From a virus: a stretch of 64,000 bases of DNA. Positions 1 through 64,000 of the stretch are shown piece after piece (positions within the stretch are counted from its first letter, which is position 1; each line of letters begins with the position of its first letter). The DNA is taken from the IMG/VR virus record IMGVR_UViG_3300012012_001194, positions 37,504 through 101,503 of that record. One strand, 5' to 3'. The notes under the pieces were generated by a model, which worked only from the letters and a program-made list of their open reading frames with translations, had not been told where the DNA came from and searched no databases. The translations under genes were made by a program, and so were the position numbers.

Positions 1-654
1 TTCTTCACGACCGAATTTCATCAGTTCACGAATAGTGAGGTTGTTGACTAAGCAGGTGCCTACTTCAAGGCGACTGATTGTTCTTGGAAGAATCTTGAAT
101 GCATCTTGCAAGGTGTCACGGGTAATACCACCATAGATGGTTTCCCATTGGACCAAGCCAGACTGGGTAACGGTAGCATCAGCTGCGCTTCCCATAGCTG
201 CATTACAAGCGGAAATAAATTTCCTATCTTCTTCCGCTAACATATCTTTAATGGCATTATCCGAGAGGATTTGCCTGATGTCCATGCGGTAAGTACGAAG
301 TTCATCTACGTCCTTTGTGAATCGTGGGGTCACGATACGGTCAAAGGTTACACGATACTTCTGACCACGAACATAAAGGTTCATAGGAAGAGTATTGAAT
401 GGGATCGAGATTGCTGCTGGAGAATCAGGTTCACGTTCAATAATCTTTACAGGCTTATCAGTGTCGACTTGTTGATCAAGATCGTCATTGCTAACCTGAA
501 CTGGTGGAAGAATTCTTCGGTAGAAGCCTTCTTCACGCATTCTGTACCTGGTGTAATCGACCACTGCATCAAGTGCTCGTTTTTCCATTCCAGGAGTTTC
601 AAGATAGCTGAGGAATGTTTCATTCGTCAGCTTAGTTTCATTATCGTAAGCCAT
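1..654 (-). CDS. Major capsid protein, HK97-like fold (3' end runs off the window)
   Basis: Not in the ORF track. Manual translation from ATG at 654 (RBS AGGAGG) gives MAYDNETKLTNETFLSYLETPGMEKRALDAVVDYTRYRMREEGFYRRILPP...DMLAEEDRKFI. It lies downstream of protease-, scaffold- and decoration-like genes. Confidence 0.72.
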   Translation of the reverse strand, partial: MAYDNETKLTNETFLSYLETPGMEKRALDAVVDYTRYRMREEGFYRRILPPVQVSNDDLDQQVDTDKPVKIIEREPDSPAAISIPFNTLPMNLYVRGQKYRVTFDRIVTPRFTKDVDELRTYRMDIRQILSDNAIKDMLAEEDRKFISACNAAMGSAADATVTQSGLVQWETIYGGITRDTLQDAFKILPRTISRLEVGTCLVNNLTIRELMKFGREE

Positions 655-671
655 GGTAGCTCTCCTCCTGT

Positions 672-1244
672 TTAGTAGGCTGTTTTGCCGGGTTTGTAGG
701 TAGGCCAGAACGCCAATACGTTATTGCGGTCTGACTGGCGTTTACGGACGCCACGGGAAACAACACCTACTACAGCGGTAGGATTAGTACTGCCGCTAAG
801 CGCTGTAGAATCTTCTAAGGTAACAACACTTTGGTTGGTCAAAAGACCACCGTCAGCGCTGCTGTTAGAGCTGCTCTTGCAGCGAAGGAACTCATTAGGA
901 GCATAAGTAAAACCAGAGTCAAACTCAGTGGTTTCTAATTCATAAGCACCTAAGGCTACAAGGCCAGTAACGGTACCTGTAGGCCCGATGGGGTACCAAG
1001 TGGTTCCACCAGAGTTAGAGACGTCGTTATCGTCGCTGTTTTGAAGCAAGAAGATAGGAACCTGTGAACCAGTTGCGCCGAGTTCAAACTCGCCGCTTGC
1101 ATTCAAATGGACACATCGTCCAGCGTACACAGTCGTTACAGTTACATTACTTGACAGCTTGGCTGTGTAGTCCAATGCTGCCATGTGAAACCAACCCTTG
1201 ATCGCATCAAGAGTATGGTCAAACATCTGGCGTGGTGTTGCCAT
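672..1244 (-). CDS. Putative capsid decoration/cement protein
   Basis: 190 aa, rich in G/T/S/V and likely beta-rich, immediately upstream of the MCP; RBS GGAGG. Confidence 0.5.
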   Translation of the reverse strand: MATPRQMFDHTLDAIKGWFHMAALDYTAKLSSNVTVTTVYAGRCVHLNASGEFELGATGSQVPIFLLQNSDDNDVSNSGGTTWYPIGPTGTVTGLVALGAYELETTEFDSGFTYAPNEFLRCKSSSNSSADGGLLTNQSVVTLEDSTALSGSTNPTAVVGVVSRGVRKRQSDRNNVLAFWPTYKPGKTAY

Positions 1245-1301
1245 TATTGAAGACCTCCGTGTCTGTTGGCTACAAATCTAGCGCGGGTTAAACCAAGACA
1301 C

Positions 1302-1688
1302 TTATAAACCTAAGTGCTGGCGGAAACGACGATCGGACTCGCGCTCGGAAGTAGTCCGTCGTCCCACGTATGGATCGTTCATTGAGTCGTAATTGTTAGC
1401 CTGCTTTTCTGGTTTACCCAGTGACTTTGGCTTAACAGTGCGGTTAACATCGGCAGCCTTGATGAGGATTTCTAAAGCCTTGGCATGGTTAGTCAAAGCT
1501 GAAGCGGCCTTTTCACGGTCGGCTGGATCGATTCGTTCAAACTGGATGAGCGCTTCAACCGCTTTTGGAAGCAGGTCGTTGATGCGGGCATCAGCAGCTT
1601 GTTTTTGATTCAACTCTTTTTGAGCAACATCAAGTGCTGCTTCTACACATTGAATGTAATCAATGGTTTTTTCTGCAATGTTAGACAT
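1302..1688 (-). CDS. Hypothetical head-module protein (helical, K-x-A motifs)
   Basis: ORF track 1302..1703; the ATG at 1688 (MSNIAEK) follows GGAGG and is the likelier start. Confidence 0.7.
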   Translation of the reverse strand: MSNIAEKTIDYIQCVEAALDVAQKELNQKQAADARINDLLPKAVEALIQFERIDPADREKAASALTNHAKALEILIKAADVNRTVKPKSLGKPEKQANNYDSMNDPYVGRRTTSERESDRRFRQHLGL

Positions 1689-1705
1689 AAAAATAGCCTC
1701 CAAGT

Positions 1706-2947
1706 TTATCCAACGATGTCACGAACACACAGTTTAATCTGATTGCGCAAGTTTCTCTGTTGAGCGGTCTTAGCTTCGGTGAAGCTAAACTTACCAGCCC
1801 TACGATAAGCCTGAGCATATTTAATCAAGTTCACCAAATCGTTGGTTACTTGTCGTTTAGCGGAAGCCTGTTTGCCACCCATCATGGCAGGATCCATCAT
1901 AGCAGGATCCATCATGGCAGGATCCATAGGAGGAGCGCCGGCGTCTCCGCCACCACCGCCTTGTTGAATCATAGCAAGCAATTCTTCAGGGTTAATGCCT
2001 TGCTCTTGAAGGGCCATAAGCAACTCATGAGCAGCGTCGTCAGGGCTAGCACCAGCTTCTGGAGCGCCCTCGCCTTCGCCAGCCATCTGAGCCATCATTG
2101 AAGGATCTACATCCATTCCGCCTTGATCGCCTTCAGTTTCTTCTTCAGCAGCTGGGTCACCAGCTTCGTCAGAAGGGGCAGCAGCTTCGCCTTCAGCAGC
2201 CTTATAAAAAGCGGCTAAATAGCTTCCTACCATGGCGGCTTTTTCTAGGCCATCAGCGATAGTGGCTTCAATTGATCCAGCTACAGCGTCTTGAGCTAGC
2301 TTAGTCAATTGATATTCTTCTTCAGTCAAAGTAGCGGCAGCGGATCCCGCAGCAGCCATCTTTTTGGCCTTGGATTTTTCTTCTTCTTTTTCTTTATCCA
2401 TAGGCTTAGATGCGTCGCCCTTTGCTTGCATCTTTTTTTGGATAAAAGGGGGCATCGTCTCAGCCGCCTCTTTAATTGAGTAAGCTATGTCTGAAAGAAG
2501 GTCATTAGCTTTCTTCTCAGTAAGGCCCCTAAGTGTCCCGAAAGAAAGGGAGCTGTACTTTTCGCCTTCGCTAGTCTTAGCGGGGTGTGTAGTACCGGGA
2601 TCTTCTTTATCGCTCTTGTAGTTGTCTTCGTTAGCGGGGTCTTCGCCAGTTGAGGTGCTGGTGATGCCTACATTGAGCTGTTGATCTTCTTGTGAAGGAG
2701 AATCATCACTGGCGGAGTCTACTCCACCATTAAAGATGGTCTTCTTAACGTCAGATGTGTTTTCTTGTGAGCGTTGCCCTTCGCTAGCGGGTTGAGTGCC
2801 GTCATCAACGCTTTTGCTGGGGTGACTTGTGGCGCCGCCTTGGCTGCCGGGCTCAGTATTAGCTTCTGCGCGCTTCTTTACAGAAGCTTGTTTCTCGTTT
2901 TCAACTTCTGAGAGAAACTCTCGCAGCTGGTCAAATAGCTGTGGCAT
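1706..2947 (-). CDS. Putative scaffolding protein (acidic, low complexity, MDPAM repeats)
   Basis: 413 aa, acidic/disordered, between the protease-like gene and the MCP; many K-x-A motifs; RBS AAGGAG. Confidence 0.55.
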   Translation of the reverse strand: MPQLFDQLREFLSEVENEKQASVKKRAEANTEPGSQGGATSHPSKSVDDGTQPASEGQRSQENTSDVKKTIFNGGVDSASDDSPSQEDQQLNVGITSTSTGEDPANEDNYKSDKEDPGTTHPAKTSEGEKYSSLSFGTLRGLTEKKANDLLSDIAYSIKEAAETMPPFIQKKMQAKGDASKPMDKEKEEEKSKAKKMAAAGSAAATLTEEEYQLTKLAQDAVAGSIEATIADGLEKAAMVGSYLAAFYKAAEGEAAAPSDEAGDPAAEEETEGDQGGMDVDPSMMAQMAGEGEGAPEAGASPDDAAHELLMALQEQGINPEELLAMIQQGGGGGDAGAPPMDPAMMDPAMMDPAMMGGKQASAKRQVTNDLVNLIKYAQAYRRAGKFSFTEAKTAQQRNLRNQIKLCVRDIVG

Positions 2948-3093
2948 TGTAACTTTACTCCTTTATACGTTCAGCGTGTCGGTTGCAGCTATCCTTAGCT
3001 GACCTTGAGAGTAACTCTCACGCCTTTACTAATTCTGTACAGTACTTCAAAATCACGCAATACCGTATTATGCTTTTTTGTATATTTAATTAC

Positions 3094-4521
3094 TTAAGCC
3101 AATACGTTATAAGCAGCCACCGCTCTACAATAACTAGACACCTGAACTTCATCCTTAGCAGCAGCTTTAATCCATTGAAGCTGGTGCACGGCATAAGCCT
3201 TAGCCAGTTCTTCATACTTTCCGTTATCATTTGCGGTCTTTTCTAGCACCGCAGGGGCTTGTACATTAGCGATAACCAGCCTTCGAACGCCAGCTTCTAA
3301 GTTATTAGGGCTAAGCGAATGAGCCGCTGCCATCTTACAAGATTCTAGGTTTTGCTTTTCGGTAGATGTTGTCTTTTCTGGATCAGAACTCTTGTCCGTC
3401 GCCTTTTCAATAGTGGAGACGTCTCCAATGAGCTTAGTGAATACGCCCGGAAGTTGTTTCTTAACTTCTTTGGCAACTTTATCGTGTCCCTTAGCCGTTA
3501 GCCAGTCTTCAACGGACACTAAAATGCCTTGCTTAGCGCAGGCGGACCATGGGTAGCTGCCATTTGCAGAGCCTTGCTTCCAAAAAGACAAGGGTTTAAC
3601 CCTGTCGTGAATTGCGGCTAGTAGTATCGGGCTGAATTCTTTGGCGGTCTTTTCTAGTTCAGCCATCTTAACGGCGACTTCGACCATTTTGCCGATGTCA
3701 GCAGAGAGGTCACCGCTTAGAACGCCAATCGAAGCACCTACTCCGGCAAGTTCAGCTAATTCTGCGCCACCAGCAACATAAACGCCAGAAGCTGCTTTGT
3801 AATGACCGACTACCCAAGCTATGCGGTCCGCTGGGCGATAAACATCGCTGATATCAAACCAAGTTGGATTAGGGTTGTCTACATGGAGAACATGGCCGTC
3901 TTCGGCTACCTTGGTCAGGTTAGCCTTGCAACCACCATACTTGCACATATCTTCGGTGCAGTACTCATCTCTGTTTCTTGCCTTATTACCACAGCCTGAG
4001 CAGACGTCATGGGCAACCTTGCAAGCCATGCTTACGCCCCAGTTATCATCCCCAGAAGCTATCTTCTGCATTTCTTTATCAGCAACTAGCCCCTTGTTAC
4101 GGGCAGCGGCTTCTTTAGTGGCGTTAAGGGCTACGATAAGTTCAACCCTCTTCATCTTCTCGTTGAACATTGAGGCTTTGACTAAGCCGTAGCTCTGTTG
4201 CGGGTCTTTGTTCTTGTGATTGCGGTACCAGCGGGCATGCTTAATAAATGTATCGTGGTATTTGCGGCAAGTGGCTTCTTTAAAACCATCACCATTACGG
4301 TTAGGGCCGTAAGCTTCCGTAGCTCCGATAGCGATCATATGAATAGGCTGTTCGCCTGGCTTAAATTCGATTCCTTTAAGGAGGTGGGCGGCTTCGTCAC
4401 CCGCCCGCTTTACGAACGAAGATAAGTCAGACCCGACTAAGCCTTTAGAAGATAATTTTATAAGGGAGCTAACTGAGTCCCCAAAGTTCTGAGAGTTTGG
4501 AGCGATAATCTTGATCATCAT
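3094..4521 (-). CDS. Putative prohead maturation protease
   Basis: N.NGD.F motif, YRNHKNKD...SYG.V, VSMACKV..DVCSGCGN with a Cys cluster, FDISDV..PAD; position in the head module. Confidence 0.6.
   Translation of the reverse strand: MMIKIIAPNSQNFGDSVSSLIKLSSKGLVGSDLSSFVKRAGDEAAHLLKGIEFKPGEQPIHMIAIGATEAYGPNRNGDGFKEATCRKYHDTFIKHARWYRNHKNKDPQQSYGLVKASMFNEKMKRVELIVALNATKEAAARNKGLVADKEMQKIASGDDNWGVSMACKVAHDVCSGCGNKARNRDEYCTEDMCKYGGCKANLTKVAEDGHVLHVDNPNPTWFDISDVYRPADRIAWVVGHYKAASGVYVAGGAELAELAGVGASIGVLSGDLSADIGKMVEVAVKMAELEKTAKEFSPILLAAIHDRVKPLSFWKQGSANGSYPWSACAKQGILVSVEDWLTAKGHDKVAKEVKKQLPGVFTKLIGDVSTIEKATDKSSDPEKTTSTEKQNLESCKMAAAHSLSPNNLEAGVRRLVIANVQAPAVLEKTANDNGKYEELAKAYAVHQLQWIKAAAKDEVQVSSYCRAVAAYNVLA
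3414..3427. repeat. Dispersed palindrome copy 1 (TGGAGACGTCTCCA)
   Basis: Inside the protease-like gene, read as IGDVST. Confidence 0.95.
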
Positions 4522-4564
4522 GGCTTATGTACCTTATGAGGTAGTTTGTTGTTTAGCTAATCGG

Positions 4565-5554
4565 TTAAGGTTTAGGCGGAGGTTGCTTTTTAACCCAATC
4601 TGCAATCAGACTATTAGCGTCGCCCACCGTGTTGCTGATAGCCCCGCCAGCGTTTGCGCCGCCAAGGAATCCAAGTATGCCTCCTGAGATGCCCCCAATA
4701 GTTTTAAGACCGCCCCTAGTGAAGCCTAATCCGTAATCTCCAAACAGCCTATCGTTATTATGAGGTACCTTGTTTATAAGGCCGGTATCCTTAGACGCTA
4801 TGTTAGTCCATGCGTTCATGCGCATCAACTCGGACTGAGATTTCTTAGCCGTAGATCTAAAGAGACGCTCTATGTCAGCAGGGACGCCGGGCCCTGTTAC
4901 TCTTGGACCTTTGAAAGCCCCAACCAAATCAAAAGCACCGGGAAGTGCTTTAGAACCAAGGTATCCGCCGCCGACGGCTCCAGTAAAGCCGCCGATGCCG
5001 ATACCTAGCTTGTTATCTTCAAATTCAGGGGAAAAAATAGGGGTTTCTTTAGCATTAGACCCCCCGTATGCCCCGCCTGGGCCTCTTCTAAGCATGTTAA
5101 TAGGATTAATTGACCAAGGCCGAGCCGGGTCGTCAGGGACGGGCTGAGTGCCGTAAGATGTTGGAGGTATTATGTGCTGGCCCTGATCATCGGTCTGTAC
5201 TGCGGCTGCAGCGTCAGGCGTTGAAAGAGCACCGATAGCGGCGCCAGGAACAGCGCCGGCAAGTGCGCCGTATAGGGCGTCACTTAGTTTTAGTTTCCTA
5301 TTCTTTAAGTACCCAACCCCTAAAGAGCCAAGTCCGCCAATACCAGCTCCGGCTGCCCCGCCAATAATCGCTCTTCTTGATTCCTCTGGCAAGTCGGCAA
5401 ATGATTTACGCACGCTATCGTACATCTCGCCAATGCCGGCGGCCTTTACATTATTAGACCTCTTAGCTGCTTGAACCTCGGCGTACTTAGTAGCCAAGAT
5501 CTCGACGGCTTCAGAAGCTGACTTGGTCATTAGAGTATCAATAAACTTAGACAT
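4565..5554 (-). CDS. Glycine-zipper membrane-type virion-associated protein
   Basis: Several GxxxG hydrophobic segments; KSAS/KYA/KAA motifs at the N-terminus. Confidence 0.6.
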   Translation of the reverse strand: MSKFIDTLMTKSASEAVEILATKYAEVQAAKRSNNVKAAGIGEMYDSVRKSFADLPEESRRAIIGGAAGAGIGGLGSLGVGYLKNRKLKLSDALYGALAGAVPGAAIGALSTPDAAAAVQTDDQGQHIIPPTSYGTQPVPDDPARPWSINPINMLRRGPGGAYGGSNAKETPIFSPEFEDNKLGIGIGGFTGAVGGGYLGSKALPGAFDLVGAFKGPRVTGPGVPADIERLFRSTAKKSQSELMRMNAWTNIASKDTGLINKVPHNNDRLFGDYGLGFTRGGLKTIGGISGGILGFLGGANAGGAISNTVGDANSLIADWVKKQPPPKP

Positions 5555-5581
5555 CGTGCGTCTCCGTAATCTAGTTATCTA

Positions 5582-6940
5582 TTATTTCTTATCGTCTTCT
5601 TTTTTCTTGGATCGTGACGACGAGCCTCTAGCCATCACATCTTTTCTTAGGCTAGAGGTGTCTGACCTAGTGTTTTCAATGTCCAGCATCTGCTGCACAT
5701 CTGTAGGATCGATAGCGGCGTTACCACCTTCAAGCCTTTTTCTCAATAACGGCCTCATAATAGAGGTGTTAGTGGAAGAGTCGGGAGCAATGTTACTGAT
5801 CTCATTAAAGTGCATAGCTACGTCTTCTGGATGGTGCGCTCCAATGATGTCGTCATTGGCCATTAAGTCGGAAATGGCGGCGCTAGACCTGATGTTTTTA
5901 AGCATCATGTCTTGAGTAAGCTGGTCATTACGAAAACCGTAATCCTTAATTTCGTTACCAATATCCGACCCGCCAGACCTAGCTGCGTCCCAAGTGGACT
6001 TAGCTCGGCTCGCCAACGTAGCTGCCTGTGGAACAGATACCCCTGCGGCTTTCTTGTCCATACCGTCTAAGACTGAGCCGGTATACTCTACAGGCAATGA
6101 GTCAGAGAAGGCTGAAGAGATGGCTGAGCTAATCACCTTCTTAAGGTAGCCCACAGAAGCCGTTTTATTTAAATGAACTTCGGCTGCTTTAATGCACCCG
6201 TGGATCAAGTTGTAGGGAGCCGCTTTAAGTTCAACAGGGGCTGCAATGTCGGCCACGGTGCCAGCTTGTTTCTTAAAGGATTTGTTTGAGCTTGAGAGGA
6301 TGTTCAGCAAGGCTTCGGCCTTCTTACCGAAGAGCCTAACGCTGTTGTTCTGAACTACGGTAAAGGGCTTACCTCCAAAGGTTCTAAAGTAGCTGGCCAG
6401 CTTATTAATGCCGTCCATCATGCGATCCCTGCTTTGGGAGGAATCCGCACGTAGCTTCTCAGAGTTTCTACCTATCTTTTCGATCAAAGAGCTGATTGCC
6501 CTAGTGTGACCTAAGCCGTCACGCTCTAAGGGACGGTATCCACCCTTATCATCGGCTAACTTAGTAAGTGGCTTTAGTCCGACCTTCTCAGGTTCTGGGG
6601 CCCGGCGATAAGCGTCAGATATCAAAGTGTCACGCAGCAGGCTAGAGGCGGTCTTGACCCTGTCTGGGTAGACCGTGTCAATAACCGTCTTAAGGTCTGC
6701 CAGCTCAAATTCAGCAAGCTTCTCTAGCGGGTCTGCCCCCGATTGCCGCTGGGTCTCACTCCTACCGGTATTGTAGGCTCGAACCATGAGCTCTAGATGG
6801 CCGACGGGTACTCCATTTGAGGACGCTGTTTTTGCCAGCGCCTCATTCGGTGAGCAACCAGAGTTTACAAGCTCGGCTACCTCACTCAAAGAGTCCGTGA
6901 TTTTTGTTTCAGCTTCTTTGCTAAGCCTTGGTGTCGCCAT
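5582..6940 (-). CDS. Hypothetical protein (K-x-A rich, probably virion-associated)
   Basis: 452 aa ORF with repeated KTAS/KLA/KQA motifs. Confidence 0.7.
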   Translation of the reverse strand: MATPRLSKEAETKITDSLSEVAELVNSGCSPNEALAKTASSNGVPVGHLELMVRAYNTGRSETQRQSGADPLEKLAEFELADLKTVIDTVYPDRVKTASSLLRDTLISDAYRRAPEPEKVGLKPLTKLADDKGGYRPLERDGLGHTRAISSLIEKIGRNSEKLRADSSQSRDRMMDGINKLASYFRTFGGKPFTVVQNNSVRLFGKKAEALLNILSSSNKSFKKQAGTVADIAAPVELKAAPYNLIHGCIKAAEVHLNKTASVGYLKKVISSAISSAFSDSLPVEYTGSVLDGMDKKAAGVSVPQAATLASRAKSTWDAARSGGSDIGNEIKDYGFRNDQLTQDMMLKNIRSSAAISDLMANDDIIGAHHPEDVAMHFNEISNIAPDSSTNTSIMRPLLRKRLEGGNAAIDPTDVQQMLDIENTRSDTSSLRKDVMARGSSSRSKKKEDDKK

Positions 6941-7862
6941 CGGCTCTGGCCTCCGGTAATTTAGTTCCTACTAATCTTTCCAATATGGACGTATCGCCGC
7001 CAGCTATCAACATAGCCTCATCAGCCCTAGGCTCCGCTGCATTAATGTCGTCATCAATCCAGCTTAGCTTATTCTTGTTATTAGCGTTTGACCCCGTGGT
7101 AACCACAGTAGACATAGCCCGCATAAAGTAATCAAGCACATTGCCGTCACCAGTGCCAGCAGCGCCTGCGGTACCGGCAGCGAGTTCTTGCTCTTTCTGG
7201 TGCATCTGCAGTAACTGTAGCTGATTCCAGCTGTTTGGAGCAACGATCTTAGAAGAATGAAGATTCTTTCTTAATAAGTTTGAGGTTATCTCGTTGTAAG
7301 CCCACTTATTAACTTCTGGATCTGCTTTATTATAAATTAGCCATTCAAGCTTCTCAGAGCCATAAAGGTAACCGTATAGCTTCCACATAACATCGAGGTC
7401 TCGCTCCGAGGCCCCAAAGAAAGCAGACTTACCAATAGCGAAGTGCATTATCCAAGAGTTGTTCTTAATACGGTCTATAACATTAAAGAATAGGCTCTCG
7501 TACCACTTTATGCATTTTGGAGACAAGTTAGACATCTCAGAGATAGATCCGATATCGCCTTGAGCTAGTATTCTAGCCTCCAGCTCCCAGCGCATGATCT
7601 TAGCTTCTGGCTGTGTATAGATTTCATAGGCATCAGCTAAAGGCTGATTTGAAAGACACTTGGCGTAGTACTCCCAAGGATCTTCAATCTTATTAAGAAG
7701 GCTAGAGAACTTCCAAGCGGCTTGAACATACTTATCGTCCTCAAACCTGTCGGGGTTGCGCTTGCTGTTAAACAAGGCGACAGCCCTTCTCCAGCGCCAG
7801 TCAACGGGTCTAACCGGACTGGCCTTTCTAAAGTTAACATATTCGGAAAGGCTAGCTTCCAT
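6921..7862 (-). CDS. Hypothetical protein
   Basis: ORF track 6921..7901; likely start MEASLSE at 7862, coupled to the upstream stop (TAATG). Confidence 0.7.
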   Translation of the reverse strand: MEASLSEYVNFRKASPVRPVDWRWRRAVALFNSKRNPDRFEDDKYVQAAWKFSSLLNKIEDPWEYYAKCLSNQPLADAYEIYTQPEAKIMRWELEARILAQGDIGSISEMSNLSPKCIKWYESLFFNVIDRIKNNSWIMHFAIGKSAFFGASERDLDVMWKLYGYLYGSEKLEWLIYNKADPEVNKWAYNEITSNLLRKNLHSSKIVAPNSWNQLQLLQMHQKEQELAAGTAGAAGTGDGNVLDYFMRAMSTVVTTGSNANNKNKLSWIDDDINAAEPRADEAMLIAGGDTSILERLVGTKLPEARADGDTKA

Positions 7863-8293
7863 TAACCAACGTCGCTCCAACCAGTGATAGCAATGTCCCA
7901 AGTAGCGGCACCTGTGCCGGAAGGGTGAATTTGCAAATAGATTCTTCGTTGTCGATCGGAAAGAGGGCCGTCGCCGTTCTTGAAAGCCCGGCCGTAATCG
8001 TCACTCATAGTAAGGTACTCACCAGAGGTTCCAGATGCGCTGGGGAATACTCGGTAAAGTTCTTGATCGTCTACATAATCGCCTTCTGGATCCGCTCCCC
8101 CAGAGGAAGAGCCGGCTGCAAACGCCTTTTTAGAATTAAAGACATCAACACTAAAGTTAACAAGAGCGTCGCCGCCAACTTGTTTAATGATGATCTTCTT
8201 AATAAACCCTTCGGAGAAGAACCCAAGCGCAAGCTGGGTAGTTTCGCCGTTGGGGGCGCTGACGCTTCGGTAGTGCTTTTCGTATATACGCAT
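7862..8293 (-). CDS. Hypothetical beta-rich protein
   Basis: 143 aa ORF with RBS GGAG. Confidence 0.7.
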   Translation of the reverse strand: MRIYEKHYRSVSAPNGETTQLALGFFSEGFIKKIIIKQVGGDALVNFSVDVFNSKKAFAAGSSSGGADPEGDYVDDQELYRVFPSASGTSGEYLTMSDDYGRAFKNGDGPLSDRQRRIYLQIHPSGTGAATWDIAITGWSDVG

Positions 8294-8304
8294 TTCTAGC
8301 TCCG

Positions 8305-11118
8305 TTACACGTTGTTGTCGTCTAGGCTGATGCCTTCGTCAGGGTACGAATCAATAGTCTTCTGCTTGAGGAACAGTAAGAGGTCGCCGAGCTGCTCAAA
8401 GGAGTTCCTAAGGTTGTCTTCAAGCTCAGGGATGTCCTTCTTGCCGTAGCGGTCTTCAAACTTATCTTTGTGCCAATAAAAGCTAAAGAGGATACGCCCA
8501 ATCTTGTCCAGCCCGCCCATAAGGTCGCCCAAGTGACGGTCTACCATCGTGTCATCACGGACAGACTTGATTAAAGTACCAATCATAGAAGTATCAAATA
8601 CGTCCTTTTGGCCGGACTGCGCCGCTTGGTAGCCAACAGCCATGGTATTAGGGTCAGGGAGCCTAGGGTCGTATATCGCTGAGTTTGACTGCAGCGATTG
8701 GCTGCTCATAGCAGGAAGTGCTTGCTGTTGAGGATAAGTAGATTGTACGCTGCCTAGCAACGTAGACTCCATACCCGAAGGTGGAGTTGGGAATGCAGGT
8801 GCAGAGGTGGAGCCCTGCATGGATGAATCAATAGGGTCGCCGGGAGCGGCTGACTTAATTAAATCCCCTGCGTCTTCTTTGGTAGGCAAGTGAACCCTGT
8901 AGTTTACTACCTTATTTTGTTTAGCCTCTTCAAGGATGGTTCTAGCTTGCTTCTCACGGAGAGAAGCGTCACGAACCAAGTGAATAAGAGCATCTTGAGG
9001 AGCCATTATCCTGCCGTTTACAGCAACCTCAGAACCAGTGTGCCGTACATTCAAAGAGGCCGTCTTTTGATAGATAGCGTGTTGAAGGTCGGTAAGGTTG
9101 CCTGGGGTTATAGAGCCGTCGCCGCTGCAGCAGTCTCCTGACAGCTTGATTACTTTAAAGCTACCAGGGATATAAAGGTCACCTTTAATAGCTTTGATGC
9201 GTACGCCTGGCTTTTCAGTAACGTAAAGTCTACGCCCGCCACCGATCAGACGTGGGCCGTAACTGCTCATATCGCAGTCGTCGTAAGAGCGCTTGGTTAT
9301 TACCTTGGGCAAGTAATCGGGTTTAGGCTGCGAGGCACTATCGTGATACATAACTCTGTAGTTTTTTGTGCCATCTGAAGAGCCTTCTACTTTGAGAACT
9401 TCAAAAGGTACGCTAGCGTCGCCGCTTTCGCTGACAGCCATATAAACGCTGCCCTTAGCTAGCGATGAGATCTCAGGGAGCTTCTCAAAGAACTTAGCGT
9501 AGCTGTCGCCGCTGTCTTTACTTTCTGGTGCGTCTTGCCCGCCGTCACGTGGTGGGCGGGTGAATAAGTTGCCTGGATGACTATTGATCCAGTTCTTCTC
9601 GCCTGCGTAGCTAACTACGGTAGCAAAGTCCTGACGACCGGAGGGGCCGTGAGGCATTAGGAAGATAACAGTCTTGAGCATGGAGAACGGGGATATAAGA
9701 AGGTCGTAGATCCCTGTCGTAGGCGGGTTCTCTATAGAGGTCGGCTCTTGAACTCTGTAAGCGATAGCGGCATCGTCCTTAGTTCTGGCATCTCTAAAGA
9801 TGACGCCGTCAGTAAGGAGCTTCTGCTTATCTGCTTCCGAAGAGTCCATGATACCGTCTGAGCCGTTATCAGAGGAGTTGAAGCTTCTTACAATAATAGT
9901 AAGGCCTTGCTTCTCTTGCGGCCTAAGGTACACAGACTCTTCAGATAACACGCCTGGCTCAGTAAGTGTACTTAGCTTAGCTACGGCGTCCTTAATAAAG
10001 GTGCCGCCACAAGCTTTATCAATAGCCTCTGCCATCTTAGGAAACTGCTGGCAGATATCGATGAGGCCCTTGACTAGTTCTCGGTAGCTGCTTTTATTAT
10101 GGGCCGCTTCTTTATTTAAGAATGACTTCAAAGTAAGCTTATTATCGTACTTAGGATCAAGCTCCGGATTAGTGCAAGCATGTTTAGCTAGCTGCCCAAT
10201 GCCGTCGAGCATTTCTTCTCTATCATCTGACCCAGCTTTGTAGCCGGCGGGTACTCCCATGCTTGCTCCACTGTTTCCAGGGTACTGCTGTCTCATGGGC
10301 TGTTGCATAGGGCTAGGGGCTGGACGTCTAGGGCCTTGCGTTCCTGTGCCGCCTTGTCCGCCGTTATATCCTGGAGTGCTCTTTGAAGGGTCCTTTGGAT
10401 CCTTGCGGTACTCTAGACCAGTGCCTCCGTGACCGCCATTCCATCCCGCTACGGTAGCGGCGGGGTCTGGCTTAGAGCGTGTAGGTTGGGTCATCCCATA
10501 GGCTTTATTAGAGGAGAAATTATTAGGGGCTGCACTGGGGTTTGCGTTGTCTTTGATGTTGATAGGAGGGAAGGCTTGCTTAGTATGGGAGGCAAACTTA
10601 GATGGCGGACGGCTGAACGCTTGAAGGTCAGGAGTAAGGAAGCCTAAACGGCTCATGTTTTGATCAGTCTTCTTACCAAGGCTGGCAGGCTTACGGCGTA
10701 AGATGTAGTTAAGCCAGTTTTCTTTAAGCGGTACGAATTGGTCTTGGTCTTTAAGATAGAGGAGCTCATGCCCTTTAAGGTCGCCATTAATAAAGAACAC
10801 AGGAGCGTAGAGCCACTGGGTTCCTACTTTAAAACCAAACAAGCCTACTGCTTTGGTGTTATCTTCATTGCGCTCCATTAGCTCAAACCCAACTTCATAG
10901 TCGAGAAGGCCTGGCGCTTTATCTTTTAAATAAGCATGGGCAAGGTTGCTAAATGCTTGCTCAAACTGAGTGTCGTTGCCTTCGCCACCAAGCTCAGCTT
11001 GCTTGACGAAGCCATTGATAGGGGGCAGTTCGATAAGAAACTTGTTATTATTGCTCATATTCTTAACCTTCCCTGGCTTAGAAATTAACATAGAGCCATT
11101 ATGCTCTTTATTTTCCAA
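8305..11118 (-). CDS. Large hypothetical protein (probably virion-associated; start uncertain)
   Basis: 937 aa; globular blocks separated by low-complexity linkers bounded by KQA/KFAS/KTAS/KSAA. Confidence 0.75.
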   Translation of the reverse strand: MENKEHNGSMLISKPGKVKNMSNNNKFLIELPPINGFVKQAELGGEGNDTQFEQAFSNLAHAYLKDKAPGLLDYEVGFELMERNEDNTKAVGLFGFKVGTQWLYAPVFFINGDLKGHELLYLKDQDQFVPLKENWLNYILRRKPASLGKKTDQNMSRLGFLTPDLQAFSRPPSKFASHTKQAFPPINIKDNANPSAAPNNFSSNKAYGMTQPTRSKPDPAATVAGWNGGHGGTGLEYRKDPKDPSKSTPGYNGGQGGTGTQGPRRPAPSPMQQPMRQQYPGNSGASMGVPAGYKAGSDDREEMLDGIGQLAKHACTNPELDPKYDNKLTLKSFLNKEAAHNKSSYRELVKGLIDICQQFPKMAEAIDKACGGTFIKDAVAKLSTLTEPGVLSEESVYLRPQEKQGLTIIVRSFNSSDNGSDGIMDSSEADKQKLLTDGVIFRDARTKDDAAIAYRVQEPTSIENPPTTGIYDLLISPFSMLKTVIFLMPHGPSGRQDFATVVSYAGEKNWINSHPGNLFTRPPRDGGQDAPESKDSGDSYAKFFEKLPEISSLAKGSVYMAVSESGDASVPFEVLKVEGSSDGTKNYRVMYHDSASQPKPDYLPKVITKRSYDDCDMSSYGPRLIGGGRRLYVTEKPGVRIKAIKGDLYIPGSFKVIKLSGDCCSGDGSITPGNLTDLQHAIYQKTASLNVRHTGSEVAVNGRIMAPQDALIHLVRDASLREKQARTILEEAKQNKVVNYRVHLPTKEDAGDLIKSAAPGDPIDSSMQGSTSAPAFPTPPSGMESTLLGSVQSTYPQQQALPAMSSQSLQSNSAIYDPRLPDPNTMAVGYQAAQSGQKDVFDTSMIGTLIKSVRDDTMVDRHLGDLMGGLDKIGRILFSFYWHKDKFEDRYGKKDIPELEDNLRNSFEQLGDLLLFLKQKTIDSYPDEGISLDDNNV

Positions 11119-11144
11119 CTCTGCAACAATTACAGTGGCGATTA

Positions 11145-11516
11145 TTATCTAGGTCGCATATTTAATAGGTTTCGAGTCATGCTACCGCTATTCATTAGGT
11201 CGAGCATAATTCCAAACCTTGTCGCCTGGGCCATCTTAGCATAATTACCATTCGAGGTGTTAGTGGAGACGTCTCCACTATTTACCTGAGATACGGCAGC
11301 GGCCTGATTAGATACAGAAGGCAGTAGCGTAGACGGGGCCATGGCCTGCGGAAGTGTGTTTACTTGGGCTGCGGCTTGCGGAGATGGCTTACCAGCTTTA
11401 GCAGCAGAAAGGGGAGGCGTAGCGGATGAGCCGCTGCTGGCGGCAGGCTTAGGAATCGATAAGTCTTTTGGAGAAGCGGCGCCAGCAGCTGCCCATTTAT
11501 TAAGAAAATAGCTCAT
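11145..11516 (-). CDS. Low-complexity Ala/Ser/Pro-rich protein
   Basis: 123 aa, coupled to the upstream gene; contains a 20-bp copy of the palindrome. Confidence 0.6.
   Translation of the reverse strand: MSYFLNKWAAAGAASPKDLSIPKPAASSGSSATPPLSAAKAGKPSPQAAAQVNTLPQAMAPSTLLPSVSNQAAAVSQVNSGDVSTNTSNGNYAKMAQATRFGIMLDLMNSGSMTRNLLNMRPR
11261..11280. repeat. Dispersed palindrome copy 2 (20 bp, TAGTGGAGACGTCTCCACTA)
   Basis: Inside the 123-aa ORF, read as SGDVST. Confidence 0.95.
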
Positions 11517-13435
11517 TAAAGTACCCCTTTGTCTTCTTTCATGTCTAAGACACCGTTGTCCATTTGCTTAGTGTTATACCCTTTTACTGGGCCTTTGCGT
11601 CCAAAGTCAACAGCCTTAGCTAGAGAAGGAACATAGGAAGTACTTTGCTCATCACTTATAGCCCCACGATGCACAGCTTGCAGAGTCGACTTTTTAAGGT
11701 TACTACCAAGCATGCGAGTCATCCAGTCGGGGTCATGCTGAAGGTTTTCTAGCCCACGGACAAAGTGAGGCTCAAAAGGAGCGGGCTTATTATGGACGGT
11801 AACCTTACCGACGCCGAAGTCATTAAAGTCATTAATCATCGAAGGCTTAATCTTAGTACCTATGGTGTAGTGCAGAACTGGCTGCTCTAAATAATTACCT
11901 ACTGATTCACTAGGGGTTACTATTCTATGTCCCTCTCTAGGTTCCCAGTCGTGCTCCACTGAGTCATAGGGGACAACATCATCTGGGGCAAATTGTTTGT
12001 ACTCATCCGTAAGCTTAATGTGATTAATAAGCCCTTTCGACATAACCTCAATATTACGACGATTACCGCCCATGCCGGCGTTTCTCATAGCACCTTTGAA
12101 AGCTTGAACAAACTGCCTGCGCCCTTCGCCTATGCCTTTGAACTTAGTCAACTGAGCAGGGTTTGCTATGCCGTCAGAAAGGGTGTCGCCAGCCTCTACT
12201 GTATCGTTGAGCTTTACAGATACTGCGGCTTCAGGGTTAACATAGTGGTCTACCCCGTTGATAGCTACAAAATACCCGCCGGTTGCTGCTGGCTTAATGC
12301 CTGTAACCTTTCCATCTGTCTGTGCGTGGGCGGCCCAGTAAGGAGACTGCTTAGGCGCCTGCACCAATTGATTTAAATGTTTAAACCCTGATACGGCTCC
12401 TGCGGCTCCGGCTACGCCACCAGTATGCTTTGAGCTCAGCTGCCCTTGGGAGATTGGCTCCGAAAGCGCTTGCATCGCAGCAATACCTACAGAGTCTCCA
12501 ATAGGAGCAAAGCCTCCCCGCTCTCTTATTCCTAAGTCTCTAGAGTAAAGTCCGCCATCGGGAGCGCCCATGGCTATTGGACTACGAACTAGAAGCCGTT
12601 TAAGGTTCTTAGACTTTAAATCTTTAAGTATTCTTGGAGTTAAGACGGTGTTTCTGCCATACCCTCCAGCCGGCATAGCTAGAAGAGCGCCCTCGTTATC
12701 ATCATCCTCGATGTCTACAGGAAGCCCGCGGTTTTCAGACCTCGTAGGATCCTCAGCGTCGTCGCCTACCACGATCATCCTATGGCCGATTTGATTAAGC
12801 TGCTTTGAGAAGAACCCAGCGTCCATGGTGGCGAACTTGGTATCCGCAACCCCTTTACGAGCTCCGAAAGCTCCAGCAAAGTATTCTGCAGGGTTAAGAC
12901 CTTTAGAATAGGAGCTGAATACCGGAATAGGTATTGGGTTGTCGTGGTGGTCTGTGTAAAGTAAGTCACCGCCCCTTAAGCTTTTAAGGTTCATCGGCTT
13001 ACCACGGGACCCAGACTGAATCTGTCTAGCTAGCTGATTATTCTCCCTGACGGAGTCATCGAATATACCCTTCTCCATGTCCTTCTGAGAGTTGTTCAGC
13101 AAGTCGATCATTTGGTTGTTTTTACCGGTCTCGTCGTTCTGAGGGTCAGCCATAATGCTGGCTATGGCGGTTCTAAGCTTAGCCTTTGCATCCATAGAGT
13201 ACTTAGACTCTCTGAGATCTTTAAGGCCGAACGAGAACCCACCGCTGCCATAAGCCACATCTCTACCAATGTCGTAGAGCTTCTTTGACACTTCTTTGTA
13301 CTTATCAGGGTGCTGCTCCGCTATGGTCTGCATGAGCGCTGCAGAGGACTTAGAATCTAAAGTTCTAGAGTAGTCCTTAAGTTCATTAGGGAGGGCGTCG
13401 TTAACCATGATCTGACCGATGGTGGTCCTAAGCAT
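11516..13435 (-). CDS. DNA-directed RNA polymerase, beta' C-terminal half
   Basis: RTTIGQ, SGSRG, GLNPAEYF..GARKGVADT...AGFFSKQL (bridge helix), GDSVGIAAMQALSEPISQGQLSSKHTGG (trigger loop), all matching RpoC motifs. Confidence 0.92.
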   Translation of the reverse strand: MLRTTIGQIMVNDALPNELKDYSRTLDSKSSAALMQTIAEQHPDKYKEVSKKLYDIGRDVAYGSGGFSFGLKDLRESKYSMDAKAKLRTAIASIMADPQNDETGKNNQMIDLLNNSQKDMEKGIFDDSVRENNQLARQIQSGSRGKPMNLKSLRGGDLLYTDHHDNPIPIPVFSSYSKGLNPAEYFAGAFGARKGVADTKFATMDAGFFSKQLNQIGHRMIVVGDDAEDPTRSENRGLPVDIEDDDNEGALLAMPAGGYGRNTVLTPRILKDLKSKNLKRLLVRSPIAMGAPDGGLYSRDLGIRERGGFAPIGDSVGIAAMQALSEPISQGQLSSKHTGGVAGAAGAVSGFKHLNQLVQAPKQSPYWAAHAQTDGKVTGIKPAATGGYFVAINGVDHYVNPEAAVSVKLNDTVEAGDTLSDGIANPAQLTKFKGIGEGRRQFVQAFKGAMRNAGMGGNRRNIEVMSKGLINHIKLTDEYKQFAPDDVVPYDSVEHDWEPREGHRIVTPSESVGNYLEQPVLHYTIGTKIKPSMINDFNDFGVGKVTVHNKPAPFEPHFVRGLENLQHDPDWMTRMLGSNLKKSTLQAVHRGAISDEQSTSYVPSLAKAVDFGRKGPVKGYNTKQMDNGVLDMKEDKGVL

Positions 13436-13437
13436 GA

Positions 13438-13656
13438 TTAGCCTCCAATAGTGAGCTTCTTAATGATAGGTGGTGTAATTCCATATTGTTTAAGGACACT
13501 TGCAAAATCAGCATCACCTGCTGTATAGCAGGTGATTGTGTTATCAAGGTTATCAAAGAACAAAGCGATCGGGTTATTAAAGCTGTCATAAATGACTAAC
13601 CTTGTCGCCTTCGTTATAGGGCCCGCATTAAACGAGTCATGATAATCAAGAAGCAT
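13438..13656 (-). CDS. Hypothetical protein
   Basis: 72 aa, tightly packed between its neighbours. Confidence 0.6.
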   Translation of the reverse strand: MLLDYHDSFNAGPITKATRLVIYDSFNNPIALFFDNLDNTITCYTAGDADFASVLKQYGITPPIIKKLTIGG

Positions 13657-14329
13657 TTCTTCTGTTCTTTCTTAATAAGTGAAGGATGCCTGCAGCCTTC
13701 TCACTAACGCTAAAGTTATCAGCAGCTGTCTTGATTGGTGCAGCACCTTGGTCAGGTGAAGGAGCGCCGCCTTGGTCCTGTTTCTGGCCGTCTGCACCTT
13801 GCTGGCCTTTAGGGTCATCAAGGATATCATGAGGCAAGTTAAGCCCGAGGGATGAGTAAAGATGGGTCATGAGCTTTTGAATACGGTGCATGTACACCTC
13901 AGTCTGAGCTCCGTCATTCTTCTTTACAGCACCTTTACCGCCGCCTTTTGCTTCAGCCATAGCTCGTTGCATTTCGTCTTTTACAACTGACCTAATTTGC
14001 TCTGTAGGGTCAGGAGGAGGAGGAGGGGCACCGCCCATCATGGAAGGATCCATAGGGGGAGCACCACCGGCCATAGCAGGGTCCATAGGAGGAGCACCGC
14101 CAGCCATAGCAGGATCCATAGGAGGAGCACCACCGGCCATAGCAGGATCCATAGGAGGAGCACCACCGGCCATGGCGGGATCCATTGGAGGAGCGCCTTG
14201 TGGAGGGGCGCCGCCCATAGAAGGGTCCATTGGAGGAGCTCCTGGAGGAGCGCCTGCACCCTCTGGAGGCATGAAGGCTCGCTTAACATTGAGTTGTGCC
14301 TGCTTCAAAAGATACTTGTTGATAGCCAT
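13646..14329 (-). CDS. Hypothetical protein with MDPAMAGGAPP repeats
   Basis: 227 aa; KQA/KRA at the N-terminus; tandem 11-aa repeat. Confidence 0.7.
   Translation of the reverse strand: MAINKYLLKQAQLNVKRAFMPPEGAGAPPGAPPMDPSMGGAPPQGAPPMDPAMAGGAPPMDPAMAGGAPPMDPAMAGGAPPMDPAMAGGAPPMDPSMMGGAPPPPPDPTEQIRSVVKDEMQRAMAEAKGGGKGAVKKNDGAQTEVYMHRIQKLMTHLYSSLGLNLPHDILDDPKGQQGADGQKQDQGGAPSPDQGAAPIKTAADNFSVSEKAAGILHLLRKNRRNAS
14045..14197. repeat. 33-bp coding tandem repeat (about 4.5 units)
   Basis: Units resembling AGGATCCATAGGAGGAGCACCACCGGCCATAGC, with synonymous variation. Confidence 0.9.
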
Positions 14330-14378
14330 GTTAATTACCCTTCTTATATGTTTAAAACGTTAATTGCCGTTATCGTCA

Positions 14379-15875
14379 TCAATCCTTGGAATAATCTGGA
14401 TACTCGTCAACAATCTGCATGTTTGGCTTTGATACAGTACTTGACTCCATTAAGCCGCCTAGTAAATCATTAGCCATGCTCGCTGGCAATCGTTTTCCTT
14501 CGCCCGCAGAGGTGCTAGGGGACAAGTACGTACTCCTGTCAACGCCTGTATTACCCATCCCCTTTCTAATCGCCATCTCATTAACCCCAGCGCCACCTAA
14601 GCCGCCGATAGCGCCACCAGCAAGAGCACCACGGCCAAGTCGACCAAGAATACCTACGCCTTTCTTTCGTTTACCAAACATAGCGTTACCTACGCCGCCT
14701 ATTGCAGCGCCTGCGCCGCCACCTAGGATAGCCGCCTGAGCTGTAGGGTCAAGACCTTTATAAGCATCTAAAGCCTGAGCTCCCATGCCCTTAAGGCTTT
14801 CTAAAAAAGCTCGCTTGTGCATGGTTCCGTTTTGATGACCAAGGCGAGCGGCAAAGGCTGCCGACTTGTTCACCTTTTTACCCTTTTTTTTGTTATTATC
14901 ACTTATGAACTTTCTCATCTCCCCGTGGGCTCCCTTGAACTCATTAGGAACATCATCAGTCAAGTCGTCATAGTCTTTTAAGTCGTCTGATGCGCCCTTT
15001 TCAAGTTGCGATCTTAAGCGCTGGTTACGAACGGCTGCGTCGTATCCTTCAAATCCGCCGCCTAGTAAAGATATAAGAGCCCCCGCTCCGGATCCAGCTC
15101 CTAAACCGCCTGCTAAGGATGCAGCAGCCATAGGTTCTGCGACCCCGGCAGCGCCTAGCATACCTACGCCCTGCCCCATTCGTCCAAATAACTCGCCCAC
15201 AGCGCCTGTAGTCCTGCCGACGTTACCCTCTTGGTAACGAGGCGAGCGGCCAGCTAATTGCTCTAAAGCGTCAACAGATCCGGCTCGATGAAATCCCCCC
15301 GCAGGCAGCAGGGCTCCCCACCTACTTAAATGCGGGTCTGCCGCAGCTAGATCCATAGTTTGGCCTTCAGCTTTAGCTTTATTATATTCGTCCCTAATTG
15401 TAGCGATCTGGCTAGCTCTGGCTGCATTATTTCCTAGGGCTCCGAGTGTTGCACCAATGCCAGTCCCAAGCATGGCACCTCTAGGGCCATTAGCGAATCC
15501 ACCTATGGTGGCGCCTCCAGCGGCGCCTAAAAGCGAAGTCAATACCCTTGCAGTATTTGGATTGGTTATGTTAAAAGCCGGGCTGTTACCCATGGCTTTA
15601 GATAATGTCGTGGCTTTACCTGCCCTAGCATCTGAGTACGGTAATCCCAGAACGTCACCAGCGGTGGCCCAGCGGCTGCCACTTAAAAGTTCATCATCAG
15701 GGCCGCCATACCCCTTGGGCGCTGCTTTAGGAGGGCCTCCAGCAGGCTTAGGCTTATTAGGTTCATAGGAGTATTTAGGCTTTTTCTTATCAGGAGCATC
15801 AGCCTCTTCCGCTTGCTTGTATAATTGCTCTAATGCTAACTTAAGTTCGGCGGCTTGGGCTGTAACACTATTCAT
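14379..15875 (-). CDS. Glycine-zipper membrane-type protein
   Basis: 498 aa, multiple GxxxG segments; modules separated by KQA/KGAS/KSAAF/KRAF. Confidence 0.7.
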   Translation of the reverse strand: MNSVTAQAAELKLALEQLYKQAEEADAPDKKKPKYSYEPNKPKPAGGPPKAAPKGYGGPDDELLSGSRWATAGDVLGLPYSDARAGKATTLSKAMGNSPAFNITNPNTARVLTSLLGAAGGATIGGFANGPRGAMLGTGIGATLGALGNNAARASQIATIRDEYNKAKAEGQTMDLAAADPHLSRWGALLPAGGFHRAGSVDALEQLAGRSPRYQEGNVGRTTGAVGELFGRMGQGVGMLGAAGVAEPMAAASLAGGLGAGSGAGALISLLGGGFEGYDAAVRNQRLRSQLEKGASDDLKDYDDLTDDVPNEFKGAHGEMRKFISDNNKKKGKKVNKSAAFAARLGHQNGTMHKRAFLESLKGMGAQALDAYKGLDPTAQAAILGGGAGAAIGGVGNAMFGKRKKGVGILGRLGRGALAGGAIGGLGGAGVNEMAIRKGMGNTGVDRSTYLSPSTSAGEGKRLPASMANDLLGGLMESSTVSKPNMQIVDEYPDYSKD

Positions 15876-15960
15876 ATCAACACTCCATGTTAAAAATGAG
15901 CAACTTAAACTCTATTGGAACAGTTTAAACTACATAATACAACGGCGCTACTGCAAACGA

Positions 15961-16599
15961 TTAGTCAAGAAGTAGTGGAGAAGCCTTCCTAAGCAGCTCG
16001 GGACGAAGCAACCCGTAGTCCCTTAGAAGCTTTGAAGTTCCTAAGAGGTTTTCATTGTGCCTGCCTGCACTGTAGTATCCGGCAGCTCCGCCAGCAGCAG
16101 CTGGCGCCAAGGTCGCCATGATTGAAGTAGATAGGGGCTGGCCCGTCAGCTTGCTAGCGGCTAAGCCACCAAGACCGCCGATCCCTGCATACCCTAGCGC
16201 TCTAAGCGTTGGGTTAGCCTTATGACTCTTAAAGTCATACTTCTCACTAGGATCGTTCTTTAATTTGTTGATGATGTTCTCAAAGCCAGGCCGGCCTAAG
16301 CCATAACCACTAAGATCGTCATCAGTAGGTTGAACCATGCTCTTGGCTTGGTCCAGCATAGATATAGCCATAGGCATACGGTCAGGACCGGGCTGCATGA
16401 AGTCCTTAAGGTTCATATTGCGAGCGGACTTCTCAGACGTTAGCTTGCTCCAGTTCTTCTTATCTGGGTAGGCTTCGCTTCCTGGCTTGGCGGGAGTTCC
16501 GCCTCTTTTCTTTTTTGCTTGAATGTTAGCCCACAACCCAGGGTTGCTCTCAGATGCTGATGATTTAAAGAACAAGCTATGTAATCCCTGTAAGCTCAT
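15961..16599 (-). CDS. Hypothetical modular protein (basic GLWANIQAK micro-domain plus glycine zipper)
   Basis: Likely start MSLQGLHSLFFKSS at 16599, after AAGGAG. Confidence 0.65.
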   Translation of the reverse strand: MSLQGLHSLFFKSSASESNPGLWANIQAKKKRGGTPAKPGSEAYPDKKNWSKLTSEKSARNMNLKDFMQPGPDRMPMAISMLDQAKSMVQPTDDDLSGYGLGRPGFENIINKLKNDPSEKYDFKSHKANPTLRALGYAGIGGLGGLAASKLTGQPLSTSIMATLAPAAAGGAAGYYSAGRHNENLLGTSKLLRDYGLLRPELLRKASPLLLD

Positions 16600-16729
16600 G
16601 ATCGGCTCCTTAGATAATAACCCAGCTGAAAAAGCCTCGTCGCTCTGACACACTTCCGCTTCGAGCAACGATTAGTCCCAGGAAAGTGCTAAAACAGGCC
16701 CTAGCCTTTCCAGCCAAGTACACATAATA

Positions 16730-18223
16730 TTACTCTTTACTTCCAATTTGTTTAAGCAAATTAAGGAATTGCTCATTTAATTCCTGCTTTCTATTAGCGG
16801 CAGAAATCAAATAGTCATCCGTAGCTGGTACTGGATCTGCTCCAACACCCACATATCTCAACATAGATCTTAGCCTACCGGGGGCTGTCCTAGCTATGTA
16901 TCTTTCTATTTGAACCTTCCTATCTTCTATAGGGAGGTGCTCATGGCTATCAAAGCGCAAAGCCCTTCCTTCACTCTGACTACTCCTAGCAGTGTTCCAA
17001 TGCGGGTCTAATAGCTGAACTAGCTTAGTTCCCTTAAAGGAAAGACCCTCAGTTCCAGACGGGCCTAAGAGCGCAACCTTAAGCTTGTCGGTATTGTAGT
17101 CGTCTACTAAGCGCTTACGCTCTTTATCAGATAGGGCGCCCGTGAAAGAGGCAGCTGGAATGCCAGCTCGGTCTAGCGCCGCTTGATAAGGGGAAAGCCC
17201 AGCATCAATGAAGTTGGAGAAGATCAGGGCTTTGCCCTTGGGGTCTTTATCCAAGAGCCCTTTAAGATTACTAAAGGCAGTGGTCAGCTTGGGCGAGTCA
17301 TCAAATGCCTTTTGGACATCTTTGTTACCCTTCATAAATGGAAGAGTAGAAAGACCTACCTGTCTCAGCCCCGTCATGAAGCTGGTCATTCGGCTGACCT
17401 CTTCCTGCGTCAGCGGGTAATTCATCTTGAGCTTCCATCGAAGCGCAGCAGGAAGCTGCCCCATCATGTAGCTGTTAAGGTCGGTCTGGTTTTGGCTCAT
17501 CTCTACGACGACGTCTTTGCGGTTAATCTCAGCTTTGGGAGCCAGAGGTGCAAAGTAATCCACCTTCCCTTGAAGCTTGTTTTTAAGCTGATCTTGGTTG
17601 ATGATCGATGGCTCGCCGGGAGCCCCGTTGAAGATGCGCTTGTACCACGGCTGCTTGGGAGCCTCATCCATGTACATGTTACCGAACTCTTCAGGGCTCA
17701 TGTCCTCGCCAGTGAGGATGTTATAAGGCACTGTGAAGTCGCTTGGGTCGTTAACTACTGGTGTGCCCGTGAGAAGCACCACCTGCCTAGCCTTTCTAGC
17801 AGCTTCTACTAGGTTCTTGGCTTGAGCCGAGTTTGGATTACGGAAGCGATGAGCCTCATCTACTAAGAGGGAGCCTGGGTTCTCAATCGTACGGCCAAGC
17901 GCTACTCCGGTGTGGCTCATGATGCTACTTGGCGTAGCAGTTGGTTGATCAATAAACTTTTCCTGCTCCTTACGTAAGTTGTTACGTAGAGAAGCTGGAA
18001 CTACAGCGGTGTAAGGTATTTTTGACTCGTCTGCTGCAGCTAAGCCGCTTAGTGTTTTTCCAGACCCAAGGCTGTGATAAAGCAACATACGAGCTTTGCC
18101 AGCTGTGTCTAACTGTTTCTGTACCTTATCTACTACTCCCTGCTGGTGCGGCTGCAGCGAGATATTAGGATTAAGGTCAGCCTGTTTTGTGGAGACGTCT
18201 CCACTAATGTAGTCTTGGGTCAC
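16730..18223 (-). CDS. SNF2-family (SF2) helicase/ATPase
   Basis: Q-motif LQPHQ, Walker A HSLGSGKT, DEAH, LLTGTP, EGLS, QSEGRALR. Confidence 0.9.
   Translation of the reverse strand: MTQDYISGDVSTKQADLNPNISLQPHQQGVVDKVQKQLDTAGKARMLLYHSLGSGKTLSGLAAADESKIPYTAVVPASLRNNLRKEQEKFIDQPTATPSSIMSHTGVALGRTIENPGSLLVDEAHRFRNPNSAQAKNLVEAARKARQVVLLTGTPVVNDPSDFTVPYNILTGEDMSPEEFGNMYMDEAPKQPWYKRIFNGAPGEPSIINQDQLKNKLQGKVDYFAPLAPKAEINRKDVVVEMSQNQTDLNSYMMGQLPAALRWKLKMNYPLTQEEVSRMTSFMTGLRQVGLSTLPFMKGNKDVQKAFDDSPKLTTAFSNLKGLLDKDPKGKALIFSNFIDAGLSPYQAALDRAGIPAASFTGALSDKERKRLVDDYNTDKLKVALLGPSGTEGLSFKGTKLVQLLDPHWNTARSSQSEGRALRFDSHEHLPIEDRKVQIERYIARTAPGRLRSMLRYVGVGADPVPATDDYLISAANRKQELNEQFLNLLKQIGSKE
18189..18204. repeat. 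Dispersed palindrome copy 3 (16 bp)
   Basis: 5' end of the SNF2 gene. Confidence 0.95.
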
Positions 18224-18225
18224 GG

Positions 18226-21200
18226 CTACTCCACTATGACAACTTTGTCGTTGGCATCAATCTCGCCGGAACGGTACGCACGCATGGCATCAGCCTTAGT
18301 CTTGAAGTACCTCTCTGGCCTCTTAGATGCTTCAGAAGTGGCGGTGTAGAGCCCGCCTTGGTATTCATTCATTGGCAACTGATGAACCTTGAAGTTCTTT
18401 ACAGCGAACAGGTTTCTGCTGGGTAGCATCTTCTCCATAGCGTCTTTAACCGCTTCGTCAGTAGTAGGCACATGGTAGTTCATAGCATCGCCATCGAAGT
18501 CGGCGCCAAACCCTTTTACAATAATAGGAGGAACTTGAAGAGTACTTCCCTTAACAAGGGTAGGCCTAAACGCCATAACCCCATATCTATGTAACACTGG
18601 AGCACGAGTAATGATAACAGGTCTTGCTTCCATCTCAGAAGTCATGGCATCCATAGCCATCTTATCTTTATTCTCTATCATTTCTGCGGCTTTAAACCTA
18701 TCAACTCCACGCCTGACTAATCTTCTCATAATAAATGGCTTATACACTGCCCAAGCCCTGTCTTCAGGGATACCGACTTGATCCATGTCCAGTTCTGGAT
18801 TAGGAGTAATAGCAGCCCTACCTACCATGTCAACATTAGATGCTAATAGCTTTCTTTGAAGGACACTGAACTTAGGGTTATCACCAAAGACTTGCTTTAG
18901 TATTCCCTTTACGTTCTTCTGCTCTAACTTTGGATTGGTAGCATCGCCAAGCCCAGTTACGGCTTTGAGGGAGTCATAAACGCTTGTTCTATGCTCAGAA
19001 AGATCAGAGAAGCTCTTGGACGACTCCCTCATCTCGTTGTTAGAGTCGATCAACTCTTTATAAAGATAGTTAGCGTCTCCAACCATAGGCAGCCCGCTTG
19101 ACTGCATCACGCTAACTGGCCTAAATAAAGGAGGAAGCACAGGAGCTTTAGACATCATCCAGTCAGATGGATGCATATTCAGTTCTTTAGTGCTCTTAAG
19201 ATACCCAAGTTTACGAACTGCTTCATCTCTGTAAGACTTCTTACCAGAAGCTATCTGAGCTCTGGCTTTCATGATCTCTTGGTCGACATTGATCTTCTTT
19301 AGTGCTATCCCAATAGCGTTAGGTCCCTTAACGCCGTTAAGAGCTTCTTTACCAGCTAATACGTCTCTAAATTTGTTCTCTGTTAATCCCAGTACTTTGC
19401 GTATGGGCTCTTCCATAACAGGGTTAGGCATCGGCTCGTGCAGCTTTATGTGGCTCCACATCGTACCGCCATGGCCGCCCGTAAGCTTAGGGTCAAATAA
19501 CCCATCACCGACTGGCTTCATGCCGCCTTCCCAATCTACGGTGTCGGATCGCTTAATCTCACGATCGCCTGAGAGGGAGTCTATATCTCTATCAGTCAAT
19601 GCCATGAGCTGTGTCTTGGAGCCGCTGCGCACGGGGTTAATTCCAGCTGCTTGGAGCTGTGCCATAAACTTGCGATAGGTCAAAGGCACTCTAGGGATTG
19701 GCATAGCCTTGCCCCCCATGAAGGCCGCCCAGTAATCATCGTTCTTCTGGCCTCGAATAGCTCCTGCGTCTCTTAGAACCTCATGGGCCCCGTGAGAGAG
19801 TAGAGCGTTAACGTCCATGAGGGCCATTCTTTTAGATCCGGTCTCTCCGCCTTTAGCCGGGGTCTCTTCAGCGGTGTACCCGCTAGAAATTCCTCGACCT
19901 TGGCCTTTAGACTCAGAGGTGTGATGCAACTTCATAAAGAAGCGATTGCCTGTGAAGATGTTCTTAATCTTCTTACCTGACTCAGGATCTTCGAGGTCTT
20001 CCATATCACTAAGGTTGTTTTTTCTAAGCTCATCGATAGCGAACTCAGTAAGGTCTTCGATGTTGTCGAAGTCTTTAACTGCGTAGCGTTTACCTGTCTT
20101 CTCAGATATCTTTCCAAGAGCAGCTTCTACCATCTGGCTTGGATTAGTTCGAGTAATAACCCCAAGCGGGTTTAGTAGTACTTCAAAGGGCCGTCCGTCT
20201 GCGCCTTTTGGCATCTTGTCATCAGGAACAACAGTGGAGATAACTCCTTTATCACCATAACGCCCGGAGAGCTTATCTCCTTCTTTCATGGGGTTAAGGC
20301 TCTTTACCGTTACTGCAAATCCTTTTTTAGTTTGAGCCACGTCGGTAACCACACCTTCGTTCTCGTGATCCCACGTGGTGCTGGCGTTATTAAACCCAGT
20401 CCTAGACCTTCCAACTTGCTGGTTATGGGCTCTTGAGAGTACGTTAGCTTGTAAGATAAGTGGGTCACCTTTTCTTACAACTGTACCCGGCTTAATCACA
20501 CCGTTGTCGTCAAGGTTGTCTACGAGGGCCCTAGAATAATCAGAAGGAAACAGTGTAAGAAACGCCCGCTTTCCAGGCTTGGTGTCTTTGTCAAATTCAG
20601 CCTCATGCTGATACATGTGCTCAGAGGTTAGACGTTTAGCTGCGCCTTCTGAAATAACAATAGCGTCTTCAAAGTTGTAACCCTTGTAAGGTATGTAGGC
20701 GGTTCTAAGATTAGTGCCTAGCGCAGATGTGCCTTTGTCATTAGTGTAGTTAGATCTAGCTAACAAGTCACCTTGGTTGACAACATCACCAACTTTTACG
20801 GTAGCCGTGTTATGTAGAAAAGTCTTACGGTTGAATGGAAGATTATTATAGATCTCTTTCTTGTGAAGCTGGCCGTCTTCTCCCCGTACATGAATCTCAT
20901 CACCATCTACTTTGATTACTTGGCCCGCTACATCAGAGTGTATAGCGCCCATATGTTTACCGTAATCTTCCTCATAAGACTTGTCGTCTTCATCGGGCAT
21001 ACCTGATTGCACATAAGGGGCTTCAGGGTTTTGTAGGGGTAGCGCCTGCGTAAGCATGCGGGCGCCCATCATTACTCGCTGCCCTTTGGTAGCGCTCTTA
21101 AGAGGAATCATATTGGCTAGCTGATTAAAGGCGTGCTCCATGCGAGGAAGCTCATGGCTAACCTCTGCTCTGTTCACGTACTTGATCTTACCGTTAACTA

Positions 21201-22701
21201 AAGCAGCTATCTTTTGATTATTAGGATCTCGAAGCTGATTAGGGAACGCCACAACAGAGTCGGCCATCTCTTGAGGAGTTCGCCACACTTGCTCGTTAGT
21301 GTTCACGTCTCTAAATCCGCCATACACCTTTCCATCAATACCTTTTCTGGAGTTGATAGCAATACGACTGTCTACGCCTACTTTGAGAGACTCTGGAGTT
21401 AGCAAGGGGTCTACAAAGCCAAAGTGAGACGGCTGTACGTTACGAGCCTCTTCAGGTACAGATTGCAGCGAAGGGATACCGCCTTCACCGAGGCGGCTAA
21501 TCCTAGTTACTTGGTTAAGCAGGTCGGCAGGGTTAACTTCTTCAAGGGGTTGGCCTAACCCGCTAGTCATAATGGCGCCATTAATCTGAGAGTTTAAAAA
21601 CCCAGCGCTGAAAGGGCTTAGGTTCTTCCTGAAGCTAGCCTTCCATAGCAGAGGGCGCATTACTCGGTGTGCAGCGTTGACCCTTTCTGCAAATAAGTCT
21701 TCAGGCCCAACCATAGACTGATACGCCATAGCGTCACGGTCGTCTGGGTCTACCTCTTTACGGTGGACAGCTAATATCTTCTTAGTAGCAGCTAAAATAG
21801 AATCTGCTGATACGTTCTTAAACGGCTGACCTAAAGTGCGAGACGTAACCTCGGGATCCATCTCCATCTTGGCGATAGCTTCTAATATAGATTGCTTTTT
21901 ACTCTCTGCGGTATGAATCTCGCCTGCCTTAGTCTTGCCTATCTTGGCAAACAGCTTTTCCATATGGTTTGGATCGTCGGTAGCAGAGTTAGCACTGTAG
22001 ATCTCATTACCCCAGGCTTCTCTAAGCTGCTTGTCAGTAGCGCCAAGGGCTTTTAGTAAAGGAGTAACAGGTACAGAGGATTGGCCGAAGCCTATAGAAA
22101 ATACACCCTTCTCAGGATCTAGCGAGTAGCGATGGGACGAGCCTTTTCCTGGCATAACGTTGACATGGCTTTCGACTTCACCATTCTTAGCGATACGAGT
22201 GAACACGCCTGGCTTTAGCCGCATTTGATTAGCTAACGTGTATTCAGTGCCGGTGACGATGAAAGTGCCACGGTCGGTCATATAGGGAACTTTAGCCAGC
22301 GTAGTTCTACGGGTGTCTAGCGTATCGCCAGTAACATTATCTGTTAATGTTAGCGTACCTTTAAGTGCCCGATTTAAGGTATCGCCCTTAAGAATTGCAT
22401 TCTTCTGTGACTTGATAGACTTCTGCTCATCGGGGTCGTCCCAGCCAATATCCGAAACACTTAAGGTGTGCCTCTGGTTTACTAATGGTTGGATGTTAGA
22501 TGCGGCAGCTTGAATACCAGAAAAGATAGCAGTCCTAGTAGCTTTGATATCATCAAACTTGCGCATTGGCGGCGGTACGGGGGGTTGCATAACGGGCGGC
22601 GGCAGGGTAGGAGCTGCCGTAGAAGCAACCAAGCCGACTGGCTTAGGCTTAGTCGGCTCGGAGCTCAGAACACTGTTATCGTCATCAAGTATTCCAGCCA
22701 T
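18226..22701 (-). CDS. DNA-directed RNA polymerase: beta fused to the N-terminal catalytic half of beta'
   Basis: Beta motifs: TPES..VG, GYNFEDAI, GDKLSGRYGDKGVIS, LNPLGV..R.N..Q, KLHH. Beta' motifs follow: GLFDP, PVLPP..RP, RAPVLHR, and catalytic GADFDGD at 18487-18507. Confidence 0.95.
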   Translation of the reverse strand: MAGILDDDNSVLSSEPTKPKPVGLVASTAAPTLPPPVMQPPVPPPMRKFDDIKATRTAIFSGIQAAASNIQPLVNQRHTLSVSDIGWDDPDEQKSIKSQKNAILKGDTLNRALKGTLTLTDNVTGDTLDTRRTTLAKVPYMTDRGTFIVTGTEYTLANQMRLKPGVFTRIAKNGEVESHVNVMPGKGSSHRYSLDPEKGVFSIGFGQSSVPVTPLLKALGATDKQLREAWGNEIYSANSATDDPNHMEKLFAKIGKTKAGEIHTAESKKQSILEAIAKMEMDPEVTSRTLGQPFKNVSADSILAATKKILAVHRKEVDPDDRDAMAYQSMVGPEDLFAERVNAAHRVMRPLLWKASFRKNLSPFSAGFLNSQINGAIMTSGLGQPLEEVNPADLLNQVTRISRLGEGGIPSLQSVPEEARNVQPSHFGFVDPLLTPESLKVGVDSRIAINSRKGIDGKVYGGFRDVNTNEQVWRTPQEMADSVVAFPNQLRDPNNQKIAALVNGKIKYVNRAEVSHELPRMEHAFNQLANMIPLKSATKGQRVMMGARMLTQALPLQNPEAPYVQSGMPDEDDKSYEEDYGKHMGAIHSDVAGQVIKVDGDEIHVRGEDGQLHKKEIYNNLPFNRKTFLHNTATVKVGDVVNQGDLLARSNYTNDKGTSALGTNLRTAYIPYKGYNFEDAIVISEGAAKRLTSEHMYQHEAEFDKDTKPGKRAFLTLFPSDYSRALVDNLDDNGVIKPGTVVRKGDPLILQANVLSRAHNQQVGRSRTGFNNASTTWDHENEGVVTDVAQTKKGFAVTVKSLNPMKEGDKLSGRYGDKGVISTVVPDDKMPKGADGRPFEVLLNPLGVITRTNPSQMVEAALGKISEKTGKRYAVKDFDNIEDLTEFAIDELRKNNLSDMEDLEDPESGKKIKNIFTGNRFFMKLHHTSESKGQGRGISSGYTAEETPAKGGETGSKRMALMDVNALLSHGAHEVLRDAGAIRGQKNDDYWAAFMGGKAMPIPRVPLTYRKFMAQLQAAGINPVRSGSKTQLMALTDRDIDSLSGDREIKRSDTVDWEGGMKPVGDGLFDPKLTGGHGGTMWSHIKLHEPMPNPVMEEPIRKVLGLTENKFRDVLAGKEALNGVKGPNAIGIALKKINVDQEIMKARAQIASGKKSYRDEAVRKLGYLKSTKELNMHPSDWMMSKAPVLPPLFRPVSVMQSSGLPMVGDANYLYKELIDSNNEMRESSKSFSDLSEHRTSVYDSLKAVTGLGDATNPKLEQKNVKGILKQVFGDNPKFSVLQRKLLASNVDMVGRAAITPNPELDMDQVGIPEDRAWAVYKPFIMRRLVRRGVDRFKAAEMIENKDKMAMDAMTSEMEARPVIITRAPVLHRYGVMAFRPTLVKGSTLQVPPIIVKGFGADFDGDAMNYHVPTTDEAVKDAMEKMLPSRNLFAVKNFKVHQLPMNEYQGGLYTATSEASKRPERYFKTKADAMRAYRSGEIDANDKVVIVE

Positions 22702-22702
22702 T

Positions 22703-23650
22703 TTAGGCCTCGTATTCTAGAGTTTTACCTATGTCACCGGAAGGTCTAAGAGTTTTCTTGTTTTTAGCGACATCTACGGGAACAGGAATTGAATAGATGG
22801 GCTGCCCCTCTATTGCTCTGCGGTTAAGGAACTCGTTGAGGTAACGTTGGGATTCTAGCTTCTCAGCGTCGTTCTTCTTGGCATCTTGATACCCTGTGTA
22901 TATACCTGCAGTACCGAGGCCCAGACCTAGCGCTCCGAGTACACCGGCGTATCCTTTTAAGGCGTCCTTAGGATTTGGAGTATTATCTTTAATCTTCCTA
23001 CCTAACGCTCCAATACCCGCAACCACGTTTCCACCAAAATCCAATAAGTTGTCCTTAGCTTGCTTCTCGCCTTCAGAATGAAACTCAGCTAACTTCTCTA
23101 AGTCCTCAGCCAAACTAGCGGACTTAACCGCTTTAATAGGCGAGCTCAATCTATTAGAGTGAGCCTCTACTAGAGCCTTACCAAATTCAGCTTTAGCGTC
23201 GGTAAGCTCTTGATCTTTCTCTGCTTTAACTTTCTTAGTTAGCAAATGGTTTATAAGAGAGTAGCTTCCAACCGCTGGAACAGCGGCGGCAGTAAGCGCC
23301 GCTGAAAGATAGTAAGGGTTAGCCAGATCACCAGGCTGAAACTTTGACTCCTTTTCCATGGAGATATTCTTGCCGGGTTTATAAGTACCTAGATTCTTTG
23401 CTTTACCTTTAAGCTTGCGCTTACGTCTACTCTCAAAGAACTCAGAAGTGCCTGGAATGGCACTCTGACCAGGAACAGGGACTTCCACCATGGATCCGCT
23501 AGGAGCACCAAGGGTTGACTCCCTGTCTGTGAGAAGCGAGCCGCTATTTAGATGCTTAAGCAGAGCTAAGCCAGAGCCCCCTAGTAAGCTATAAAGACCA
23601 GTCCTCTTTAAATCTTCCATCTGCCTAGAGTCGAAATAATCGTTTGGCAT
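22703..23650 (-). CDS. Hypothetical membrane-associated protein
   Basis: 315 aa, three hydrophobic segments, KSAS/KLA/KQA motifs. Confidence 0.65.
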   Translation of the reverse strand: MPNDYFDSRQMEDLKRTGLYSLLGGSGLALLKHLNSGSLLTDRESTLGAPSGSMVEVPVPGQSAIPGTSEFFESRRKRKLKGKAKNLGTYKPGKNISMEKESKFQPGDLANPYYLSAALTAAAVPAVGSYSLINHLLTKKVKAEKDQELTDAKAEFGKALVEAHSNRLSSPIKAVKSASLAEDLEKLAEFHSEGEKQAKDNLLDFGGNVVAGIGALGRKIKDNTPNPKDALKGYAGVLGALGLGLGTAGIYTGYQDAKKNDAEKLESQRYLNEFLNRRAIEGQPIYSIPVPVDVAKNKKTLRPSGDIGKTLEYEA

Positions 23651-23652
23651 TG

Positions 23653-24003
23653 TTATCTCCTAGTTGGAACTATCTTTCCTTGAATGTCCGCCCACTCCAT
23701 GTGGATGCTTATCTTCTGTTTGTCTTCAGAGATGAGCTTTGTCCTATCTATCTGAACGCAAGCCCTGTTAGCTATGAGATCTCTTACTTTTGCGTATTCC
23801 TTAAGGTCTTCAGGATTGCTTAGATCAAATATCTTGACCTTTACATCCAGTTGCAGAGGGATATTCTCATACTCCTCCTGCGTTGTATTAGGGGCCATTG
23901 GCCCGCCAGCAATTGGAAAGCCCTGCGCCGTAGTGCCGGAAGCCTGTCGGTACTTTACGCCAACGCCGCCAAGCCCAAATTGACTTAGTATTTTATCGTT
24001 CAT
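23653..24003 (-). CDS. Hypothetical protein
   Basis: 116 aa, operon-style packing. Confidence 0.65.
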   Translation of the reverse strand: MNDKILSQFGLGGVGVKYRQASGTTAQGFPIAGGPMAPNTTQEEYENIPLQLDVKVKIFDLSNPEDLKEYAKVRDLIANRACVQIDRTKLISEDKQKISIHMEWADIQGKIVPTRR

Positions 24004-24012
24004 AATGCCTTT

Positions 24013-24429
24013 CTAGTAGCGTGTTACGCCGGAGATGCCACGATCTCGTTCTCGCTTACGCCTTGTCATCTCAGTCTGTCGCTTAATAATCTCTGTCAGC
24101 CTATCATACTCATTGGTGATCTCCTCTTGAAGGAGGTCGTCCTTAGATGGGATAGGGGGCTTGGTAGCTTGATACAACCCCGGACCTAGCAGCTTATTAC
24201 CAAGATAGTAACTGCCTGCGCCGCCAAGAGCAGCAAGGCCTCCCCCGGTATAACCAAGATCTCTAATAAGGGGCAGCGGGTTAAGGGCGTCAAACCAAGA
24301 TTTGCCCTCGGCGCTCTTCTCAGCTAAAGCAAGAGCTTGCTTAACTCTCACATGAATTTGATCAAGGGTAAGCCCGTCCTCAACACACTTGGCCAAAAAG
24401 GCTACCTTAAACATTTGCTTGTCGTTCAT
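24013..24429 (-). CDS. Hypothetical protein with glycine-rich hydrophobic segment
   Basis: 138 aa; KVA/KSA motifs. Confidence 0.65.
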   Translation of the reverse strand: MNDKQMFKVAFLAKCVEDGLTLDQIHVRVKQALALAEKSAEGKSWFDALNPLPLIRDLGYTGGGLAALGGAGSYYLGNKLLGPGLYQATKPPIPSKDDLLQEEITNEYDRLTEIIKRQTEMTRRKRERDRGISGVTRY

Positions 24430-24433
24430 AATG

Positions 24434-24790
24434 TTATCCTAGTATGATACCTGAGTTAGTTACGCTAGCGCCTGTAGACCAGATCCTACGATTATCGTGT
24501 GCTAAGTCTTTTATGACCTTAGCGTCTGTAGGGTCGCCCTGTTCCTTGGCTTCTTGAATGCACAGCATGATGTCTCTAGCCGCTGCAATAATCTGAGACT
24601 TCTCATCTTGGTGCTGGACTCGGCTGGACTCCTCAAACAAGGCCTTGGCCCTCTTTCTCATGACGCTAATAGGCTCGGACTTGTCAGAGCCGTCTCTGCC
24701 GTCGTGAATACGGATAAGCCCGCCTTCAGCCCAGAATTCTATCTGGTTGTATTTATAAGTCTTCTTAATGCTAATCGAAGGAACATCCAT
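24434..24790 (-). CDS. Hypothetical protein
   Basis: 118 aa, operon-style packing. Confidence 0.65.
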   Translation of the reverse strand: MDVPSISIKKTYKYNQIEFWAEGGLIRIHDGRDGSDKSEPISVMRKRAKALFEESSRVQHQDEKSQIIAAARDIMLCIQEAKEQGDPTDAKVIKDLAHDNRRIWSTGASVTNSGIILG

Positions 24791-24849
24791 AACCAGCCCT
24801 TTCAGTTAAAACCCAATAATACACTAATTTAAGCAGGCTGTCACTCAGC

Positions 24850-26145
24850 TTATTGGCCAAAGAATCCAGGCACCACTGCCTTAATAGCCCCCGCTACAAC
24901 GCCTGCGCCCTGCAGCGTTCTTTGAGCCTGCGGAGTCAAGCCTACCAAAGCGCCTAAGACTTTGCCACCTAAAGTAGCTTGCACATACCCAGCGCCCATA
25001 CCTAGGCCGACCCTAGCAATGTCCATCGGAGTTATGAAGCCAGTGTTACCCCGCATGTTATTAGCGGCCCCTACTACGCCCATCGTAGCTGCCTGCAAAT
25101 ACGATGGAGTGAACGGGTCATTTAAAACTAAGCGGTTAAAGGCGTCAACTGGTACCGGCTCTAAACCAAAGATTGATTGATTGTTATTAAAGAAGTCAGC
25201 AGCTTTGCTCATCTCGCTAGAGATACTAGGCTGCAGCTCTGCTAAAGCTTGAGAAGCCTTAATGATTGGAGGCGTAGTATGCGGGTTGCCATAGAGCACG
25301 TTAGGAGTAGTAAAGGCGTTCCACGCACTAGACTTGCGATCTGGGTTTAGCTTATTATCCCAAGTAGAAGCTCCAAGTACTCCAAGCGCCGCGCCGGGAG
25401 CAGCTCCAAGAGCGCCGCCAAGCATAGCTAAGCGCTTACGCAACTTACCTTTCTCAAATACATTAGGGGCAACGTTCTCAGCTATAGTTCCAGCACCGTA
25501 GCCAAGGCCTGCTGCAAGAGTGCCGCCGGCTACCATCGATGCAAGAGGTGTTGGACCCCCAAAGCGGCTAGCAAAGCTGGAGGGCGTAATCATAGCCATT
25601 TGAGAGATGGGCCTAAGGATGCTAGATATAGTAGCGCTGGCAGACTTTACTAAAATCCAAGGGTGCTCAAGGTTGGGCCGGCTGACTTTATTAGCCACGC
25701 CTTGCTTAGTCAAGAAAGTGGAGACGTCTCCACTGGGGACTAACACCTTACCTGAAACTGGGCTGAGCCAAGCGTGCATATTAGGTGAGAGGGCCCTAGC
25801 TATCTTTTCGTAAAGCTTTTTTGATGATGAGATGTAGGTGCTTATAAGCTCGGGCACATGCTGCCACGCTAAATCTTCAGCAATTTTGTTCAGACCTTCT
25901 TGCCTAGAAACAGTGTAAGGGATAATATCCCTAGGTGCGTGGACTTTAAATGCCGTTGGGACGTGCGTTACCCCTACAAACTTCTTATTAAGATCAGAAT
26001 CAATGACGAAATCCTCTGGCCTTTCCATGAAGAGCTTCCTCAATATTTTGTTCTTTTCGTGATAGTTACGGTCGTCCGACATCTGCTTCGCTAGAAGAAG
26101 CTGGTGCAGGTCGGCCTTTGGGTTGCGTTCTGTCTCTAGCTGCAT
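24850..26145 (-). CDS. Hypothetical modular protein with glycine-zipper segments
   Basis: Likely start MQLETER at 26145, after GGAGG; KIA/KSAS/KAS/KAA junctions. Confidence 0.65.
   Translation of the reverse strand: MQLETERNPKADLHQLLLAKQMSDDRNYHEKNKILRKLFMERPEDFVIDSDLNKKFVGVTHVPTAFKVHAPRDIIPYTVSRQEGLNKIAEDLAWQHVPELISTYISSSKKLYEKIARALSPNMHAWLSPVSGKVLVPSGDVSTFLTKQGVANKVSRPNLEHPWILVKSASATISSILRPISQMAMITPSSFASRFGGPTPLASMVAGGTLAAGLGYGAGTIAENVAPNVFEKGKLRKRLAMLGGALGAAPGAALGVLGASTWDNKLNPDRKSSAWNAFTTPNVLYGNPHTTPPIIKASQALAELQPSISSEMSKAADFFNNNQSIFGLEPVPVDAFNRLVLNDPFTPSYLQAATMGVVGAANNMRGNTGFITPMDIARVGLGMGAGYVQATLGGKVLGALVGLTPQAQRTLQGAGVVAGAIKAVVPGFFGQ
25717..25734. repeat. Dispersed palindrome copy 4 (18 bp)
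   Basis: Inside 24850..26145. Confidence 0.95.
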
Positions 26146-26265
26146 TACAAAGATCCTCCACCCCGATGGTACCAATTCTTGGCTAATCAAGCCATAGTTG
26201 GATGTCGTTTGGAAGGAATTATGTTTAAGTCTGGAATGTATCAACACATACGGAGGTCATCACCA

Positions 26266-28524
26266 ATGGTATCGGTTGGATCTAAAAAAGGCGTTGAGAT
26301 TAAGAAAGTCAAGAAGCGTAATGGGAGCGTCGATCTATTTGATCCGCATAAGATAGCCTCGGCAGTAGAACGCTGCTTTAAAAACGGACTGCAAAGCACA
26401 GACGAGGAAGCTCAGGTCGCCGGCGTTAAAGTTTCCAAGGCAGTTGTCAACATTCTCAACAAAAAAACTGAAGAGGAAATAATAGAAGTCGAAGCCCTGC
26501 AACGACTTGTGATTCAGCAGCTATGGGCTCTTGGGTACTTTGAAGGGGCCGAACACTACACCCTATTTAAAGAAAAGAGGAAACAAGAAAGAAGTAATCA
26601 CCCTGTTGACCCTGAGCTACGCAAGTTAGTCGACGAAGACAATCAATACTTTCCATCTCCACTCCAGTATTACCAGTTTATTAGTAAGTTTGCTAAGTGG
26701 GACGAAGCCTTAGGGCGCCGTGAGACCTGGGGTGAGTGCGTGAACAGAGTGATGGCCTTCTTTGCTAAGCAAGACTTTGCAGAGAAGATCACAAAACAAG
26801 AGTTTAAAGAACTAAAGGACTACCTGCAGCGCATGGATGCCACGCCAGCTATGCGTGTAATCCAGATGGCTGGTAAGGCTTTAGATAGATGCCATGTAGG
26901 AGTGTACAACTGTAGCTACATGCCCATCACGGACATCAGGTCTTTCAGCGAGCTTCTTTATATCCTTATGCAGGGCACAGGAGCCGGCTTCTCCGTTGAG
27001 CGTCGTTATGTAGAGCAGCTCCCCGCTGTGAAAAGGCAGATAGGTAAATCACCAGCAAAGATGGGAATTATCGACACAACCGAGGGGTGGTGCGACGCTC
27101 TCTACGCTGGCCTCGACGCTTGGTTTAGCGGTAAAGACATCGAGTTTGACTTTAGTAAGATTAGACCCTCGGGAGCTAGGCTCAGCATTAAAGGTGGTAG
27201 AGCTAGCGGCCCTGACCCGCTTAGGACTTTGCTTCAGTTTGCTAGGACACTTATCCTATCAAGGCAAGGAAGGTCACTTAGCGACGTGGACTGCCATGAC
27301 CTCGCCTGCATGACTGGTAAAATAGTTCAGGTCGGTGGTGTTCGCAGAGCCAGTGAGATATCCCTTAGTGACCTCGACTCTAAGGAGATGCGGCTAGCTA
27401 AGAGCGGAAACTGGTGGGAAACCAACCTACAGAGAACCATGGCTAACAACTCTGCTGTGTACAACAGTAAGCCTACCTCTATTGAGTTCATAGAGGAGTG
27501 GTTGTCTTTGGCAGACAGCGGATCTGGAGAACGAGGCATCTTCAACAGGGACGGCGTCCTACGTAGTCTTCCTGAAAGAAGACAAGCTAGAGACTTCGGA
27601 ACAAATCCCTGCGCAGAGATTATTCTAAGACCTTATCAGTTCTGCAACCTGTCTATCGTTATAGCCAGAGAGGACGACACTGCTGAGACTCTTAAAAAGA
27701 AGGTGCGCATAGCTACTATCTTTGGAACTATGCAAGCCTGCCTGACGGACTTCAAGTACATTCGTCGAGAGTGGAAAGATAACTGCCAAGAGGAACGGCT
27801 ACTAGGGGTAGACATTACTGGACAGATGGACTGCCCACTTCTAAGGCCAGGAGCTGAAGGTAGAGAAGAGCTGCTACGCAAGCTCAGATCCATAGTAGCT
27901 AAGACCAACACAGAGTTCGCAGATCGCTTTGGAATTGGTAGAGCTGCTGCTGACACTTGTGTAAAGCCCTCTGGAGATAGTGCTGTACTATTTGGCTGCT
28001 CGTCAGGAATTCATGCACGTTTTTCTGACTATTACATTCGAAGGGTACGAGAGCGAGCCGACAGCCCTGTGGCTAATATGCTTAGAGATGCTGGTGTGCC
28101 TTGGATCACCGCACCTGAAGATCAATCACTAGTGTGCTTTGAGTTTCCATGCGCTTCTCCAGCAGGGGCAATCACAAAGGATCAGCAGACTGCACTAGAG
28201 CAGCTTGACAACTGGATGTGCTGGAAACGAAACTGGGCTGAGCACTCAGTATCGGCGACAGTGTACATGGAACCTCACGAATGGCTTGAGGCTGGTAACT
28301 GGGTCTACAACAACTTTGATGAGATCTCAGGTATTAGCTTCCTTCCTCGTAATAGCGGAACCTACACAGGCACCCCTTACGAAGAGATTGATGAGGTTGA
28401 GTATAATAAGAGATTAAGCTCGTTCCCTACTGTGGATTGGGCTAAGCTCTCTAGGTATGAGAAGACTGACCACACTGAGTCGTCTCAGACCTACGCCTGC
28501 ACCGGCGGTGCATGCGAACTCTAA
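26266..28524 (+). CDS. nrdJ: Class II (adenosylcobalamin-dependent) ribonucleotide reductase with N-terminal ATP-cone
   Basis: ATP-cone VKKRNG...FD..KI..AV; RRETW.E, YNCSY, GGVRRA..ISL, TNPCAEI, CVKPSG, C-terminal ACTGGACEL; start after GGAGG. Confidence 0.9.
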   Translation: MVSVGSKKGVEIKKVKKRNGSVDLFDPHKIASAVERCFKNGLQSTDEEAQVAGVKVSKAVVNILNKKTEEEIIEVEALQRLVIQQLWALGYFEGAEHYTLFKEKRKQERSNHPVDPELRKLVDEDNQYFPSPLQYYQFISKFAKWDEALGRRETWGECVNRVMAFFAKQDFAEKITKQEFKELKDYLQRMDATPAMRVIQMAGKALDRCHVGVYNCSYMPITDIRSFSELLYILMQGTGAGFSVERRYVEQLPAVKRQIGKSPAKMGIIDTTEGWCDALYAGLDAWFSGKDIEFDFSKIRPSGARLSIKGGRASGPDPLRTLLQFARTLILSRQGRSLSDVDCHDLACMTGKIVQVGGVRRASEISLSDLDSKEMRLAKSGNWWETNLQRTMANNSAVYNSKPTSIEFIEEWLSLADSGSGERGIFNRDGVLRSLPERRQARDFGTNPCAEIILRPYQFCNLSIVIAREDDTAETLKKKVRIATIFGTMQACLTDFKYIRREWKDNCQEERLLGVDITGQMDCPLLRPGAEGREELLRKLRSIVAKTNTEFADRFGIGRAAADTCVKPSGDSAVLFGCSSGIHARFSDYYIRRVRERADSPVANMLRDAGVPWITAPEDQSLVCFEFPCASPAGAITKDQQTALEQLDNWMCWKRNWAEHSVSATVYMEPHEWLEAGNWVYNNFDEISGISFLPRNSGTYTGTPYEEIDEVEYNKRLSSFPTVDWAKLSRYEKTDHTESSQTYACTGGACEL

Positions 28525-28529
28525 TGTCT

Positions 28530-28581
28530 GATAGCTAAAAAAAAGAACCTCCATGTCCCGAAGGACTGGAGGTTCTTTTTT
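28530..28581. terminator. Bidirectional intrinsic terminator T1 with conserved TAGCTATC tail on the minus strand
   Basis: GAACCTCCA-TGTCC-CGAA-GGAC-TGGAGGTTC flanked by A8 and T6 tracts, between convergent nrdJ and cassette 1. Confidence 0.9.
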
Positions 28582-28840
28582 ATGCCCTAAACCAAAGTCC
28601 CCCGGTGAAGGGGACTTGGATTAAGGTCATATCCGCCGTACGGGCCACCCGTACGACGAAGAGGTCCTGGCACTCCCAAGACCTAATCCCAACCCACATC
28701 CGAAGATGCAGCTGTTGGGCCAGGTTGGCTTCGTCAAAACCAGCACACCAACTGGCGGTTGGTTTTGGGGGCTTGGATGATAAGTCAACGCCAGCCGCTA
28801 AACACAACGCCACCAAGAATAACCCAGCGAACTTAACCAT
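28580..28840 (-). CDS. Small exported protein (cassette 1 cargo)
   Basis: 86 aa with signal-peptide-like N-terminus MVKFAGLFLVALCLAAG; RBS AAAGGA. Confidence 0.65.
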   Translation of the reverse strand: MVKFAGLFLVALCLAAGVDLSSKPPKPTASWCAGFDEANLAQQLHLRMWVGIRSWECQDLFVVRVARTADMTLIQVPFTGGLWFRA

Positions 28841-28929
28841 AGTATGTTTCCTTTATGAAAGAGGGCTACCAACCCGTGAAGTAATAAGAACCACCCAATG
28901 GGGTGATTGGTAACTTATCCTTCATATAG

Positions 28930-28957
28930 TTATGACGCATTTAAAGGCTGAATTAAG
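28930..28957 (-). promoter_or_regulatory. Bipartite promoter-like motif P1 (CTTAATY-N12-GCGTCATAA)
   Basis: One of five copies with an identical 12-nt spacer, each upstream of a cassette. Confidence 0.75.
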
Positions 28958-29075
28958 TCTTATGCTAGCCAGCCTATAATATGGAACGCTATCAAGCGCA
29001 TATCTCTGCCAGCCTATAATATAAGCTGTTATTTACTTTTCCCCCTACTTTTCCGCCTACTTTTCCGCCTAGGTA

Positions 29076-29128
29076 ATAGCTAAAAAAAAACACCTCCATG
29101 TTCCGAAGAACTGGAGGTGTTTTGTTTT
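29076..29128 (-). terminator. Intrinsic terminator T2 (paralogue of T1)
   Basis: ACACCTCCA-TGTTC-CGAA-GAAC-TGGAGGTGT, U9 tract, then AGCTAT. Confidence 0.9.
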
Positions 29129-29136
29129 AAGCCCTT

Positions 29137-29613
29137 CTATTCATAGAAGGTCTTATTTACCATCCTGCGAGTCATCACAGGCGTAAGAGCCCGCTCCAGC
29201 TTGCTCTGTAACCCGGGGGACACCTGGGCAAATCCAACCCACTCTTCGTGGGTTTCGTCTTTCATCACTTCGTTCAACTTCTCTTTCGAGAAGCTGCCAA
29301 AGTGATGATTTATCATCACGTCAAAGCTGACGTGACAAGCTTCTCCTACCGTCCCCTTGGACGGGAACTTTCCACATTTGTCGTGGAAAGCCTTTCGGAA
29401 CTCTGGAGCAAAGCCCTTCTCAAAGGACTCATACGCTCTTGGGTACCTCAACCTCATGTTGAGGTTCGGGAACTCCACCACCGCAGCAGGCGCAGGCTGC
29501 GCCTCCGTCTCAGGGATGCCGTAAAAGGCACCCAGTACAAGCGCGATTGAAAAAGCGATGGCGCACGCCACCACTTTAAACAACCAATCCAACACCAAAG
29601 TTAAATCTTGCAC
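29137..29613 (-). CDS. Membrane-anchored protein (cassette 2 cargo)
   Basis: 158 aa, N-terminal transmembrane segment, GTG start after AAAGGA. Confidence 0.65.
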   Translation of the reverse strand: MQDLTLVLDWLFKVVACAIAFSIALVLGAFYGIPETEAQPAPAAVVEFPNLNMRLRYPRAYESFEKGFAPEFRKAFHDKCGKFPSKGTVGEACHVSFDVMINHHFGSFSKEKLNEVMKDETHEEWVGFAQVSPGLQSKLERALTPVMTRRMVNKTFYE

Positions 29614-29706
29614 GGTATTTTTCCTTTATAAAAGAGGGCATACCAGCCCATGTTGCAATAAGAGGCACCCAAAAGGGGTGCCTGACGCTTATTACGCTAC
29701 AAACTA

Positions 29707-29734
29707 TTATGACGCGCTTAGGGGCTTAATTAAG
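29707..29734 (-). promoter_or_regulatory. Bipartite promoter-like motif P2
   Basis: TTATGACGC-N12-AATTAAG on the + strand; overlaps the HNH gene stop. Confidence 0.75.
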
Positions 29735-30503
29735 CGTCTGGATCTCGGTTAAGATAGGTGTCGCAGATGAAGCCTATGGAGTAGCCCTTACGCAGCTTGG
29801 TGTCTACGGTGGTGCGGCTAATCTTAAGATACTTAGCCCACCCTGTGGCTGTCATTTCTAACCCGTTATATAGGTAGGTCTTATGCTTACGCACCAACCT
29901 AGATAGCGGATTGGCTACAATCTCATCCCCGCTATAGCCTTGGTTGTACAGCTTAAGACAACGGTCTAAGTTGAGCTTAAGCTTGCGCACAAGTGAACTG
30001 AGTGCTATTTTCTTACCTTTATAAGTAACCTTGCGAGAGACATAGGACCTCTCTTGCTTTACAGCGTCTTCAATTGAGAAACCACGGCCCAGCCTAGTGG
30101 AGGCGGTGTCGTAGTTACAATTGAGATCTTTGCATAATACAGATAGCGGTAGCTTCTGACCTAGATACTCAACAACTCTGTTAGTGCTCTTATTAAGGGC
30201 CTGCATTGAGTTCTTTATCCAAGCCATGTTGCCGGTTACATAGCTCATATTATTGTCTATACGCTCTATGCTGTACTCTTCTTTGGGGGATGGGCACACT
30301 CCGACCTCATTAATGAAGTTAAGAAAGCTATACTTGTAGATATCATCTACCGTAATGCCTTTAGCGCCATAGTTAGCGAACCGATGATGATTAGGGTTAT
30401 TGCACTTAGATATGGTTCGTTGCCACGTCTTGTACTCTTTCCAGTACGGACCGCCACGAGTGCTAGAACCACGAACATCTTTAGCCGTGAGCTTTCCTTT
30501 CAT
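29730..30503 (-). CDS. HNH-like (beta-beta-alpha-Me) homing endonuclease with repeated C-terminal DNA-binding modules
   Basis: W...I.KC.NP....F.NYGAKGITV...SIERIDNN.SY..GN..W.....QALNK, followed by three Y.G....L..L...L-type repeats. Confidence 0.75.
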   Translation of the reverse strand: MKGKLTAKDVRGSSTRGGPYWKEYKTWQRTISKCNNPNHHRFANYGAKGITVDDIYKYSFLNFINEVGVCPSPKEEYSIERIDNNMSYVTGNMAWIKNSMQALNKSTNRVVEYLGQKLPLSVLCKDLNCNYDTASTRLGRGFSIEDAVKQERSYVSRKVTYKGKKIALSSLVRKLKLNLDRCLKLYNQGYSGDEIVANPLSRLVRKHKTYLYNGLEMTATGWAKYLKISRTTVDTKLRKGYSIGFICDTYLNRDPDA

Positions 30504-30516
30504 AAAGCATCCTCAT

Positions 30517-30556
30517 GATAGCTAAAAAAAAGCCGAGGCATCCTTGCCTCGGCTTT
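30517..30556 (-). terminator. Intrinsic terminator T3
   Basis: AAAGCCGAGGCA-TCCT-TGCCTCGGCTTT with U8 tract and TAGCTATC tail. Confidence 0.9.
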
Positions 30557-30559
30557 AGT

Positions 30560-30739
30560 CTACCACGATTTCCGCATCGTGATAGACACATCTATCTTAT
30601 CTACGAGTTTATCATCCCAAGGGCTGACGCAGGTCCTACTCGTGGACTCCACCGAGTAGCTAACCCTTTCGGCACTTCTGCAGCCTGTGCAGAAATACAT
30701 AAGGGCCGACAACGCCACCAAAACAGATATTCTCATCAT
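30560..30739 (-). CDS. 59-aa putative lipoprotein (cassette 3 cargo; below the ORF-track cutoff)
   Basis: MMRISVLVALSALMYFCTGCRSAERVSYSVESTSRTCVSPWDDKLVDKIDVSITMRKSW; RBS AAAGGAG; lipobox-like CTGC. Confidence 0.7.
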   Translation of the reverse strand: MMRISVLVALSALMYFCTGCRSAERVSYSVESTSRTCVSPWDDKLVDKIDVSITMRKSW

Positions 30740-30787
30740 CTTACACTCCTTTGCTAGATGCTTAAAAACCCTACATGGGCCATCTGA

Positions 30788-30815
30788 TTATGACGCAAAG
30801 AAGCCTCAGATTAAG
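30788..30815 (-). promoter_or_regulatory. Bipartite promoter-like motif P3
   Basis: TTATGACGC-N12-GATTAAG on the + strand. Confidence 0.7.
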
Positions 30816-30817
30816 GG

Positions 30818-31384
30818 CTATCTGAAAGGAGGACCTTCATACCATGTTACTAGGCTATGTCGTTTACCACGGGTTAATGGGGTTACTTGATGGCGAATAT
30901 ATGAGGGGAATACAATAGTCGTGCCCCTGCCCTTTAGTATCTCAGGGTTAGGTCCTCCACTGCTTCCTTTTATATCAAACTGAAGGTCGCCCCCTTCGTA
31001 ATCTGCTGGGTTAGAGAGCTGCATAACAAATGAAAGCTTACGCTGAGTGTTTTGATTAGCCGCAGGAACCCAGTTAAGGTCCTCATGCCAACCGTAGTGC
31101 CCGCCAGTGTCTCCGTCATACTCAGTAAACTGTACCTCGTGGAAAAGGTTAATATCAAACCCAAATGCTGTATTAGCACGGCGAATAACATATTCCATAT
31201 CTGAGAACAGCCAGTTCCAAGAAGTGTCGCCTCGGTGTATCCAACGAACTTTAGAATCCCGAAGATTAGGCACCTTACCGTACGTAGTTCCTGCCATCGC
31301 AGGTATGGTAATTGCCTGATCGATGACCGCTTGACATCGCTCTGCTGACATGTAACCGTCCCACATCTGCCACAGGGATCGCAT
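30818..31384 (-). CDS. 2OG-Fe(II) oxygenase (prolyl-hydroxylase-like)
   Basis: YGWHED, RKLS, Y.GG.L, FPSY..H.V.P...G.R.SLV.W. Confidence 0.9.
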   Translation of the reverse strand: MRSLWQMWDGYMSAERCQAVIDQAITIPAMAGTTYGKVPNLRDSKVRWIHRGDTSWNWLFSDMEYVIRRANTAFGFDINLFHEVQFTEYDGDTGGHYGWHEDLNWVPAANQNTQRKLSFVMQLSNPADYEGGDLQFDIKGSSGGPNPEILKGRGTTIVFPSYIRHQVTPLTRGKRHSLVTWYEGPPFR

Positions 31385-31448
31385 AGTAGCTCCTTTAAGA
31401 AATAGACAGGGTGAATCTAAACTAAGTAAATAGTGTCAGTCAATAACA

Positions 31449-31612
31449 AGAGCCGAGTTAGGCAAGGAATACCTTCTCGGCTCTGTCGGGACTTTAAGGA
31501 ATCCCTTTACCGTGGTTGTGTCCAATGAGTAAAGACGCGCACTCACGGCTTACGCCCCCATGCGGCAAGAAGAATCAGCCAACACCGGCCACTCGGGCTA
31601 GGGGGAGCCCCC
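31449..31612 (-). ncRNA. Candidate structured RNA (multibranch junction plus two hairpins)
   Basis: Intergenic. GTGG..GTGTT/GACAC..CCAC encloses three hairpins (one with a GTAA tetraloop); GGGATT/AGTCCC and AGAGCCGAG/CTCGGCTCT stems follow. Confidence 0.4.
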
Positions 31613-31672
31613 AAAGAGATAATCGTATGATATCTAGGCTCTTAAGAATAGCAAGCAAGTATGCTATTAATC

Positions 31673-32128
31673 TTAAAGTTTCTTCCACCACTCTGCTACG
31701 TTTATGTTTGGATGATCTTGCAACTCAGTAGAGATGCGATAACTATCCTCGTCAAGATGATGCGTAGAGGTCTCAAAGATAACCGAGTCCTCTAACGCAA
31801 AGAACTGATGAGCGTACCCAGGAAGAATGTGCCAGGCTTGCCCTGGGTGTAGCACCCTAGACAATACTGGCACCTCAGCCGGTACATCATTAGTCGCTAG
31901 CGTAGTAGCCTCAGATTGATCTGCATAAAGCATCAACACTTGGCCAGAAACCACAGTGAGGGTTTCTTCTTTAAGCTTGTGGTAATGAAAGCTGCAGTAC
32001 TTAGAGGCACTAACCCTAAGAACCTTTCCGCAGTAGCTCTCGTTGTTTATAACCCAGATCTCGCTTCCCCAGCTTTTGGGGACATAAGTCATGTGTTCAA
32101 CTGGACCACTGCGTCTAGCATCTTTCAT
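31673..32128 (-). CDS. Cupin-fold protein (sugar isomerase-like)
   Basis: KSWGSEIW, SFHYHKLKEET, HQF.A....IFETST.H...DSYR. Confidence 0.8.
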   Translation of the reverse strand: MKDARRSGPVEHMTYVPKSWGSEIWVINNESYCGKVLRVSASKYCSFHYHKLKEETLTVVSGQVLMLYADQSEATTLATNDVPAEVPVLSRVLHPGQAWHILPGYAHQFFALEDSVIFETSTHHLDEDSYRISTELQDHPNINVAEWWKKL

Positions 32129-32775
32129 CGTCTTGCCTCTGCTTTCCTAATAGCCGTCATAATGAATTGAAGAGAAGGATGACGAACAATCATACTCTCA
32201 TCAAAGCCTACATACCCTACGCAGTCAAGATTCTCAAGAGCATAAGCGAACTCAGAAAAGCAATTCCTTATTCTAAGGTCGCTCTGCTCGGGGTCTCCGC
32301 ATACGATGAGCTTGCCGTTTTTACCAAGCCTAGAAGTGAATAGCTTGAGCTGCTCCCAAGTACAATTCTGAGCCTCGTCAAGAATGGCAACGCAGTCATC
32401 AAAGGTCCTTCCACGCATCACTGCCAAAGGGATGATCTCCATAGACTTCATAACTTCTTTAGGATTGACTGTGGTAATTCGACGTAAGACGTCCTCAATG
32501 GGGGCTACCCACGGAGCCAGCTTGTCGTTTATGTCACCGGGTAAGAATCCCATCTTCTCACCACACTCAACCATAGGTCTTGAAAGGATCATACGGCGGA
32601 CCTTACCGCCTAGAAAAGAAGTGAGGGCCATCTTCACCGCCTGATGTGTCTTGCCTGTTCCTGCTGGCCCGGTTAGGAACAGAATATCTTTCTTTGGAAA
32701 AAGCTTCTCTGCTAGTTTTTGTGCCTCGTTGATGGGTAAAAGTACGGGGTTCAAATCCTTAGGCATCTTAGCCAT
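32125..32775 (-). CDS. phoH: PhoH-family ATPase
   Basis: GPAGTGKT, GFLPG, MRGRTF, ILDEAQN, GD..QSD, VRH. Confidence 0.92.
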   Translation of the reverse strand: MAKMPKDLNPVLLPINEAQKLAEKLFPKKDILFLTGPAGTGKTHQAVKMALTSFLGGKVRRMILSRPMVECGEKMGFLPGDINDKLAPWVAPIEDVLRRITTVNPKEVMKSMEIIPLAVMRGRTFDDCVAILDEAQNCTWEQLKLFTSRLGKNGKLIVCGDPEQSDLRIRNCFSEFAYALENLDCVGYVGFDESMIVRHPSLQFIMTAIRKAEARR

Positions 32776-32829
32776 TGTTACTCCGACCGGGTATTAACCC
32801 GGCTATGGGTTACACCGAACTACCAACAT

Positions 32830-32843
32830 TGGAGACGTCTCCA
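32830..32843. repeat. Dispersed palindrome copy 5
   Basis: Abuts the TAG stop of 32844..33455. Confidence 0.95.
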
Positions 32844-33455
32844 CTATCTTCGCCCCTTGGGTTTTCGCCCCTTGGGTTTAGGTGGTTTCTTCTTTTTAGC
32901 AGCTTTGGCACCTGCCGGCGTAGCCGCCTTCTTAGCCGCCGCCTTAAACGCGTCTATCTCCATCTGAGAGACTCTCTTAGCACCTCCAATATTTTGCCCA
33001 CGAGCTTTTGCTATCTGTTCAGCTATGCTTTTGTTTTCTGCATCATTTTTTTGTTTTTGTACATTAGCGGAGCCTTGCTTAATAAGCTTGTTATTTTCGT
33101 TGGTTAGTTGGTCTCTATAGGCCTTGATTTCCTTAAGTGTTTTATCTTTATTTTTACCTTTTGTATCCCTAAGCGAGCTCAGCGTTTGGCCTGCCACATC
33201 TCTACTGTCTTGAACTTTGTTGTACTGATCCTCTAGTTTGTTTAGGATCTTCAATTCTTTAGAATTCCGATTAATTTGACTTGAGTTAGGAAAATCGCCT
33301 GGGACAGTATCACGCCTGTAATCGTCAAACAGACCTCTTTTATCTGCGCGCTCTGAGCTGCTTATGCCGATCGCTGCTTTAGTTACAACCGAGGCCACTG
33401 TTCCATTAAAACCGGAGTAAGAGTTGAACCCTTCAACAAATAAATCTTGTCCCAT
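32844..33455 (-). CDS. Basic coiled-coil protein with KPKGRR tail
   Basis: 203 aa, RBS GGAGG; its TAG stop is part of a palindrome copy. Confidence 0.7.
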   Translation of the reverse strand: MGQDLFVEGFNSYSGFNGTVASVVTKAAIGISSSERADKRGLFDDYRRDTVPGDFPNSSQINRNSKELKILNKLEDQYNKVQDSRDVAGQTLSSLRDTKGKNKDKTLKEIKAYRDQLTNENNKLIKQGSANVQKQKNDAENKSIAEQIAKARGQNIGGAKRVSQMEIDAFKAAAKKAATPAGAKAAKKKKPPKPKGRKPKGRR

Positions 33456-33467
33456 GATAAAACCTCC

Positions 33468-34247
33468 TTATTTCTTTTTTCCTTTGGGTTTAGGTAAAGG
33501 CTTGTTTTTAACTTTAGCTCTAGCGTTAGCTATGGCTTTGTTGACTGCGTCTAACAGCTTTTTAGTCTGTGCCTTAGTGAGCCTAGCCACTTTTGCAGCC
33601 CTAGTTGCATCAGCAATAAATTGAGCTGCTCCTATGTTGTTAGCTCGGGGATCTGTACCAAGCCTAAAGTTAGCTCGAGCTATGAACTGGCCTATATTAA
33701 AAGGCCCATCGCCTGTGTCGAGATCGTTACCGTTGTCCCGAGGTGGTGGACCTGGATCTATAATAGGCCGGGGCGGTTGAGGAGGAGGAGGAGGCGGAGA
33801 CGTGACAGAACGGGGCGGTTGAGAAATAGTATTTGGGGGCGCAACAGGAGGTAATACAATAGGTGGAGGCGGGGACACAATGGGATCAATTTGGTAAGAA
33901 GTGAATGCGTGCATCCACCAATCAGCAGTGTTTCCAACACCATCAGCAGCTGTAACGCTTTTAGCGCCAGATATAACAGCTCCGCCGCTAGCCCTAGCCT
34001 CGATGCCGTTCATAGGCATATTTATTGATCCTCCACCCCATCCTACGGTGGCGCTTCCGGTAACCACTAATCCACGAGATGTTAGATCGATAACTTTGTA
34101 AACTCCGTCTAAACTGCTATTCCACCCTGCAAGGTTGGGCGGCCTAACGCCCCTAATAGATACGGTGTCGCCTTGCTTAAACTTAATGCCGTTTGAGCCT
34201 GTAATAGTTTCAGAGGCCCTGTACGAAAAGGTGATCATGCGATACAT
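33468..34247 (-). CDS. Hypothetical protein with Pro-rich linker and KPKGKKK tail
   Basis: Likely start MYRMITF at 34247, just after the upstream stop. Confidence 0.7.
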   Translation of the reverse strand: MYRMITFSYRASETITGSNGIKFKQGDTVSIRGVRPPNLAGWNSSLDGVYKVIDLTSRGLVVTGSATVGWGGGSINMPMNGIEARASGGAVISGAKSVTAADGVGNTADWWMHAFTSYQIDPIVSPPPPIVLPPVAPPNTISQPPRSVTSPPPPPPQPPRPIIDPGPPPRDNGNDLDTGDGPFNIGQFIARANFRLGTDPRANNIGAAQFIADATRAAKVARLTKAQTKKLLDAVNKAIANARAKVKNKPLPKPKGKKK

Positions 34248-34251
34248 GGAT

Positions 34252-35010
34252 TTATTTCCTTCCTTTAGGCTTTTTGAGTGGTTTTTTAGGCACTTTTTTT
34301 GGTGGCTTGGGAGGGGCAACAGGAGTAGTCCCTGTTGGTCCTGTTGCGCTCTGTGCCTGCGCAACTACAGTGGCAACTATTTTATTTGCTTCTGCATCGG
34401 ATGCGCCGGCTTTTTGTAAGTTGTTTGCACGATAGTACGCAGACATCCTAGGAGACCAAACATTACTGTCGCTATTGAGCCATGCCGCCCTTTTTTCAGG
34501 AGGTAACTGGTTAGCATAGAGTGTACTTACTTCAGCTCTGGCAGCTATAACAGAGGGGTTCTCATCAACAGACTTTTGGATACGGTTGTAATAGATAGCC
34601 TTAGCTTTAAAACTAGACATGCCTTCTCGTAGAGCATCCCTAGCTTCTTTAGAGTTTGGAGGGCCGTAGATAGCTGAAGTAGCGGCTATAGTGGCCTCCC
34701 TTATAGCTGCCTCCCTAGCTCGATGGACGTTAGCCTCGGCGAAAACAAAATCGGAAGCGGCCTTTCTGGCAAGCGCCATTTCGGCGGAGCCGTACTTACA
34801 CTTACAATCATTGGGCCCAACGTCAATAGCCGCCCGAGCAGCGTCATTTTTAAGGTACTCATTGTCGCGGGCTAAGTTCTTGGCAGCCTGCAAGCGAGCG
34901 CCCCACTCATTGTAGACGGCGGCGTCGCTGGTGCCAGGATTAGGATTTTTGGATAGAAACTCTTTACCAGCCTCTTCCATAAGCCGATGAACTTCATTCA
35001 TATTAATCAT
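34252..35010 (-). CDS. Ala-rich helical protein with KPKGRK tail
   Basis: 252 aa ORF. Confidence 0.7.
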   Translation of the reverse strand: MINMNEVHRLMEEAGKEFLSKNPNPGTSDAAVYNEWGARLQAAKNLARDNEYLKNDAARAAIDVGPNDCKCKYGSAEMALARKAASDFVFAEANVHRAREAAIREATIAATSAIYGPPNSKEARDALREGMSSFKAKAIYYNRIQKSVDENPSVIAARAEVSTLYANQLPPEKRAAWLNSDSNVWSPRMSAYYRANNLQKAGASDAEANKIVATVVAQAQSATGPTGTTPVAPPKPPKKVPKKPLKKPKGRK

Positions 35011-35011
35011 A

Positions 35012-35596
35012 TTATACTCCTACTATTGTTGGTTTGTCTTCAAATAAGATCATAGAGATAGCCGCTACAAACGCTTCGGTTACAGGTCTTTCATTCTTCC
35101 ATATCGCTAAGCCAAACCTTCTATAAGGTCTTCCAGTATTATCTTTGTCATGCCATCTGTCTTCAAAGTCCTGCCATGGTATATAGCCCCTAGCGTCATC
35201 TAAGGCTGGGTCTTCGAAGTACACATTCTTATCGTCGTAGTCTATCGCTATAACATAATGCCCGCTGTCTCCAGCAAGCTCTGCAGGGGTAGATGCCCAA
35301 GCCTGAACAGCAATGATCACTGGTCGGCCTTCTTCTAAGTAATACTTAAGCTCTTGGTTGGTCATCCTCTCGTGCCATACTGTGCTGTAACCTCTGGCCT
35401 TGGCAGCTTTACTGAGCGCCATAGGACTGGTTCCATCAATAGGGTCGGACTTTAACTCAGCAGCTAAAATAGGCTCCTCGATGAACTCGCCCCAGTAGCC
35501 AAAGATAGCGCTAAGGGCTGCGGGTCCGCAGGTGTAACAAGACTTCTGACGGGCGTCAGGTAAAGGTATTCGGTTTCCTCGCAGGGTCCTGTCCAT
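35012..35596 (-). CDS. C39-like (papain-fold) cysteine peptidase
   Basis: RQ....TCGPAAL (Q/C), GHYVIAIDYD (H), YFEDP (D). Confidence 0.82.
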   Translation of the reverse strand: MDRTLRGNRIPLPDARQKSCYTCGPAALSAIFGYWGEFIEEPILAAELKSDPIDGTSPMALSKAAKARGYSTVWHERMTNQELKYYLEEGRPVIIAVQAWASTPAELAGDSGHYVIAIDYDDKNVYFEDPALDDARGYIPWQDFEDRWHDKDNTGRPYRRFGLAIWKNERPVTEAFVAAISMILFEDKPTIVGV

Positions 35597-35702
35597 AGGA
35601 TAGGCCTCCGTGCTTGGGTGATTGATTTAAGTCACCTATATAGGATAACCTACAACCTTTACGCTATGAAGACATTCCTTGTAATTTGATGTAAGTCATT
35701 AT

Positions 35703-35948
35703 CTAGTCTTGCTTTAAAAGCATATTAAGGAACTGTTTGTTGGCAGATACAGCTGGTTCAGGTCTGCCCATGGTGATATTGCCTTGGCCTCTCACATCAG
35801 CGTTGCGCCATGTCCAGCACTCGCCAGTGTCATCTTGAAACACAACCCACATAAGATCATGCTCTTGGCTATAGTCTATTATGACATGAGCCATACCTTT
35901 TCCCTTAATAGTGAGCACTGGAATAGGCGGATTAAGTTGTAGAAGCAT
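35703..35948 (-). CDS. Hypothetical protein
   Basis: 81 aa, RBS AAGGAG directly after a palindrome copy. Confidence 0.7.
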   Translation of the reverse strand: MLLQLNPPIPVLTIKGKGMAHVIIDYSQEHDLMWVVFQDDTGECWTWRNADVRGQGNITMGRPEPAVSANKQFLNMLLKQD

Positions 35949-35959
35949 AGTAACTCCTT

Positions 35960-35973
35960 TGGAGACGTCTCCA
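35960..35973. repeat. Dispersed palindrome copy 6
   Basis: Abuts the TAG stop of 35974..36273. Confidence 0.95.
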
Positions 35974-36273
35974 CTACCTTCGGCCTTTGGGTTTTGAAAC
36001 CCGTTTCTTCTTGGGCTGCCTCCTAGGCTTGGGCTTGGGCGGCCGGTTACCAGCCTGTAACCGTTCGATTTCTTTCTGAGCCCCGTCGCGCATCATCGTG
36101 TTAAAGGCGATATTCTCAGCTGCATCCGCCTTCGATGGCTCACCTTGCCGAAGCGGACGACCGGGGTTTAGGTAAAACATGTTGACGGCAATAGCTGCCT
36201 GTGACTGGTGGTAGATTCTTTGGTAGTCACTCAACCCATTAATTAAGTTGCCTGAACTAGACAATGTAGCCAT
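35974..36273 (-). CDS. Small basic protein with KPKGRR tail
   Basis: 99 aa; its TAG stop is part of a palindrome copy. Confidence 0.65.
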   Translation of the reverse strand: MATLSSSGNLINGLSDYQRIYHQSQAAIAVNMFYLNPGRPLRQGEPSKADAAENIAFNTMMRDGAQKEIERLQAGNRPPKPKPRRQPKKKRVSKPKGRR

Positions 36274-36295
36274 GGTGTGCCGCCTATGTTGTAAG

Positions 36296-38131
36296 TTAAG
36301 ACCCTTTCAACCCTTGGTTATAACTTTGTTGAAAGATGCTACCAGCCTGAGGCTGCTGCTCTTGCTGCTGACCACCACCGAACATCCTACTAAGACCGTA
36401 ACCCGCTGCGCCTACACCTGCTGCCCCGATGAGGTACTTGGCCCATGGATTGTTCTGCATAAAGTTTAGAACGGGCATAGTAACCCCTGCAGCCATTCGT
36501 CTACCTTCACTATTAGCTGCCTGCGCCTTGGCGGTGTTGTAACTATCAGTAAGCCCACTACCTAGGCGTTTAGCCCAATCAGCCGTTTGACCAGCTCGGC
36601 GCCACCCGAAGGGATCTCTAGCTACGGATACTGCAAGACGGCCCTTGTTCAACGCCGCAGTTGCTTGCGCCTTGGCCTTCTCAAGAAAGCCAGGATTAGG
36701 GTTTGGCGGCGGCGACCTGAACAACGTCTTGGCCGCTCCGTAAGCTCCTTGCATTTGTTTTCCAACTCCACCAAACGCATCAGATAACCCATTAACAGTG
36801 TTGTTTAGCTGGCTATAATTAGGCCTGTTCAAATCATCTTGCACTCTCTTTAAAGCGTCTTGGTTACCAAAGCCCGCTCTGAAGGCGTCACCTACTCCTG
36901 ACGCTGCCCCGCTGAACGCATTACCATTATTAGAGGGCGCAGACGGTGCTGCAGCCTTAGGAGCTGCAATCTTAGGAGAGATAGCTGCAGGGGCGCTTGG
37001 CGCTGCTGCCTTAGGGGCTATAGCGGACCCTCCGGTTGTTGACTGTATGTTAGACTGCTTACCCATGCCCATTAGTGTGCTGCCAGCTGATATGAAGTTG
37101 TTTCCAAGCCTTTGAGCACCGGCAATAGCTTTACCCGCACTGTCAGTAGCGGACCCTATAGCTTTCTGAGCACCTAACGCTTGATTGCGTCGCCTCCAGA
37201 CCTCACCGGGATTACTAAACCCTGGAGCCTTTACCCAGCTCTCCACGCCTGATGTGGCAGCCCTGCCAAGCATCTTGCCGGTGTTGGTTAGTGACTTATT
37301 AATGTTAGAGAAGTCAAAACCGTTAGCGGGGGCCGTGCCCCTTATAGAAGGAGCTTGCTTAGCCCCACCTATCAAAGATGGATCAAGCTTAGTACCTATG
37401 CTGGAGAAGTCGAAGTGGTCGGCCTTCTTTGATAGCACCTTGTTGCCAGCGTAAAGGCTCTCTGAAGAGCCGTGAAACTGCTCTTTAGCCATTCGCTCAA
37501 GTACTCGCTGCTCTGCTTGATGGTATAGGTCTTGAAAGTTCATGCCCTTGAGCTCTGGGTACTCTTCAGCGAAGTCTGAGAGCTCCCAGTCCTTCTTAGG
37601 GCGCTGCTGCCTAGGTATTTTAGGCGGAGTACCTAAGCCAAATAAAGAGAACGCCTCCTTGACCCCGCCAGCAGGGTCAAAGCCAAACTCTTTCTCTGTA
37701 ACTCTTCGTACTGCGTTTCTAGCTGCCCCTAAAGGTGCAACCGGCTTCAGGCCTTTCTGATTAAAGCTCATCTTTCCGGGTACTGGCTTAGTAGACTTAG
37801 CCATTTGCAACCCTTCTGAGGAGTCAGGGTTAATAGCGGTTTCTTCTTCATCGCCCGAACCCCTGCCTGGGCTGGTGATTACGGAAGATAGCTTTGAAAG
37901 AAGAGACTTGGCGGCTGCCTCTTTTAAAGGAGAAGGGATGGACCATAGAGCACACAAGGCCTTAACAGCACTAAGGCCGCTAGCTTCCTTCTCTGTTTGA
38001 TCTTCTACGTGTTCTGGTAGATCTTTCTTACCGGTAGCGGTAGACCACTCATCGCAGTCCCATGAGCCTGCCTGGCCTTTGCCTTTAAGAAGGTAGCATA
38101 ACTTGCGCTGGGAATCTGATTTAAAGGGCAT
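36296..38131 (-). CDS. Modular low-complexity protein (MPFKS..QR micro-domain, C-terminal hydrophobic segment)
   Basis: 611 aa; segments separated by KEAS/KEAA/KEAF/KKA/KQA/KQS. Confidence 0.7.
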   Translation of the reverse strand: MPFKSDSQRKLCYLLKGKGQAGSWDCDEWSTATGKKDLPEHVEDQTEKEASGLSAVKALCALWSIPSPLKEAAAKSLLSKLSSVITSPGRGSGDEEETAINPDSSEGLQMAKSTKPVPGKMSFNQKGLKPVAPLGAARNAVRRVTEKEFGFDPAGGVKEAFSLFGLGTPPKIPRQQRPKKDWELSDFAEEYPELKGMNFQDLYHQAEQRVLERMAKEQFHGSSESLYAGNKVLSKKADHFDFSSIGTKLDPSLIGGAKQAPSIRGTAPANGFDFSNINKSLTNTGKMLGRAATSGVESWVKAPGFSNPGEVWRRRNQALGAQKAIGSATDSAGKAIAGAQRLGNNFISAGSTLMGMGKQSNIQSTTGGSAIAPKAAAPSAPAAISPKIAAPKAAAPSAPSNNGNAFSGAASGVGDAFRAGFGNQDALKRVQDDLNRPNYSQLNNTVNGLSDAFGGVGKQMQGAYGAAKTLFRSPPPNPNPGFLEKAKAQATAALNKGRLAVSVARDPFGWRRAGQTADWAKRLGSGLTDSYNTAKAQAANSEGRRMAAGVTMPVLNFMQNNPWAKYLIGAAGVGAAGYGLSRMFGGGQQQEQQPQAGSIFQQSYNQGLKGS

Positions 38132-38207
38132 GCCTAAGCTCCTAGTTTGAACGTATAGTATTATAGTTTAACAGGAGCCCTCAACGGAAGCTATATATTC
38201 GTGCAAG

Positions 38208-39374
38208 CTAGTCTATCAATTCCCTTACATACTTACACATATCAGCTCTGTGCAGCTCTAAGTCTGAGAACTCAGTGTAGGCCATATCCTGATACCATTT
38301 TAGGACTTCTTCGCTACTTGCGTAGTATAACTTATCTACATTTAGTAAATTTGTGTTTCCTAGCGGAGCAGCAAAGCTAGCAAGGCTACACACGCAAGGT
38401 ATGCCTAGGTTTATAAGCTCAAACACACTTGTGCTGTTATCTATGACAGCGCAGTAACACTCACCCTGTATAGTACTTAGGGGTCTTCTATTATCCATTA
38501 TGGCTATGCCGTACTCGGCGCATATGTCTTCGTTTTTTTCGCTGCTAAAAGGGTGAGGCTTAAAAGCAATAGCCCTATTCGACGTTTCTCTAATAGCATG
38601 GTATGACTCGCTTATATACTCCCTAACCGAATTATAGCTGTGTGTTGGGTCTCCTTCTAAACCTCCAACTATGAGAATGTAGCCCTCTTGGTTGTTACGC
38701 CATTTATGGTCGTATACATTAGTTATGGGGTTGTAACCTTTTTCTCTTACTATGGTAGATATAAACCTATCCAGCTTGAGGGACCGAGTGCCGGGAGTAA
38801 AGTCAGGGCTGCACCACTTCGCCTTATCATGGCACCAGTGATTAAGCCCCATTCGGCTGTATAAAGGAAGGTGGTCTAAGTAGTTCTTTGACTCCTTTGA
38901 GAAGTTAGCTCTGAGCCTACTAAGAGTCCCAGACTCTAACACTATCAGCTTTTTACCGTTAGCAGAGGCAAATCCGGCCGCTATGGAGTTAATGTAATTC
39001 TTTATAGTAAGCATTATGTTTTTATTAAATATGGAAGACGGATCATACACCCTATAAGGCGCAGTAGACCCAAATGTAGACTGAATACAATAGACGTCGG
39101 CCTGGCTCAACTTAGCCATATCTTCAAATGTTAAAAGAGTGTGCCGGTTGAGCTGCTCCTTTAAAGTCTTGGCCTCATGCAGCCCTGGGACTAGCTCTAT
39201 CTGCCTATAGGACGCCGCAGGAGTGCAGTAAGAGTTTGCGCACACATGGACAGCCTCTAAGTTGTGAGATTCTCCGTAAACTAATACGTTTCTATAGAGC
39301 TTTTTAAACCCCTGTACATCTCCTGTAAACGTAGTAATTCCGCCGATAAAAGCTATCTTTTTCTTAGCCCCCAT
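38208..39374 (-). CDS. Putative glycosyltransferase-like / capsule-synthesis-type protein
   Basis: FKPHP, NSTS.FE...GIP motifs; located in the sugar cluster. Confidence 0.5.
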   Translation of the reverse strand: MGAKKKIAFIGGITTFTGDVQGFKKLYRNVLVYGESHNLEAVHVCANSYCTPAASYRQIELVPGLHEAKTLKEQLNRHTLLTFEDMAKLSQADVYCIQSTFGSTAPYRVYDPSSIFNKNIMLTIKNYINSIAAGFASANGKKLIVLESGTLSRLRANFSKESKNYLDHLPLYSRMGLNHWCHDKAKWCSPDFTPGTRSLKLDRFISTIVREKGYNPITNVYDHKWRNNQEGYILIVGGLEGDPTHSYNSVREYISESYHAIRETSNRAIAFKPHPFSSEKNEDICAEYGIAIMDNRRPLSTIQGECYCAVIDNSTSVFELINLGIPCVCSLASFAAPLGNTNLLNVDKLYYASSEEVLKWYQDMAYTEFSDLELHRADMCKYVRELID

Positions 39375-39399
39375 GGTCGTGTATCTTTCAAGTTAAAGG

Positions 39400-41223
39400 T
39401 TAGAAGCTCATTTTAAATTTCTTGTACCAAGCAGCGAACATCACTATGGTAAATAACTCTTTCTGCGCCCCCAATCCTGGCCCGGACGAGGGCTTACCGC
39501 TAGGCTTAGGAGGCCCAGCATGTAATACGTTATTAAGGTACTTGTTGTCTATGTCAGAAGCGCTTATCTCGAAAATATCTCTTACACTCTTATCGGATAA
39601 CACAGACCGTATATAGTCCCTCATTGGTGATCTGCCGTTGGCTGGCTTTGCAGCTGTACCTATAACCCAAGCGTCTGTAGGCGCTCTCCAACCTGTTTTA
39701 CTTTTCTTTGTAATAAAGTCGGGTAGCCTGGCGGCGTAAGCGGCTCGTAGCAATCGCTTGCTGCTTAGGTCAAACTTGGCCTCATGGCCGGCAGGTGGAA
39801 CTTTGAGCCTGCCGGGTACGCCTCTAACAAAGTCCTTAAACACACTGCACATAAATGGAAATCGGGCTTCCATACCAAACGCCATACCAAGCTTATCATT
39901 GCGTACTAAGAAGTCTTCGCTTAGAGTGTGCAAGCTTTCTATATACATGAAATCATTAATAGAATCTCCGGTTAGCCCCCCTTTGGGAATCCAAGACATA
40001 AGATAGTCATGCTGATCCTCTAGGGTCATATTCTTAGAGGCGTCACGAAACGTCCTATGCCTTAGCCTTAAGCTGTTTAGCCTATCTTTAAATGTGGAAA
40101 GAGATAAGTGATGCTTATACCCTGCCAGCAACTCATCGCCGCCATCTCCACTAAGAGTAACTACAACCCCGGAGTCGCTTAACAACTTGTTGGTAGCATA
40201 ATAAGCAGGGTAACTCTTTCCCTGTCTAGGCTCACCTAGCGCTAATATGGCTTTGTCAAGGTTATCCACCCAGTCCTGCTCATTGAATAAGACTTCGGCA
40301 TGAGGAGCTCCGTACAGGTCTGACAGCCTCTTGGCGGCATCCGCATCACTGTTATAGCCCTCTTCTAACCCAGGAATATCAAATCGAGTGGAGAAGGTAT
40401 TAGGGCTGAGGCCTAAGGACTGAGACATCTCGTACAATATGGCCGAGCTATCCATACCGCCGCTTAAAAACAGCCCCATCTTTCTACGGCCCATAAGCGT
40501 CAGGCTTACAGCTTGTTTAAACTTGTCCCGTATAAGGTACGGAAAGTCAGATTCGGAATTAGTGTATATCTTCACTTGATCGTTGTTTATGTTGCTAGAG
40601 AACTCTACACCGTTAGCTAAGTCTATTTCTACGATCTGCCCCGGTACTAATCTAGTTATTCCATGAAAGCAAGTTACAGGCCCAGCGGTAAGGCCTGAGT
40701 AGAAGTAATGCTTGAACCCTTCTTTAGAGACTTTACGCTCAAACCCAATGTCCAATAGGCTAGATATCTCTGAAGAGAAGGCTAGATTGCCGTTTAGGTA
40801 TCCGTAGTAAAGTGGTTTAGCTCCGTTGCTGTCTCTAGCTAGTAGCAGCTTCTTAGTATGCACGTTGTATATGGCGACAGCAAACATGCCGTCTATCTTA
40901 TGCAGAAATTGCTTACCGTACTTCTCATAGCCGGCTAAAAGAACCTCGGTGTCTGTGTCTGTCTCGAAGTTATAACTAAGAGAGGCCCTAAGCTCTTTAT
41001 GGTTATATATTTCTCCGTTGTACACCATTACGTAATCATTGGATCTCCACGGCTGAACTGATAAAACAGGACTGTCTAATATTGATAGCAGATTGTGCCC
41101 TAAGGTTATATAATCGTCACCCCAGCTGCCGCTGCCGTCTGGGCCTCTATGCCTTGCCGCCGATACCATTTTGTTTATAGACTTGTCTTTGTCCTTCCAG
41201 CAAAAGCCGTGTATTCCACACAT
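39400..41223 (-). CDS. asnB: AsnB-family glutamine-dependent amidotransferase
   Basis: N-terminal MCGI.G, HRGPD, YNGEIYN, DTE, LSGGMDSS, SGDGGDEL..GY, E.R.PF. Confidence 0.88.
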   Translation of the reverse strand: MCGIHGFCWKDKDKSINKMVSAARHRGPDGSGSWGDDYITLGHNLLSILDSPVLSVQPWRSNDYVMVYNGEIYNHKELRASLSYNFETDTDTEVLLAGYEKYGKQFLHKIDGMFAVAIYNVHTKKLLLARDSNGAKPLYYGYLNGNLAFSSEISSLLDIGFERKVSKEGFKHYFYSGLTAGPVTCFHGITRLVPGQIVEIDLANGVEFSSNINNDQVKIYTNSESDFPYLIRDKFKQAVSLTLMGRRKMGLFLSGGMDSSAILYEMSQSLGLSPNTFSTRFDIPGLEEGYNSDADAAKRLSDLYGAPHAEVLFNEQDWVDNLDKAILALGEPRQGKSYPAYYATNKLLSDSGVVVTLSGDGGDELLAGYKHHLSLSTFKDRLNSLRLRHRTFRDASKNMTLEDQHDYLMSWIPKGGLTGDSINDFMYIESLHTLSEDFLVRNDKLGMAFGMEARFPFMCSVFKDFVRGVPGRLKVPPAGHEAKFDLSSKRLLRAAYAARLPDFITKKSKTGWRAPTDAWVIGTAAKPANGRSPMRDYIRSVLSDKSVRDIFEISASDIDNKYLNNVLHAGPPKPSGKPSSGPGLGAQKELFTIVMFAAWYKKFKMSF

Positions 41224-41246
41224 GTCTTGGATTCCTGAATAAGAAC

Positions 41247-42422
41247 CTACACTCCAGATTCAAACGCTCTGATCGTAGATTCTAAGTGAAGAATCTCAGC
41301 AGATAAGTCCTTACTATCATTGCCGACAAAGAAGCCATTGCTATCGATGTCATCGGCTGCAGTGAGCTCACCCCTAATTTCGTGCGGGCACATGGTTATC
41401 ACTGGGTTCTTTGTAAAGTTACCAGCCACAATAGGGCGGGTTTCAATACCAGCAGCCGTAAGAGCCTTGATAAGCTCCTTGCGCCTTCCAGCCAGCCTAC
41501 CTTGGAGAACAATACTAAACCCAAACCAGCTACTGTTGCCTACTTCTTCCTGAAGCCTAAGGTTAGGGTTCTTATTAAAGCACCCTTGGAACATGTACGA
41601 GTTCTTGCGCCTAGCCTCTAGCATCGCTGGTAGCTTCTGTAGCTGCACCGAGCCAATAGCTCCGCTCATCTCTAACGGACGCACAGAGTACCCAGGAAGG
41701 ACAAACTTAAAGCTATCCTCAAAGGGATCTCCTGATTTTATATGAAGACTGTTAGCGTGCGGTAAATCCCTAATCCATCCGTGGGCTCGCATACTACGCA
41801 TGTATTCTGCCAACTCATTATCGTTGGTAAGTATCATGCCGCCTTCCATGGTTTGCATGTGATGACTAAAAAAGAAACTAAACGTCCCTACAGATCCCAT
41901 GGTGCCTAGCGCTCTAGCTTCATAGGTGGCGCCTAAGCTCTCGCAGTTGTCCTCTAAGAGGATAAGATTATGCTCAGCTGCAATAGAGCGCAGCTGATTC
42001 CAGCAGCAGCTATTGCCTAATAGGTTAACTGCGAGGATAGCTTTAGTCTTAGGGGATATAGCCGCTTTAACTTTGTCGGTATCTATGTTAAGTGTGTTTT
42101 TGTCGATGTCTACAAAGATAAGCTTTAACCCGTACTGCGTAAGCGGGAAGTAAGTAGTGCTCCAACTCACCGCCGGTACGACTACTTCATCACCCGGGTT
42201 TAAGTCATACTTAGGGTGCAGCACTGTAGCACCCACCATAAGCAGGTTAGCTGTGCTACCGCTGTTAACCATCACAGCGTTAAGGGAACCGAAGCTAGTA
42301 GCAAACTCCCTTTCAAACTTGGCCACCATCGGGCCCATGGTATATCTTCCGCTCTTAATAACTGATTGAATGGCTTCAATCTCTCCGTTGTCCCAGGTGT
42401 CAGAAGCTAATGGATACTTCAC
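41247..42422 (-). CDS. DegT/DnrJ-family PLP/PMP enzyme, ColD-like NDP-4-keto-6-deoxysugar 3-dehydratase
   Basis: NSGSTAN, EDNCESLG, SFFFSHHMQTMEGG (His in place of the Schiff-base Lys), HGW.R. Confidence 0.85.
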   Translation of the reverse strand: MKYPLASDTWDNGEIEAIQSVIKSGRYTMGPMVAKFEREFATSFGSLNAVMVNSGSTANLLMVGATVLHPKYDLNPGDEVVVPAVSWSTTYFPLTQYGLKLIFVDIDKNTLNIDTDKVKAAISPKTKAILAVNLLGNSCCWNQLRSIAAEHNLILLEDNCESLGATYEARALGTMGSVGTFSFFFSHHMQTMEGGMILTNDNELAEYMRSMRAHGWIRDLPHANSLHIKSGDPFEDSFKFVLPGYSVRPLEMSGAIGSVQLQKLPAMLEARRKNSYMFQGCFNKNPNLRLQEEVGNSSWFGFSIVLQGRLAGRRKELIKALTAAGIETRPIVAGNFTKNPVITMCPHEIRGELTAADDIDSNGFFVGNDSKDLSAEILHLESTIRAFESGV

Positions 42423-43207
42423 TTGTTATCCCTCCAGTACTTTTCGTTACGTTTAATCTTAAGGTCCTTAGAACGACTATGCCCTTCTTTTTTACGGTCC
42501 CCTTTGCAATGGTCCATGTGTGCGCCTAGGATGCCATTAACAAACGGGTGACTTACCTTCATGCCCTCAGGCGAGAGATTGTACCAAAGCGAGCTAGGAA
42601 ATCCAGTGCGCACCTCGTCATAAGTATGACAATCGGTTAATCCGAGGAACTTGTGCTTCTTATCTGGAAGGGGAAGATTCCACACCTTATCCGTGGTGTA
42701 TTGGTGTCTCCATACTTCCATAAAGCGCCTAGCCTCTGGAAAACGCATATCAAAGACATGAAACCCTGTCTCCGTATACATCCACGGTCTAAGCAGCGCC
42801 CCAGCCATCTTTCCATTCAACCAACGCATAATAGTTTGATGCGTTACTTTAGTATGCGTAATGACATCGCCGTCTAACCATACTGCTATGTCAACATCAG
42901 GGAGAAGGGCAGCATCAACATAAGCGAACACCTTATGGCTAAACCTAATAGCGTCGAGTAGGAAGTTAGCCGAAGACTGAAGAGCTTGACTACGGTTACG
43001 GCGCTTGAACGCCTCAAGGTCGGGCATATCTAAAGAAGTGTACTCCACATTGGGGGCTTTAGTGCGCCAGCCCCCTGCAGGAACCTCATCGTAGTAGACT
43101 TTAAGAGATATGTCTTTAGGCCAGTGCTCTACAAAGGTGTCAATGACTTTACTAGCGTACGCATCATACGACTTAGCACCAAAGGTAGTGGCCGCTACTA
43201 TCTTCAT
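42419..43207 (-). CDS. Putative GT-A fold glycosyltransferase
   Basis: RFSHKVFA, WLDGD (DxD), ETGF, DHCKG.RK. Confidence 0.6.
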   Translation of the reverse strand: MKIVAATTFGAKSYDAYASKVIDTFVEHWPKDISLKVYYDEVPAGGWRTKAPNVEYTSLDMPDLEAFKRRNRSQALQSSANFLLDAIRFSHKVFAYVDAALLPDVDIAVWLDGDVITHTKVTHQTIMRWLNGKMAGALLRPWMYTETGFHVFDMRFPEARRFMEVWRHQYTTDKVWNLPLPDKKHKFLGLTDCHTYDEVRTGFPSSLWYNLSPEGMKVSHPFVNGILGAHMDHCKGDRKKEGHSRSKDLKIKRNEKYWRDNK

Positions 43208-43226
43208 GTGACACCTAAGTTATTAG

Positions 43227-43646
43227 TTAGCACTTCCACTTACGTAAAGCTTTATTGATTCGGCTATCTGGATCGTTAGCCGTCTCACTGGAAGTTAGCT
43301 TAGACTTCATGCCGCCCATACGAGCGCAGAAGCTATCTTTACGGGATCCACCCTCAGGCTGAGGCCTCTTAATGTCCTGCCCTTTAGCCTTTAAGCTCTT
43401 TCGGCCTTTCTCGTTTAGGCCGCCATCTGGGTTCTTGCCCTCAGCCTTCTGCCAAGCTTCTGAGGCTTTCTTTTCTGGCTTTTCTTCTTTCTTCTTTTTA
43501 CCTACAGGGCGGCAAGAGCCTTCAGTTAACGCAGCTGTGCCGGGCACTCGCTCGTAGCCAGTCCAGCACGCCGCAGACTTTAAAGTATCTGCTGCTTGCT
43601 TACCCATCATAGATCCAAACGCTACTGCCCTTTCTAATCTGTCCAT
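43227..43646 (-). CDS. Leader-A protein carrying CWxGY and AWQ..EGKN...SFCARM...W.C micro-domains
   Basis: N-terminus MDRLERAVAFGSMMGKQA; modules bracketed by KSA/KKAS; C-terminal module resembles (from memory) small basic domains of T4-like cyanophages. Confidence 0.7.
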   Translation of the reverse strand: MDRLERAVAFGSMMGKQAADTLKSAACWTGYERVPGTAALTEGSCRPVGKKKKEEKPEKKASEAWQKAEGKNPDGGLNEKGRKSLKAKGQDIKRPQPEGGSRKDSFCARMGGMKSKLTSSETANDPDSRINKALRKWKC

Positions 43647-43670
43647 ATTAAAATACCTCTACAATTAATT

Positions 43671-43686
43671 GTGGAGACGTCTCCAC
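43671..43686. repeat. Dispersed palindrome copy 7 (16 bp)
   Basis: Overlaps the TAG stop of 43686..44789. Confidence 0.95.
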
Positions 43687-44789
43687 TAACCTCTAGGAAC
43701 GTTAGGAACTTCGCCAGATAACGGTGGATTAGTTACATCTCCAGAAAATGTTGGTTTTTCTTTGTGGAGGAGGCCCTCTAGCACGCCTTTACCCTTCTCA
43801 AGCGCATGAGGCACCTTATGTAGTTGATGCTCTACTTGATGAACCCCCTTTGATCCAAGCCAGGCAGGTGCATTCTTCAAACTTGAGGGGGCGATAGATT
43901 GTGCTGATGGCAGCAAAGTCGACGCGCCTACGTGACCCGCTATGTGGGACGCGTTATGCGCAGCGGGGGCCGCCCACTCAGCGAAGGCTGGGGCTATTTT
44001 AGGAATTATCTTTCCTCCAAGGTACCCTGCGCCCGCACCTAGCGCTTCTCCTAGGGGGCCGGCGGCCGCCGTTGACGCTACGACCTGAGGTATTACTCCT
44101 GCGGTCTCATCCGCTACCCTTTGTTGTTCAGACCTATGAAACGCTACGCTATCTGGTTTAAGGTTCTGCCTGTCAGTGTAGGCTTGCTCGGTATAGTGCT
44201 TCATATTAGCCATCTCTTGATTCTTAGCACTTAGTGGAGGCCCACTAGGTTTGAAGGGGCTATTTGCGTTAGGGTTCACCTTACCTTCAAGCTGGTTTGT
44301 AGCTATTCGTTCGTTAGAAGGTCGGCTGCGCCTATCGTATATCATCTTCTCCCCTGGGTTCATCTGCTCTACCTGCTGCCAGGTCATTTTTTTGTTTGCT
44401 AAGTCAGCCTGTCGGGCCCAGTAAGTCGCCTCTTCATTAGTCTTATAGCGGGTAGAGCCGCCTTGAACAGGGGCTGGGTACTGCACATTAGCGGTACTAG
44501 GATTGCTCTTTTGAAAGTTGGCATATCCTTTAAGCAAGGAGTCTTGTGACCCTTGGTCAAACTTAGGGCGACCACCAGATAGATCCATACCCCCGCCATT
44601 ACCGCCAAGGCCGCTTGGTGGAGTAGAGTTTAGTGATGGCCCCTTGGGAGCAGCAGCGGGCTTGCCACCAGGGGTGCCCATAGATGCGGGGCCCGCAGCC
44701 CGTTTTAAAAGCCTGGCTAGCTTGCTTAAGCTGCTTGATCTCTTAAAGAACACATTATGGAGATTAGCCAACTTATTAAAACTACGCAT
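43686..44789 (-). CDS. Leader-B protein, low complexity
   Basis: N-terminus MRSFNKLANLHNVFFKRS; its TAG stop is part of a palindrome copy. Confidence 0.7.
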   Translation of the reverse strand: MRSFNKLANLHNVFFKRSSSLSKLARLLKRAAGPASMGTPGGKPAAAPKGPSLNSTPPSGLGGNGGGMDLSGGRPKFDQGSQDSLLKGYANFQKSNPSTANVQYPAPVQGGSTRYKTNEEATYWARQADLANKKMTWQQVEQMNPGEKMIYDRRSRPSNERIATNQLEGKVNPNANSPFKPSGPPLSAKNQEMANMKHYTEQAYTDRQNLKPDSVAFHRSEQQRVADETAGVIPQVVASTAAAGPLGEALGAGAGYLGGKIIPKIAPAFAEWAAPAAHNASHIAGHVGASTLLPSAQSIAPSSLKNAPAWLGSKGVHQVEHQLHKVPHALEKGKGVLEGLLHKEKPTFSGDVTNPPLSGEVPNVPRG

Positions 44790-44799
44790 GATTGATGCC

Positions 44800-46986
44800 T
44801 CAATAAGAATTAAAATTACCTAACTGCTTTAAAGTAGCGGAGAGCTTGATAAGGCTGCGGTTACGCATAGCCTCATAAGGGTCTCCTTCCATTCCAAGGG
44901 TCTGTGCCCATGCCGGCTCTGTGCCCATGCCATCTTGCTTTAGCTTGGAAGCGGCACTTACCAGTTCTGGATGCTGCTTAGCCAGAGAGTTGGCCACGTC
45001 CCTATGGGCTCTTGACCTCTCTATGAAGTCTGGATTGTCGGTAGCGTATAGCCCTACCTTCCTACCATACCCTGGAATGTTATATATAGACCTTTGATCT
45101 TTGTGCTCCGCCGTAGTTCCCTTGGGAAGCTTGTCCATAAGCCTATTATATTCAGGGCTCACGTACCCCACATCCACATCAGATAGGCCCCTTACATCAG
45201 GAAGGCCCCCGCTGACATGGTGAAGCTGGTCTCCATAGCCCTCGCCCATGTCCTTAACGAATTGGTGATACACTTCATCCTGAGAGGGGGTGGCAGCAAG
45301 CTTACTTACTGGTGACGCGGACATGGCTAGAGACTGAAGATGCTGCAAAGCTTTTAGCCTAGCAGCAGCAGCTGCGGGAGCCATGTAGTTAGTGTTGTTG
45401 TTCATGATATCAATAGCCTCAGCTGGGGTGTAGTAACCCCTGTTGGAGGCATTCCAGACATCTAAGTTCTTGTTACCTCTTCGGCCAGCAGCGTCCGCTA
45501 AAACAAAGTGTGTCCTGGACCCGGCAAAATTGCGCTTAACCTTGGCCCTATGAGCATCGCTCCAAGGGTGGTCTACGGGATCGATAGGTAGCAACCTCGG
45601 ATTCTTAGCCGTAATACCTGTCTCTTCCTTAAGCTCTCTCAAAGCAGCTACTAAAGGATCTTCCCCTGCTTCAATTCCTCCGCCTGGTAAGGCAAAGGAC
45701 TTGTCGCTATCCCAAGTGCCCCCATAGATCTTGCCTTTGGGGTTCTGAGTATAAACCTCAACCCTGTCTCGCCATGGGAGATCGCTAGCGGATAGCTTTA
45801 AAAGACTAGCAAGCTTGCTTACGGGCAGCGCTTCATCAAACTCAATATACTTAGAAGGTATCTTTCCCATAGGGGTAACGACGTGTGCGTGTGGAACGTC
45901 TGATGCGTAATACTTACCTTCTGTGTCCTTAAAGTCTTTCCACATGTCTTTTGGGTTTTGGCCCCTAGCTATCAAAGACTTAATCTCTTCAGGCGATAGA
46001 GTATGATGTCGTTTATTTACAAATTCATTCTGCCCTTTTTCGTCTAAGGCATCATAAGTCTCATCTGAGAACGGAATCAATTCGCTACCTTCCAGCTTGG
46101 TAGTGGGGTAGTCCTTCAATAGCTCATGTAAGTTAATTCTAGCTCTAGTAGTATCAAACCTCTTGATTGGGTGCTTATCGTGGATCTTCTCAGGGTCTGT
46201 GTCACCAAACAAAGCGGAAGGGCCATTATAGGAGGTTGTCCACGGAGACTTAGCTAGTCTTTCATCCCGTTCTTTGAGCCACCTGTCTGCATCACCATTA
46301 GGTCTGGCTATATCTAGCAAGTGTCTGTTCTCGGGTTTTGCTAACTCGTTACCTGATAACAGTCCGTGCTCTTTTACATTCTTAATAGATCCAGATGGAA
46401 TATAAGAGTGTAAATACATTGGATCCTCAGCTACGCCTGCCAGCTTACTCACCTCATTATCCTCAGTAACTTTCTTCTTCTTACACCCTACTGGGATATA
46501 GAACCCAAGTTGTGGAGACGTCTCCAATCCGTAGCTTCGTCGGATGGACTCTAGGTCATCGCTCTTAATAGAGATAGCCCATAGCTTGTCATAGTCACCG
46601 GTTGCAGGCAACTCAACTATAGGGCCAAGAGTGTAGTGATAAGAATGCCCTCGCTCAGTGATATGACTAGTGCCGCCTAGCTTGTCCACCTCTTCCTTGG
46701 TCATGACCTTGATAGCGCACTCAGTTCTATTGTTGCGCACAACGAATTCAGCCCCTGGCTCATCAAGGGCGTCAAAAACGCCTTTGATAAGCGAAGAGGG
46801 GACTGTTAGTTCTAGGTTGCCACTAGGACCTGCTTGAAGCCTACCTGCGAGAGCGTGCACTGAAGTATGATCTGCGTTCTTGTTCATGTATCCGTGAGAC
46901 TGCCCGTAAGTGAACATTTCAGCGTTGAGAGCTTTAAGCCACTCAGCGCCTTTGATGATTCCTAAAGATAGCGGGGGCATGGTCAT
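44800..46986 (-). CDS. Four-domain polyprotein: degenerate 2H-phosphoesterase-like / ART-like / Nudix hydrolase / nucleotidyltransferase-like
   Basis: Clear Nudix box GGGIEAGEDPLVAALRELKEETG; other domains are tentative; domains are separated by repeated VSKLA linkers. Confidence 0.65.
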   Translation of the reverse strand: MTMPPLSLGIIKGAEWLKALNAEMFTYGQSHGYMNKNADHTSVHALAGRLQAGPSGNLELTVPSSLIKGVFDALDEPGAEFVVRNNRTECAIKVMTKEEVDKLGGTSHITERGHSYHYTLGPIVELPATGDYDKLWAISIKSDDLESIRRSYGLETSPQLGFYIPVGCKKKKVTEDNEVSKLAGVAEDPMYLHSYIPSGSIKNVKEHGLLSGNELAKPENRHLLDIARPNGDADRWLKERDERLAKSPWTTSYNGPSALFGDTDPEKIHDKHPIKRFDTTRARINLHELLKDYPTTKLEGSELIPFSDETYDALDEKGQNEFVNKRHHTLSPEEIKSLIARGQNPKDMWKDFKDTEGKYYASDVPHAHVVTPMGKIPSKYIEFDEALPVSKLASLLKLSASDLPWRDRVEVYTQNPKGKIYGGTWDSDKSFALPGGGIEAGEDPLVAALRELKEETGITAKNPRLLPIDPVDHPWSDAHRAKVKRNFAGSRTHFVLADAAGRRGNKNLDVWNASNRGYYTPAEAIDIMNNNTNYMAPAAAAARLKALQHLQSLAMSASPVSKLAATPSQDEVYHQFVKDMGEGYGDQLHHVSGGLPDVRGLSDVDVGYVSPEYNRLMDKLPKGTTAEHKDQRSIYNIPGYGRKVGLYATDNPDFIERSRAHRDVANSLAKQHPELVSAASKLKQDGMGTEPAWAQTLGMEGDPYEAMRNRSLIKLSATLKQLGNFNSY
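46513..46526. repeat. Dispersed palindrome copy 8
   Basis: Inside the polyprotein, read in a different frame (LETSP). Confidence 0.95.
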
Positions 46987-46989
46987 TGA

Positions 46990-47625
46990 TTAGTCCAGTA
47001 TTACTCTTTTGTTTGGTATTGTTTTGTTGGTAGGCATAGTTTTAGGCGTTTGCCGCTGGCCCATAGGCGCTGGTGGCATCTTCTGCTTCCCGCCTGCGCC
47101 AGGCAAAGGCCTCTGACCTTGTTGTCCGCCATTAGGTGTAAACGTGGCTCTAGGCTTAACCTTTCCACCCTGTATGGTGCCTTGATATGATCCATTGCCT
47201 GCATTACCAGTAGCGTTTTGTAGCTTATTCATGTTAGCTTTCTCTTCGGCTTGATCTTCAAAGACATCTTTAAAGGCTGGGTCATTACGCAAGCTATAGC
47301 GAGGCGTAGCAGCTGGGGTGCCTTGCGCTCCGCTTGGTTGAGTTTTAAAGCCTTTCTGATCATAGCCCGCCTGAGGAGTGAATTGAGCTCCTTCAGTTCT
47401 GTACCCTCCTTTACCGTCAGGGAATACTCTTCCAGTGGCAGTGCCGCCACCAGGGCCGCTGACGCCGGCCGCTGATCTAAGCGCAGCCGCCTGCGCTCGC
47501 GCGTTTGCTATCTCTTGTTCCTGCTGTTTCTTATAAAAGTCTAAAGCTGGGTTACCTGCCTTCTTGTAGAAGGCCATCTTACCCATCATCGCACCAAACG
47601 CTGCTGCTTTTTCTAGTCTGTTCAT
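46990..47625 (-). CDS. Leader-A protein, G/Q/P-rich
   Basis: N-terminus MNRLEKAAAFGAMMGKMA. Confidence 0.75.
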   Translation of the reverse strand: MNRLEKAAAFGAMMGKMAFYKKAGNPALDFYKKQQEQEIANARAQAAALRSAAGVSGPGGGTATGRVFPDGKGGYRTEGAQFTPQAGYDQKGFKTQPSGAQGTPAATPRYSLRNDPAFKDVFEDQAEEKANMNKLQNATGNAGNGSYQGTIQGGKVKPRATFTPNGGQQGQRPLPGAGGKQKMPPAPMGQRQTPKTMPTNKTIPNKRVILD

Positions 47626-48302
47626 TAAAATAACCTCTTAGGTGTTTTACTTTCCATAACAGGGGCGGTGGCCGGCTTAGGAGTCGCATTAGCTGGAGCA
47701 GGGCTATTCTGTGTGTTTGATCCAGGCTTCGGTAAGAAGCTAGCAGCATTTGGGTTTGTGTAACTGCTTGATTGAATTTCCCTGTCTGTTCCTTTGTCTT
47801 TTACGGCCTGAGCTTTGGCGTTATCGGATACCTTCTGCTTCCATCTTTGCATTGCTGTCGAAGGGGCGCCTTGTGGACTACCCTGAGCACCGCCTTGAGT
47901 AGTAACAGAAGACCAATCTATGTTGTTACTCGTGGGCTGCTGCCCTTGAGGTGTAAAAGTAGCTCCAGGCTGAACTACTCCTTGCCTAATTGTACCAGTG
48001 GCTGTGCCTGAGCCGTAAGCGCCAGCAGCTGATCTCACTGCATCGCCTTTGCTTTTTAGGCCCTGTCGAGTCTTATAGATGTCATTCTCTCTGGGAGAGT
48101 AAGCCTTACCGTCTATGGGCGCAGGCCTAGGTAAGTTATCAGCGGTGTACCTTGGCTGTTGAGCGGGCTGATTTCCTTTAGGCAGAAAATCTCCTGCATT
48201 GGGGGCAGTCCATGTATCTCCAGCTGCTAGCTTCCCCATCATCGCTCCAAACGCTGCTGCTTTTTCTAGTCTGTTCATTAAAATAACCTCTTAGGTGTTT
48301 TA
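47582..48302. repeat. ~68-bp direct repeat (47582-47649 / 48235-48302) covering RBS plus leader A
   Basis: One mismatch; includes 5' sequence AAACACCTAAGAGGTTATTTTA-ATG. Confidence 0.9.
47625..48278 (-). CDS. Leader-A protein, paralogue-like of 46990..47625
   Basis: MNRLEKAAAFGAMMGKLA; shares RSAAG...GTATG and GTI..G.V.P.ATFTP with its neighbour. Confidence 0.75.
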   Translation of the reverse strand: MNRLEKAAAFGAMMGKLAAGDTWTAPNAGDFLPKGNQPAQQPRYTADNLPRPAPIDGKAYSPRENDIYKTRQGLKSKGDAVRSAAGAYGSGTATGTIRQGVVQPGATFTPQGQQPTSNNIDWSSVTTQGGAQGSPQGAPSTAMQRWKQKVSDNAKAQAVKDKGTDREIQSSSYTNPNAASFLPKPGSNTQNSPAPANATPKPATAPVMESKTPKRLF

Positions 48303-48312
48303 TTTATCATAG

Positions 48313-49734
48313 CTATCTACTCGGACCATAAGGGTAACCGCCGTATGGTAGGTAACTTCCATCTTGCTGTGGGTATGTTATAAACCCTTTTGCATTAAAT
48401 TTTGGGCCAGGCTTAACTAGGCCATAACGTTCAGGAAATTTAGCCCTTAATGCAGCTCTACCAGCATCAGGATCGGCTTCATTATATGGTAAATCTAGGT
48501 TCTTACGAAAGTGGGCTTCTGCGGCATCGGCGGCTTCGTTATTAAAATTTCTAATGTTAGGATTATTCAAATCAATTCGGTCAAGATTGTCTTTATCGGA
48601 TTTAGATTTAGATAGTATTTGCTGCAGAAATTTCTGTCCTGCCGGTGCGTGTAAATCTCCAATCTTGTATTTCTTTGCTAATTCGGCCATCTCTCTATAA
48701 TCCATATCCATGCCTGGAGCAAAGCTGTGAGTCCCTTCCATATGCTTGCCAGTTACATCTTTAAAAGCTCTAGAACCTTGACCAATTTCATTCCAAGTTG
48801 CCCCTAACTCCTGAACTGCACGTAGGTCATCTGGCTGTAGACGGTCCCCGGACATTCCCGGAATGCGTGTGCGTATAGGTTTGCCGCTTGAATCAGTATA
48901 AGCCGTGCCTTTAAAATCATCTTGATAGGCCGCATGACCAAGTTCGTGGAGTCTTACGTTGTTTTGAGCGACAAAGCTGTCTGGGTAACCATTCTTTTTT
49001 TGCCTAGGCCCACCCCACCCAGCCGGAGAGTATGCATACTGAACAGCATATGGATTAACCCCTTTAGGCCTAATATCAGTATTCATAATGCCCGGCTTTT
49101 CTCCTGGCTTTGTTTTACCTATCGGCGGCGGCGGCCTTAGGAAATTAGAATGCGGCTCAGAGTTGCCTACTATTTGGTTACGACTCCAACTACCAGGCGT
49201 CAGCCTAGGAGGACCGTACCCTTTACTAGGCCACTCTACATGCGATATAGGGGCTTGATTTGATTGCTCATCGCTTATATCCCCCATCCTTTTATTCCAA
49301 TCATCAAACTTATTAGCGTCTTTAAGCTGATTAGTCAGATTTGTATGAAAAGAGTACCTTGCCTGGCCTAATGTTGAAGGGGCGCCTTTAAACCGCTCTT
49401 CAGTTGCAGGGTCCAACCCTCTACTATAGTTCCATCTCATAGCGTTATTAACCGCATCGGTGCGGGGGAATAGTCCATCGCCCTGGTATCCCGAAGGTAG
49501 CCTTGGTTGATCAGTGGCTCCACGTAATGCCCCAGCTGGGTTTATAGCTCTTCCACGTAATTGCATGTTAGGGTAGCTGTTACCCTTAAGCTGTACTTTG
49601 GCAGACGGCTCTGCAGAGCTTTCAGGAGAGCTCTTAGTCTGCTTAGGAAAAAAAGCAGCATCTGCGTGCTTAAGCAAGGCTGCTCTCTTCCCCATCATGA
49701 CCCCAAAGGCTACTGCTTTTTCTAGTCTGTTCAC
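48313..49734 (-). CDS. Leader-A protein with zincin-like metallopeptidase motif
   Basis: GTG start, MNRLEKAVAFGVMMGKRA; RLHELGHAA...QELGA. Confidence 0.7.
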   Translation of the reverse strand: MNRLEKAVAFGVMMGKRAALLKHADAAFFPKQTKSSPESSAEPSAKVQLKGNSYPNMQLRGRAINPAGALRGATDQPRLPSGYQGDGLFPRTDAVNNAMRWNYSRGLDPATEERFKGAPSTLGQARYSFHTNLTNQLKDANKFDDWNKRMGDISDEQSNQAPISHVEWPSKGYGPPRLTPGSWSRNQIVGNSEPHSNFLRPPPPIGKTKPGEKPGIMNTDIRPKGVNPYAVQYAYSPAGWGGPRQKKNGYPDSFVAQNNVRLHELGHAAYQDDFKGTAYTDSSGKPIRTRIPGMSGDRLQPDDLRAVQELGATWNEIGQGSRAFKDVTGKHMEGTHSFAPGMDMDYREMAELAKKYKIGDLHAPAGQKFLQQILSKSKSDKDNLDRIDLNNPNIRNFNNEAADAAEAHFRKNLDLPYNEADPDAGRAALRAKFPERYGLVKPGPKFNAKGFITYPQQDGSYLPYGGYPYGPSR

Positions 49735-52016
49735 TATGCGTAGCCTCCTGCTTGGGGTTTCATAACTCCACCCTTAACGATAGACAGTAACTGTAGTATG
49801 GCTTTATCAGAGAGTGACTTGTTCTTCATCAAGGTTGGTAGGTTCTTCCTAAGAATATCACCACCAGGGTTTCTTCCAGCTTCTTCTAACGCCTTCCGTG
49901 CCTTTTCTGGGGTATCTATTAGAATGTTCTTACCTTTAGCCCATTCTCGTTTGATCTCTGCTAGGTGAGCTTTAAACTCTTCTGGATCTAGGACGTACTT
50001 TAATTGGTCTAAATTAAGTCCTGTACGAACCTGATCGGCAATGCTCATCACTGGTTTTTCTAACAGCTTACCGTCATGTAACGCTGCGTGACTAAGCTCG
50101 TGTCGAAGGACTGTTAGTTGCTTCGCAGCACCTTGCCATAGCTTAGAGTAAGGGTTAATTCTGACGTCGCCTTCCGTTCGTGTGCCTAGGTATGGCCTCC
50201 CCTTGAAGGTAGTAATCCCGCCTAAACCATCATTGTTCCTAGATTCCTCTGGCCAGTCCGCTCTTCGGTTACTTACCGATATGAGTTTATCAAGAGCACT
50301 GGGTAGCCAAGTAACTAGCCCGCTTTTTCCAGCAGCTTCTTGATGAGGTTGCGCAGAGCTAACAGCCTTTTCTAACCCCCCTGGTACACCCTTATAAGCA
50401 TCCTCTAAGAAAGGACGAAGACTCGCCGTAGCTCTCGTCTCGGGCGGTAATGCTAAGCCCTCCATAACTGTCGGTGTGGGTTCATAAGGGTTCTTAGCGG
50501 GTTGGCCAGGGATATAAGGGCTTCTAGGGCCGCTAGCTGCGTTAGCTACGCCTGAAAGGCCACCTATAAGGCCGCCAGCAAAACCGCCTATGCCTAAGCC
50601 AGTCATGCCGCCATGAAAGGCGCCAGACAAAATGCCCCTACGCTTATATAGGAGGTTGCCATCGTCATCAACATAGTAAGGCTTCTTAGTTCCATGCTCA
50701 TCTTTGTAAAAGCCACGCCTATTTGAAGGGCCTTCTGTCTCTAACTCTTCAGAAAAGCCGGGGTTTATAGCGCCTATCAATCCACCGCCAAGAGCGCCAA
50801 TACCACCGCCTACAAGAAAACCACTAGCAGCTGGCGATAAGTCACCGCCACCGCCACCTCCGCGCCTAGCGTACTTCATAGCAGCTTGCTTGCCCATCAT
50901 TGCTCCAAACGCCGCTGCTTTGTTTAACTTACCCATGGACTTATCCTTTGATGTTTGTTTGTTCTTAACCTTTGCCTTTATGGTTTCCCTTAGTGCCTCA
51001 ATCTGCCTAAGCGCTTCGTCCTTTGGAATATTATGCTCGCTGGAGTAGGCCCCAGCATACTCATCCATGTATTTCTTTATAGCCTGCTCATTTCCCAAAG
51101 CCTCCCTCTCGCCATAAGACTTACCCAAAGAGGCCCCTAGGTTACCGCCGGTTATTGCACCTGCAAGGCCACCCACAGCAGTTCCTAGCGCTCCTAATTG
51201 TGGAAAAACAGGAAGGCTGTTCGCACCCATAGCATAAGCCAAAAGAGGTGGGCCAGCTAGGCCAAGGGCCCCACCAGCTACAGTGCCAAGCGCACCGCCA
51301 ATGCCAGATCCCCAGTAGCTACCAAGGCCCATAGGCTTAAGCCTAGCTGCCTGCTCTAGGGTCCTGGTTAGTAGTTCTGGGTTAAGCTTAGTCTTTGCAG
51401 CGCCTGTTAACAGGCGGTCTTTACCTTTACGCCATGCTGCGTGCTCTTGCCATAGGCTTGGAGAGAAGGTTTGGTACGCAGACGCCATCGTCCTTCTTAA
51501 AAGGCTGTCCTTAGGATACTCGTTAAAGTCTATTGCGTGCCCAAGCTCGTGCATCATCACGCCGGGGTTGCCAGAGGGGAGCCAGACGTTGTCAGCGGTG
51601 TAGTGATAAGCATCAGGCATTGACTGCGTAGTGACAGAGGTAGGGCCTTCAAAGGATTTAACTATCGTGCCGTCTTCATTTATCGTGAACCTGCCCTCGC
51701 CCTCTCCAAAGTTATCCACTTCCATGCCGTATGGGTTTTCGTAGTTTGCCTTATAACGCGCTGAGTTTCTAGGATTAGCGTTAACCCTAGCCTCCATGTC
51801 ATTTAATCTAGTTCCGTTGAGTTCTACCCTCGTGTTGTCTAGCGCACCATGGAGAGAGCCCGCCTGCATAGCGTTAGCTAGCAAAGTAGCGTCGTTTAAC
51901 TTAACCGCAGCAGAGGGTTTATTAGACATGGAAGGGAAGTCGGGCTGCCTGACTCTTTTATCAAACAGCTGCTCAACTTCTACAGCTTCTTTAGTTAACG
52001 GAGGTAGCCTGCGCAT
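49734..52016 (-). CDS. Polyprotein with two zincin HExxH modules, glycine zippers and an internal leader A
   Basis: MHELGHAID, RHELSHAA; internal MGKLNKAAAFGAMMGKQAA. Confidence 0.7.
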   Translation of the reverse strand: MRRLPPLTKEAVEVEQLFDKRVRQPDFPSMSNKPSAAVKLNDATLLANAMQAGSLHGALDNTRVELNGTRLNDMEARVNANPRNSARYKANYENPYGMEVDNFGEGEGRFTINEDGTIVKSFEGPTSVTTQSMPDAYHYTADNVWLPSGNPGVMMHELGHAIDFNEYPKDSLLRRTMASAYQTFSPSLWQEHAAWRKGKDRLLTGAAKTKLNPELLTRTLEQAARLKPMGLGSYWGSGIGGALGTVAGGALGLAGPPLLAYAMGANSLPVFPQLGALGTAVGGLAGAITGGNLGASLGKSYGEREALGNEQAIKKYMDEYAGAYSSEHNIPKDEALRQIEALRETIKAKVKNKQTSKDKSMGKLNKAAAFGAMMGKQAAMKYARRGGGGGGDLSPAASGFLVGGGIGALGGGLIGAINPGFSEELETEGPSNRRGFYKDEHGTKKPYYVDDDGNLLYKRRGILSGAFHGGMTGLGIGGFAGGLIGGLSGVANAASGPRSPYIPGQPAKNPYEPTPTVMEGLALPPETRATASLRPFLEDAYKGVPGGLEKAVSSAQPHQEAAGKSGLVTWLPSALDKLISVSNRRADWPEESRNNDGLGGITTFKGRPYLGTRTEGDVRINPYSKLWQGAAKQLTVLRHELSHAALHDGKLLEKPVMSIADQVRTGLNLDQLKYVLDPEEFKAHLAEIKREWAKGKNILIDTPEKARKALEEAGRNPGGDILRKNLPTLMKNKSLSDKAILQLLSIVKGGVMKPQAGGYA

Positions 52017-52027
52017 CGCTCACTTCC

Positions 52028-53080
52028 TTATTTGCCGTGAACTGGAGGAGCACCAGGTATCCCGGCTTTGGCGCCCTGCCACGCAAGACTACCCAGATGT
52101 GCATAGGCGTTGCCAGTGCCCCGAAGCAAGCCCAGGGAGGCGCCCCCGACAGGTAACATAGTCGCAACGGCCCCTAAAGCGTTAGCGTCATCCTGCACAT
52201 CCTGCTTAATAGCTTCACCTTTAACGCCTTTAGTAGTTGGGGCACTTTTATCTTGTCGATAGTCCCGTCTAAAATCATTGTAATTGCCCATCTCTCGTTG
52301 CTTGTCAGACAGGCCTGGGACGTTGTTGTAAGGTCCGGATTTTCCAGTAAGAGTATCGTTAACTTTAGAGTTAAAGCTAGCGTCAGCCTGCTGCTTAGCA
52401 AAGGCTGAGTTTATTTGCCCCTGCTCTGGGCTAGGGTTGTGGATGTTGTACTGAGGAGGCGCTTGTGGATCTCTTGGAGCAAAGCCTTGAAAGGGGTTTG
52501 TGTTTGCTGCAGGCCCGCCAGTGCTTCGCCCAGAGGACGCTCCACCAGCGCCAGGCCCCCTAGGTGGAGTGGCCGGTACTCCATTGGGAGTACCCATTTG
52601 CTGGCCAGTGCCGGCTCTCTTCCCCATCATTGCTCCAAACGCTGCTGCTTTTTCTAGTCTGTTCATAGCTTTTATATACTCCGGTGGAATTAAATCAGTA
52701 ACGTAGTGCTCGTCGTGCCCGCCTAGCCCCTTGGCTAACTCGTGAACCTTGAAGTCGCTAGGAAGATCTATTCTTAAAGGAGGCGCTGGAGTTCCTTGAG
52801 CTAACATTTGACGAATCCAGCCTTTACCTTCTTCTTTTGCTTTGGCCATAGCTGATGTTTTGGCGGCCATATTGGCGTAAAATTCAGCGTATGAAGGCGA
52901 GGTTGTAAGAAATAGCTTGGGTCTAGGATCTTTCTCGTTCAACCCAGGCAAAGTGCCGCCACCGCCCCCCACGTAACTTGGGTCAAGCCCTGTACGTAAA
53001 ATACTATCTATTCGGTCTGGATACGTGCCGTGATAGAACGTTCTAAACTTGTTTTCAGGTTCCGCAAGCGGCTCAGCCAT
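52028..53080 (-). CDS. ADP-ribosyltransferase-like domain fused to a leader-A module
   Basis: FYHGT......I...GL.P, LFLTTS..YA.FYA, E......IPPEYI, then MNRLEKAAAFGAMMGKRA. Confidence 0.65.
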   Translation of the reverse strand: MAEPLAEPENKFRTFYHGTYPDRIDSILRTGLDPSYVGGGGGTLPGLNEKDPRPKLFLTTSPSYAEFYANMAAKTSAMAKAKEEGKGWIRQMLAQGTPAPPLRIDLPSDFKVHELAKGLGGHDEHYVTDLIPPEYIKAMNRLEKAAAFGAMMGKRAGTGQQMGTPNGVPATPPRGPGAGGASSGRSTGGPAANTNPFQGFAPRDPQAPPQYNIHNPSPEQGQINSAFAKQQADASFNSKVNDTLTGKSGPYNNVPGLSDKQREMGNYNDFRRDYRQDKSAPTTKGVKGEAIKQDVQDDANALGAVATMLPVGGASLGLLRGTGNAYAHLGSLAWQGAKAGIPGAPPVHGK

Positions 53081-53092
53081 AGACTAATACCC

Positions 53093-53515
53093 TTACGCTG
53101 CATCTTGGTTAGAAACTATACTAAGTCCGCCGTTATCCAATCTACGTCTTAAAGACCTAAGCTCATCCTCTAATTGAATGACCTTAGTTCTTAGCTCGTC
53201 GTTCTCCTTACGACAGTTACGCCTGTCGTTGTAGAGTTCTTCTATGTCCTTCTTAAGGTTCTTCATCTCTTCCCTTAGGAAGGTCTGCATGTCTTTGGAT
53301 GACTCTACTATGAGTCGGTACTCGCTGAAGAGCGTATCATTCTCATGGTGCTCTAAGCGCTGCTTCTTAAAGATGATCTCTTTGGTCTTTATGTCAGCTT
53401 CCTTTGCCGCTTTAAGCTTATTTACATAAATAAAGGAAATGGCCCCCGCAAGGGAGCCAGCAGCACCAAATAGAATGCTTATCGCAGACAATATGATGTC
53501 TAGCTTAAAGTCCAT
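53093..53515 (-). CDS. N-terminal TM plus coiled-coil protein (holin-like architecture)
   Basis: Start MDFKLD at 53515, after GAGGAG. Confidence 0.55.
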   Translation of the reverse strand: MDFKLDIILSAISILFGAAGSLAGAISFIYVNKLKAAKEADIKTKEIIFKKQRLEHHENDTLFSEYRLIVESSKDMQTFLREEMKNLKKDIEELYNDRRNCRKENDELRTKVIQLEDELRSLRRRLDNGGLSIVSNQDAA

Positions 53516-53543
53516 AATGTTAGACTCCTCAAAACAATTAAGA

Positions 53544-54005
53544 TTAATACTTCCTTGGGGGAGCATTGTTTACATCGTTGAAGGTGTCAGGATTAGCTTT
53601 AGGAGATTTGAACATTTTACCCATCATGTTTTTAACATCCGGAGCTACCGCTCCCGCTGCCATAGCGCCTGGAACCAAAACGTTCTTGTTAGCTGCAGCT
53701 AGGATAGGATTGCCGCCGTTTCTTGGGTTCATCATGCCGCCTAGGAAGCCAATACCGGCGTTTGCAGCACTATGAGCTCCTTCAAGCCTTCGTTTAAAAT
53801 CGTATATCCCATCACCGTTTGGTCCTAGTTGTGATTGTATGAACGGCCCTACTGCGTCTTCAATCCCCTTGCTGACCCTACCGCTAATATTAGACCCCAT
53901 TGTTTTAAGTTGGTCAGCAGGTGTTGGCTGACCCGCCATTGGAGGGTTTGCAGCCCTCTTAAAGAACACCCTATGAAGATTTGCTAACTTATTGAAACTG
54001 CGCAT
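53544..54005 (-). CDS. Leader-B protein
   Basis: Start MRSFNKLANLHRVFFKRAA at 54005, homologous to the start of 43686..44789. Confidence 0.7.
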   Translation of the reverse strand: MRSFNKLANLHRVFFKRAANPPMAGQPTPADQLKTMGSNISGRVSKGIEDAVGPFIQSQLGPNGDGIYDFKRRLEGAHSAANAGIGFLGGMMNPRNGGNPILAAANKNVLVPGAMAAGAVAPDVKNMMGKMFKSPKANPDTFNDVNNAPPRKY

Positions 54006-54038
54006 GATTGTTACATCCATGTAAGTGTGCATTAAAAA

Positions 54039-54255
54039 CCCAGTCTAAAACCTCTCCAGATCCCCTACCCTGGAGACCGAATTGGAACTTAATCCAACAG
54101 CAGGCCAGCAAATTGAGCGTAATACTGCCCGCCCCTCCTGCCATACCTAATCAGCTTTCGCCATGGTACGGGTTCCGAGTCTGTAGAACAGGCTTCCTGC
54201 CATTCGTCTATCAGTACCTAACCAGTTGACGCCCTCAACTAAGTCCTAGACTGGG
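54039..54255 (-). ncRNA. Candidate 217-nt structured RNA closed by a 13-bp terminal stem
   Basis: Minus strand 5' CCCAGTCTAGGAC pairs with 3' GTTTTAGACTGGG (2 G-U), followed by TTTTT; several internal hairpins. Confidence 0.55.
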
Positions 54256-54354
54256 CCCGTATTGTTCCAGAATCCCATCTAAAAGTCTATCATAAATAAT
54301 AACATGGTTACATAGCGCAATCTCTTTTGTCCTCAAAGTCATGCCCAAACAGCT

Positions 54355-54918
54355 TTATGCCTGTTGCAGCCCCTTTTTAGAGAACACCATGCCGTTGTTT
54401 TTAAAGAACTCTCGCTTCATTGTGCTTACATTTTTTGCTGTGTTCGTAAGCACTGGGCAGAATGTAAACCCATACCTGCTAAATAGATCTACCCAGTAAT
54501 CTGCAGACTTACAGTTAACGTGGTGATGCCCCCGCTTACCTGGAGGAGCAAAGGTCATGAACACATAGTTAGCTGCCTGCATTAACTGCATATAGTTGTC
54601 TTCAAACTTACTTTCTACATGCTCCACAAACTCACAAGACCATATCATGTCTACTCGCTTATAACTGTAGGGGCCTTGAGTAAAGTCATGAAGAATAAAC
54701 CAGTCGTCAGTTCTCTGAAGCGTGAAATCTCCGTCTATGCCATAGGCTTCTATGCCTCTAGCTCTAGCTGCCTCTACCATTCCGCCAGTGCCGCAGCCCA
54801 CATCTAATAGCGTGGTTACCCCTAGCTTGTTCTTGGCGTATAGAAGCAGGCCTACGTCTATATGTGTTACGTTAGCATGCCCGCCGAGATGATTAGGTAA
54901 CTTGCTGGTTGAGTTCAT
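54355..54918 (-). CDS. Class I SAM-dependent methyltransferase
   Basis: LLDVGCGTG, CEFVEHV, G.HHVNC...YW. Confidence 0.85.
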   Translation of the reverse strand: MNSTSKLPNHLGGHANVTHIDVGLLLYAKNKLGVTTLLDVGCGTGGMVEAARARGIEAYGIDGDFTLQRTDDWFILHDFTQGPYSYKRVDMIWSCEFVEHVESKFEDNYMQLMQAANYVFMTFAPPGKRGHHHVNCKSADYWVDLFSRYGFTFCPVLTNTAKNVSTMKREFFKNNGMVFSKKGLQQA

Positions 54919-54949
54919 GAGGAAAGTGCTTTCTAATTAGGCACTTAGG

Positions 54950-55759
54950 TTAAAGTGCGCCAGGGGGCATGTAAGGAAACTCATCATCGCCGTCTTCCGT
55001 ATCAGCGTCCTCTAGGTCGCTTAGCTCCCTAAAGATAAAGCTAGCCTTGCTAATCATATCTAAGCGAGGAAGCTTAGGGAAGATTAGGCGCATAGCCTCT
55101 TTAATCCTACTAACATTACGAGTAATCATGCAGTCATCAGGGGAGTTGAGCCCTATCTCTACGATGATCTCCATGTAAGGAGCCTCAGGCTCATCATCAT
55201 AACCAGAATCTAATAAGTCCTTATCATCATCGTCATCATCGTCCTCATCATCGTCATCAGAGTCTTCAAAGGTAATATCCCCAATATCGTAGTGCTCGCT
55301 ATCACTATCAGAATCGCTCTCTCCTGGCTCGCCCTCTTGTCCCGTCTCGCCTTCTAAGCCATGGTCTACGTGCCATTCAGCTTCTTCCTCTTCGTCTTCT
55401 CGCCTGTGCCTCTCTATGCGAGCTCTGTGCTCCTCAAGGTCAGCTTCGGTTATGGTGTTAGACTCTTCGTCCCTCATAGTTACAGCTTGCATGAACAAAG
55501 GCCCAATCTTACCAGAGTCATCTTTGATCTGGGCAGAGGCGACTACCTTCTCAAAGTGCGCTACTAAGTCTTTTTGGGTTGTGAAGCCTGACTCAGACAA
55601 GATGTCAATGATCTTAGTAGAGTCATATACAGCAATGCACCCACTCTGAGGAGCGGGCACTACACCTACAAAGGCTTCGTCATAGCCTTCCATGAGCTTG
55701 ATGTCTGGATAAAGGCTCCTTAGCTCCTTCAACGTCATGCGAGCGGCGCGCTTTCTCAT
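54950..55759 (-). CDS. Hypothetical protein with very acidic (D/E) central tract
   Basis: 269 aa; N-terminal G.D.A..G.......AVYD..KI module. Confidence 0.7.
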   Translation of the reverse strand: MRKRAARMTLKELRSLYPDIKLMEGYDEAFVGVVPAPQSGCIAVYDSTKIIDILSESGFTTQKDLVAHFEKVVASAQIKDDSGKIGPLFMQAVTMRDEESNTITEADLEEHRARIERHRREDEEEEAEWHVDHGLEGETGQEGEPGESDSDSDSEHYDIGDITFEDSDDDDEDDDDDDDKDLLDSGYDDEPEAPYMEIIVEIGLNSPDDCMITRNVSRIKEAMRLIFPKLPRLDMISKASFIFRELSDLEDADTEDGDDEFPYMPPGAL

Positions 55760-55761
55760 AG

Positions 55762-58692
55762 CTATTCTTCCTCATCTTCAGGTAGTTCATCCGACCCCTT
55801 AGAACTCATAGACATAGACAGGGCTATGGCAGCCGGGACGCTAATACCGCCAGCTATTAAAGCCTTTTGTAGCGAAGTCAGTCCAGCCTTTGCTGCATTA
55901 GCCTGTGCGCTGGCGCCTGCCCCGTCTTGAGCATTAGGGGTGTCAACTCCTTTAGCCTTTAACAGAGCCTTCAAGTTTGATATGGCATTCATAGGATTTA
56001 GCTTTGACTTTGTCTCTGGGCTAAATTGACGATAGGCGACCCCTGCTGGATACGCCGCTGTGTACCCCAAGTCACTAATGCCATAACCTACAGGGTTGAG
56101 CATGCCAGAACCCAAGTTGTAAGCCCCTTCACCTACCGACTTAACAAAGTTGGGTGAGGGCCCCGGCAACGGGGGCTTTGGAGGATTAAACTTCCCAGCC
56201 ATTTCTTTAGCAAATTGCTGCGCTCCGGTAAGTGCCTTAGGGGCTGCCTTGACTGCGTTAGGCAATACCTTAGGAGCAAGGGAGGCAGCCTCCCTTGGAA
56301 TAAGCAGGTTAGCAAGGCCCTTAGCAGCATTAGTGCTTCCTTGGCTGATGCCTCTGGCCATCATGCCCACGCCAGGCGCTAAAGTGGCCCCAAGAACATC
56401 ACCATAAGGGTCACGGTTATCACGGTTAATATACTGCCCCATACCAGGTCCGCCTGCTGCGCCGTAGACTGACCCCTTTGCTATACTGTTGGCTAACGTC
56501 CATTGTGGAGTAAGACTCATAGCGCCGTATATCGGGGCTAGCACTGCTGATAAGCGACTGCCTTTACCCGCATCTGTTATAAGCTGACTCATAGTGCTAG
56601 GGCCGTTTAGCTCATAGTCCTTACCTCCTGACAAGGCCCCACTCACGGTAGATACGGCACCAGTCAATTTATCTCTCTCTGCCCTGAGCTGAGGTATCAT
56701 CTTGAGCCTAGCCGGGTCTCCTGATGCGATAGCTGCAGTTATGCTTTGATTGTATCCCTTGATCCTATCACCCTTCTCAGCCATAAAGTTGCCGCCATTG
56801 ATAACTTGATCGACATTACCAAGGTTTCCAAGTACCTTGTTAGTGGGCTTTCCAAAGTTAGCAAGTGCGTTAACCGTGTCAGCTGCTTCGCCTACAGGCT
56901 GTACAGCGCCTAGGCCAAAGTTCTCTTGAAAGTTGCGTACGGCGCTGTCTGATTGCCCAACCCCCGTCTGCCTAAAAGCATCAGCGCTACCAACTGCTGC
57001 GCTGGCTTCTCCGTTTCCAGTTAAAACATCGGCCCTGTACCTTAGCTGAGATAAGAGGCCTGGAGGTAAGGCTTTGATCTTATCTTGGTACTCAGGCGGT
57101 AGCATCTTAACTCTCTGCTCGAACGTACGAGAATCAAGTGTATTGCCTAAGACATTCATAAGATTTATTGGCTGGCCCCCCATAAAGCCGGGGATAGCTA
57201 CTGGCCCGAGGATCTCTTCGTGCTGCTTGTAGATTGATTCATCTAGGGTTTGGATCTTGCTGGCTATGGCTAGGGAGTTGGGATCCTTAGACTGCCTAAG
57301 CATATTAATCGTATCCGCCTTGCGAGCATAAGGCATGTTAAGCACGGCGTTAGACTGCTGCTCTGGGGGTAGCTGCGAGAAGTTGTTAGCCAACTGCTGA
57401 TTCTTAACATTATAGTTTAACTGTCGGCCTATAGTGTAAGGCGACTTGGGATCGGAGCTTGGAGCTGCGTCTAAATTGATTAGATTAAGCCCATTGGCGA
57501 ACTCTGCTATTGGCCTGTCAGGATCGTCGAATAACCTAGCTTTACTACCTGTCTCAAAGGCGCCATAAAGGTCCCCCTTAGCTGGGGCTGGCCCATTAGC
57601 GCCAAACTTAGACTCTAGCTTGTCTAGGAAGTAGGGAACTTCCGATGCGTCCATTGGTTTGGTAGGGAACGCTTTGTTATATTGTTCGGCAAACGCATTT
57701 ACTGCCGCAGGCTCATAGTTTTTACCTAGATAACCATTATAGTTTGTTTTTGTGTAGTTTGGAGAGTCAAGTGAGTAGTCAGCCGCTATCGTAGCCGGAG
57801 TAATGTTAGGCTTAGCCAAGGGGTTAGGAGTCGCAACAGGCGCAAAAGGATTAACAAAGGGTGCCGCTGGCTTAGCCTCAACAGGTGCCGTAGGCTGTGA
57901 CAGCATACTGGCCCTTGATACCGTTGCAGGCGCTGGTGCTGGCTGCTTAGTAGCTAAAGAAGAAGGTGGGCCCATCATCTCGGGCATAGAGGGAGCGGCT
58001 GGCATTGAAGGGGGCGCCAACATACTAGCCCTTGAGACAGTTGCGGGGGCTGGAGTTGGGGCTGGAGTTGGGGCTGGAGTTGGGGCTGCCGCTTCGTTTG
58101 TAGCCTCAGACTTATTCTTAATCATGCCTTTAAGCTTGTCGATACCAGTGGTGACTTTGTCCTTAACACCAGTAGCAACACTAGACACTTGCTTGCCTAT
58201 GTTAGAGAAGATATTGTCCTGCCCCTCAGGCGGCTTGAAGCCTTTAGCAATAGTACTGTACAAGTTCTTAGATGCGTCCATGATCTTGTTAGACGCTTCA
58301 GGTACGTAAGACTGCAACGTTGAGGCTAAACCGCTGAGGTCAGCTTGCTTGGTAGTGGAGACGTCTCCACTGCGTGTAGTGTACGGCCGCTCAGTGTACG
58401 CAGGCGTACGGTAGCCCTGTGTTTTTATGTAAGAAGAAGGTATGTAAGGGGTTACGTCGTCGAAGGAGGCTGATTTATTCACATTAGCACTTAACGGCCC
58501 TTTAAGCAACTCCGTTTGAGCTAAAAATCTATTATCTTCTCTTTGACCTAACCTCTTTGCTGGAGGGGGCTTAGCAGAAATGTCTTTAGGGCTTATCGAA
58601 GAATGTCGAAAAGATCCAGACTGACCTAGCCCACTGCCTAGTGCGCCTAATGTAGCAATAGCCGCTTGCTTACGGCTCTCTTTAAGGGACAT
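55762..58692 (-). CDS. Large A/P/G-rich protein (possible virion/ejection protein)
   Basis: 976 aa; KQAA/KSAS/KQA near the N-terminus; PAPT repeats; hydrophobic C-terminus. Confidence 0.7.
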   Translation of the reverse strand: MSLKESRKQAAIATLGALGSGLGQSGSFRHSSISPKDISAKPPPAKRLGQREDNRFLAQTELLKGPLSANVNKSASFDDVTPYIPSSYIKTQGYRTPAYTERPYTTRSGDVSTTKQADLSGLASTLQSYVPEASNKIMDASKNLYSTIAKGFKPPEGQDNIFSNIGKQVSSVATGVKDKVTTGIDKLKGMIKNKSEATNEAAAPTPAPTPAPTPAPATVSRASMLAPPSMPAAPSMPEMMGPPSSLATKQPAPAPATVSRASMLSQPTAPVEAKPAAPFVNPFAPVATPNPLAKPNITPATIAADYSLDSPNYTKTNYNGYLGKNYEPAAVNAFAEQYNKAFPTKPMDASEVPYFLDKLESKFGANGPAPAKGDLYGAFETGSKARLFDDPDRPIAEFANGLNLINLDAAPSSDPKSPYTIGRQLNYNVKNQQLANNFSQLPPEQQSNAVLNMPYARKADTINMLRQSKDPNSLAIASKIQTLDESIYKQHEEILGPVAIPGFMGGQPINLMNVLGNTLDSRTFEQRVKMLPPEYQDKIKALPPGLLSQLRYRADVLTGNGEASAAVGSADAFRQTGVGQSDSAVRNFQENFGLGAVQPVGEAADTVNALANFGKPTNKVLGNLGNVDQVINGGNFMAEKGDRIKGYNQSITAAIASGDPARLKMIPQLRAERDKLTGAVSTVSGALSGGKDYELNGPSTMSQLITDAGKGSRLSAVLAPIYGAMSLTPQWTLANSIAKGSVYGAAGGPGMGQYINRDNRDPYGDVLGATLAPGVGMMARGISQGSTNAAKGLANLLIPREAASLAPKVLPNAVKAAPKALTGAQQFAKEMAGKFNPPKPPLPGPSPNFVKSVGEGAYNLGSGMLNPVGYGISDLGYTAAYPAGVAYRQFSPETKSKLNPMNAISNLKALLKAKGVDTPNAQDGAGASAQANAAKAGLTSLQKALIAGGISVPAAIALSMSMSSKGSDELPEDEEE
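58354..58371. repeat. Dispersed palindrome copy 9 (18 bp)
   Basis: Inside the 976-aa gene, read as SGDVST. Confidence 0.95.
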
Positions 58693-58702
58693 GGATATAA
58701 CC

Positions 58703-58954
58703 TCAGATAGGGGAGACTAAGGGAACCATCTTGCCTTCACAGAGAACCACCTTGTCTGAGGCAACATCCCTGCAGTAGTCGATAAAGTGATCAAAGAACT
58801 CGGAAACAACCTGCTGCTCACCCAAGGGTACGGTACGCACCTTAACTCTAGCACGCAGGAAGTCTTGAACAACGTTGTCTAAAAAGGAATCAGCGCTCTC
58901 GCCATTGTAAAGCCTTAGCATTGGCTTCTCTAATGGGGTTCTTTTTTTAGCCAT
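58703..58954 (-). CDS. Hypothetical protein
   Basis: 83 aa, RBS GGAG. Confidence 0.6.
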   Translation of the reverse strand: MAKKRTPLEKPMLRLYNGESADSFLDNVVQDFLRARVKVRTVPLGEQQVVSEFFDHFIDYCRDVASDKVVLCEGKMVPLVSPI

Positions 58955-59333
58955 GGGACACAGCTCCTGTTATAGGCGCTGAAGTATCCAGCTGCCTTAT
59001 AGAGTTCTGCTGAAGGGATGGGAGCCCTCCAGTAATCGAAACGGTAGCGGTCAGATTGGGGACAGTACTGATCTGATTAAACGGAATACGCTCGCCATTA
59101 GATAGCAGCAGGCCTATCCCTTGATCAAGATACTCCATGCCTATGACTGGCTGCTCGCTTATCTTATTCTTACTAAAATCAACAAAGAGCCTTACAACGT
59201 CGGCTTGCTCTTTAGTAGTGGTTGGTTCTTTTAACCAGTGATCCATGAGCCACGTCAAGAGGTCTGGATCATTAGCTGTCGAAATGTTAAACCCAAAGCC
59301 TTCTTTCCAAGCTTTGATAGTATTAGCGTCCAT
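58947..59333 (-). CDS. Hypothetical protein
   Basis: 128 aa, RBS AAGGA. Confidence 0.65.
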   Translation of the reverse strand: MDANTIKAWKEGFGFNISTANDPDLLTWLMDHWLKEPTTTKEQADVVRLFVDFSKNKISEQPVIGMEYLDQGIGLLLSNGERIPFNQISTVPNLTATVSITGGLPSLQQNSIRQLDTSAPITGAVSHG

Positions 59334-59358
59334 TCTATAAGTCCTTTCTATTGATGAC

Positions 59359-59688
59359 CTATCGCATGTTTAGCTTCATAACAGTCAGCCCCACGGCAAC
59401 TATTAATGAGCCCAGCACTACATACTTATTAACATTGAGACCATAAAAAACAAGGGGAACAAGGTAATCAATCGATATTACCGAAAACTCCCAACAAAGG
59501 CTAAATAAAAAGATGCGCTCCTTGTTATCAATAAGCTTGATGCCTGATACCCATAAAGAAGAAACCATAATACCTATCACTATGGATAGCCATGGGTAGT
59601 ACCAGGCATTTCTTATGTTGTCGTCATAGCATAGAACTAGGGAGAGGGAATAAAGCGTCATGACAGCAAGAATGATAATCCATTCCAT
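59359..59688 (-). CDS. Small 4-TM membrane protein (DMT/SMR-like architecture)
   Basis: 109 aa, four hydrophobic helices. Confidence 0.6.
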   Translation of the reverse strand: MEWIIILAVMTLYSLSLVLCYDDNIRNAWYYPWLSIVIGIMVSSLWVSGIKLIDNKERIFLFSLCWEFSVISIDYLVPLVFYGLNVNKYVVLGSLIVAVGLTVMKLNMR

Positions 59689-59748
59689 ACCATTAGCACC
59701 TCATTAAAGATTAGTTACTTAGATCATACCCTAGATGAGGGAGTGGCT

Positions 59749-59800
59749 GATAGCTAAAAAAAGAACCAGAGGCTTACCCGTGAAGGTAAGCTTCTAGTTT
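59749..59800 (-). terminator. Intrinsic terminator T4
   Basis: AGAGGCTTACC-CGTGAA-GGTAAGCTTCT hairpin, U7 tract, TAGCTATC tail. Confidence 0.85.
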
Positions 59801-59950
59801 GGCCTGCTTCAACCGCTGATACTCAGCGGCCTCCTCCAACAGGCCTCTTATCGCCTCTAAAACACGAAGGGAACCTTCGTGATTCTGGTCCTCGTGAAGG
59901 GCGACGGCTGCGTCGCACTCTGCCTTTACCTGGTCCATTAAAGCTTCCAT
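59774..59950 (-). CDS. 58-aa acidic helical protein (cassette 4 cargo; below the ORF-track cutoff)
   Basis: MEALMDQVKAECDAAVALHEDQNHEGSLRVLEAIRGLLEEAAEYQRLKQAKLEAYLHG; RBS AGGAG. Confidence 0.65.
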   Translation of the reverse strand: MEALMDQVKAECDAAVALHEDQNHEGSLRVLEAIRGLLEEAAEYQRLKQAKLEAYLHG

Positions 59951-60035
59951 GTTAATCTCCTAAAGAATGAGTAGAACAACCCACAAAAAGTTCGTAGGTT
60001 TGGCCCCGTTTTTACAGGTACGGGTAACCATTATA

Positions 60036-60063
60036 TTATGACGCACTTAGAGGTTGAATTAAG
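60036..60063 (-). promoter_or_regulatory. Bipartite promoter-like motif P4
   Basis: TTATGACGC-N12-AATTAAG on the + strand. Confidence 0.75.
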
Positions 60064-60150
60064 CTGCGACGAAAAAAGGTCGCTGGCGACGAAACGTAAC
60101 TCACCCGTAACTCACCCGTAACTCAGATGCCTTGTTACGTGTTCGATGTG

Positions 60151-60168
60151 AGTGGAGACGTCTCCACT
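60151..60168. repeat. Dispersed palindrome copy 10 (18 bp)
   Basis: Intergenic, between T5 and P4. Confidence 0.95.
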
Positions 60169-60172
60169 AGCT

Positions 60173-60228
60173 GATAGATAAAAAAAAGACACATGAGACC
60201 GGGGTTTAACCCGGTAACCTCATGTATC
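60173..60228 (-). terminator. Intrinsic terminator T5
   Basis: ACATGAG..CCGGG/CCCGG..CTCATGT hairpin, U8 tract, TATCTATC tail. Confidence 0.8.
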
Positions 60229-60806
60229 CCTCTTTGTGGAAGTTTCATCCACACCCACTTATCTACGGCTGGTTACCGCCCACTGTTCTTAGGCCGTGGG
60301 GCCTGAGAGTAATAGTTGCAGTTTATAGTCATGCCAAGGACTTGCAGTGTTAGCCACTCACTGTAAGGCGGTGAGACGCCGAGCAAGTTAACGTCCTGCT
60401 CAAGACGTGCACCTCACTAAGATGCCGATAAATTCTACGCCAGTAGTTACTTGGCATAGTGTGGAAGTTTCATCCACATCCGTCCCCGGCCGGTAGCCGC
60501 CCATCTGTTGAGTCAGTGGGAACCTGCAGTTTAACGTCATGCATGGACGCCCGCGATAAACTTTAAGTGAAGCAGTTTAACGTCCTGCTCAAGACGGAAG
60601 GAATTTACATCCTTCTTTGGAGACACTTCCCACCAATAGGGGAGGCTAGCCTGCAAGAATTCGTGTTCTTGCCTACCAGAGACTTTATGCTAGCCGTGTC
60701 TCTGGCGGTTCCTATTGCAGCACCAATCTGACCGGAACTATCAGTTGGGCTCCCGAAACAACTTGTTTAAAGTCCTTCTCGGGTAGGACCGATACCTATC
60801 GGTATC
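60180..60806 (-). ncRNA. Candidate ~620-nt structured ncRNA with duplicated pseudoknot/hairpin modules (cassette 5)
   Basis: No ORF of 60 aa or more; bounded by P5 and T5; four GTC..GCA.GAC.TAA.CTGC-type pseudoknots; two TGTGGATGAAACTTCCACA hairpins. Confidence 0.7.
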
Positions 60807-60813
60807 CATTATA

Positions 60814-60841
60814 TTATGACGCGTTTGTAGGTCGAATTAAG
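60814..60841 (-). promoter_or_regulatory. Bipartite promoter-like motif P5
   Basis: TTATGACGC-N12-AATTAAG on the + strand; overlaps the cupin stop. Confidence 0.75.
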
Positions 60842-61202
60842 CCTTGATGCCGCCTATGTCTGTACGCACAATGTCGTGCTCCGATAGCTCAGACCAGTAG
60901 ATCTCTAAAGCTTCAGTCTCTTCTAAAGCTTCAAACTTATGGTTCAAGCCAGGAGGTATCTTAATGCACTCGGTAGGCCTAAGCGTGATGGTGCTCTTTG
61001 TAGTGCCATCTGGGTTGTAGCAGATAACCACTAGCTTACCTGAGACTATATAGAATTGATTCCACTTATGCTGGTGAAAGTGATTAGAGCAGTATCCACC
61101 TTTGAGGATATGTATGTGGCAGATCTGAAAGGAGTTATCCAAATGAATGATATGGTTTCGGCCCCATAACTTCTCTTCTTGTCGTACAGCTAGAACGTCC
61201 AT
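60837..61202 (-). CDS. Cupin-fold protein
   Basis: KLWG, CSNHFHQHKWNQF, IPPG..HKF.A.E...LE. Confidence 0.8.
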   Translation of the reverse strand: MDVLAVRQEEKLWGRNHIIHLDNSFQICHIHILKGGYCSNHFHQHKWNQFYIVSGKLVVICYNPDGTTKSTITLRPTECIKIPPGLNHKFEALEETEALEIYWSELSEHDIVRTDIGGIKA

Positions 61203-61205
61203 GAG

Positions 61206-62246
61206 TTAGCCCTCTATAATCTTCTTCCATGCTTTGTTAAAGCTAGCTCTCTTAGTCTTTCTACTCAGCTTAGTTCGCTTGTTCATGCCCGCTAGGCGGT
61301 TATCAATTGCAATCGTAGCCGACTCTATAAACTGAACCGCATCAGGCTTAGCGAACATAGGCCCATTGGGGGCCCCGCCAGCATCACACGGCACTAGCAT
61401 TCCGTTGATGCCGTCTATGATTATATCAGACATAGGTGGCATGTCATAAGCAATAACTGGTGTTCCCATGTATAACGATTCTATACCTACAAGGCCAAAC
61501 CCCTCGATCTCAGCAGGCCACAGTACTAGGTCATGTGCTCCATACAGCAGCAAGGAGCTTACACAGGTCGACGTATCAATCACAGCCGCTATCTTCTTGT
61601 TCTTATGTAGGAAGTGGCGAATCTCCTTAAGTACATTCCACGACATGCACTTAGGGCTATACGAGACAGTAATAGAGGCATGAGGGCACCTAGCGCTCAC
61701 ACCCGTCAGAATATCAAATAAAGAATCCAAATCACAGCGCAGTCCTTGGCTTGCGTGCAATGGCACCAGCACCTTAGGATTCTTAACATTGACTCCGCTA
61801 CTTGACTTTCTAGTAACAGGCAGCGGGCTGTCCCACGCTATGGTTGATACGTTGCTCAGCCTGTACTCTTTCTTAAGCAACTTAGCTACATCGGCACAAG
61901 GGGCTACCGTGTGGGCGCACATCTTAAATGACTTCTTAGTATACCCTGGGAGGCAGTCCCATGGCGCTAAGGCTATGGTAACAATGTTCTTACCTACTGC
62001 CTGCACTGACTCCTTAGTGGGAGGCACAGGCCATATGATATGAGTAATACCTTTAAGCCACCTAGCATAAGTCATCTCTTTTGGGGTGACAACCATAGAG
62101 TCCCACTCACAGCCATAGACATGGCTCTTCCTTCCAGTGCTGAATAAGGTGGTCTCGTATCCCATGCTACGAAGAGAGTCAGATAGGCGTAGAGCTGCAT
62201 AAACTGCATCGTGAGGCTTGTACTGAACATCAAAGCCTATCTTCAT
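61206..62246 (-). CDS. GT-B (family 4-like) glycosyltransferase
   Basis: EGFGLVGIES...GTPVIAYD.PP..D.I..G.NG.L. Confidence 0.82.
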   Translation of the reverse strand: MKIGFDVQYKPHDAVYAALRLSDSLRSMGYETTLFSTGRKSHVYGCEWDSMVVTPKEMTYARWLKGITHIIWPVPPTKESVQAVGKNIVTIALAPWDCLPGYTKKSFKMCAHTVAPCADVAKLLKKEYRLSNVSTIAWDSPLPVTRKSSSGVNVKNPKVLVPLHASQGLRCDLDSLFDILTGVSARCPHASITVSYSPKCMSWNVLKEIRHFLHKNKKIAAVIDTSTCVSSLLLYGAHDLVLWPAEIEGFGLVGIESLYMGTPVIAYDMPPMSDIIIDGINGMLVPCDAGGAPNGPMFAKPDAVQFIESATIAIDNRLAGMNKRTKLSRKTKRASFNKAWKKIIEG

Positions 62247-62257
62247 TAGGAATCCTG

Positions 62258-62890
62258 TCAGTTATGCGTAAACAAGTAGCCGTCTACCTTTGCTGCAGAA
62301 AAACTGGGCTGTATCATCAAGTTATTAATGTAGAACCAATCAGCTGCAAAGTCTAAGCTGTCCCATTTAACCAAACTAGTCAGGGCTGAGCTAGCCAACC
62401 AAGCACCAGCATCTATCTTACCTCGCTTAAGCTCAGTCTTGATGGGGGCCCATAACTTGTGACTATGTACCATGTTACAATAAACAAAGCCAGCCTTCAT
62501 TCTGTGCGCCTCAGACAGCATCCACTCAAAGTACGTAGGTGCATACCAAGAGTCAGCGTTCATAGTCCCTATCCAGTTGCACCCAAACTTAATAGCTAAA
62601 TCAAAACCAGGCTGCCTCATGTTGTGGCCAAACTTATTAGTTCTCTCCTTGGTGCATATAACATCAAAGCGGCGATCTCCTGCGATGGCCATGTCGCATA
62701 CCACCTTGTCATCAACAGATAACCAAGGCCCATCATGAAAGATGAATATCTTAAAATTGGAGAATGTCTGCTCTTTAAGAGCATGAATCAAAGAGGCCAG
62801 CCCATCAGACCTACCATACGCCACTAACGATATGCCTATCTTAGCCCCCTTAGGAAGCGCCTTCTTACCTAGCTTATTCCAGAACCTCAT
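62258..62890 (-). CDS. GT-A (family 2-like) glycosyltransferase
   Basis: L..QT..N......HDG, NADSWY, ADW, HN C-terminus. Confidence 0.75.
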   Translation of the reverse strand: MRFWNKLGKKALPKGAKIGISLVAYGRSDGLASLIHALKEQTFSNFKIFIFHDGPWLSVDDKVVCDMAIAGDRRFDVICTKERTNKFGHNMRQPGFDLAIKFGCNWIGTMNADSWYAPTYFEWMLSEAHRMKAGFVYCNMVHSHKLWAPIKTELKRGKIDAGAWLASSALTSLVKWDSLDFAADWFYINNLMIQPSFSAAKVDGYLFTHN

Positions 62891-63714
62891 GGGGCTACCC
62901 TCAATGCGCCTTTACCAGCCCGCTTAATATTAGGATGCCTAGTCACACCTCGATAATGAAAGACAAAGCTAGAACAAGCAACAGCAGTAGTAAACCCTAG
63001 CTTACGCCAGCGCCCAATCAACTCGTCCTCGTTCTTAACCATCTTGAACTTAGGGTTGTAAAAGGCCCCAATAGAATTGTAGGCCCCAGCCAGCCAAGTA
63101 GAGCTTGAAGCTGCCATACAGAACCCATTAAGAAGTGAATGATCTACCTTACCAGAGTGATTAAGGATGAGCTCAGATGAGACCGCTTTAAGGTACTCAT
63201 CCGAGTCATCTACTTTGTAGTTACGGCAATAGTGCTTGACGTTCTGCTTACTCCTGTGCCCCGGTGCATTCGTCGTCGGCCCCACTGCGTTTACGCCTTT
63301 TGCGAGAGCTTCTACGATTCCCTTGCTCCACATCGGGGGAAACTTCAGGTCTGAGTTCCCTGTCACTATTATCTGGCACTTGTTCTCCAGAGCAAGCTGT
63401 ATCCCCTTGTTCCACGACCGGGTTAGGTTCTTGTCGTTCTTCGGGAACCGATGCAGCAGAAACTGGCTCTTCGGATACTTCGCCCAATCCGCAAGGTTCC
63501 ATTGAGGACTCCCGTCGTCCACAAGAATCACTAGGCAGTTCGCAGTGTTCTTCAGGCAGCTTTCCACAGCTATTTTTGCATATGCGAACTGGTTGTACGT
63601 CGGTATTATCACCGCAATCTTGGGCTGGGATGCCGCAAGGGGCGTCGAGCTCAGAACAAGGTTCTTCTTCTGGAAACGGGGCGGCTGCAGGAACGCTGAC
63701 CTCCTCTGGCTCAA
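62887..63714 (-). CDS. GT2-family glycosyltransferase (start uncertain)
   Basis: VIIPTYN, VILVDDGS, SWNKG, NSD, GP.TN, NGFC, FVFHYRG. Confidence 0.8.
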   Translation of the reverse strand: MSQRRSAFLQPPRFQKKNLVLSSTPLAASQPKIAVIIPTYNQFAYAKIAVESCLKNTANCLVILVDDGSPQWNLADWAKYPKSQFLLHRFPKNDKNLTRSWNKGIQLALENKCQIIVTGNSDLKFPPMWSKGIVEALAKGVNAVGPTTNAPGHRSKQNVKHYCRNYKVDDSDEYLKAVSSELILNHSGKVDHSLLNGFCMAASSSTWLAGAYNSIGAFYNPKFKMVKNEDELIGRWRKLGFTTAVACSSFVFHYRGVTRHPNIKRAGKGALRVAP

Positions 63715-64000
63715 CTGTGTTAATCATAGGAATGGACTCAGGAACAGAGTCAAGGTAAGTGACGTCAAGGAAGGTAAGGTCTGGCATTACCTCTTGTGGT
63801 TCTGGGTCAGCTGGCATCCCAGCCTCAGCTAGCAAAATAGACTCCAAGCCACCTAACTTAGCTGGGGTTAGCTGAGCAGCGCACGACACCAATAGGCATT
63901 GAACATTGACTGGCCAAGAACCGTTAGAGTAAGGGTCTTGATTAATAACATCAATAGGAGACGCTACTTCAACAGTAATCCCATAATCACTCTTTAAAAG
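63248..64000 (-). CDS. Hypothetical protein (5' end outside the window) whose acidic tail overlaps the GT2 gene
   Basis: Frame is open from 64000 to the stop at 63248 (LLKSDYGITVEV...). Confidence 0.55.
   Translation of the reverse strand, partial: LLKSDYGITVEVASPIDVINQDPYSNGSWPVNVQCLLVSCAAQLTPAKLGGLESILLAEAGMPADPEPQEVMPDLTFLDVTYLDSVPESIPMINTVEPEEVSVPAAAPFPEEEPCSELDAPCGIPAQDCGDNTDVQPVRICKNSCGKLPEEHCELPSDSCGRRESSMEPCGLGEVSEEPVSAASVPEERQEPNPVVEQGDTACSGEQVPDNSDRELRPEVSPDVEQGNRRSSRKRRKRSGADDECTGAQE

Follow-up and report, generated by a model that had tools for sequence, protein, structure and literature searches.

A perfect 14-bp palindrome dispersed over the genomes of related freshwater jumbo phages is conserved at the nucleotide level

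The palindrome TGGAGACGTCTCCA occurs ten times in the 64-kb window, the whole stretch of viral DNA analysed here; the 101.5-kb contig has 14 copies and no near-misses. Purifying selection on the 14-mer is strict and acts at the nucleotide level. The density of the sites is held even by turnover, with loss in one lineage and gain a few kb away in another. Judged from sequence comparison, the palindrome may be the docking site of a symmetric, sequence-specific dsDNA-binding protein that acts genome-wide, with selection for site density; this is the reading that we tentatively put first.

The cores start at positions 3414, 11264, 18190, 25719, 32830, 35960, 43672, 46513, 58356 and 60153 of the window. 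These are the positions given in a preliminary description of this DNA, and all ten copies are exact, with no one-mismatch copy among them. Shuffled sequence yields 0.02 palindrome matches compared with the ten in the window, and an order-2 Markov model predicts 0.003 copies of the 12-mer core contig-wide, where 14 are found. The dyad reaches 18-20 bp through the flanks, as (T)AG-core-CT(A). There is no accessory element or second motif beyond +/-3 nt of the palindrome. Meta-profiles of GC content, GC skew and AT skew are flat over +/-3.5 kb around the sites, with no AT-rich flank. A replication origin array was rejected, since the strand-composition switch or AT-rich unwinding element expected of it was not found at the sites. 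An assembly or adapter artefact, which the preliminary description had raised as a worry, is excluded by the presence of the motif in more than 10 independent IMG/VR contigs and by Logan contigs from lake metagenomes that span sites 25719 and 32830 (the metagenome evidence consists of assembled contigs of public runs).

The motif is present 8-26 times, single mismatches included, in at least six related lineages of uncultured freshwater jumbo phages with 62-70% amino-acid identity. Over 12 orthologous site groups and 58 lineage pairs the 14-mer is 100% identical, compared with 46-54% for its flanks. Synonymous sites are saturated between the lineages and the site positions are still kept; of the 14 sites in the contig, 10 have orthologues in lineages B and C alike, and 13 have them in one other lineage or more. 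Placement across lineages covers all three reading frames as well as intergenic DNA. Since the 14-mer is invariant next to flanks near saturation, in three frames and at non-coding positions, selection acts on the DNA and not on the peptide, as had been proposed. Relatives that keep the peptide with synonymous changes, which would point to selection on the protein, were not seen; the relatives keep the nucleotides exactly.

Where an orthologous position lacks the motif, length and reading frame are unchanged and the differences are substitutions only. The sites were created in place by point substitution, not by in-frame or other insertion. New sites appear in variable protein parts or beside stop codons. 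A mobile palindromic element (a REP or MITE-like insertion) was rejected, since there is no presence/absence indel at orthologous positions. The motif was not found in outgroup phages whose RNA polymerase is 41-57% identical. One of these distant relatives, G007, has a different dispersed palindrome, TCTCGCGCGAGA, in 6 exact copies compared with 0.001 expected.

Six of the ten window copies are within ORFs, in two frames that read GDVST (3414, 11264, 18190, 25719 and 58356) or LETSP (46513), and four are between genes, three of them right after a TAG stop (32830, 35960 and 43672) and one beyond a terminator tail (60153); the ORF positions bear out the earlier placement. The copy at 3414..3427 is in ORF 3094-4521 (minus strand, 475 aa), where it reads I-G-D-V-S-T, and has exact orthologous copies in lineages B (G001 50125), C (G002 126857) and D (G011). 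The copies at 11264..11277 (ORF 11145-11516, minus, 123 aa) and 25719..25732 (ORF 24850-26247, minus, 465 aa) both occur in the S-G-D-V-S-T frame; each is exact in B and C and has one mismatch in D. Site 25719 is also the junction of a strain variant without 25735-28528 (a ribonucleotide reductase cassette), in which 25734 is joined to 28529 in Logan contigs from two runs. The copy at 18190..18203 covers codons 7-12 of an SNF2-like ATPase gene (16730-18223, minus), 22 nt past the stop of the RNA polymerase beta/beta' gene. It is exact in B, has two mismatches in D and is missing in C without an indel; lineage C has a new one-mismatch site 3.1 kb off, within the polymerase gene. The copy at 46513..46526 is in the L-E-T-S-P frame of ORF 44800-46986 (minus, 728 aa, Nudix domain) and is exact in B, C and D, while the outgroup orthologues have unrelated sequence of equal length at this place. 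The copy at 58356..58369, in the G-D-V-S-T frame of ORF 55762-58692 (minus, 976 aa), is exact in C (G002 and G005) and missing in B, where a separate site is found about 2.9 kb off.

The intergenic copy at 32830..32843 directly follows the TAG stop of ORF 32844-33455 and precedes a PhoH-like gene (32125-32775, minus) by 54 nt; it is exact in B and C and has one mismatch in D. The copy at 35960..35973, right after the TAG stop of ORF 35974-36273, adjoins the AAGGAG ribosome-binding site of an 81-aa ORF (35703-35948), with a C39-like peptidase gene next, and is exact in B and C. The copy at 43672..43685, right after the TAG stop of ORF 43686-44789, is lineage-specific, with none at the corresponding place in B or C. 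The last copy (60153..60166) is 5 nt past a terminator whose conserved tail consists of a T-run and ATCTATCAG, upstream of an ORF-free stretch. The arrangement of terminator tail and palindrome recurs in lineage B (G001 106712 and 107242; G003 74808).

The preliminary description had the sites often about 7-8 kb apart; counted over the contig and its relatives, they are under-dispersed. The gap CV is 0.52 in the contig (P = 0.008), where randomly placed sites would give 0.94, and four related genomes have CVs of 0.46-0.59 (P <= 0.017). When the gaps are pooled, their median is 7,768 bp and 33 of 91 are within 7-9 kb; the spacing becomes more regular when one-mismatch sites are counted as sites. 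One long interval is filled at different positions by different lineages. No long-range phase-locked period was found and site-free gaps of 13-25 kb occur, suggesting that the density requirement is soft.

The pattern of mismatches bears on the kind of molecule that reads the site. The mismatches sit at half-site positions 2, 5 and 6, and positions 1, 3, 4 and 7 are almost never hit. There is no covariation among 33 one-mismatch and 13 two-mismatch copies, and none of the 13 has a double change that keeps the palindrome. The perfect dyad through the centre, the lack of compensatory changes and the fact that one half-site can bear a single mismatch suggest that the reader is dimeric. The earlier proposal of dimeric binding agrees with this, as the pattern would fit a symmetric dimer on dsDNA and not a hairpin. 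The palindrome would then be a dedicated dsDNA recognition site for a homodimeric sequence-specific protein. The reader is most likely encoded by the phage, beyond recognition by current family models, since a single phage clade has the motif and none of the bacterial genomes sampled contains it as a repeat. Both the even spacing and the location of sites in genes suggest a chromosome-scale purpose, not a gene-by-gene one; with about one site per 7-8 kb kept over nearly the whole ~200-kb chromosome, the reader would act genome-wide. Its action could be to nucleate spreading or sliding, to form loops by bridging sites, or to label the DNA as self. However, all 14 positions are conserved, including the centre, as would be more usual for an enzyme than for a helix-turn-helix repressor. 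At the level of pure inference, the process served could be segregation, condensation, packaging, ejection or protection, as listed in the preliminary description.

A more specific form of the docking reading, which we regard as doubtful, is a ParB-independent jumbo phage organiser. A dimer would read an 18-bp palindrome, with sites held about 7.8 kb apart by selection ("spacing homeostasis"). The genome, ~200 kb long and transcribed almost entirely in one direction, would be split into loops or topological domains, or the sites would load a protein that covers it. Other clades would have other palindrome-protein pairs, as the second palindrome in G007 hints.

The analogy with parS and ParB made in the preliminary description is left without its protein. 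Six-frame searches of G000, G001 (92% complete), G002, G003 and G005 with ParB_N (PF02195) gave no match at E <= 0.01, while the control search matched 11 of 14 reference genomes. HTH_3 and RHH_1 were likewise not found in six-frame searches, so these searches did not yield the ParB, RHH or HTH protein that had been anticipated, and no candidate reader emerged. The palindrome matches the parS consensus only in its central ACGT. HNH is present only in some genomes and is absent from G000 and G001. Pfam scans of G001 ORFs (210 in batches and 8 singly) gave, among the matches listed, no DNA-binding family besides sigma-factor domains, and no topoisomerase, recombinase, integrase or transposase. 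The clade-specific conserved proteins examined are peptidases, PhoH, an SNF2 ATPase and an endonuclease V-type glycosylase, or have no family match.

It is unlikely that the palindromes are nuclease sites, either cut by a terminase dimer at the first site met when the head is nearly full, or nicked on both strands by a virion-DNA nickase like those of T5, phiKMV and tf. The terminase version, site-specific headful packaging with self-complementary ends, shares this low standing. The invariance of all 14 positions, including the central ACGT, is like that of nuclease recognition sites. The large terminase matches the lambda gpA ATPase family (E = 4.5e-11), and lambda gpA, the model member, nicks a symmetric site; however, the outgroups have a homologous large terminase (47% identity) without having the motif. 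A spacing of 7-8 kb corresponds to about 4% of the genome, which is in the range of a headful tolerance, but the gaps of 13-25 kb would need an implausible tolerance of the head. There are 23-26 sites per genome, and none has a special place relative to the large terminase gene, which in G001 is at 170827-172692 with the closest sites at 163795 and 174093. Junctions of strain variants and loose ends do occur at motif edges (18188, 25715, 25734 and 35981), although contigs of many samples assemble across the sites and no contig end, which is an assembly end and not a true DNA end, falls at a site. Besides the HNH result given above, no other nuclease stands out. Site-specific nicks with a 9-19 bp consensus are found in other phages, but the known nick sites are asymmetric and on one strand only (PMC3517423). 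In T5, phiKMV-like phages and tf, the single-strand interruptions have a scattered sequence of 7-19 bp which is read by a phage enzyme with some substitutions tolerated (PMC3517423). The palindrome is similarly conserved, scattered and tolerant of single substitutions at some positions; being a perfect palindrome, it differs from the asymmetric one-strand consensus of the known localized nick sites.

A host reader is improbable. The sites would be copies of an operator that a host regulator or defence factor binds, gathered by the phage either to recruit this protein or, as a decoy, to titrate it away while the genome multiplies. A shared host factor would be expected to leave the motif identical in lineages 30-38% apart in protein, as it is, and the motif is missing in outgroups that possibly have other hosts; a phage-encoded reader was also not found. 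However, a search of genomes from 185,579 species of bacteria and archaea with the 16-mer gave 72 hits, all single and scattered over unrelated phyla at about chance level, and none phage-like. A decoy also needs no even spacing within genes.

Slightly less probable again is that the sites are recombination hotspots or module boundaries, where breaks or strand exchange swap ~7-kb segments between co-infecting relatives or move cassettes. The variant deletion 25735-28528 is right beside site 25719 and recreates the lineage B arrangement of terminator tail, CATAG and palindrome. In BLAST alignments, 3 of 52 ends are no more than 15 nt from a site, compared with 0.31 expected (P = 0.003), and further comparisons give 2 of 60 (P = 0.047) and 2 of 52 (P = 0.045); however, the enrichment comes from a small, recurring set of intergenic sites at which conserved genes border variable ones, and other genome pairs have no enrichment. 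Cluster O mycobacteriophages have deletions between dyad repeats (PMC4351075), but the lack of a recombinase, integrase or transposase among the listed G001 matches is against this role. A palindromic crossover site would also invert or delete within the genome, but synteny is kept, and recombination at the sites may be a by-product of 14-20 bp of identity.

A role in transcription or RNA, as promoter, pause or roadblock for the phage's own polymerase or as an RNA hairpin for processing or stability, is the least probable. The phage encodes its own multisubunit RNA polymerase and sigma factors, four of the ten window sites are intergenic (three right after stops, one between a terminator and a promoter-like box), and the site RNA would fold to a 5-8 bp hairpin of -5.3 to -10.9 kcal/mol. 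However, the majority of sites are genic, at conserved codons, and cleavage or termination in SNF2, Nudix-domain and structural genes would harm. The loop and every stem base are invariant with no covariation in the mismatched copies, no T-run follows the site, and the even kb-scale spacing has no obvious RNA rationale. An intrinsic terminator or structured RNA was rejected on these grounds: no compensatory stem changes, a loop that is not free to vary and no T-run. The phage's own terminators, well defined and with a conserved tail, and its promoter-like boxes are distinct from the palindrome. The view that a conventional operator is unlikely stands, since most sites are within genes at conserved positions and separate signals exist; a promoter or terminator role is unlikely on the same grounds.

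Among described cases, the palindrome is closest to the 17-bp dyad repeat of the Cluster O mycobacteriophages, Corndog and its relatives, an invariant dyad-symmetric sequence that occurs more than 30 times per genome (PMC4351075). The repeats are between and within genes, mostly far from promoters, at positions mostly common to relatives; they are lost through single base changes, have indels at the repeats and are absent from host genomes (PMC4351075). The same source assigns no function to them, and its authors suggest a dimeric protein (PMC4351075). Even spacing and compensating turnover, as found here, are not among the Cluster O features noted from that account (PMC4351075). The palindrome belongs to the same descriptive class, which has no known mechanism: an invariant dyad in tens of copies, genic and intergenic, at positions common to relatives and not a bacterial repeat. 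The two repeats share no sequence similarity, and they differ in that the dyad is uninterrupted here and has a 3-bp spacer there, with a density of one site per 7-8 kb compared with about one per 2 kb. Unlike Cluster O, the phages that carry the motif here are ~200-kb jumbo phages with their own RNA polymerase.

Cluster A stoperators also have many copies of a short site bound by one phage protein with genome-wide action. They are asymmetric, oriented with transcription and located in short intergenic gaps of temperate phages, whereas the site here is palindromic and mostly genic, and no integrase or repressor was seen. In KorB/OB of plasmid RK2 (16-bp) and in the ParB-parS CTP clamps, a dispersed palindrome loads a dimer which slides to kb distance (PMC11790492). 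The palindrome resembles these in being short and dispersed over the replicon, and its perfect 14 bp, extended to 18-20 bp, agree with the 13-16 bp of such loading sites. Clamp loading and sliding of this type would explain why density, and not exact position, matters. However, none of the five genomes searched has the ParB N-terminal CTPase domain that defines these clamps, and the OB sites of KorB are upstream of promoters (PMC11790492) while the sites here are mostly in coding sequence.

Large phages must fold, protect, transcribe and package ~200 kb of DNA, and sequence-specific phage chromosome organisers are almost undescribed. Here unrelated genes have come to contain one 14-bp word, and pay for it with fixed amino acids. 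Since the word stays letter-perfect amid changing surroundings, and lost copies are replaced with the spacing kept even, there is strong evidence for an important DNA-level function, which no annotated protein explains. The reader, if found, would either represent a new DNA-binding family or give a nuclease or terminase a new role, and it would also help with similar unexplained repeats in mycobacteriophages and other large phages.

The window has ten copies of the palindrome TGGAGACGTCTCCA, a perfect 14-bp dyad with a 12-mer core, and every one is exact in a search that allowed up to one mismatch; shuffled sequences are expected to contain 0.02. These are the ten copies listed in the preliminary description, with none extra. 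The window covers bases 37,504-101,503 of a 101.5-kb IMG/VR virus contig (G000). Over its whole length this contig contains 14 copies, all exact, and no further ones at one or two mismatches; an order-2 Markov model predicts 0.003 copies of the 12-mer core. On the minus strand the dyad widens to (T)AG-core-CT(A), with an A at position -2 in 14/14 copies, and no conserved element further out than this extended dyad was found within +/-30 nt of the sites. The initial gene placement was also accurate. Six window copies are in ORFs, in two frames (five G-D-V-S-T and one L-E-T-S-P), three are directly 3' of a TAG stop and the remaining one comes after a terminator.

CheckV rates G000 as 49% complete, which puts the full genome at probably about 200 kb. 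Almost all of its genes are on the minus strand and they encode a fused beta/beta' RNA polymerase subunit (1,491 aa), a second RNA polymerase subunit, a SNF2-like ATPase, a class II ribonucleotide reductase and a PhoH-like ATPase (window 32125-32775, minus strand). Lineage B has a copy of this PhoH-like protein with 97% identity, versus a genome average of about 70%, and no homologue was found in four outgroup phages. Megablast with 20 kb of query found no near-identical phage in GenBank. A search of IMG/VR with the exact 18-mer returned 34 stretches in 12 contigs. Grouped by protein identity and alignable DNA, the motif-bearing contigs form at least six lineages: A (G000), B (G001, G003, G004 and G012), C (G002 and G005), D (G011), E (G013) and F (G014). 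Protein identity between lineages is 62-70%, and alignable DNA is about 69% identical. All lineages come from lake or freshwater samples, and parts of the window are present in contigs from runs of 17 lake or freshwater studies.

Scans of the whole records gave exact and one-mismatch sites, respectively, of 23 and 3 in G001 (190 kb), 14 and 7 in G002 (181 kb), 10 and 1 in G003 (75 kb), 9 and 6 in G005 (102 kb), 8 and 10 in G011 (137 kb), 9 and 1 in G012 (82 kb), 5 and 3 in G013 (75 kb) and 4 and 6 in G014 (68 kb). The most complete relative, G001 (92%), encodes two sigma-domain proteins, a family A DNA polymerase of 1,068 aa with an N-terminal uracil-DNA-glycosylase-like (UDG-like) domain (137812-141018), a DnaB-like helicase, a Rad50-like ATPase, a gpA-type large terminase, a MoxR/VWA pair, CsrA and many glycosyl- and methyltransferases. 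It also contains 14-mers such as CAAGGCTATCAAGG and CAAGGAAACCAAGG 25-34 times, which is probably a highly repetitive coding region. Since G002 continues through the point where the G001 contig stops, the genome map is circular or permuted.

Mapping by the flanks finds orthologous positions for 10 of the 14 G000 sites in both B and C; if a match in any one other lineage is enough, the number is 13. Over 12 orthologous groups and 58 lineage pairs, every position of the 14-mer has an identity of 1.00, whereas identity is 0.6-0.9 at the three nucleotides on each side and 0.46-0.54 over the next 42 nt outward. Across the clade the palindrome is read in all three frames (W-R-R-L-H/Q is also used) and occupies non-coding positions. 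Selection therefore cannot be aimed at the peptide and acts on the palindrome as DNA, as the preliminary description had claimed. The same description left a choice between a conserved site and an in-frame insertion; alignment of orthologous genes shows the exact 14-mer kept, and lineages with and without a site have equal length and frame and differ by substitutions only. A mobile palindromic insertion is thus excluded. In the polymerase gene, for example, lineage C has TAGAGACGTCTCCA, A has TAGAGACGTGAACA and B has TAGAGACGTCAATA. The aligned codons of outgroup orthologues are unrelated but collinear, or the segment is too variable for alignment, and these orthologous codons have no common motif.

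The tolerated mismatches are concentrated at half-site positions 2, 5 and 6 (29/33) and hardly ever fall at 1, 3, 4 or 7, a pattern that would be expected for base-specific contacts by a symmetric dimer. The palindrome could plausibly be a genome-wide docking site for a symmetric protein that binds double-stranded DNA, with site density under selection.

The preliminary description had proposed a count of copies and spacing beyond the window; besides the 14 copies in G000, this gives further lineages with the motif and gaps more even than random. With exact and one-mismatch sites combined, the coefficient of variation of the gaps is 0.46-0.59, compared with about 0.95 for random placement. The evenness is significant in each of five genomes (P <=0.017; <1e-4 in G001). 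Adding one-mismatch sites lowers the coefficient from 0.61 to 0.46 in G005 and from 0.65 to 0.59 in G002; since counting them makes the spacing more regular, these copies behave as working sites. Pooled over six lineages, in which some of the gaps are inherited in common, the gaps have a median of 7,768 bp, and 33 of 91 are in the 7-9 kb range. Beyond what the gap distribution predicts, the sites show neither a long-range phase-locked period nor a strict periodic lattice.

Site turnover across the lineages keeps the density. The site following the polymerase gene is lost in C, which has a new site 3.1 kb off, and the site of a 976-aa gene is missing in B, which has one about 2.9 kb off. A 15-kb interval without sites in A and C has one site in B and another in D, 3.4 kb apart, and in a 17-kb interval between two ancestral sites each of the lineages B to F has a site, placed at one of four positions. 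Site-free gaps of 13-25 kb exist; therefore, the density constraint is soft. In B and C, one such palindrome-free stretch, 20-25 kb long (G001 185063-190371 plus 1-14862; G002 66807-92269), runs across a hypervariable region made up of small opposite-strand genes. The G001 stretch includes about 7 kb of such ORFs without homologues in the other lineages.

The likeness to parS had led to the expectation of a ParB-type protein or another ParB/CTPase, RHH or HTH protein. This expectation failed, as six-frame profile searches of motif-bearing genomes with working controls found no ParB_N, HTH_3 or RHH_1. The system would work like KorB/ParB loading sites, but it is not a family member because it lacks the defining domain. 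G002 does not have the Sigma70_r4 protein that G001 encodes. Pfam and PHROGs scans covered 210 G001 ORFs in batches, and 8 more and about 30 chosen ORFs singly. Among the matches listed for G001, these scans show no DNA-binding family other than sigma domains, and the Pfam scans no recombinase, topoisomerase, MatP, TetR or similar protein. One G001 product (164694-165158) with the PHROG label 'DNA binding protein' is, judging from its Atlas neighbours, an endonuclease V-type pyrimidine-dimer glycosylase; the PDB contains no relative. Two small basic 'ORFs' adjoining the terminase gene look non-protein-like.

Phylogenetic profiling gave about 70 ORFs common to the clade and missing from four outgroups, with no clear reader candidate among them. 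The ones inspected comprise peptidases, PhoH, the SNF2 ATPase, the endonuclease V-type glycosylase, a cupin, a holin-like protein and others with no family match. The PhoH gene and an 81-aa ORF behind site 35960 each have an invariant intergenic site a short way upstream. The 81-aa product resembles hypothetical viral proteins only, and neither product looks like a DNA binder. That the protein is encoded by the host is quite improbable.

A strain variant in lake-metagenome contigs from two runs joins 25734, two bases past site 25719, to 28529. The lost segment, 25735-28528, comprises the ribonucleotide reductase gene together with ~170 codons from the start of the adjacent 465-aa ORF, and the junction recreates the 'terminator tail-CATAG-palindrome' order known from lineage B. 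Loose contig ends at 18188, 25715 and 35981 fall at the edges of three sites. It is possible, if unlikely, that the palindrome is cut or nicked; HNH domains are present in only some of the motif-bearing genomes. BLAST alignment ends between lineages show a mild excess at sites, mostly the same intergenic ones, and a role as a recombination hotspot is very unlikely. These breakpoints would reflect a side effect or a secondary role of the sites and do not prove a recombination function. The closest described phenomenon is the 17-bp dyad repeat of Cluster O mycobacteriophages, which is described without a known function and at whose copies indels of the same kind as this variant occur (PMC4351075). 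Literature searches found nothing relevant on evenly or regularly spaced phage palindromes, and matches to the motif string were unrelated, on a bacterial actin-like protein.

A transcription or RNA signal is highly improbable: the hairpin is modest (-5 to -11 kcal/mol), none of the 33 one-mismatch and 13 two-mismatch copies has a compensatory change that restores pairing, and the phage's own terminators differ, although in a few places the palindrome lies between a terminator and a promoter-like box. These terminators consist of a GC hairpin, a T-run and a conserved tail, AGCTATCA (once ATCTATCA), often followed by the promoter-like box; they are on the minus strand at window ~28529-28575, 29074-29120, 30516-30560, 59748-59800 and 60172-60215. 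In the relatives the box that often comes after a terminator is conserved, CTTAATYCAACC..ATAAGTGCGTCATAAT, and these units are short self-contained cassettes. A replication origin is rejected, as the sites show no local change in GC content, GC skew or AT skew. A host repeat is also rejected: unrelated bacterial genomes contain the 16-mer in 72 stretches, with a single copy in each, which is near the chance level, and no match is phage-like.

Outgroup phages with 41-57% identity in the large polymerase subunit, including two complete genomes of 205 and 197 kb, have no copies within one mismatch and a single chance-like copy at two mismatches. No enriched palindrome of any kind was found in three of four outgroups. 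One complete outgroup genome, G006, carries TTCGGAAACTCCGAA seven times close to its two ends (1152-2097 and 203004-203421) and two dense arrays of GCGGGGCCAACCTT with a spacing of 15-75 bp (168114-169085 and 197672-197837). The fourth outgroup, G007, is a 92.7-kb contig fragment of a distant relative (polymerase 44% identical) with a different 12-bp palindrome, TCTCGCGCGAGA, in six exact copies (14664, 24520, 28327, 46482, 62729 and 91150), versus 0.001 expected, and one near copy (8503). These copies are usually followed by AA, and their gaps of 4-28 kb are not obviously regular. The palindrome feature is specific to the clade, and a second, unrelated palindrome is present in a distant cousin.

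Follow-up and report, generated by a model that had tools for sequence, protein, structure and literature searches.

The window analysed here, a 64,000-nt stretch of viral DNA (positions 37,504 to 101,503 of IMG/VR record IMGVR_UViG_3300012012_001194), raised the question of what kind of RNA polymerase (RNAP) is encoded by two long open reading frames with unusual boundaries, and how such an enzyme might be used by the phage. The phage is uncultured and has a genome of about 200 kb; the IMG/VR record comprises 101 kb from a single metagenomic contig and is about 49% complete. An earlier note on the window had proposed a streamlined RNAP of bacterial type with an unusual subunit plan. Its reading frames and coordinates were as claimed, and the plan was conserved in relatives. 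The features are listed in Table 1.

Table 1. Features of the RNAP region and candidate promoters (positions in the window).
Feature	Position	Strand	Basis
RNAP chain B gene (P0002, 639 aa, 0 Cys)	11516..13435	-	Pfam Rpb1_5, phmmer, AF2
Trigger loop, chain B residues 317-359	12359..12487	-	Thermus beta' alignment
Segment replacing second beta' zinc site, RSPIAMGAPDGGLYSRDLG, no Cys	12530..12586	-	Thermus beta' alignment
Bridge helix, chain B residues 191-219	12779..12865	-	Thermus beta' alignment; model helix 194-217
SNF2/SF2 helicase (497 aa, 0 Cys)	16730..18223	-	Pfam Helicase_C, ResIII, SNF2-rel_dom; PHROG 62
RNAP chain A gene (P0001, 1491 aa, 0 Cys)	18226..22701	-	Pfam, BLASTP, homologues
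Catalytic loop GADFDGD, chain A residues 1399-1405	18487..18507	-	Alignment
beta' clamp helices, chain A residues 1196-1248	18958..19116	-	Alignment to E. coli beta' 255-315
Short loop GLFDPKLTGGHGGTMWSHIKL replacing beta' N-terminal zinc ribbon	19441..19503	-	MSA
beta/beta' junction GINPVRSGSKTQLMALTD, chain A residues 1020-1037	19591..19644	-	MSA
Candidate sigma-type promoter CTTAAT-N13-GCGTCATAA, exact copy	28930..28957	-	Motif scan
CTTAAT-N13-GCGTCATAA, four further exact copies	29707-29734, 30788-30815, 60036-60063, 60814-60841		

In chain A, a complete beta subunit continues in frame into the N-terminal portion of beta'. Pfam recognized Rpb2_3 and Rpb2_6 (residues 596-939), Rpb1_1 (weak) and Rpb1_2 (1289-1423), and by BLASTP residues 135-1022 aligned to E. 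coli beta 124-1336 and residues 1106-1491 to E. coli beta' 160-554. In a multiple sequence alignment with E. coli RpoB and RpoC, Arash gp206 and Vibrio D69 the beta C-terminus ran directly into the beta' N-terminus at the junction, which lies inside the range 19560-19680 given previously. Because beta is joined to beta'-N, both catalytic barrels and the clamp helices are located on chain A. The domain hits agreed with the earlier placement of both double-psi beta-barrels on this one chain, which terminates 86 residues past the GADFDGD loop.

Chain B covers the C-terminal portion of beta' from roughly E. coli beta' residue 570 onward. It was similar to beta' chains in the PDB (phmmer), and in a Foldseek comparison (E 8e-22) about 600 columns of its AF2 model matched chains of bacterial beta'. 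The bridge helix and the trigger loop, already assigned to this chain in the note, both aligned to Thermus beta'. The R/G/K residues of the bridge helix are invariant in the family. The trigger loop retained the catalytic His (SSKHTGG; H337, invariant in the family), and other residues stand where the bacterial motif has Met and Arg. In their domain order the two chains are collinear with RpoB and RpoC (Pfam, BLASTP, phmmer, MSA). Together they contain the features of a bacterial beta/beta' type RNAP: the beta barrel with flanking domains (Rpb2_3, Rpb2_6; Pfam 174 bits), the beta' barrel with DFDGD, the bridge helix and the trigger loop.

The fusion could be an artefact of a chimeric assembly, a missed stop codon or a frameshift, or it could mark a decaying gene, and the origin of the sequence from one incomplete metagenomic contig speaks for such an explanation. 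We consider its probability practically negligible. The fusion reading frame was whole in 59 of 79 IMG/VR loci; in the other 20 it was cut by the locus edge or broken by insertions, never at the beta/beta' junction. More than 100 full-length chain A homologues (1450-1500 aa, 54%-91% identity) were found in independent assemblies from several sources, and the fusion and split points are identical in two cultured phages with about 30% identity, Arash of Salmonella and D69 of Vibrio. The catalytic residues are invariant, with DFDGD, GDKG and KLHH of chain A unchanged throughout the family. An assembly error at the junction, which the note had named as a possible refutation, was excluded by these loci, assemblies and cultured phages. 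Separate beta and beta' genes, named there in the same sense, occurred in no close relative and only in the distant Rhizobium Kleczkowskaviridae and mReC.

At least 120 chain B homologues, mostly of 613-690 aa, were present among the matches listed. In public data the clade is represented by more than 1000 proteins, and in IMG/VR by 219 stretches. The fused-and-split layout is common to hundreds of phages, and our literature searches found no paper describing it. A Megablast search of the RNAP region against 50,697 phage records gave no match. Eighteen matches in bacterial genome assemblies were MAG contigs with mutually inconsistent labels, and since these labels disagree they gave no information on the host. 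The change from NADFDGD to GADFDGD, to which the note had drawn attention, is present here, but it is a lineage variant and not a trait of the clade or of the architecture: among 121 family sequences, the residue preceding ADFDGD was G in 66, N in 35, A in 9 and M or L in 10.

We compared this layout to known systems. The RNAP of phage Arash (gp206, 1525 aa, and gp216, 606 aa; OQ632216) aligned end to end with chains A and B, with 31% and 25% identity, respectively. It has the same beta::beta'-N fusion and beta' break point and also lacks the zinc ribbon; its RNAP genes lie in the structural module, and it has an SNF2 helicase (gp217) and a sigma-like protein (gp10). It differs by its active site AADYDGD, by one cysteine in gp206 and four in gp216, and by a second, more canonical sigma factor, gp196. 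Judged by these alignments, chains A and B have the Arash-type fused-and-split boundaries. The Arash paper labels the two proteins 'beta' and 'beta'' and does not mention the fusion, the split or the loss of zinc sites (PMC10585845).

The phiKZ/AR9-type RNAPs are likewise phage-encoded two-barrel enzymes without alpha or omega, with beta' broken after the barrel and a genomically linked SNF2-type helicase, and one set is packaged. Unlike the enzyme described here, they consist of four to five chains, with beta split too and no beta-beta' fusion, exist as two paralogous sets per genome instead of one, and have no sigma, their specificity coming from gp68/gp226-type subunits. Their divergence is so great that Pfam Rpb1_2 had no match on phiKZ, whereas the present enzyme scored 78-174 bits. 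Membership in the phiKZ type was rejected, since beta is unsplit and fused, only one set exists and sigma is present.

In the RNAP of cyanobacteria and plastids (gamma/RpoC1 plus RpoC2), beta' is also split between the catalytic barrel and the bridge helix. The end of chain A corresponds to about residue 552-556 of the 624-626 residues of gamma, or about E. coli beta' 546-554. With this end and the start of chain B at about 570, the break is located about 45-70 residues before the cyanobacterial site, and a split of the cyanobacterial type was therefore rejected. Cyanobacteria further differ by a separate beta and by keeping alpha, omega and both zinc sites. Helicobacter and Wolbachia likewise have an in-frame fusion of the beta C-terminus with the beta' N-terminus. 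There the entire beta' is fused and alpha is kept, whereas here beta' is cut again after the barrel and alpha is lacking.

The best PHROG matches of the two chains were phrog_24349 and phrog_25354, profiles about 1200 positions long, the first matching beta and the second beta'. The phages of the mReC group and Rhizobium Kleczkowskaviridae are, like this phage, Caudoviricetes whose RNAP resembles cellular enzymes closely enough to be detected by COG and Pfam, but they encode beta (about 1000-1400 aa) and beta' (about 900-1130 aa) in two distinct genes, often adjacent. On this architecture, membership in mReC (Weinheimer and Aylward 2020, PMC7481178) was rejected, and the parts of the mReC supplementary tables examined held no entry of about 1480 plus 630 aa.

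The loss of both zinc sites, as described in the note, agreed with our alignments. All 15 aligned phage sequences, including Arash and Vibrio D69, lack the segment that holds C70/C72/C85/C88 in the N-terminal zinc ribbon of E. coli beta', and a short TGGHGG loop takes its place in all aligned relatives. At the second site, RSPIAMGAPDGGLYSRDLG stands in chain B opposite the cysteines of Thermus beta', and the position of the first Zn2 cysteine is likewise lost. Chain A, chain B, the helicase and the sigma protein contain no cysteine in 2903 residues, while the mean of the contig is 0.83% (P about 4e-11). Cysteine was also lacking in 97 of 121 chain A homologues, in 110 of 121 chain B homologues and in all but three sigma homologues, whose start calls are doubtful. 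Both zinc sites are lost because chains A and B contain no cysteine at all; the loss is a by-product of total cysteine avoidance.

We searched for further subunits. The alpha profile PF01000 had no match in 22 near-complete relatives (181-235 kb) or in the phage's own 101-kb record, PF01193 had none in the own record, and the omega profile PF01192 had none in the 22 relatives plus the own record (0/23); the positive controls for these profiles were detected in 14 of 14 cases, and very divergent analogues could escape them. Since about half of the genome is missing from the record, a further subunit could sit there. For alpha, omega or a second RNAP, the 22 relatives argue against this, and each of them has a single beta' barrel locus. 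The beta::beta'-N fusion together with the separate beta'-C is the phage's only RNAP.

The note had seen neither alpha nor sigma in the window. This held for alpha, and for sigma inside the window, but the contig does carry a sigma-70-family gene (contig positions 14787-15617), which lies 34 kb away from the window. Sigma70_r2 (PF04542) gave no match on the 101-kb record, and the gene was located only via homology to Arash gp10. A divergent sigma-70-family gene was found in 22 of 22 near-complete relatives. The protein aligned as regions 2, 3 and 4, and all 20 members tested matched sigma-70-family NCBIfam models and Pfam Sigma70_r3. Its AF2 model (pLDDT 75.8) had SigA, SigD, SigB and sigma-S as top Foldseek matches (best E 3.7e-8, probability 1.00). 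The conservation of this gene suggests that its product is a core partner of the RNAP.

T4 gp55 and SPO1 gp28 are phage sigma factors that redirect the host RNAP. The sigma-like protein could act in the same way, and the phage core could start with another, unrecognised factor or with none, as in phiKZ-type enzymes. Phage sigmas acting on the host core are common (established knowledge and a review), the alignment shows that the beta flap tip, the binding site of sigma region 4, is eight residues shorter, and the deleted beta' zinc ribbon is a sigma contact in bacteria. We nevertheless regard a role on the host core as quite unlikely: besides being conserved in all 22 relatives, the sigma protein is free of cysteine like the core, and Arash gp10 is in the virion list beside the core, whereas gp196 is absent from the parts of the table examined. 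A complex predicted for beta'-N (residues 1023-1491) and sigma scored 0.76 (best of three controls 0.00), which may reflect likeness only, since sigma/beta' complexes have already been solved; of 80 solved complexes 58 scored this high, as did 2 of 110 mismatched pairs, rates that apply only roughly here because our own alignments were used. At least 61% of contacts were common to the runs, with a partner pLDDT of at least 71. The predicted sigma2 interface pairs clamp helices 1196-1244 with sigma residues 51-90, so that the phage sigma factor is predicted to dock on these helices.

The RNAP genes lie inside the structural module in this phage and in Arash. The note had placed them among virion genes, and homologues of the Arash major capsid and structural proteins were indeed found on either side. 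PHROG and Pfam searches of 20 nearby reading frames recognised only the SNF2 helicase and a ribonucleotide reductase, and an ESM Atlas search with a conserved 937-aa downstream reading frame yielded nothing usable. The helicase gene is located directly downstream of chain A, and its product has 34% identity to Arash gp217 (E 2e-74). It was present in 13 of 22 relatives and missing from 9, so the helicase is no obligate partner.

The suggestion of the note that the RNAP is packaged is plausible in view of the virion proteome of Arash, where gp206 and gp216 are among the proteins with most spectra. In that study, 3516 spectra were assigned to gp206, the highest number, 1210 to gp216, 1148 to the helicase gp217 and 467 to the sigma protein gp10 (PMC10585845). 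Normalized to lengths of 1525, 606, 472 and 234 aa, this corresponds to 2.3, 2.0, 2.4 and 2.0 spectra per residue; the portal reaches 1.5 and the major capsid protein 4.3. The presence of both chains in the virion is known for Arash only; by analogy, the RNAP of this phage is probably carried in the virus particle.

Alternatively, the enzyme may be made after infection for middle and late genes, with host RNAP reading the early genes and the signal in Arash particles being contamination by a highly abundant protein. The Arash virion preparation also contained metabolic enzymes such as ribonucleotide reductases, as well as RNA ligases and primase, and its authors allow for carry-over of abundant intracellular proteins (PMC10585845). 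With one RNAP set per genome, the enzyme must be synthesised during infection anyway. We judge this explanation to be unlikely, however. Core, sigma and helicase of Arash had near-equal length-normalized counts, above the portal, and three deeply separated lineages all have the genes within the structural module. Other likely particle proteins avoid cysteine just as strictly, whereas the adjoining ribonucleotide reductase has 20 cysteines. In a scan of 8000-27000, sigma-70-type promoters were no more frequent around the genes than expected (20 versus 19.2). Cysteine poverty by itself as a sign of packaging was rejected: the virion RNAP of phiKZ has 16 cysteines in 2614 aa and its non-virion paralogue 33 in 2850. 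Since they differ only two-fold, cysteine poverty is weak support at best, and cysteine avoidance is no general mark of packaged RNAPs.

We favor the view that this is a minimal RNAP without alpha, dependent on sigma, which is packaged in the particle and injected, and assign this reading a probability of roughly 0.6. Chain A would provide both barrels and the clamp helices, and chain B the bridge helix, the trigger loop and the remaining beta'. The covalent beta-beta' link may stand in for the absent alpha-dimer assembly platform. Promoters would be recognised by the dedicated, very divergent sigma-70-family protein, which the predicted complex suggests docks on the clamp helices in the canonical mode. 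From the cultured relative and the protein composition, we infer that core, sigma and, in this lineage, the SNF2 helicase would be enclosed in the capsid and enter the cell together with the DNA, and that the delivered RNAP would start transcription without the host enzyme. Avoidance of cysteines and zinc sites would suit proteins that wait in an extracellular particle, pass the tail and refold. As there is one RNAP set only, the same core probably transcribes later genes too. Chain A carries D516E, H526Q and I572D (E. coli beta numbering), at positions where substitutions make E. coli resistant to rifampicin. The fuller picture, in which three polypeptides free of cysteine and zinc (beta::beta'-N, beta'-C and sigma) form an alpha-free, self-assembling holoenzyme of bacterial type that is stored in the capsid, threaded through the tail, refolded in the host, insensitive to rifampicin and able to run a transcription programme independent of the host, is tentative, and we place it slightly below an even chance.

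If this fuller picture holds, the enzyme would be the first virion RNAP known to depend on sigma, and a large, widespread clade of phages of about 200 kb would have it as their only transcriptase. It would also have the smallest known polypeptide set for a sigma-using RNAP of cellular type, and would be a natural experiment showing that an RNAP can do without alpha, omega, either zinc site or a single cysteine. Such an enzyme would bear on the assembly of multisubunit RNAPs, on the survival of large enzymes through packaging and ejection, and on the independence of phages from host transcription, hence from rifampicin and defences that target host RNAP. A two-gene cysteine-free core with one sigma could make an attractive orthogonal transcription tool. 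With a large clade and Arash as a cultured member, these questions are directly testable.

Intrinsic terminators showed a weak excess in a scan of 8000-27000 (26 versus 18.2), with no convincing site between the RNAP genes. The candidate promoter CTTAAT-N13-GCGTCATAA had five matches versus 0.06 expected. The note had named this RNAP as the likely reader of such promoters; it may read them, and so may host RNAP with the phage sigma. Two close relatives contained 10 and 5 copies of this motif, while the reversed-pattern controls gave 0.

The finding of a phage multisubunit RNA polymerase (RNAP) with a fused-and-split subunit plan was confirmed. The earlier note had described a chain joining beta to the N-terminal part of beta' (chain A), a separate chain with the C-terminal part of beta' (chain B), loss of both zinc sites and a GADFDGD loop, and Pfam, BLASTP and alignments bore out all these statements. 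Chain A matched Rpb2_3 and Rpb2_6 at residues 596-939 (Pfam, 174 bits), followed after the beta domains by Rpb1_1 (weak) and Rpb1_2 at residues 1289-1423. By BLASTP, its residues 135-1022 aligned with E. coli beta 124-1336 and residues 1106-1491 with E. coli beta' 160-554. The multiple alignment showed the beta C-terminus (GIN...) continuing into the start of beta', of which about 17 N-terminal residues were dropped, and a TGGHGG loop where E. coli beta' has its zinc ribbon (C70/C72/C85/C88). The equivalent of beta' R425 was retained, as HRYG, and the C-terminus of chain A lies 86 residues past GADFDGD. Chain B carried Rpb1_5 (Pfam), aligned over residues 61-340 with E. coli beta' 630-939 (BLASTP) and had other residues in place of all four Cys of the second zinc site. 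Its AF2 model (pLDDT 74.7) resembled bacterial beta' chains across about 600 columns. The C-terminus of chain A corresponds to about residue 552-556 of the 624-626 in gamma, and chain B begins at about E. coli beta' 570; the break in the phage beta' is thus not at the same place as the cyanobacterial RpoC1/RpoC2 boundary, but about 45-70 residues earlier.

Coordinates of the RNAP genes, their landmarks and other features (window nucleotides unless stated otherwise)
Feature	Position	Strand	Remark
Chain A gene	18226-22701	-	ORF, 1491 aa
Beta/beta' junction	19591-19644	-	chain A residues 1020-1037; multiple alignment
Catalytic loop GADFDGD	18487-18507	-	chain A
Chain B gene	11516-13435	-	ORF, 639 aa
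Bridge helix	chain B residues 191-219		alignment
Trigger loop	chain B residues 317-359		His kept; alignment
Sigma gene	contig 14787-15617		276 aa; 34 kb outside the window
SNF2 helicase	16730-18223	-	next after chain A
937-aa ORF	8305-11118	-	directly downstream of chain B
227-aa ORF	13646-14329	-	low-complexity, Cys-free
Further Cys-free ORFs	14379-15875; 22703-23650; 24850-26247
Run of Cys-free ORFs	43686-58692	-
Cys-free 1818-aa ORF	contig 18568-24024		upstream of the window
Ribonucleotide reductase	26179-28524	+	PHROG 367, E 4e-144

Among 121 relatives, the residue preceding ADFDGD was most often G (66), followed by N (35), M or L (10) and A (9), and Salmonella phage Arash and Vibrio phage D69 have A (AADYDGD). 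The GADFDGD loop emphasized before is present in chain A, but its G is a lineage variant. The rifampicin pocket shows D516E, H526Q and I572D (E. coli numbering). Substitutions at these positions confer rifampicin resistance on E. coli, and because the three changes fall there, the phage enzyme is predicted to be insensitive to the drug.

An assembly error at the junction could have produced such a fusion. A protein search with chain A gave 1573 matches; the best 120 of these were nearly all 1450-1500 aa long, contained both the beta and the beta' barrel, and showed 54-91% identity. They came from assemblies of JGI, ENA, Logan and NCBI, and many lay on contigs 190-235 kb long. Longer family members carried intein or LAGLIDADG domains. 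The chain B family was equally large, and most of the 120 members listed had 613-690 aa. For the gene layout, 80 IMG/VR loci were taken around chain B. Both RNAP genes were present in 79 of them, and in 59 of these 79 an intact full-length fusion ORF lay upstream of chain B on the same strand, separated from it by a median of 979 nt. The remaining 20 were cut at the locus edge or broken up at residues ~438, 830, 955 or 1087 by inserts in frame or by intervening ORFs; none of the 79 was interrupted at the beta/beta' junction. The identical fusion and break point occur in the cultured phage Arash (OQ632216; gp206, 1525 aa; gp216, 606 aa) and in Vibrio phages D69, D181 and D148. With the same ORF in independent assemblies, in 59/79 loci and in cultured phages, an assembly artefact was ruled out. 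The Arash and Vibrio phage chains share only about 25-31% identity with those of the window, and the arrangement is therefore old.

Inteins and intervening ORFs in chain A of relatives recur at the few sites named, as in-frame inserts (L020, L022, L024, L029, L047, L071, L078, L088-L090) or with the gene as two ORFs (L023, L031, L039, L081, L087). Chain B is invaded too, with LAGLIDADG-bearing forms of about 1015-1040 aa (e.g., homologues P0162 and P0170), and in some relatives it is extended at the C-terminus by 570-800 aa or bears a NUDIX domain (PF00293; loci L025, L027, L028, L031, L039, L040, L045, L058, L081, L088; proteins P0185, P0214).

Jumbo-phage RNAPs are described as sigma-less sets, two per phage, of four and five chains (jumbo-phage RNAP review; comparative jumbo-phage study). 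In contrast to the fusion, the mReC phage report (PMC7481178) lists phages with beta (~1000-1400 aa) and beta' (~900-1010 aa) as separate genes, and the Rhizobium Kleczkowskaviridae have an unsplit beta' (1127 aa). The Arash paper names gp206 "beta" and gp216 "beta'" and leaves the fusion unremarked (PMC10585845). We found no description of the fused-and-split plan, the Cys-free composition or the dedicated sigma factor in the literature.

Not one Cys occurs among the 2903 residues of the two RNAP chains, the helicase and sigma, which has a probability of about 4e-11 under the mean of 0.83% for contig ORFs of at least 150 aa. Among the homologues compared, 97/121 of chain A and 110/121 of chain B were Cys-free, the Cys-rich ones being mostly intein-bearing; sigma homologues lacked Cys save three with doubtful start calls. 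Since the chains, helicase, sigma and most homologues are Cys-free, the absence of the two zinc sites is part of a cysteine purge that is strict and conserved. Cys is present in a capsid protein homologue (2), a structural homologue (10) and the ribonucleotide reductase (20), whose gene is divergent from the Cys-free block. The run of Cys-free ORFs (162-976 aa, few Cys-containing ones between) and the 1818-aa ORF may encode further packaged or ejected proteins. The phiKZ RNAPs served as a test of whether cysteine-poor means ejected: the virion enzyme has 16 Cys in 2614 aa vs. 33 in 2850 for the non-virion enzyme, a difference in the right direction but just two-fold. In Arash, gp10 (the sigma homologue) and gp217 (the helicase homologue) have none, against 3 in sigma gp196 and 9 and 5 in two further helicases.

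In purified Arash virions, gp206 tops all proteins with 3516 spectra, and gp216, gp217 and gp10 reach 1210, 1148 and 467 (PMC10585845). Per residue this gives 2.3, 2.0, 2.4 and 2.0, respectively (portal, 1.5; major capsid protein, 4.3), as would be expected of a complex with near-equimolar subunits and many copies. Metabolic enzymes are listed in that table too, and the authors allow for carry-over; gp196 was absent from the rows examined (PMC10585845). These data are suggestive of RNAP packaging but do not prove it. The earlier interpretation of a plausibly packaged enzyme with no sigma subunit visible in the window held in part: a sigma-70-family gene is on the contig, outside the window. 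With a cultured relative, the hypotheses of packaging, sigma-dependence and alpha-independence are directly testable.

Subunit content was surveyed in 22 near-complete relatives of 181-235 kb, six of which have terminal repeats. Each had one beta' barrel locus, no alpha and no omega were found in them, and only 3/22 had a canonical Sigma70_r2 match. A homologue of the sigma ORF was present in 22/22. In Arash, the homologue of this ORF is gp10, which carries the annotation "RpoS", and the alignment of the ORF covers sigma regions 2.1-2.4, 3 and 4.2. Sigma-70-family NCBIfam models matched 20/20 members tested over nearly the full length, though far under curated cut-offs, Pfam Sigma70_r3 also matched 20/20, and the top Foldseek matches of the AF2 model were SigA, SigD, SigB and sigma-S chains. 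This core gene of the clade encodes a sigma-70-family factor that has diverged strongly. Co-folding of beta'-N (1023-1491) with sigma scored 0.76 (best of three controls, 0.00), a mark reached by 58/80 solved complexes and 2/110 mismatched pairs, rates that are rough here with our own alignments. At least 61% of contacts agreed between runs, with a partner pLDDT of at least 71. In the predicted interface, sigma residues 51-90 face clamp helices 1196-1244, matching the textbook contact of sigma2 with the clamp helices. Because sigma/beta' complexes of this kind are already solved, the pass shows likeness to them, not binding.

The candidate promoter CTTAAT-N13-GCGTCATAA, the CTTAATY-N12 form of the earlier note, occurred five times in the window vs. 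0.06 expected. The two closest relatives have 10 and 5 copies and more distant ones about one; reversed versions of the pattern, used as controls, had no match. Sigma-70-type promoters showed no excess around the RNAP genes. With its two blocks and GC-rich extended -10, it is reminiscent of group-3 sigma promoters, e.g., of sigma-28. A sigma-containing enzyme could plausibly read this motif, either the phage core or the host core with the phage sigma. Small cassettes behind it (28914-29136, 29614-29729, 30504-30817; minus strand) have strong terminators (hairpin plus T-tract) at their ends, and TAGCTAT comes after these.

The contig (101.5 kb, IMG/VR viral, ~49% complete by CheckV), whose final 64 kb form the window, carries nearly all genes on the minus strand, only 7 of about 100 being on the plus strand. 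The SNF2 helicase is homologous to Arash gp217 and present in 13/22 near-complete relatives; a similar RNAP-SNF2 linkage was noted for phiKZ-type phages (jumbo-phage RNAP review). In a 226-kb relative, the helicase domain (G005:C1:134717-136141) lies within a 2984-aa open frame, the frame having 650-1160 aa in other relatives. The 937-aa ORF, kept at its position downstream of chain B in 79/80 related loci, had no match in Pfam, PHROG or Atlas; it could encode a virion protein or an RNAP-associated protein. Homologues of the 227-aa ORF were found by BLAST in 23/80 related loci, where listed inside the gap between chains A and B, and its product may be an accessory subunit or a linker protein. 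The perfect 14-bp palindrome TGGAGACGTCTCCA has 10 copies in the window vs. 0 expected, one just past the chain A stop and within the start of the SNF2 gene (18190-18203) and one 240 nt downstream of chain B (11264-11277); it may act as a signal in transcription, processing or genome organisation.

What the first reader, a model, noticed from the sequence alone, without database searches (positions are those of the whole stretch)
43227..54005. Cargo array: a portable 18-aa leader (MNRLEKAAAFGAMMGKxA) attached to unrelated proteins, a candidate capsid-targeting system
Seen: leader A starts four ORFs (43646, 47625, 48278, 49734) and sits internally in two (about 50936 and 52666). It always ends in K-x-A and is followed mostly by unrelated sequence (basic micro-domains, low-complexity regions, zincin motif, glycine zipper). 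A weaker version (VNKSAAFAARLG) occurs in 14379..15875. The RBS plus leader is duplicated at DNA level (about 68 bp, one mismatch), indicating recent module shuffling. Known: T4 internal proteins carry a short N-terminal capsid-targeting sequence removed by the prohead protease. Inference: leader A addresses diverse effectors to the prohead, the protease cuts at K-x-A, and the cargo is injected with the DNA. It could be useful as a protein-packaging tag.
Basis: partly seen in the sequence, partly recalled or inferred. Interest (0 to 1): 0.82.

Follow-up and report, generated by a model that had tools for sequence, protein, structure and literature searches.

The report
Shared address tag on phage cargo
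An uncultured freshwater jumbo phage puts the same 18-residue peptide in front of many unrelated small proteins and enzymes; the peptide carries two copies of the motif that this phage group's capsid protease probably cuts, so it most likely marks proteins that are loaded into the capsid and delivered to the host, much like the internal proteins of phage T4.

Summary
Leader A occurs six times in the 101.5-kb record, all on the minus strand at 43.2-53.1 kb. Four copies are N-terminal and two are internal. It is the strongest shared short peptide in the genome.

Five related IMG/VR contigs carry syntenic arrays of 4-6 leader genes. A 5.8-billion-protein database holds about 100 leader-A proteins: 109 distinct copies, 71 N-terminal, 38 internal, up to three per protein, with at least 20 cargo families. 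Conservation stops after residue 18-19.

New here:
- The leader is bipartite, with two Phi-x-K-x-A motifs ten residues apart.
- A second leader (B) has the same layout, and one cargo carries A in one phage and B in another, with the switch right after K-x-A.
- The same motif sits at domain junctions of the 2H/NUDIX protein, where genes end in relatives.
- K-x-A is enriched 3-4 fold and positionally conserved in a T4 gp21-like protease (fold Z 8.5) and three neighbouring head proteins.
- It also sits at the capsid protein's N-terminus, including in cultured phage Arash.

The best reading is a T4-like capsid-targeting and cleavage tag on a shuffled effector array. Packaging, cleavage and injection are inferred, not shown. 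Earlier notes of this scan on the same genome had flagged K-x-A and leader B.

The parts
43593..43646 (-). Leader A copy, N-terminus of the 139-aa protein (43227-43646). Its cargo is a Cys-containing basic module plus DUF6321.
   Evidence: E 1.9e-16. Pfam DUF6321 59.3 bits against a cut-off of 28.5.
47572..47625 (-). Leader A copy, N-terminus of the 211-aa low-complexity basic protein (46990-47625).
   Evidence: Paralogue of the 217-aa protein.
48225..48278 (-). Leader A copy, N-terminus of the 217-aa protein (47625-48278). RBS plus leader are near-identical in DNA to the 211-aa gene's.
49681..49734 (-). Leader A copy (GTG start), N-terminus of the 473-aa protein (48313-49734), which has an HExxH motif at residue 263.
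50883..50936 (-). Internal leader A copy at residues 361-378 of the 760-aa protein (49734-52016). It lies between an N-terminal HExxH plus glycine-zipper module and a C-terminal glycine-zipper plus second HExxH module.
   Evidence: The N-module family lies upstream of a leader in 15 of its 20 database members.
52613..52666 (-). Internal leader A copy at residues 139-156 of the 350-aa protein (52028-53080). It lies between an ART-like N-domain (52667-53080) and a low-complexity / glycine-zipper cargo.
   Evidence: The ART fold is only a lead. In the database relative P0038 a 103-aa module is inserted inside this leader.
44736..44789 (-). Leader B copy (M-R-S-F-N-K-L-A-N-L-H-N-V-F-F-K-R-S) on the 367-aa protein (43686-44789). 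It has the same bipartite spacing as leader A.
   Evidence: (repeat family D2).
53952..54005 (-). Leader B copy on the 162-aa ORF (53544-54032; the likely true start is 54005).
44800..46986 (-). 728-aa multi-domain ('polyvalent'-type) protein: 2H-SAK-like, NUDIX and DUF4269 domains. V-S-K-L-A junction motifs lie at residues 179, 389 and 560 (DNA 46438-46452, 45808-45822, 45295-45309).
   Evidence: Pfam. Motif positions. Stand-alone homologues in relatives end at sites 179 and 560.
53093..53566 (-). Conserved transmembrane plus coiled-coil protein at the edge of the array in all relatives. Its role is unknown.
3094..4521 (-). 475-aa protein: an N-terminal T4 gp21-like / assemblin-fold prohead protease domain plus a helical C-terminal half, with 14 K-x-A motifs. 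It is the probable enzyme that reads the motif.
   Evidence: AF2 pLDDT 79. Foldseek top three hits are 5JBL. VIA Z 8.5, rmsd 3.3 A, 140 residues aligned; next hit Z 4.5, herpesvirus proteases. K-x-A conservation.
1706..2947 (-). 413-aa head-module protein with 11 K-x-A motifs (4.5 expected). Candidate scaffold or core substrate.
5582..6940 (-). 452-aa head-module protein with 13 K-x-A motifs (3.8 expected), all in the N-terminal 300 residues and positionally conserved in relatives.
8305..11118 (-). 937-aa head-module protein with 11 K-x-A motifs (4.8 expected). Homologue of Arash gp218, which is annotated as a virion protein.
1..654 (-). 3' part of the major capsid protein gene; its start lies 275 nt before the window. 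M-E-K-R-A at residues 23-27 is the candidate maturation site.
   Evidence: Arash gp226 has L-V-K-E-A at residues 25-29.

Best explanation
Leader A, and its sister leader B, is a short propeptide or junction peptide that marks a hypervariable set of effector-type modules for incorporation into the prohead.

Each leader carries two copies, ten residues apart, of the motif hydrophobic-x-K-x-A. I infer that this motif is the recognition site of the phage's T4 gp21-like prohead protease.

Proposed course (all steps inferred):
1. The leader-tagged proteins are made together with the head proteins.
2. The leader docks them to the scaffold or core.
3. The protease trims the leader and cuts fused multi-module proteins at the same motif.
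4. The freed cargo stays in the head and enters the host with the DNA. The cargo comprises ART-like, zincin, NUDIX/2H, P-loop kinase, DUF6321, glycine-zipper and basic low-complexity modules.

Shown directly:
- The leader exists, is under purifying selection and ends sharply at K-x-A.
- It is exchanged as a unit.
- It marks module boundaries in both split and fused genes.
- It shares its motif with the protease, scaffold-like proteins and the capsid protein's N-terminus.
For: Leader as a unit:
1. The leader is specific and selected: six copies at E <= 8e-13, far above any other shared peptide, dN/dS 0.1-0.3.
2. It is conserved as an array in five related contigs, 4-6 copies each. About 100 database proteins hold 109 distinct copies. 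Information content is 3-4 bits at K6, A7, A8, F10, G11, M14, G15, K16 and A18, and falls below 1 bit from residue 20.
3. It is portable. There are at least 20 cargo families, and the same cargo follows an N-terminal leader in one protein and an internal leader in another.
4. Leaders are interchangeable. P0265 (leader B) and the G004 protein (leader A) are 88% identical over 227 aa, and the leaders are exchanged exactly up to residue 18.

Shared motif:
5. Leader A has L-E-K-A-A and M-G-K-x-A. Leader B has F-N-K-L-A and F-F-K-R-A at the same positions. The 728-aa protein has V-S-K-L-A between its domains. Genes in relatives end at those sites.
6. K-x-A is enriched 2.3-3.4 fold in the 413-, 475-, 452- and 937-aa head proteins (reached by 0 of 300 shuffles for three of them and by about 1% for the 937-aa protein), while A-x-K, K-A and K-x-x-A are not enriched. 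L or F occupies position -2 in 22 of 49 sites.
7. The sites are positionally conserved with a variable middle residue in homologues of the 452-aa protein. In 37 homologues of the 475-aa protein the mean is 14.4 K-x-A against 3.7 A-x-K, with 7.3 observed against 2.1 expected in the N-half and 7.1 against 1.8 in the C-half, in all 37.
8. Genome-wide, Phi-x-K-x-A is concentrated in the head module and the array. N-proximal sites occur in 8 of 11 array ORFs against 9 of 67 elsewhere (Fisher p = 1e-4).

Protease and capsid protein:
9. The 475-aa protein has the T4 gp21 fold.
10. The capsid protein has the motif at residues 23-27, and Arash gp226 has it at 25-29.

Link to virion proteins:
11. Seven array proteins (2,540 aa in all) have no cysteine, like the RNA polymerase block. 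The Arash homologues of that block are abundant in virions.
12. The domain repertoire matches that of phage 'polyvalent proteins', which are predicted to be packaged and injected.
Against: - No direct evidence exists that any of these proteins is in a virion, is cleaved or is ejected.
- The only cultured relatives, Arash and Vibrio phage D69, lack leader A: no match at E <= 10. Arash also has no comparable shared leader.
- Arash has no homologue of the array proteins, so its virion proteome says nothing about the cargo.
- The Arash K-x-A-rich proteins gp220 and gp223 were detected with 96-100% sequence coverage in virions. That is not what complete degradation and loss of the fragments would give.
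- Seven K-x-A sites lie inside the folded protease domain, which is unusual for cleavage sites unless the enzyme destroys itself.
- The array lies about 40 kb from the head genes, among sugar-modifying enzymes.
- The 139-aa leader protein has four cysteines.
- Where the cut would fall (after K or after A) is unknown.
- Nothing tested separates a docking role of the leader from a mere cleavable linker.
Confidence: 0.55

Rival explanations
1. Docking peptide without cleavage. The leader binds the inner capsid or scaffold surface, as cargo-loading peptides do in encapsulins, and stays on the cargo. K-x-A would then be part of a binding motif rather than a cut site.
For: - Residues outside the two Phi-x-K-x-A positions (A7, F10, G11, M13, G15) are as conserved as the motif itself, as expected for a binding helix.
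- Internal leaders and up to three leaders per protein are compatible with multivalent docking.
- Arash K-x-A-rich proteins are found in virions with near-full coverage.
Against: - Gene ends in relatives coincide with the motif in fused forms, and conservation ends exactly after K-x-A. Both are typical of processing sites.
- The motif occurs 10-18 times in the protease family itself and at the capsid protein's N-terminal propeptide position. A docking role does not explain that.
Confidence: 0.15
2. Cleavable linker only. Phi-x-K-x-A is a processing site that cuts multi-module (polyvalent) effector proteins into pieces, by the prohead protease or by the array's own zincins. The leader has no targeting role, and incorporation is decided by something else.
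For: - The motif lies at module junctions.
- Fused and split versions of the same modules coexist.
- Three HExxH modules are encoded in the array, and metallopeptidase self-processing has been proposed for polyvalent proteins (PMC5512222).
Against: - A linker has no reason to sit at the extreme N-terminus of 71 of 109 copies, where there is nothing upstream to release.
- It has no reason to keep 18 conserved residues in two distinct classes, A and B.
- It does not explain why the motif is shared with the gp21-like protease and the scaffold-like proteins.
Confidence: 0.15
3. Recombination or gene-start cassette. The conserved RBS-plus-leader DNA mainly serves as a homology patch for swapping cargo genes, as in polymorphic-toxin loci. 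The peptide itself would have little function.
For: - There are 68 nt with one mismatch between two neighbouring genes.
- A 103-aa module is inserted exactly between two half-leaders in P0038 relative to the window's 350-aa protein.
- Half-leaders (M-N-R-F-E-K-A-A followed by other sequence) look like recombination products.
- Leader A and B are swapped on one cargo.
Against: - dN/dS of 0.1-0.3 with many synonymous differences shows selection on the peptide.
- The upstream 40 nt is unrelated in 14 of 15 pairs.
- Internal copies lacking M-N-R-L-E keep the core K-A-A-x-F-G-x-M-M-G-K-x-A.
- This role can coexist with the best explanation rather than replace it.
Confidence: 0.07
4. Something else reads the motif. 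One option is a lysine-modifying or cross-linking enzyme acting on Phi-x-K-x-A, for example the SAM methyltransferase that is syntenic with the array. Another is that the leader is an amphipathic membrane-targeting helix for proteins acting at the host envelope.
For: - A class-I methyltransferase-like gene (54355-54918) adjoins the array here and in relatives.
- Many cargo modules are glycine zippers.
- The leader has a small-residue face (A7, G11, G15) next to F10, M13 and M14.
Against: - Neither idea explains gene ends at the motif, the sharp end of conservation after K-x-A, or the capsid protein's N-terminal site shared with Arash.
- Enzymes that need NAD, NTPs or RNA (ART-like, NUDIX, 2H, kinase) act in the cytoplasm.
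Confidence: 0.05

Closest known systems
Capsid targeting sequence (CTS) of phage T4 internal proteins IPI-III and Alt, removed by prohead protease gp21 (PMC3012670, PMC7411985, PMC9958956; Mullaney and Black 1996 as cited there)
   Same: - A short (about 10-20 aa) N-terminal peptide is the only conserved part of otherwise diverse, non-essential proteins encoded side by side.
- The peptide ends at the prohead protease's motif.
- The cargo includes an ADP-ribosyltransferase.
- The protease has the gp21 fold.
- The protease's own gene and the scaffold-type proteins carry many copies of the motif.
   Different: - There is no sequence likeness to the T4 CTS.
- The motif is hydrophobic-x-K-x-A instead of hydrophobic-x-E (the T4 consensus is from my own knowledge).
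- The leader holds two motifs and comes in two classes, A and B.
- It also occurs internally, up to three times per protein, as a junction of fused modules.
- Packaging and cleavage are proven for T4 and untested here.
Polyvalent proteins of phages and conjugative elements (Iyer et al. 2017, PMC5512222)
   Same: - The domain repertoire is similar: 2H phosphoesterase, NUDIX, zincin-like HExxH, ART-like, kinase.
- The mosaicism is extreme.
- Fused and split forms coexist.
- Delivery with the DNA and proteolytic processing are predicted.
   Different: - Here the modules are mostly separate small genes.
- No MuF or portal fusion was seen.
- The modules are delimited by a defined short motif and leader, which that paper does not describe in the passages read.
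- The motif matches the head protease's sites rather than a built-in peptidase.
Propeptides of ejection proteins in giant phages SPN3US and phiKZ, cut by gp245/gp175 at A-x-E (PMC7411985, PMC5694885, PMC10052503)
   Same: - The host is a jumbo myovirus with a virion-carried RNA polymerase and a mass of ejection proteins.
- N-terminal propeptides are removed at a short protease motif and are proposed to target proteins to the prohead.
   Different: - Those propeptides are long (111-130 aa) and are not a shared portable sequence.
- The motif differs.
- No array of leader-tagged, shuffled cargo is described.
Cargo-loading peptides of encapsulins (own knowledge, not checked here)
   Same: A short conserved peptide, rich in small and hydrophobic residues and ending in a basic residue, directs unrelated cargo into an HK97-fold shell.
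   Different: - They are usually C-terminal.
- They are not cleaved.
- No protease is involved.
- No DNA genome or ejection is involved.
MuF-domain polymorphic toxins of temperate phages and polymorphic-toxin cassettes (own knowledge; MuF fusions mentioned in PMC5512222)
   Same: A constant N-terminal addressing part is joined to variable C-terminal effector modules that are exchanged by recombination.
   Different: There the constant part is a whole structural domain (MuF), not an 18-aa peptide, and no protease motif defines the junction.

Membership tests
T4-type capsid-targeting-sequence system | A short N-terminal peptide shared by otherwise unrelated proteins encoded in a variable locus | tested here: met
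T4-type capsid-targeting-sequence system | The peptide ends at the consensus site of the phage's prohead protease | tested here: inconclusive
   The leader ends in Phi-x-K-x-A. The same motif is enriched and conserved in the protease, in scaffold-like proteins and at the capsid protein's N-terminus. The protease's specificity has not been measured.
T4-type capsid-targeting-sequence system | A gp21-type prohead protease is encoded by the phage | tested here: met
   Residues 16-230 of the 475-aa protein against 5JBL_B: Z 8.5, rmsd 3.3 A, 140 residues aligned; herpesvirus proteases follow at Z 3.5-4.5. Candidate catalytic residues (my inference): invariant H61 and S164, near-invariant H210 and H213.
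T4-type capsid-targeting-sequence system | Tagged proteins are found in virions with the tag removed | not testable with these tools
   No cultured leader-bearing phage exists. Arash lacks the leader and the cargo.
T4-type capsid-targeting-sequence system | The tag alone suffices to package a foreign protein | not testable with these tools
   This needs an experiment.
T4-type capsid-targeting-sequence system | Sequence homology to the T4 CTS | not tested
   No T4 sequence was fetched. From memory the T4 CTS bears no likeness to either leader. I claim functional analogy only, not family membership.
Polyvalent proteins (Iyer et al. 2017) | Two to fifteen conflict-related domains in one polypeptide | tested here: met
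   - 728-aa protein: NUDIX 46.3 bits and DUF4269 37.1 bits are above their cut-offs; 2H-SAK at 20.5 bits is below its 27-bit cut-off.
- The 760-aa protein has two HExxH modules.
- Database relatives hold up to three leader-delimited modules.
Polyvalent proteins (Iyer et al. 2017) | Link to the virion through a MuF or portal fusion, or through neighbouring virion genes | tested here: not met
   No MuF or portal domain was found in the array proteins. The neighbours are sugar-modifying enzymes. The only link to the head is the shared motif.
Pfam DUF6321 (PF19846) | Score above the gathering threshold | tested here: met
   139-aa protein, residues 70-137: 59.3 bits against 28.5. Homologous C-terminal modules occur in T4-like cyanophage proteins lying between gp16 and gp17 in ACG-2014f, and directly after the small terminase gene in S-P4.
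ADP-ribosyltransferase fold (H-Y-E type / Tpt1-like) for the N-domain of the 350-aa protein | A recognisable ART fold or profile match | tested here: inconclusive
   - There is no Pfam, NCBIfam or PDB sequence hit.
- The AF2 model failed, with pLDDT 33.
- Atlas leads only: clusters carrying PARP, Tox-ART-HYD1 and RNA 2'-phosphotransferase, with scores 0.90-0.92 and TM 0.53.

The most novel reading that the evidence does not exclude
The clade has a two-letter addressing code. Leaders A and B, built on the same double protease motif, would sort cargo to two different places or release times in the capsid. Their DNA would double as a recombination handle. Together this would make a plug-and-play system that lets these phages assemble, fuse, split and swap injected effector modules, much as polymorphic toxin loci do. 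Any protein carrying the tag in metagenomes could then be read as a virion-delivered effector.
Probability: 0.3. Interest if true: 0.8.

Novelty: new variant of a known kind. Interest (0 to 1): 0.66.

Why it matters
If the reading is right, an 18-residue tag and a five-residue motif become a sequence-only way to list the proteins that an uncultured group of jumbo phages carries in its capsid and injects.

- That list holds at least 20 cargo families, almost all without a known function. They are prime candidates for host take-over and anti-defence factors.
- The reading predicts the cleavage code of a large family of gp21-like proteases (over 1,100 database members). This code can be tested at once in the cultured Salmonella phage Arash.
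- It links two ideas so far kept apart: T4-style capsid-targeting leaders and the mosaic 'polyvalent' effector proteins. The same motif delimits modules whether they are separate genes or fused.
- A defined, exchangeable packaging tag could serve for loading foreign proteins into phage capsids, once a cultivable member or a transferable protease-scaffold pair is available.

Tried and rejected
- tblastn of the 473-aa and 728-aa proteins, and megablast of the whole array, against 50,697 phage records gave no match.
- Pfam, PHROGs, NCBIfam and PDB sequence searches named almost none of the cargo.
- AF2 of the 350-aa protein with a 14-row alignment failed (pLDDT 33), so the ART fold and the leader helix are not established structurally.
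- The leader profile finds nothing in Arash or Vibrio phage D69.
- A search for any shared short peptide in Arash found only tail-fibre repeats, so the Arash virion proteome cannot test the leader.
- The Arash supplement holds only the annotation table, with no peptide list, so capsid protein processing could not be read from it.
- A search for more relatives through the conserved membrane protein gave only the same five contigs.
- The promoter and terminator scan of the array shows nothing above shuffled controls. Expression timing is unknown.
- The apparent full-length match of the 139-aa protein to cyanophage ACG-2014f does not include a true leader. Only the Cys-module plus DUF6321 is homologous.
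- The idea that the leader is only an RNA or DNA element was rejected because of dN/dS.
- A plain excess of K-x-A inside the cargo was looked for and not found; only the leader and junction sites are present.
- A literature search for the motif strings and for DUF6321 gave nothing.

Full report
**What is there.** The window is the last 64 kb of a 101.5-kb IMG/VR virus record. It belongs to an uncultured jumbo phage with a multisubunit RNA polymerase.

Between 43.2 and 54.0 kb ten genes lie head to tail on the minus strand. Six of them carry the 18-residue leader A. Four copies are at the N-terminus (ORFs of 139, 211, 217 and 473 aa). Two are internal (residue 361 of a 760-aa ORF and residue 139 of a 350-aa ORF).

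- A degenerate DNA pattern finds exactly these six copies in the whole record, and none with the reversed control.
- A profile scores them at E 2e-16 to 8e-13.
- In an all-against-all search for shared short peptides among the record's 97 ORFs, leader A (41-56 bits) and a second leader B (54 bits) stand far above the next peptide at 31.6 bits.
- Apart from the leader the proteins are unrelated, except that the 211- and 217-aa proteins are paralogues.
- dN/dS between leader copies is about 0.1-0.3, and the upstream DNA is unrelated in 14 of 15 pairs. Selection therefore acts on the peptide.

**Relatives.** A pattern scan of viral contigs and a search with the neighbouring membrane protein found five related contigs of 93-190 kb. 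Each has a syntenic array of 4-6 leader-A genes. The arrays lie between the membrane/coiled-coil protein plus leader-B genes on one side and a 2H-phosphoesterase protein on the other.

A profile search of 5.8 billion proteins returned about 100 leader-A proteins of 83-1143 aa.

- They hold 109 distinct leader copies, 71 N-terminal and 38 internal, with up to three per polypeptide.
- Conservation is 3-4 bits at K6, A7, A8, F10, G11, M14, G15, K16 and A18. It drops below 1 bit from residue 20.
- Cutting the proteins at the leaders gives 24 module clusters.
- Several cargo families occur both behind an N-terminal leader and behind an internal one.
- Two families, the ART-like domain and the zincin N-module, sit mostly upstream of a leader.
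- One relative, P0038, equals the window's 350-aa protein with a 103-aa module inserted between two half-leaders.

**The motif inside the leader.** Listing hydrophobic-x-K-x-A sites showed that leader A contains two, L-E-K-A-A at residues 4-8 and M-G-K-x-A at 14-18. Leader B contains two at the same positions, F-N-K-L-A and F-F-K-R-A.

Leader B heads 74 database proteins. It is always N-terminal, never occurs in the same protein as leader A, and precedes varied cargo. One cargo occurs with either leader: two proteins are 88% identical over 227 aa, and the leaders are exchanged exactly up to residue 18.

The 728-aa protein (2H-SAK-like below threshold, NUDIX, DUF4269) has V-S-K-L-A at residues 179, 389 and 560, between its domains. 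In relatives the stand-alone 2H proteins end three to four residues after V-S-K-L at site 179. A 559-aa form ends at site 560. The motif therefore marks module boundaries whether the modules are fused or split.

**Link to the head.** K-x-A is enriched in four head-module proteins: 11, 14, 13 and 11 sites against 4.5, 6.0, 3.8 and 4.8 expected. None of 300 shuffles reached the observed count for three of them, and about 1% did for the 937-aa protein. The mirror motifs are not enriched. L or F occupies position -2 in 22 of 49 sites.

- In homologues of the 452-aa protein about ten sites are positionally conserved while the middle residue varies.
- The 475-aa protein belongs to a family of more than 1,100 proteins.
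- In 37 diverse members K-x-A averages 14.4 per protein against 3.7 for A-x-K. It is 3.5-4 fold enriched in both halves of all 37 members, and two sites are invariant.
- The AF2 model of this protein (pLDDT 79) matches the T4 prohead protease gp21. Foldseek's top three hits are 5JBL. VIA-align gives Z 8.5, rmsd 3.3 A and 140 aligned residues, with herpesvirus proteases next at Z 3.5-4.5.
- The capsid protein has M-E-K-R-A at residues 23-27. The capsid protein of the distant cultured relative Arash has L-V-K-E-A at residues 25-29. Three Arash proteins are likewise K-x-A rich.
- Genome-wide the extended motif is concentrated in the head module and the array.
- N-proximal sites occur in 8 of 11 array ORFs against 9 of 67 ORFs elsewhere, p = 1e-4.

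**Other circumstantial links to the virion.**
- Seven array proteins (2,540 aa in all) contain no cysteine, like the RNA polymerase block.
- The Arash homologues of that block are among the most abundant virion proteins.
- The DUF6321 cargo is homologous to the C-terminus of large basic proteins next to the terminase genes of T4-like cyanophages: between gp16 and gp17 in ACG-2014f, and directly after the small terminase gene in S-P4. One record annotates such a protein as a structural protein.
- The domain set matches the 'polyvalent proteins' that are predicted to be packaged and injected.

**Interpretation.** The T4 precedent is close. There the internal proteins and Alt share only a short N-terminal capsid-targeting sequence, which gp21 removes. 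The scaffold and gp21 itself are cut at many copies of the same motif. The present system looks like a variant of that plan, with four differences:
- the motif is different;
- the leader is bipartite;
- there are two leader classes;
- the same motif also serves as a junction in fused modules.

I put 0.55 on this composite reading.

Several things are not shown: virion presence, cleavage, the exact scissile bond, a docking function of the non-motif residues, and ejection. The scissile bond could lie after K, by analogy with hydrophobic-x-E in T4 (from my own knowledge), or after A.

Evidence that sits less well:
- the K-x-A-rich Arash proteins were found with near-complete coverage in virions;
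- seven sites lie inside the folded protease domain;
- the array lies far from the head genes.

**What failed.**
- Cargo annotation by sequence mostly failed.
- The fold of the ART-like protein failed.
- Arash and D69 lack leader A, Arash shows no comparable shared leader, and Arash has no homologue of the cargo.
- The Arash supplement has no peptide data.
- The literature search for the motif strings and for DUF6321 found nothing.

Noticed in passing
window 43686-44789 and 53544-54032 (leader B at 44736-44789 and 53952-54005): A second leader, M-R-S-F-N-K-L-A-N-L-H-R-V-F-F-K-R-A, has the same double Phi-x-K-x-A layout as leader A. It heads 74 database proteins, always at the N-terminus, and can replace leader A on the same cargo.
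   Followed up: yes
window 3094-4521 (-): The 475-aa protein is a T4 gp21-like prohead protease domain with an inserted four-cysteine cluster (C174, C177, C188, C193 invariant) and a helical C-terminal half. Arash gp222, annotated 'structural protein', is its homologue.
   Followed up: partly
Arash OQ632216.1: gp220 (145213-146136), gp223 (148209-148976), ORF 174466-175335, gp226 residues 25-29: The cultured Salmonella phage Arash shares the K-x-A enrichment (8-10 sites against about 3 expected; nearly all have a hydrophobic residue at -2) and the capsid protein's N-terminal site. The predicted protease code can therefore be tested in a cultured phage.
   Followed up: partly
window 54355-54918 (-); L025:6917-7474; L026:19084 onward: A class-I SAM methyltransferase-like gene adjoins the array here. 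In two relatives it lies next to the 2H-SAK protein. Its target is unknown.
   Followed up: no
window 53093-53566 (-): A small transmembrane plus coiled-coil protein is 55-96% conserved and always sits at the edge of the leader array in the five relatives. It could be a partner of the system or a lysis protein.
   Followed up: no
window 16730-18223 (SNF2 N-terminus) and 55762-58692 (976-aa protein, residue 108); L026:7524-8207: The peptide S-G-D-V-S-T-(T)-K-Q-A-D-L is shared by the SNF2 protein and the 976-aa cysteine-free protein (31 bits). G-S-G-D-V-S-T-K-P occurs in a leader cargo of a relative. G-D-V-S-T is the translation of the genome's recurrent palindrome, a copy of which also lies just upstream of the 139-aa leader gene (43671-43686).
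   Followed up: no
L035 (Synechococcus phage ACG-2014f, KJ019141.1) 3859-6429; L038 (S-P4) 1765-3354: The Cys-module plus DUF6321 cargo of the 139-aa protein forms the C-terminus of 530-856-aa very basic proteins next to the terminase genes of T4-like cyanophages: between gp16 and gp17 in ACG-2014f, and directly after the small terminase gene in S-P4. It is annotated 'T4-like structural protein, T4-GC0119' in S-P4.
   Followed up: partly
window 55762-58692 (-): A 976-aa protein without any cysteine lies just beyond the array. It has no family match and no N-proximal motif.
   Followed up: no
window 47626-47658: The last eight codons of the 217-aa gene (K-T-P-K-R-L-F-stop) are a copy of the non-coding RBS region that precedes the 217-aa gene itself. 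The duplicated RBS-plus-leader cassette therefore now supplies a C-terminus.
   Followed up: partly
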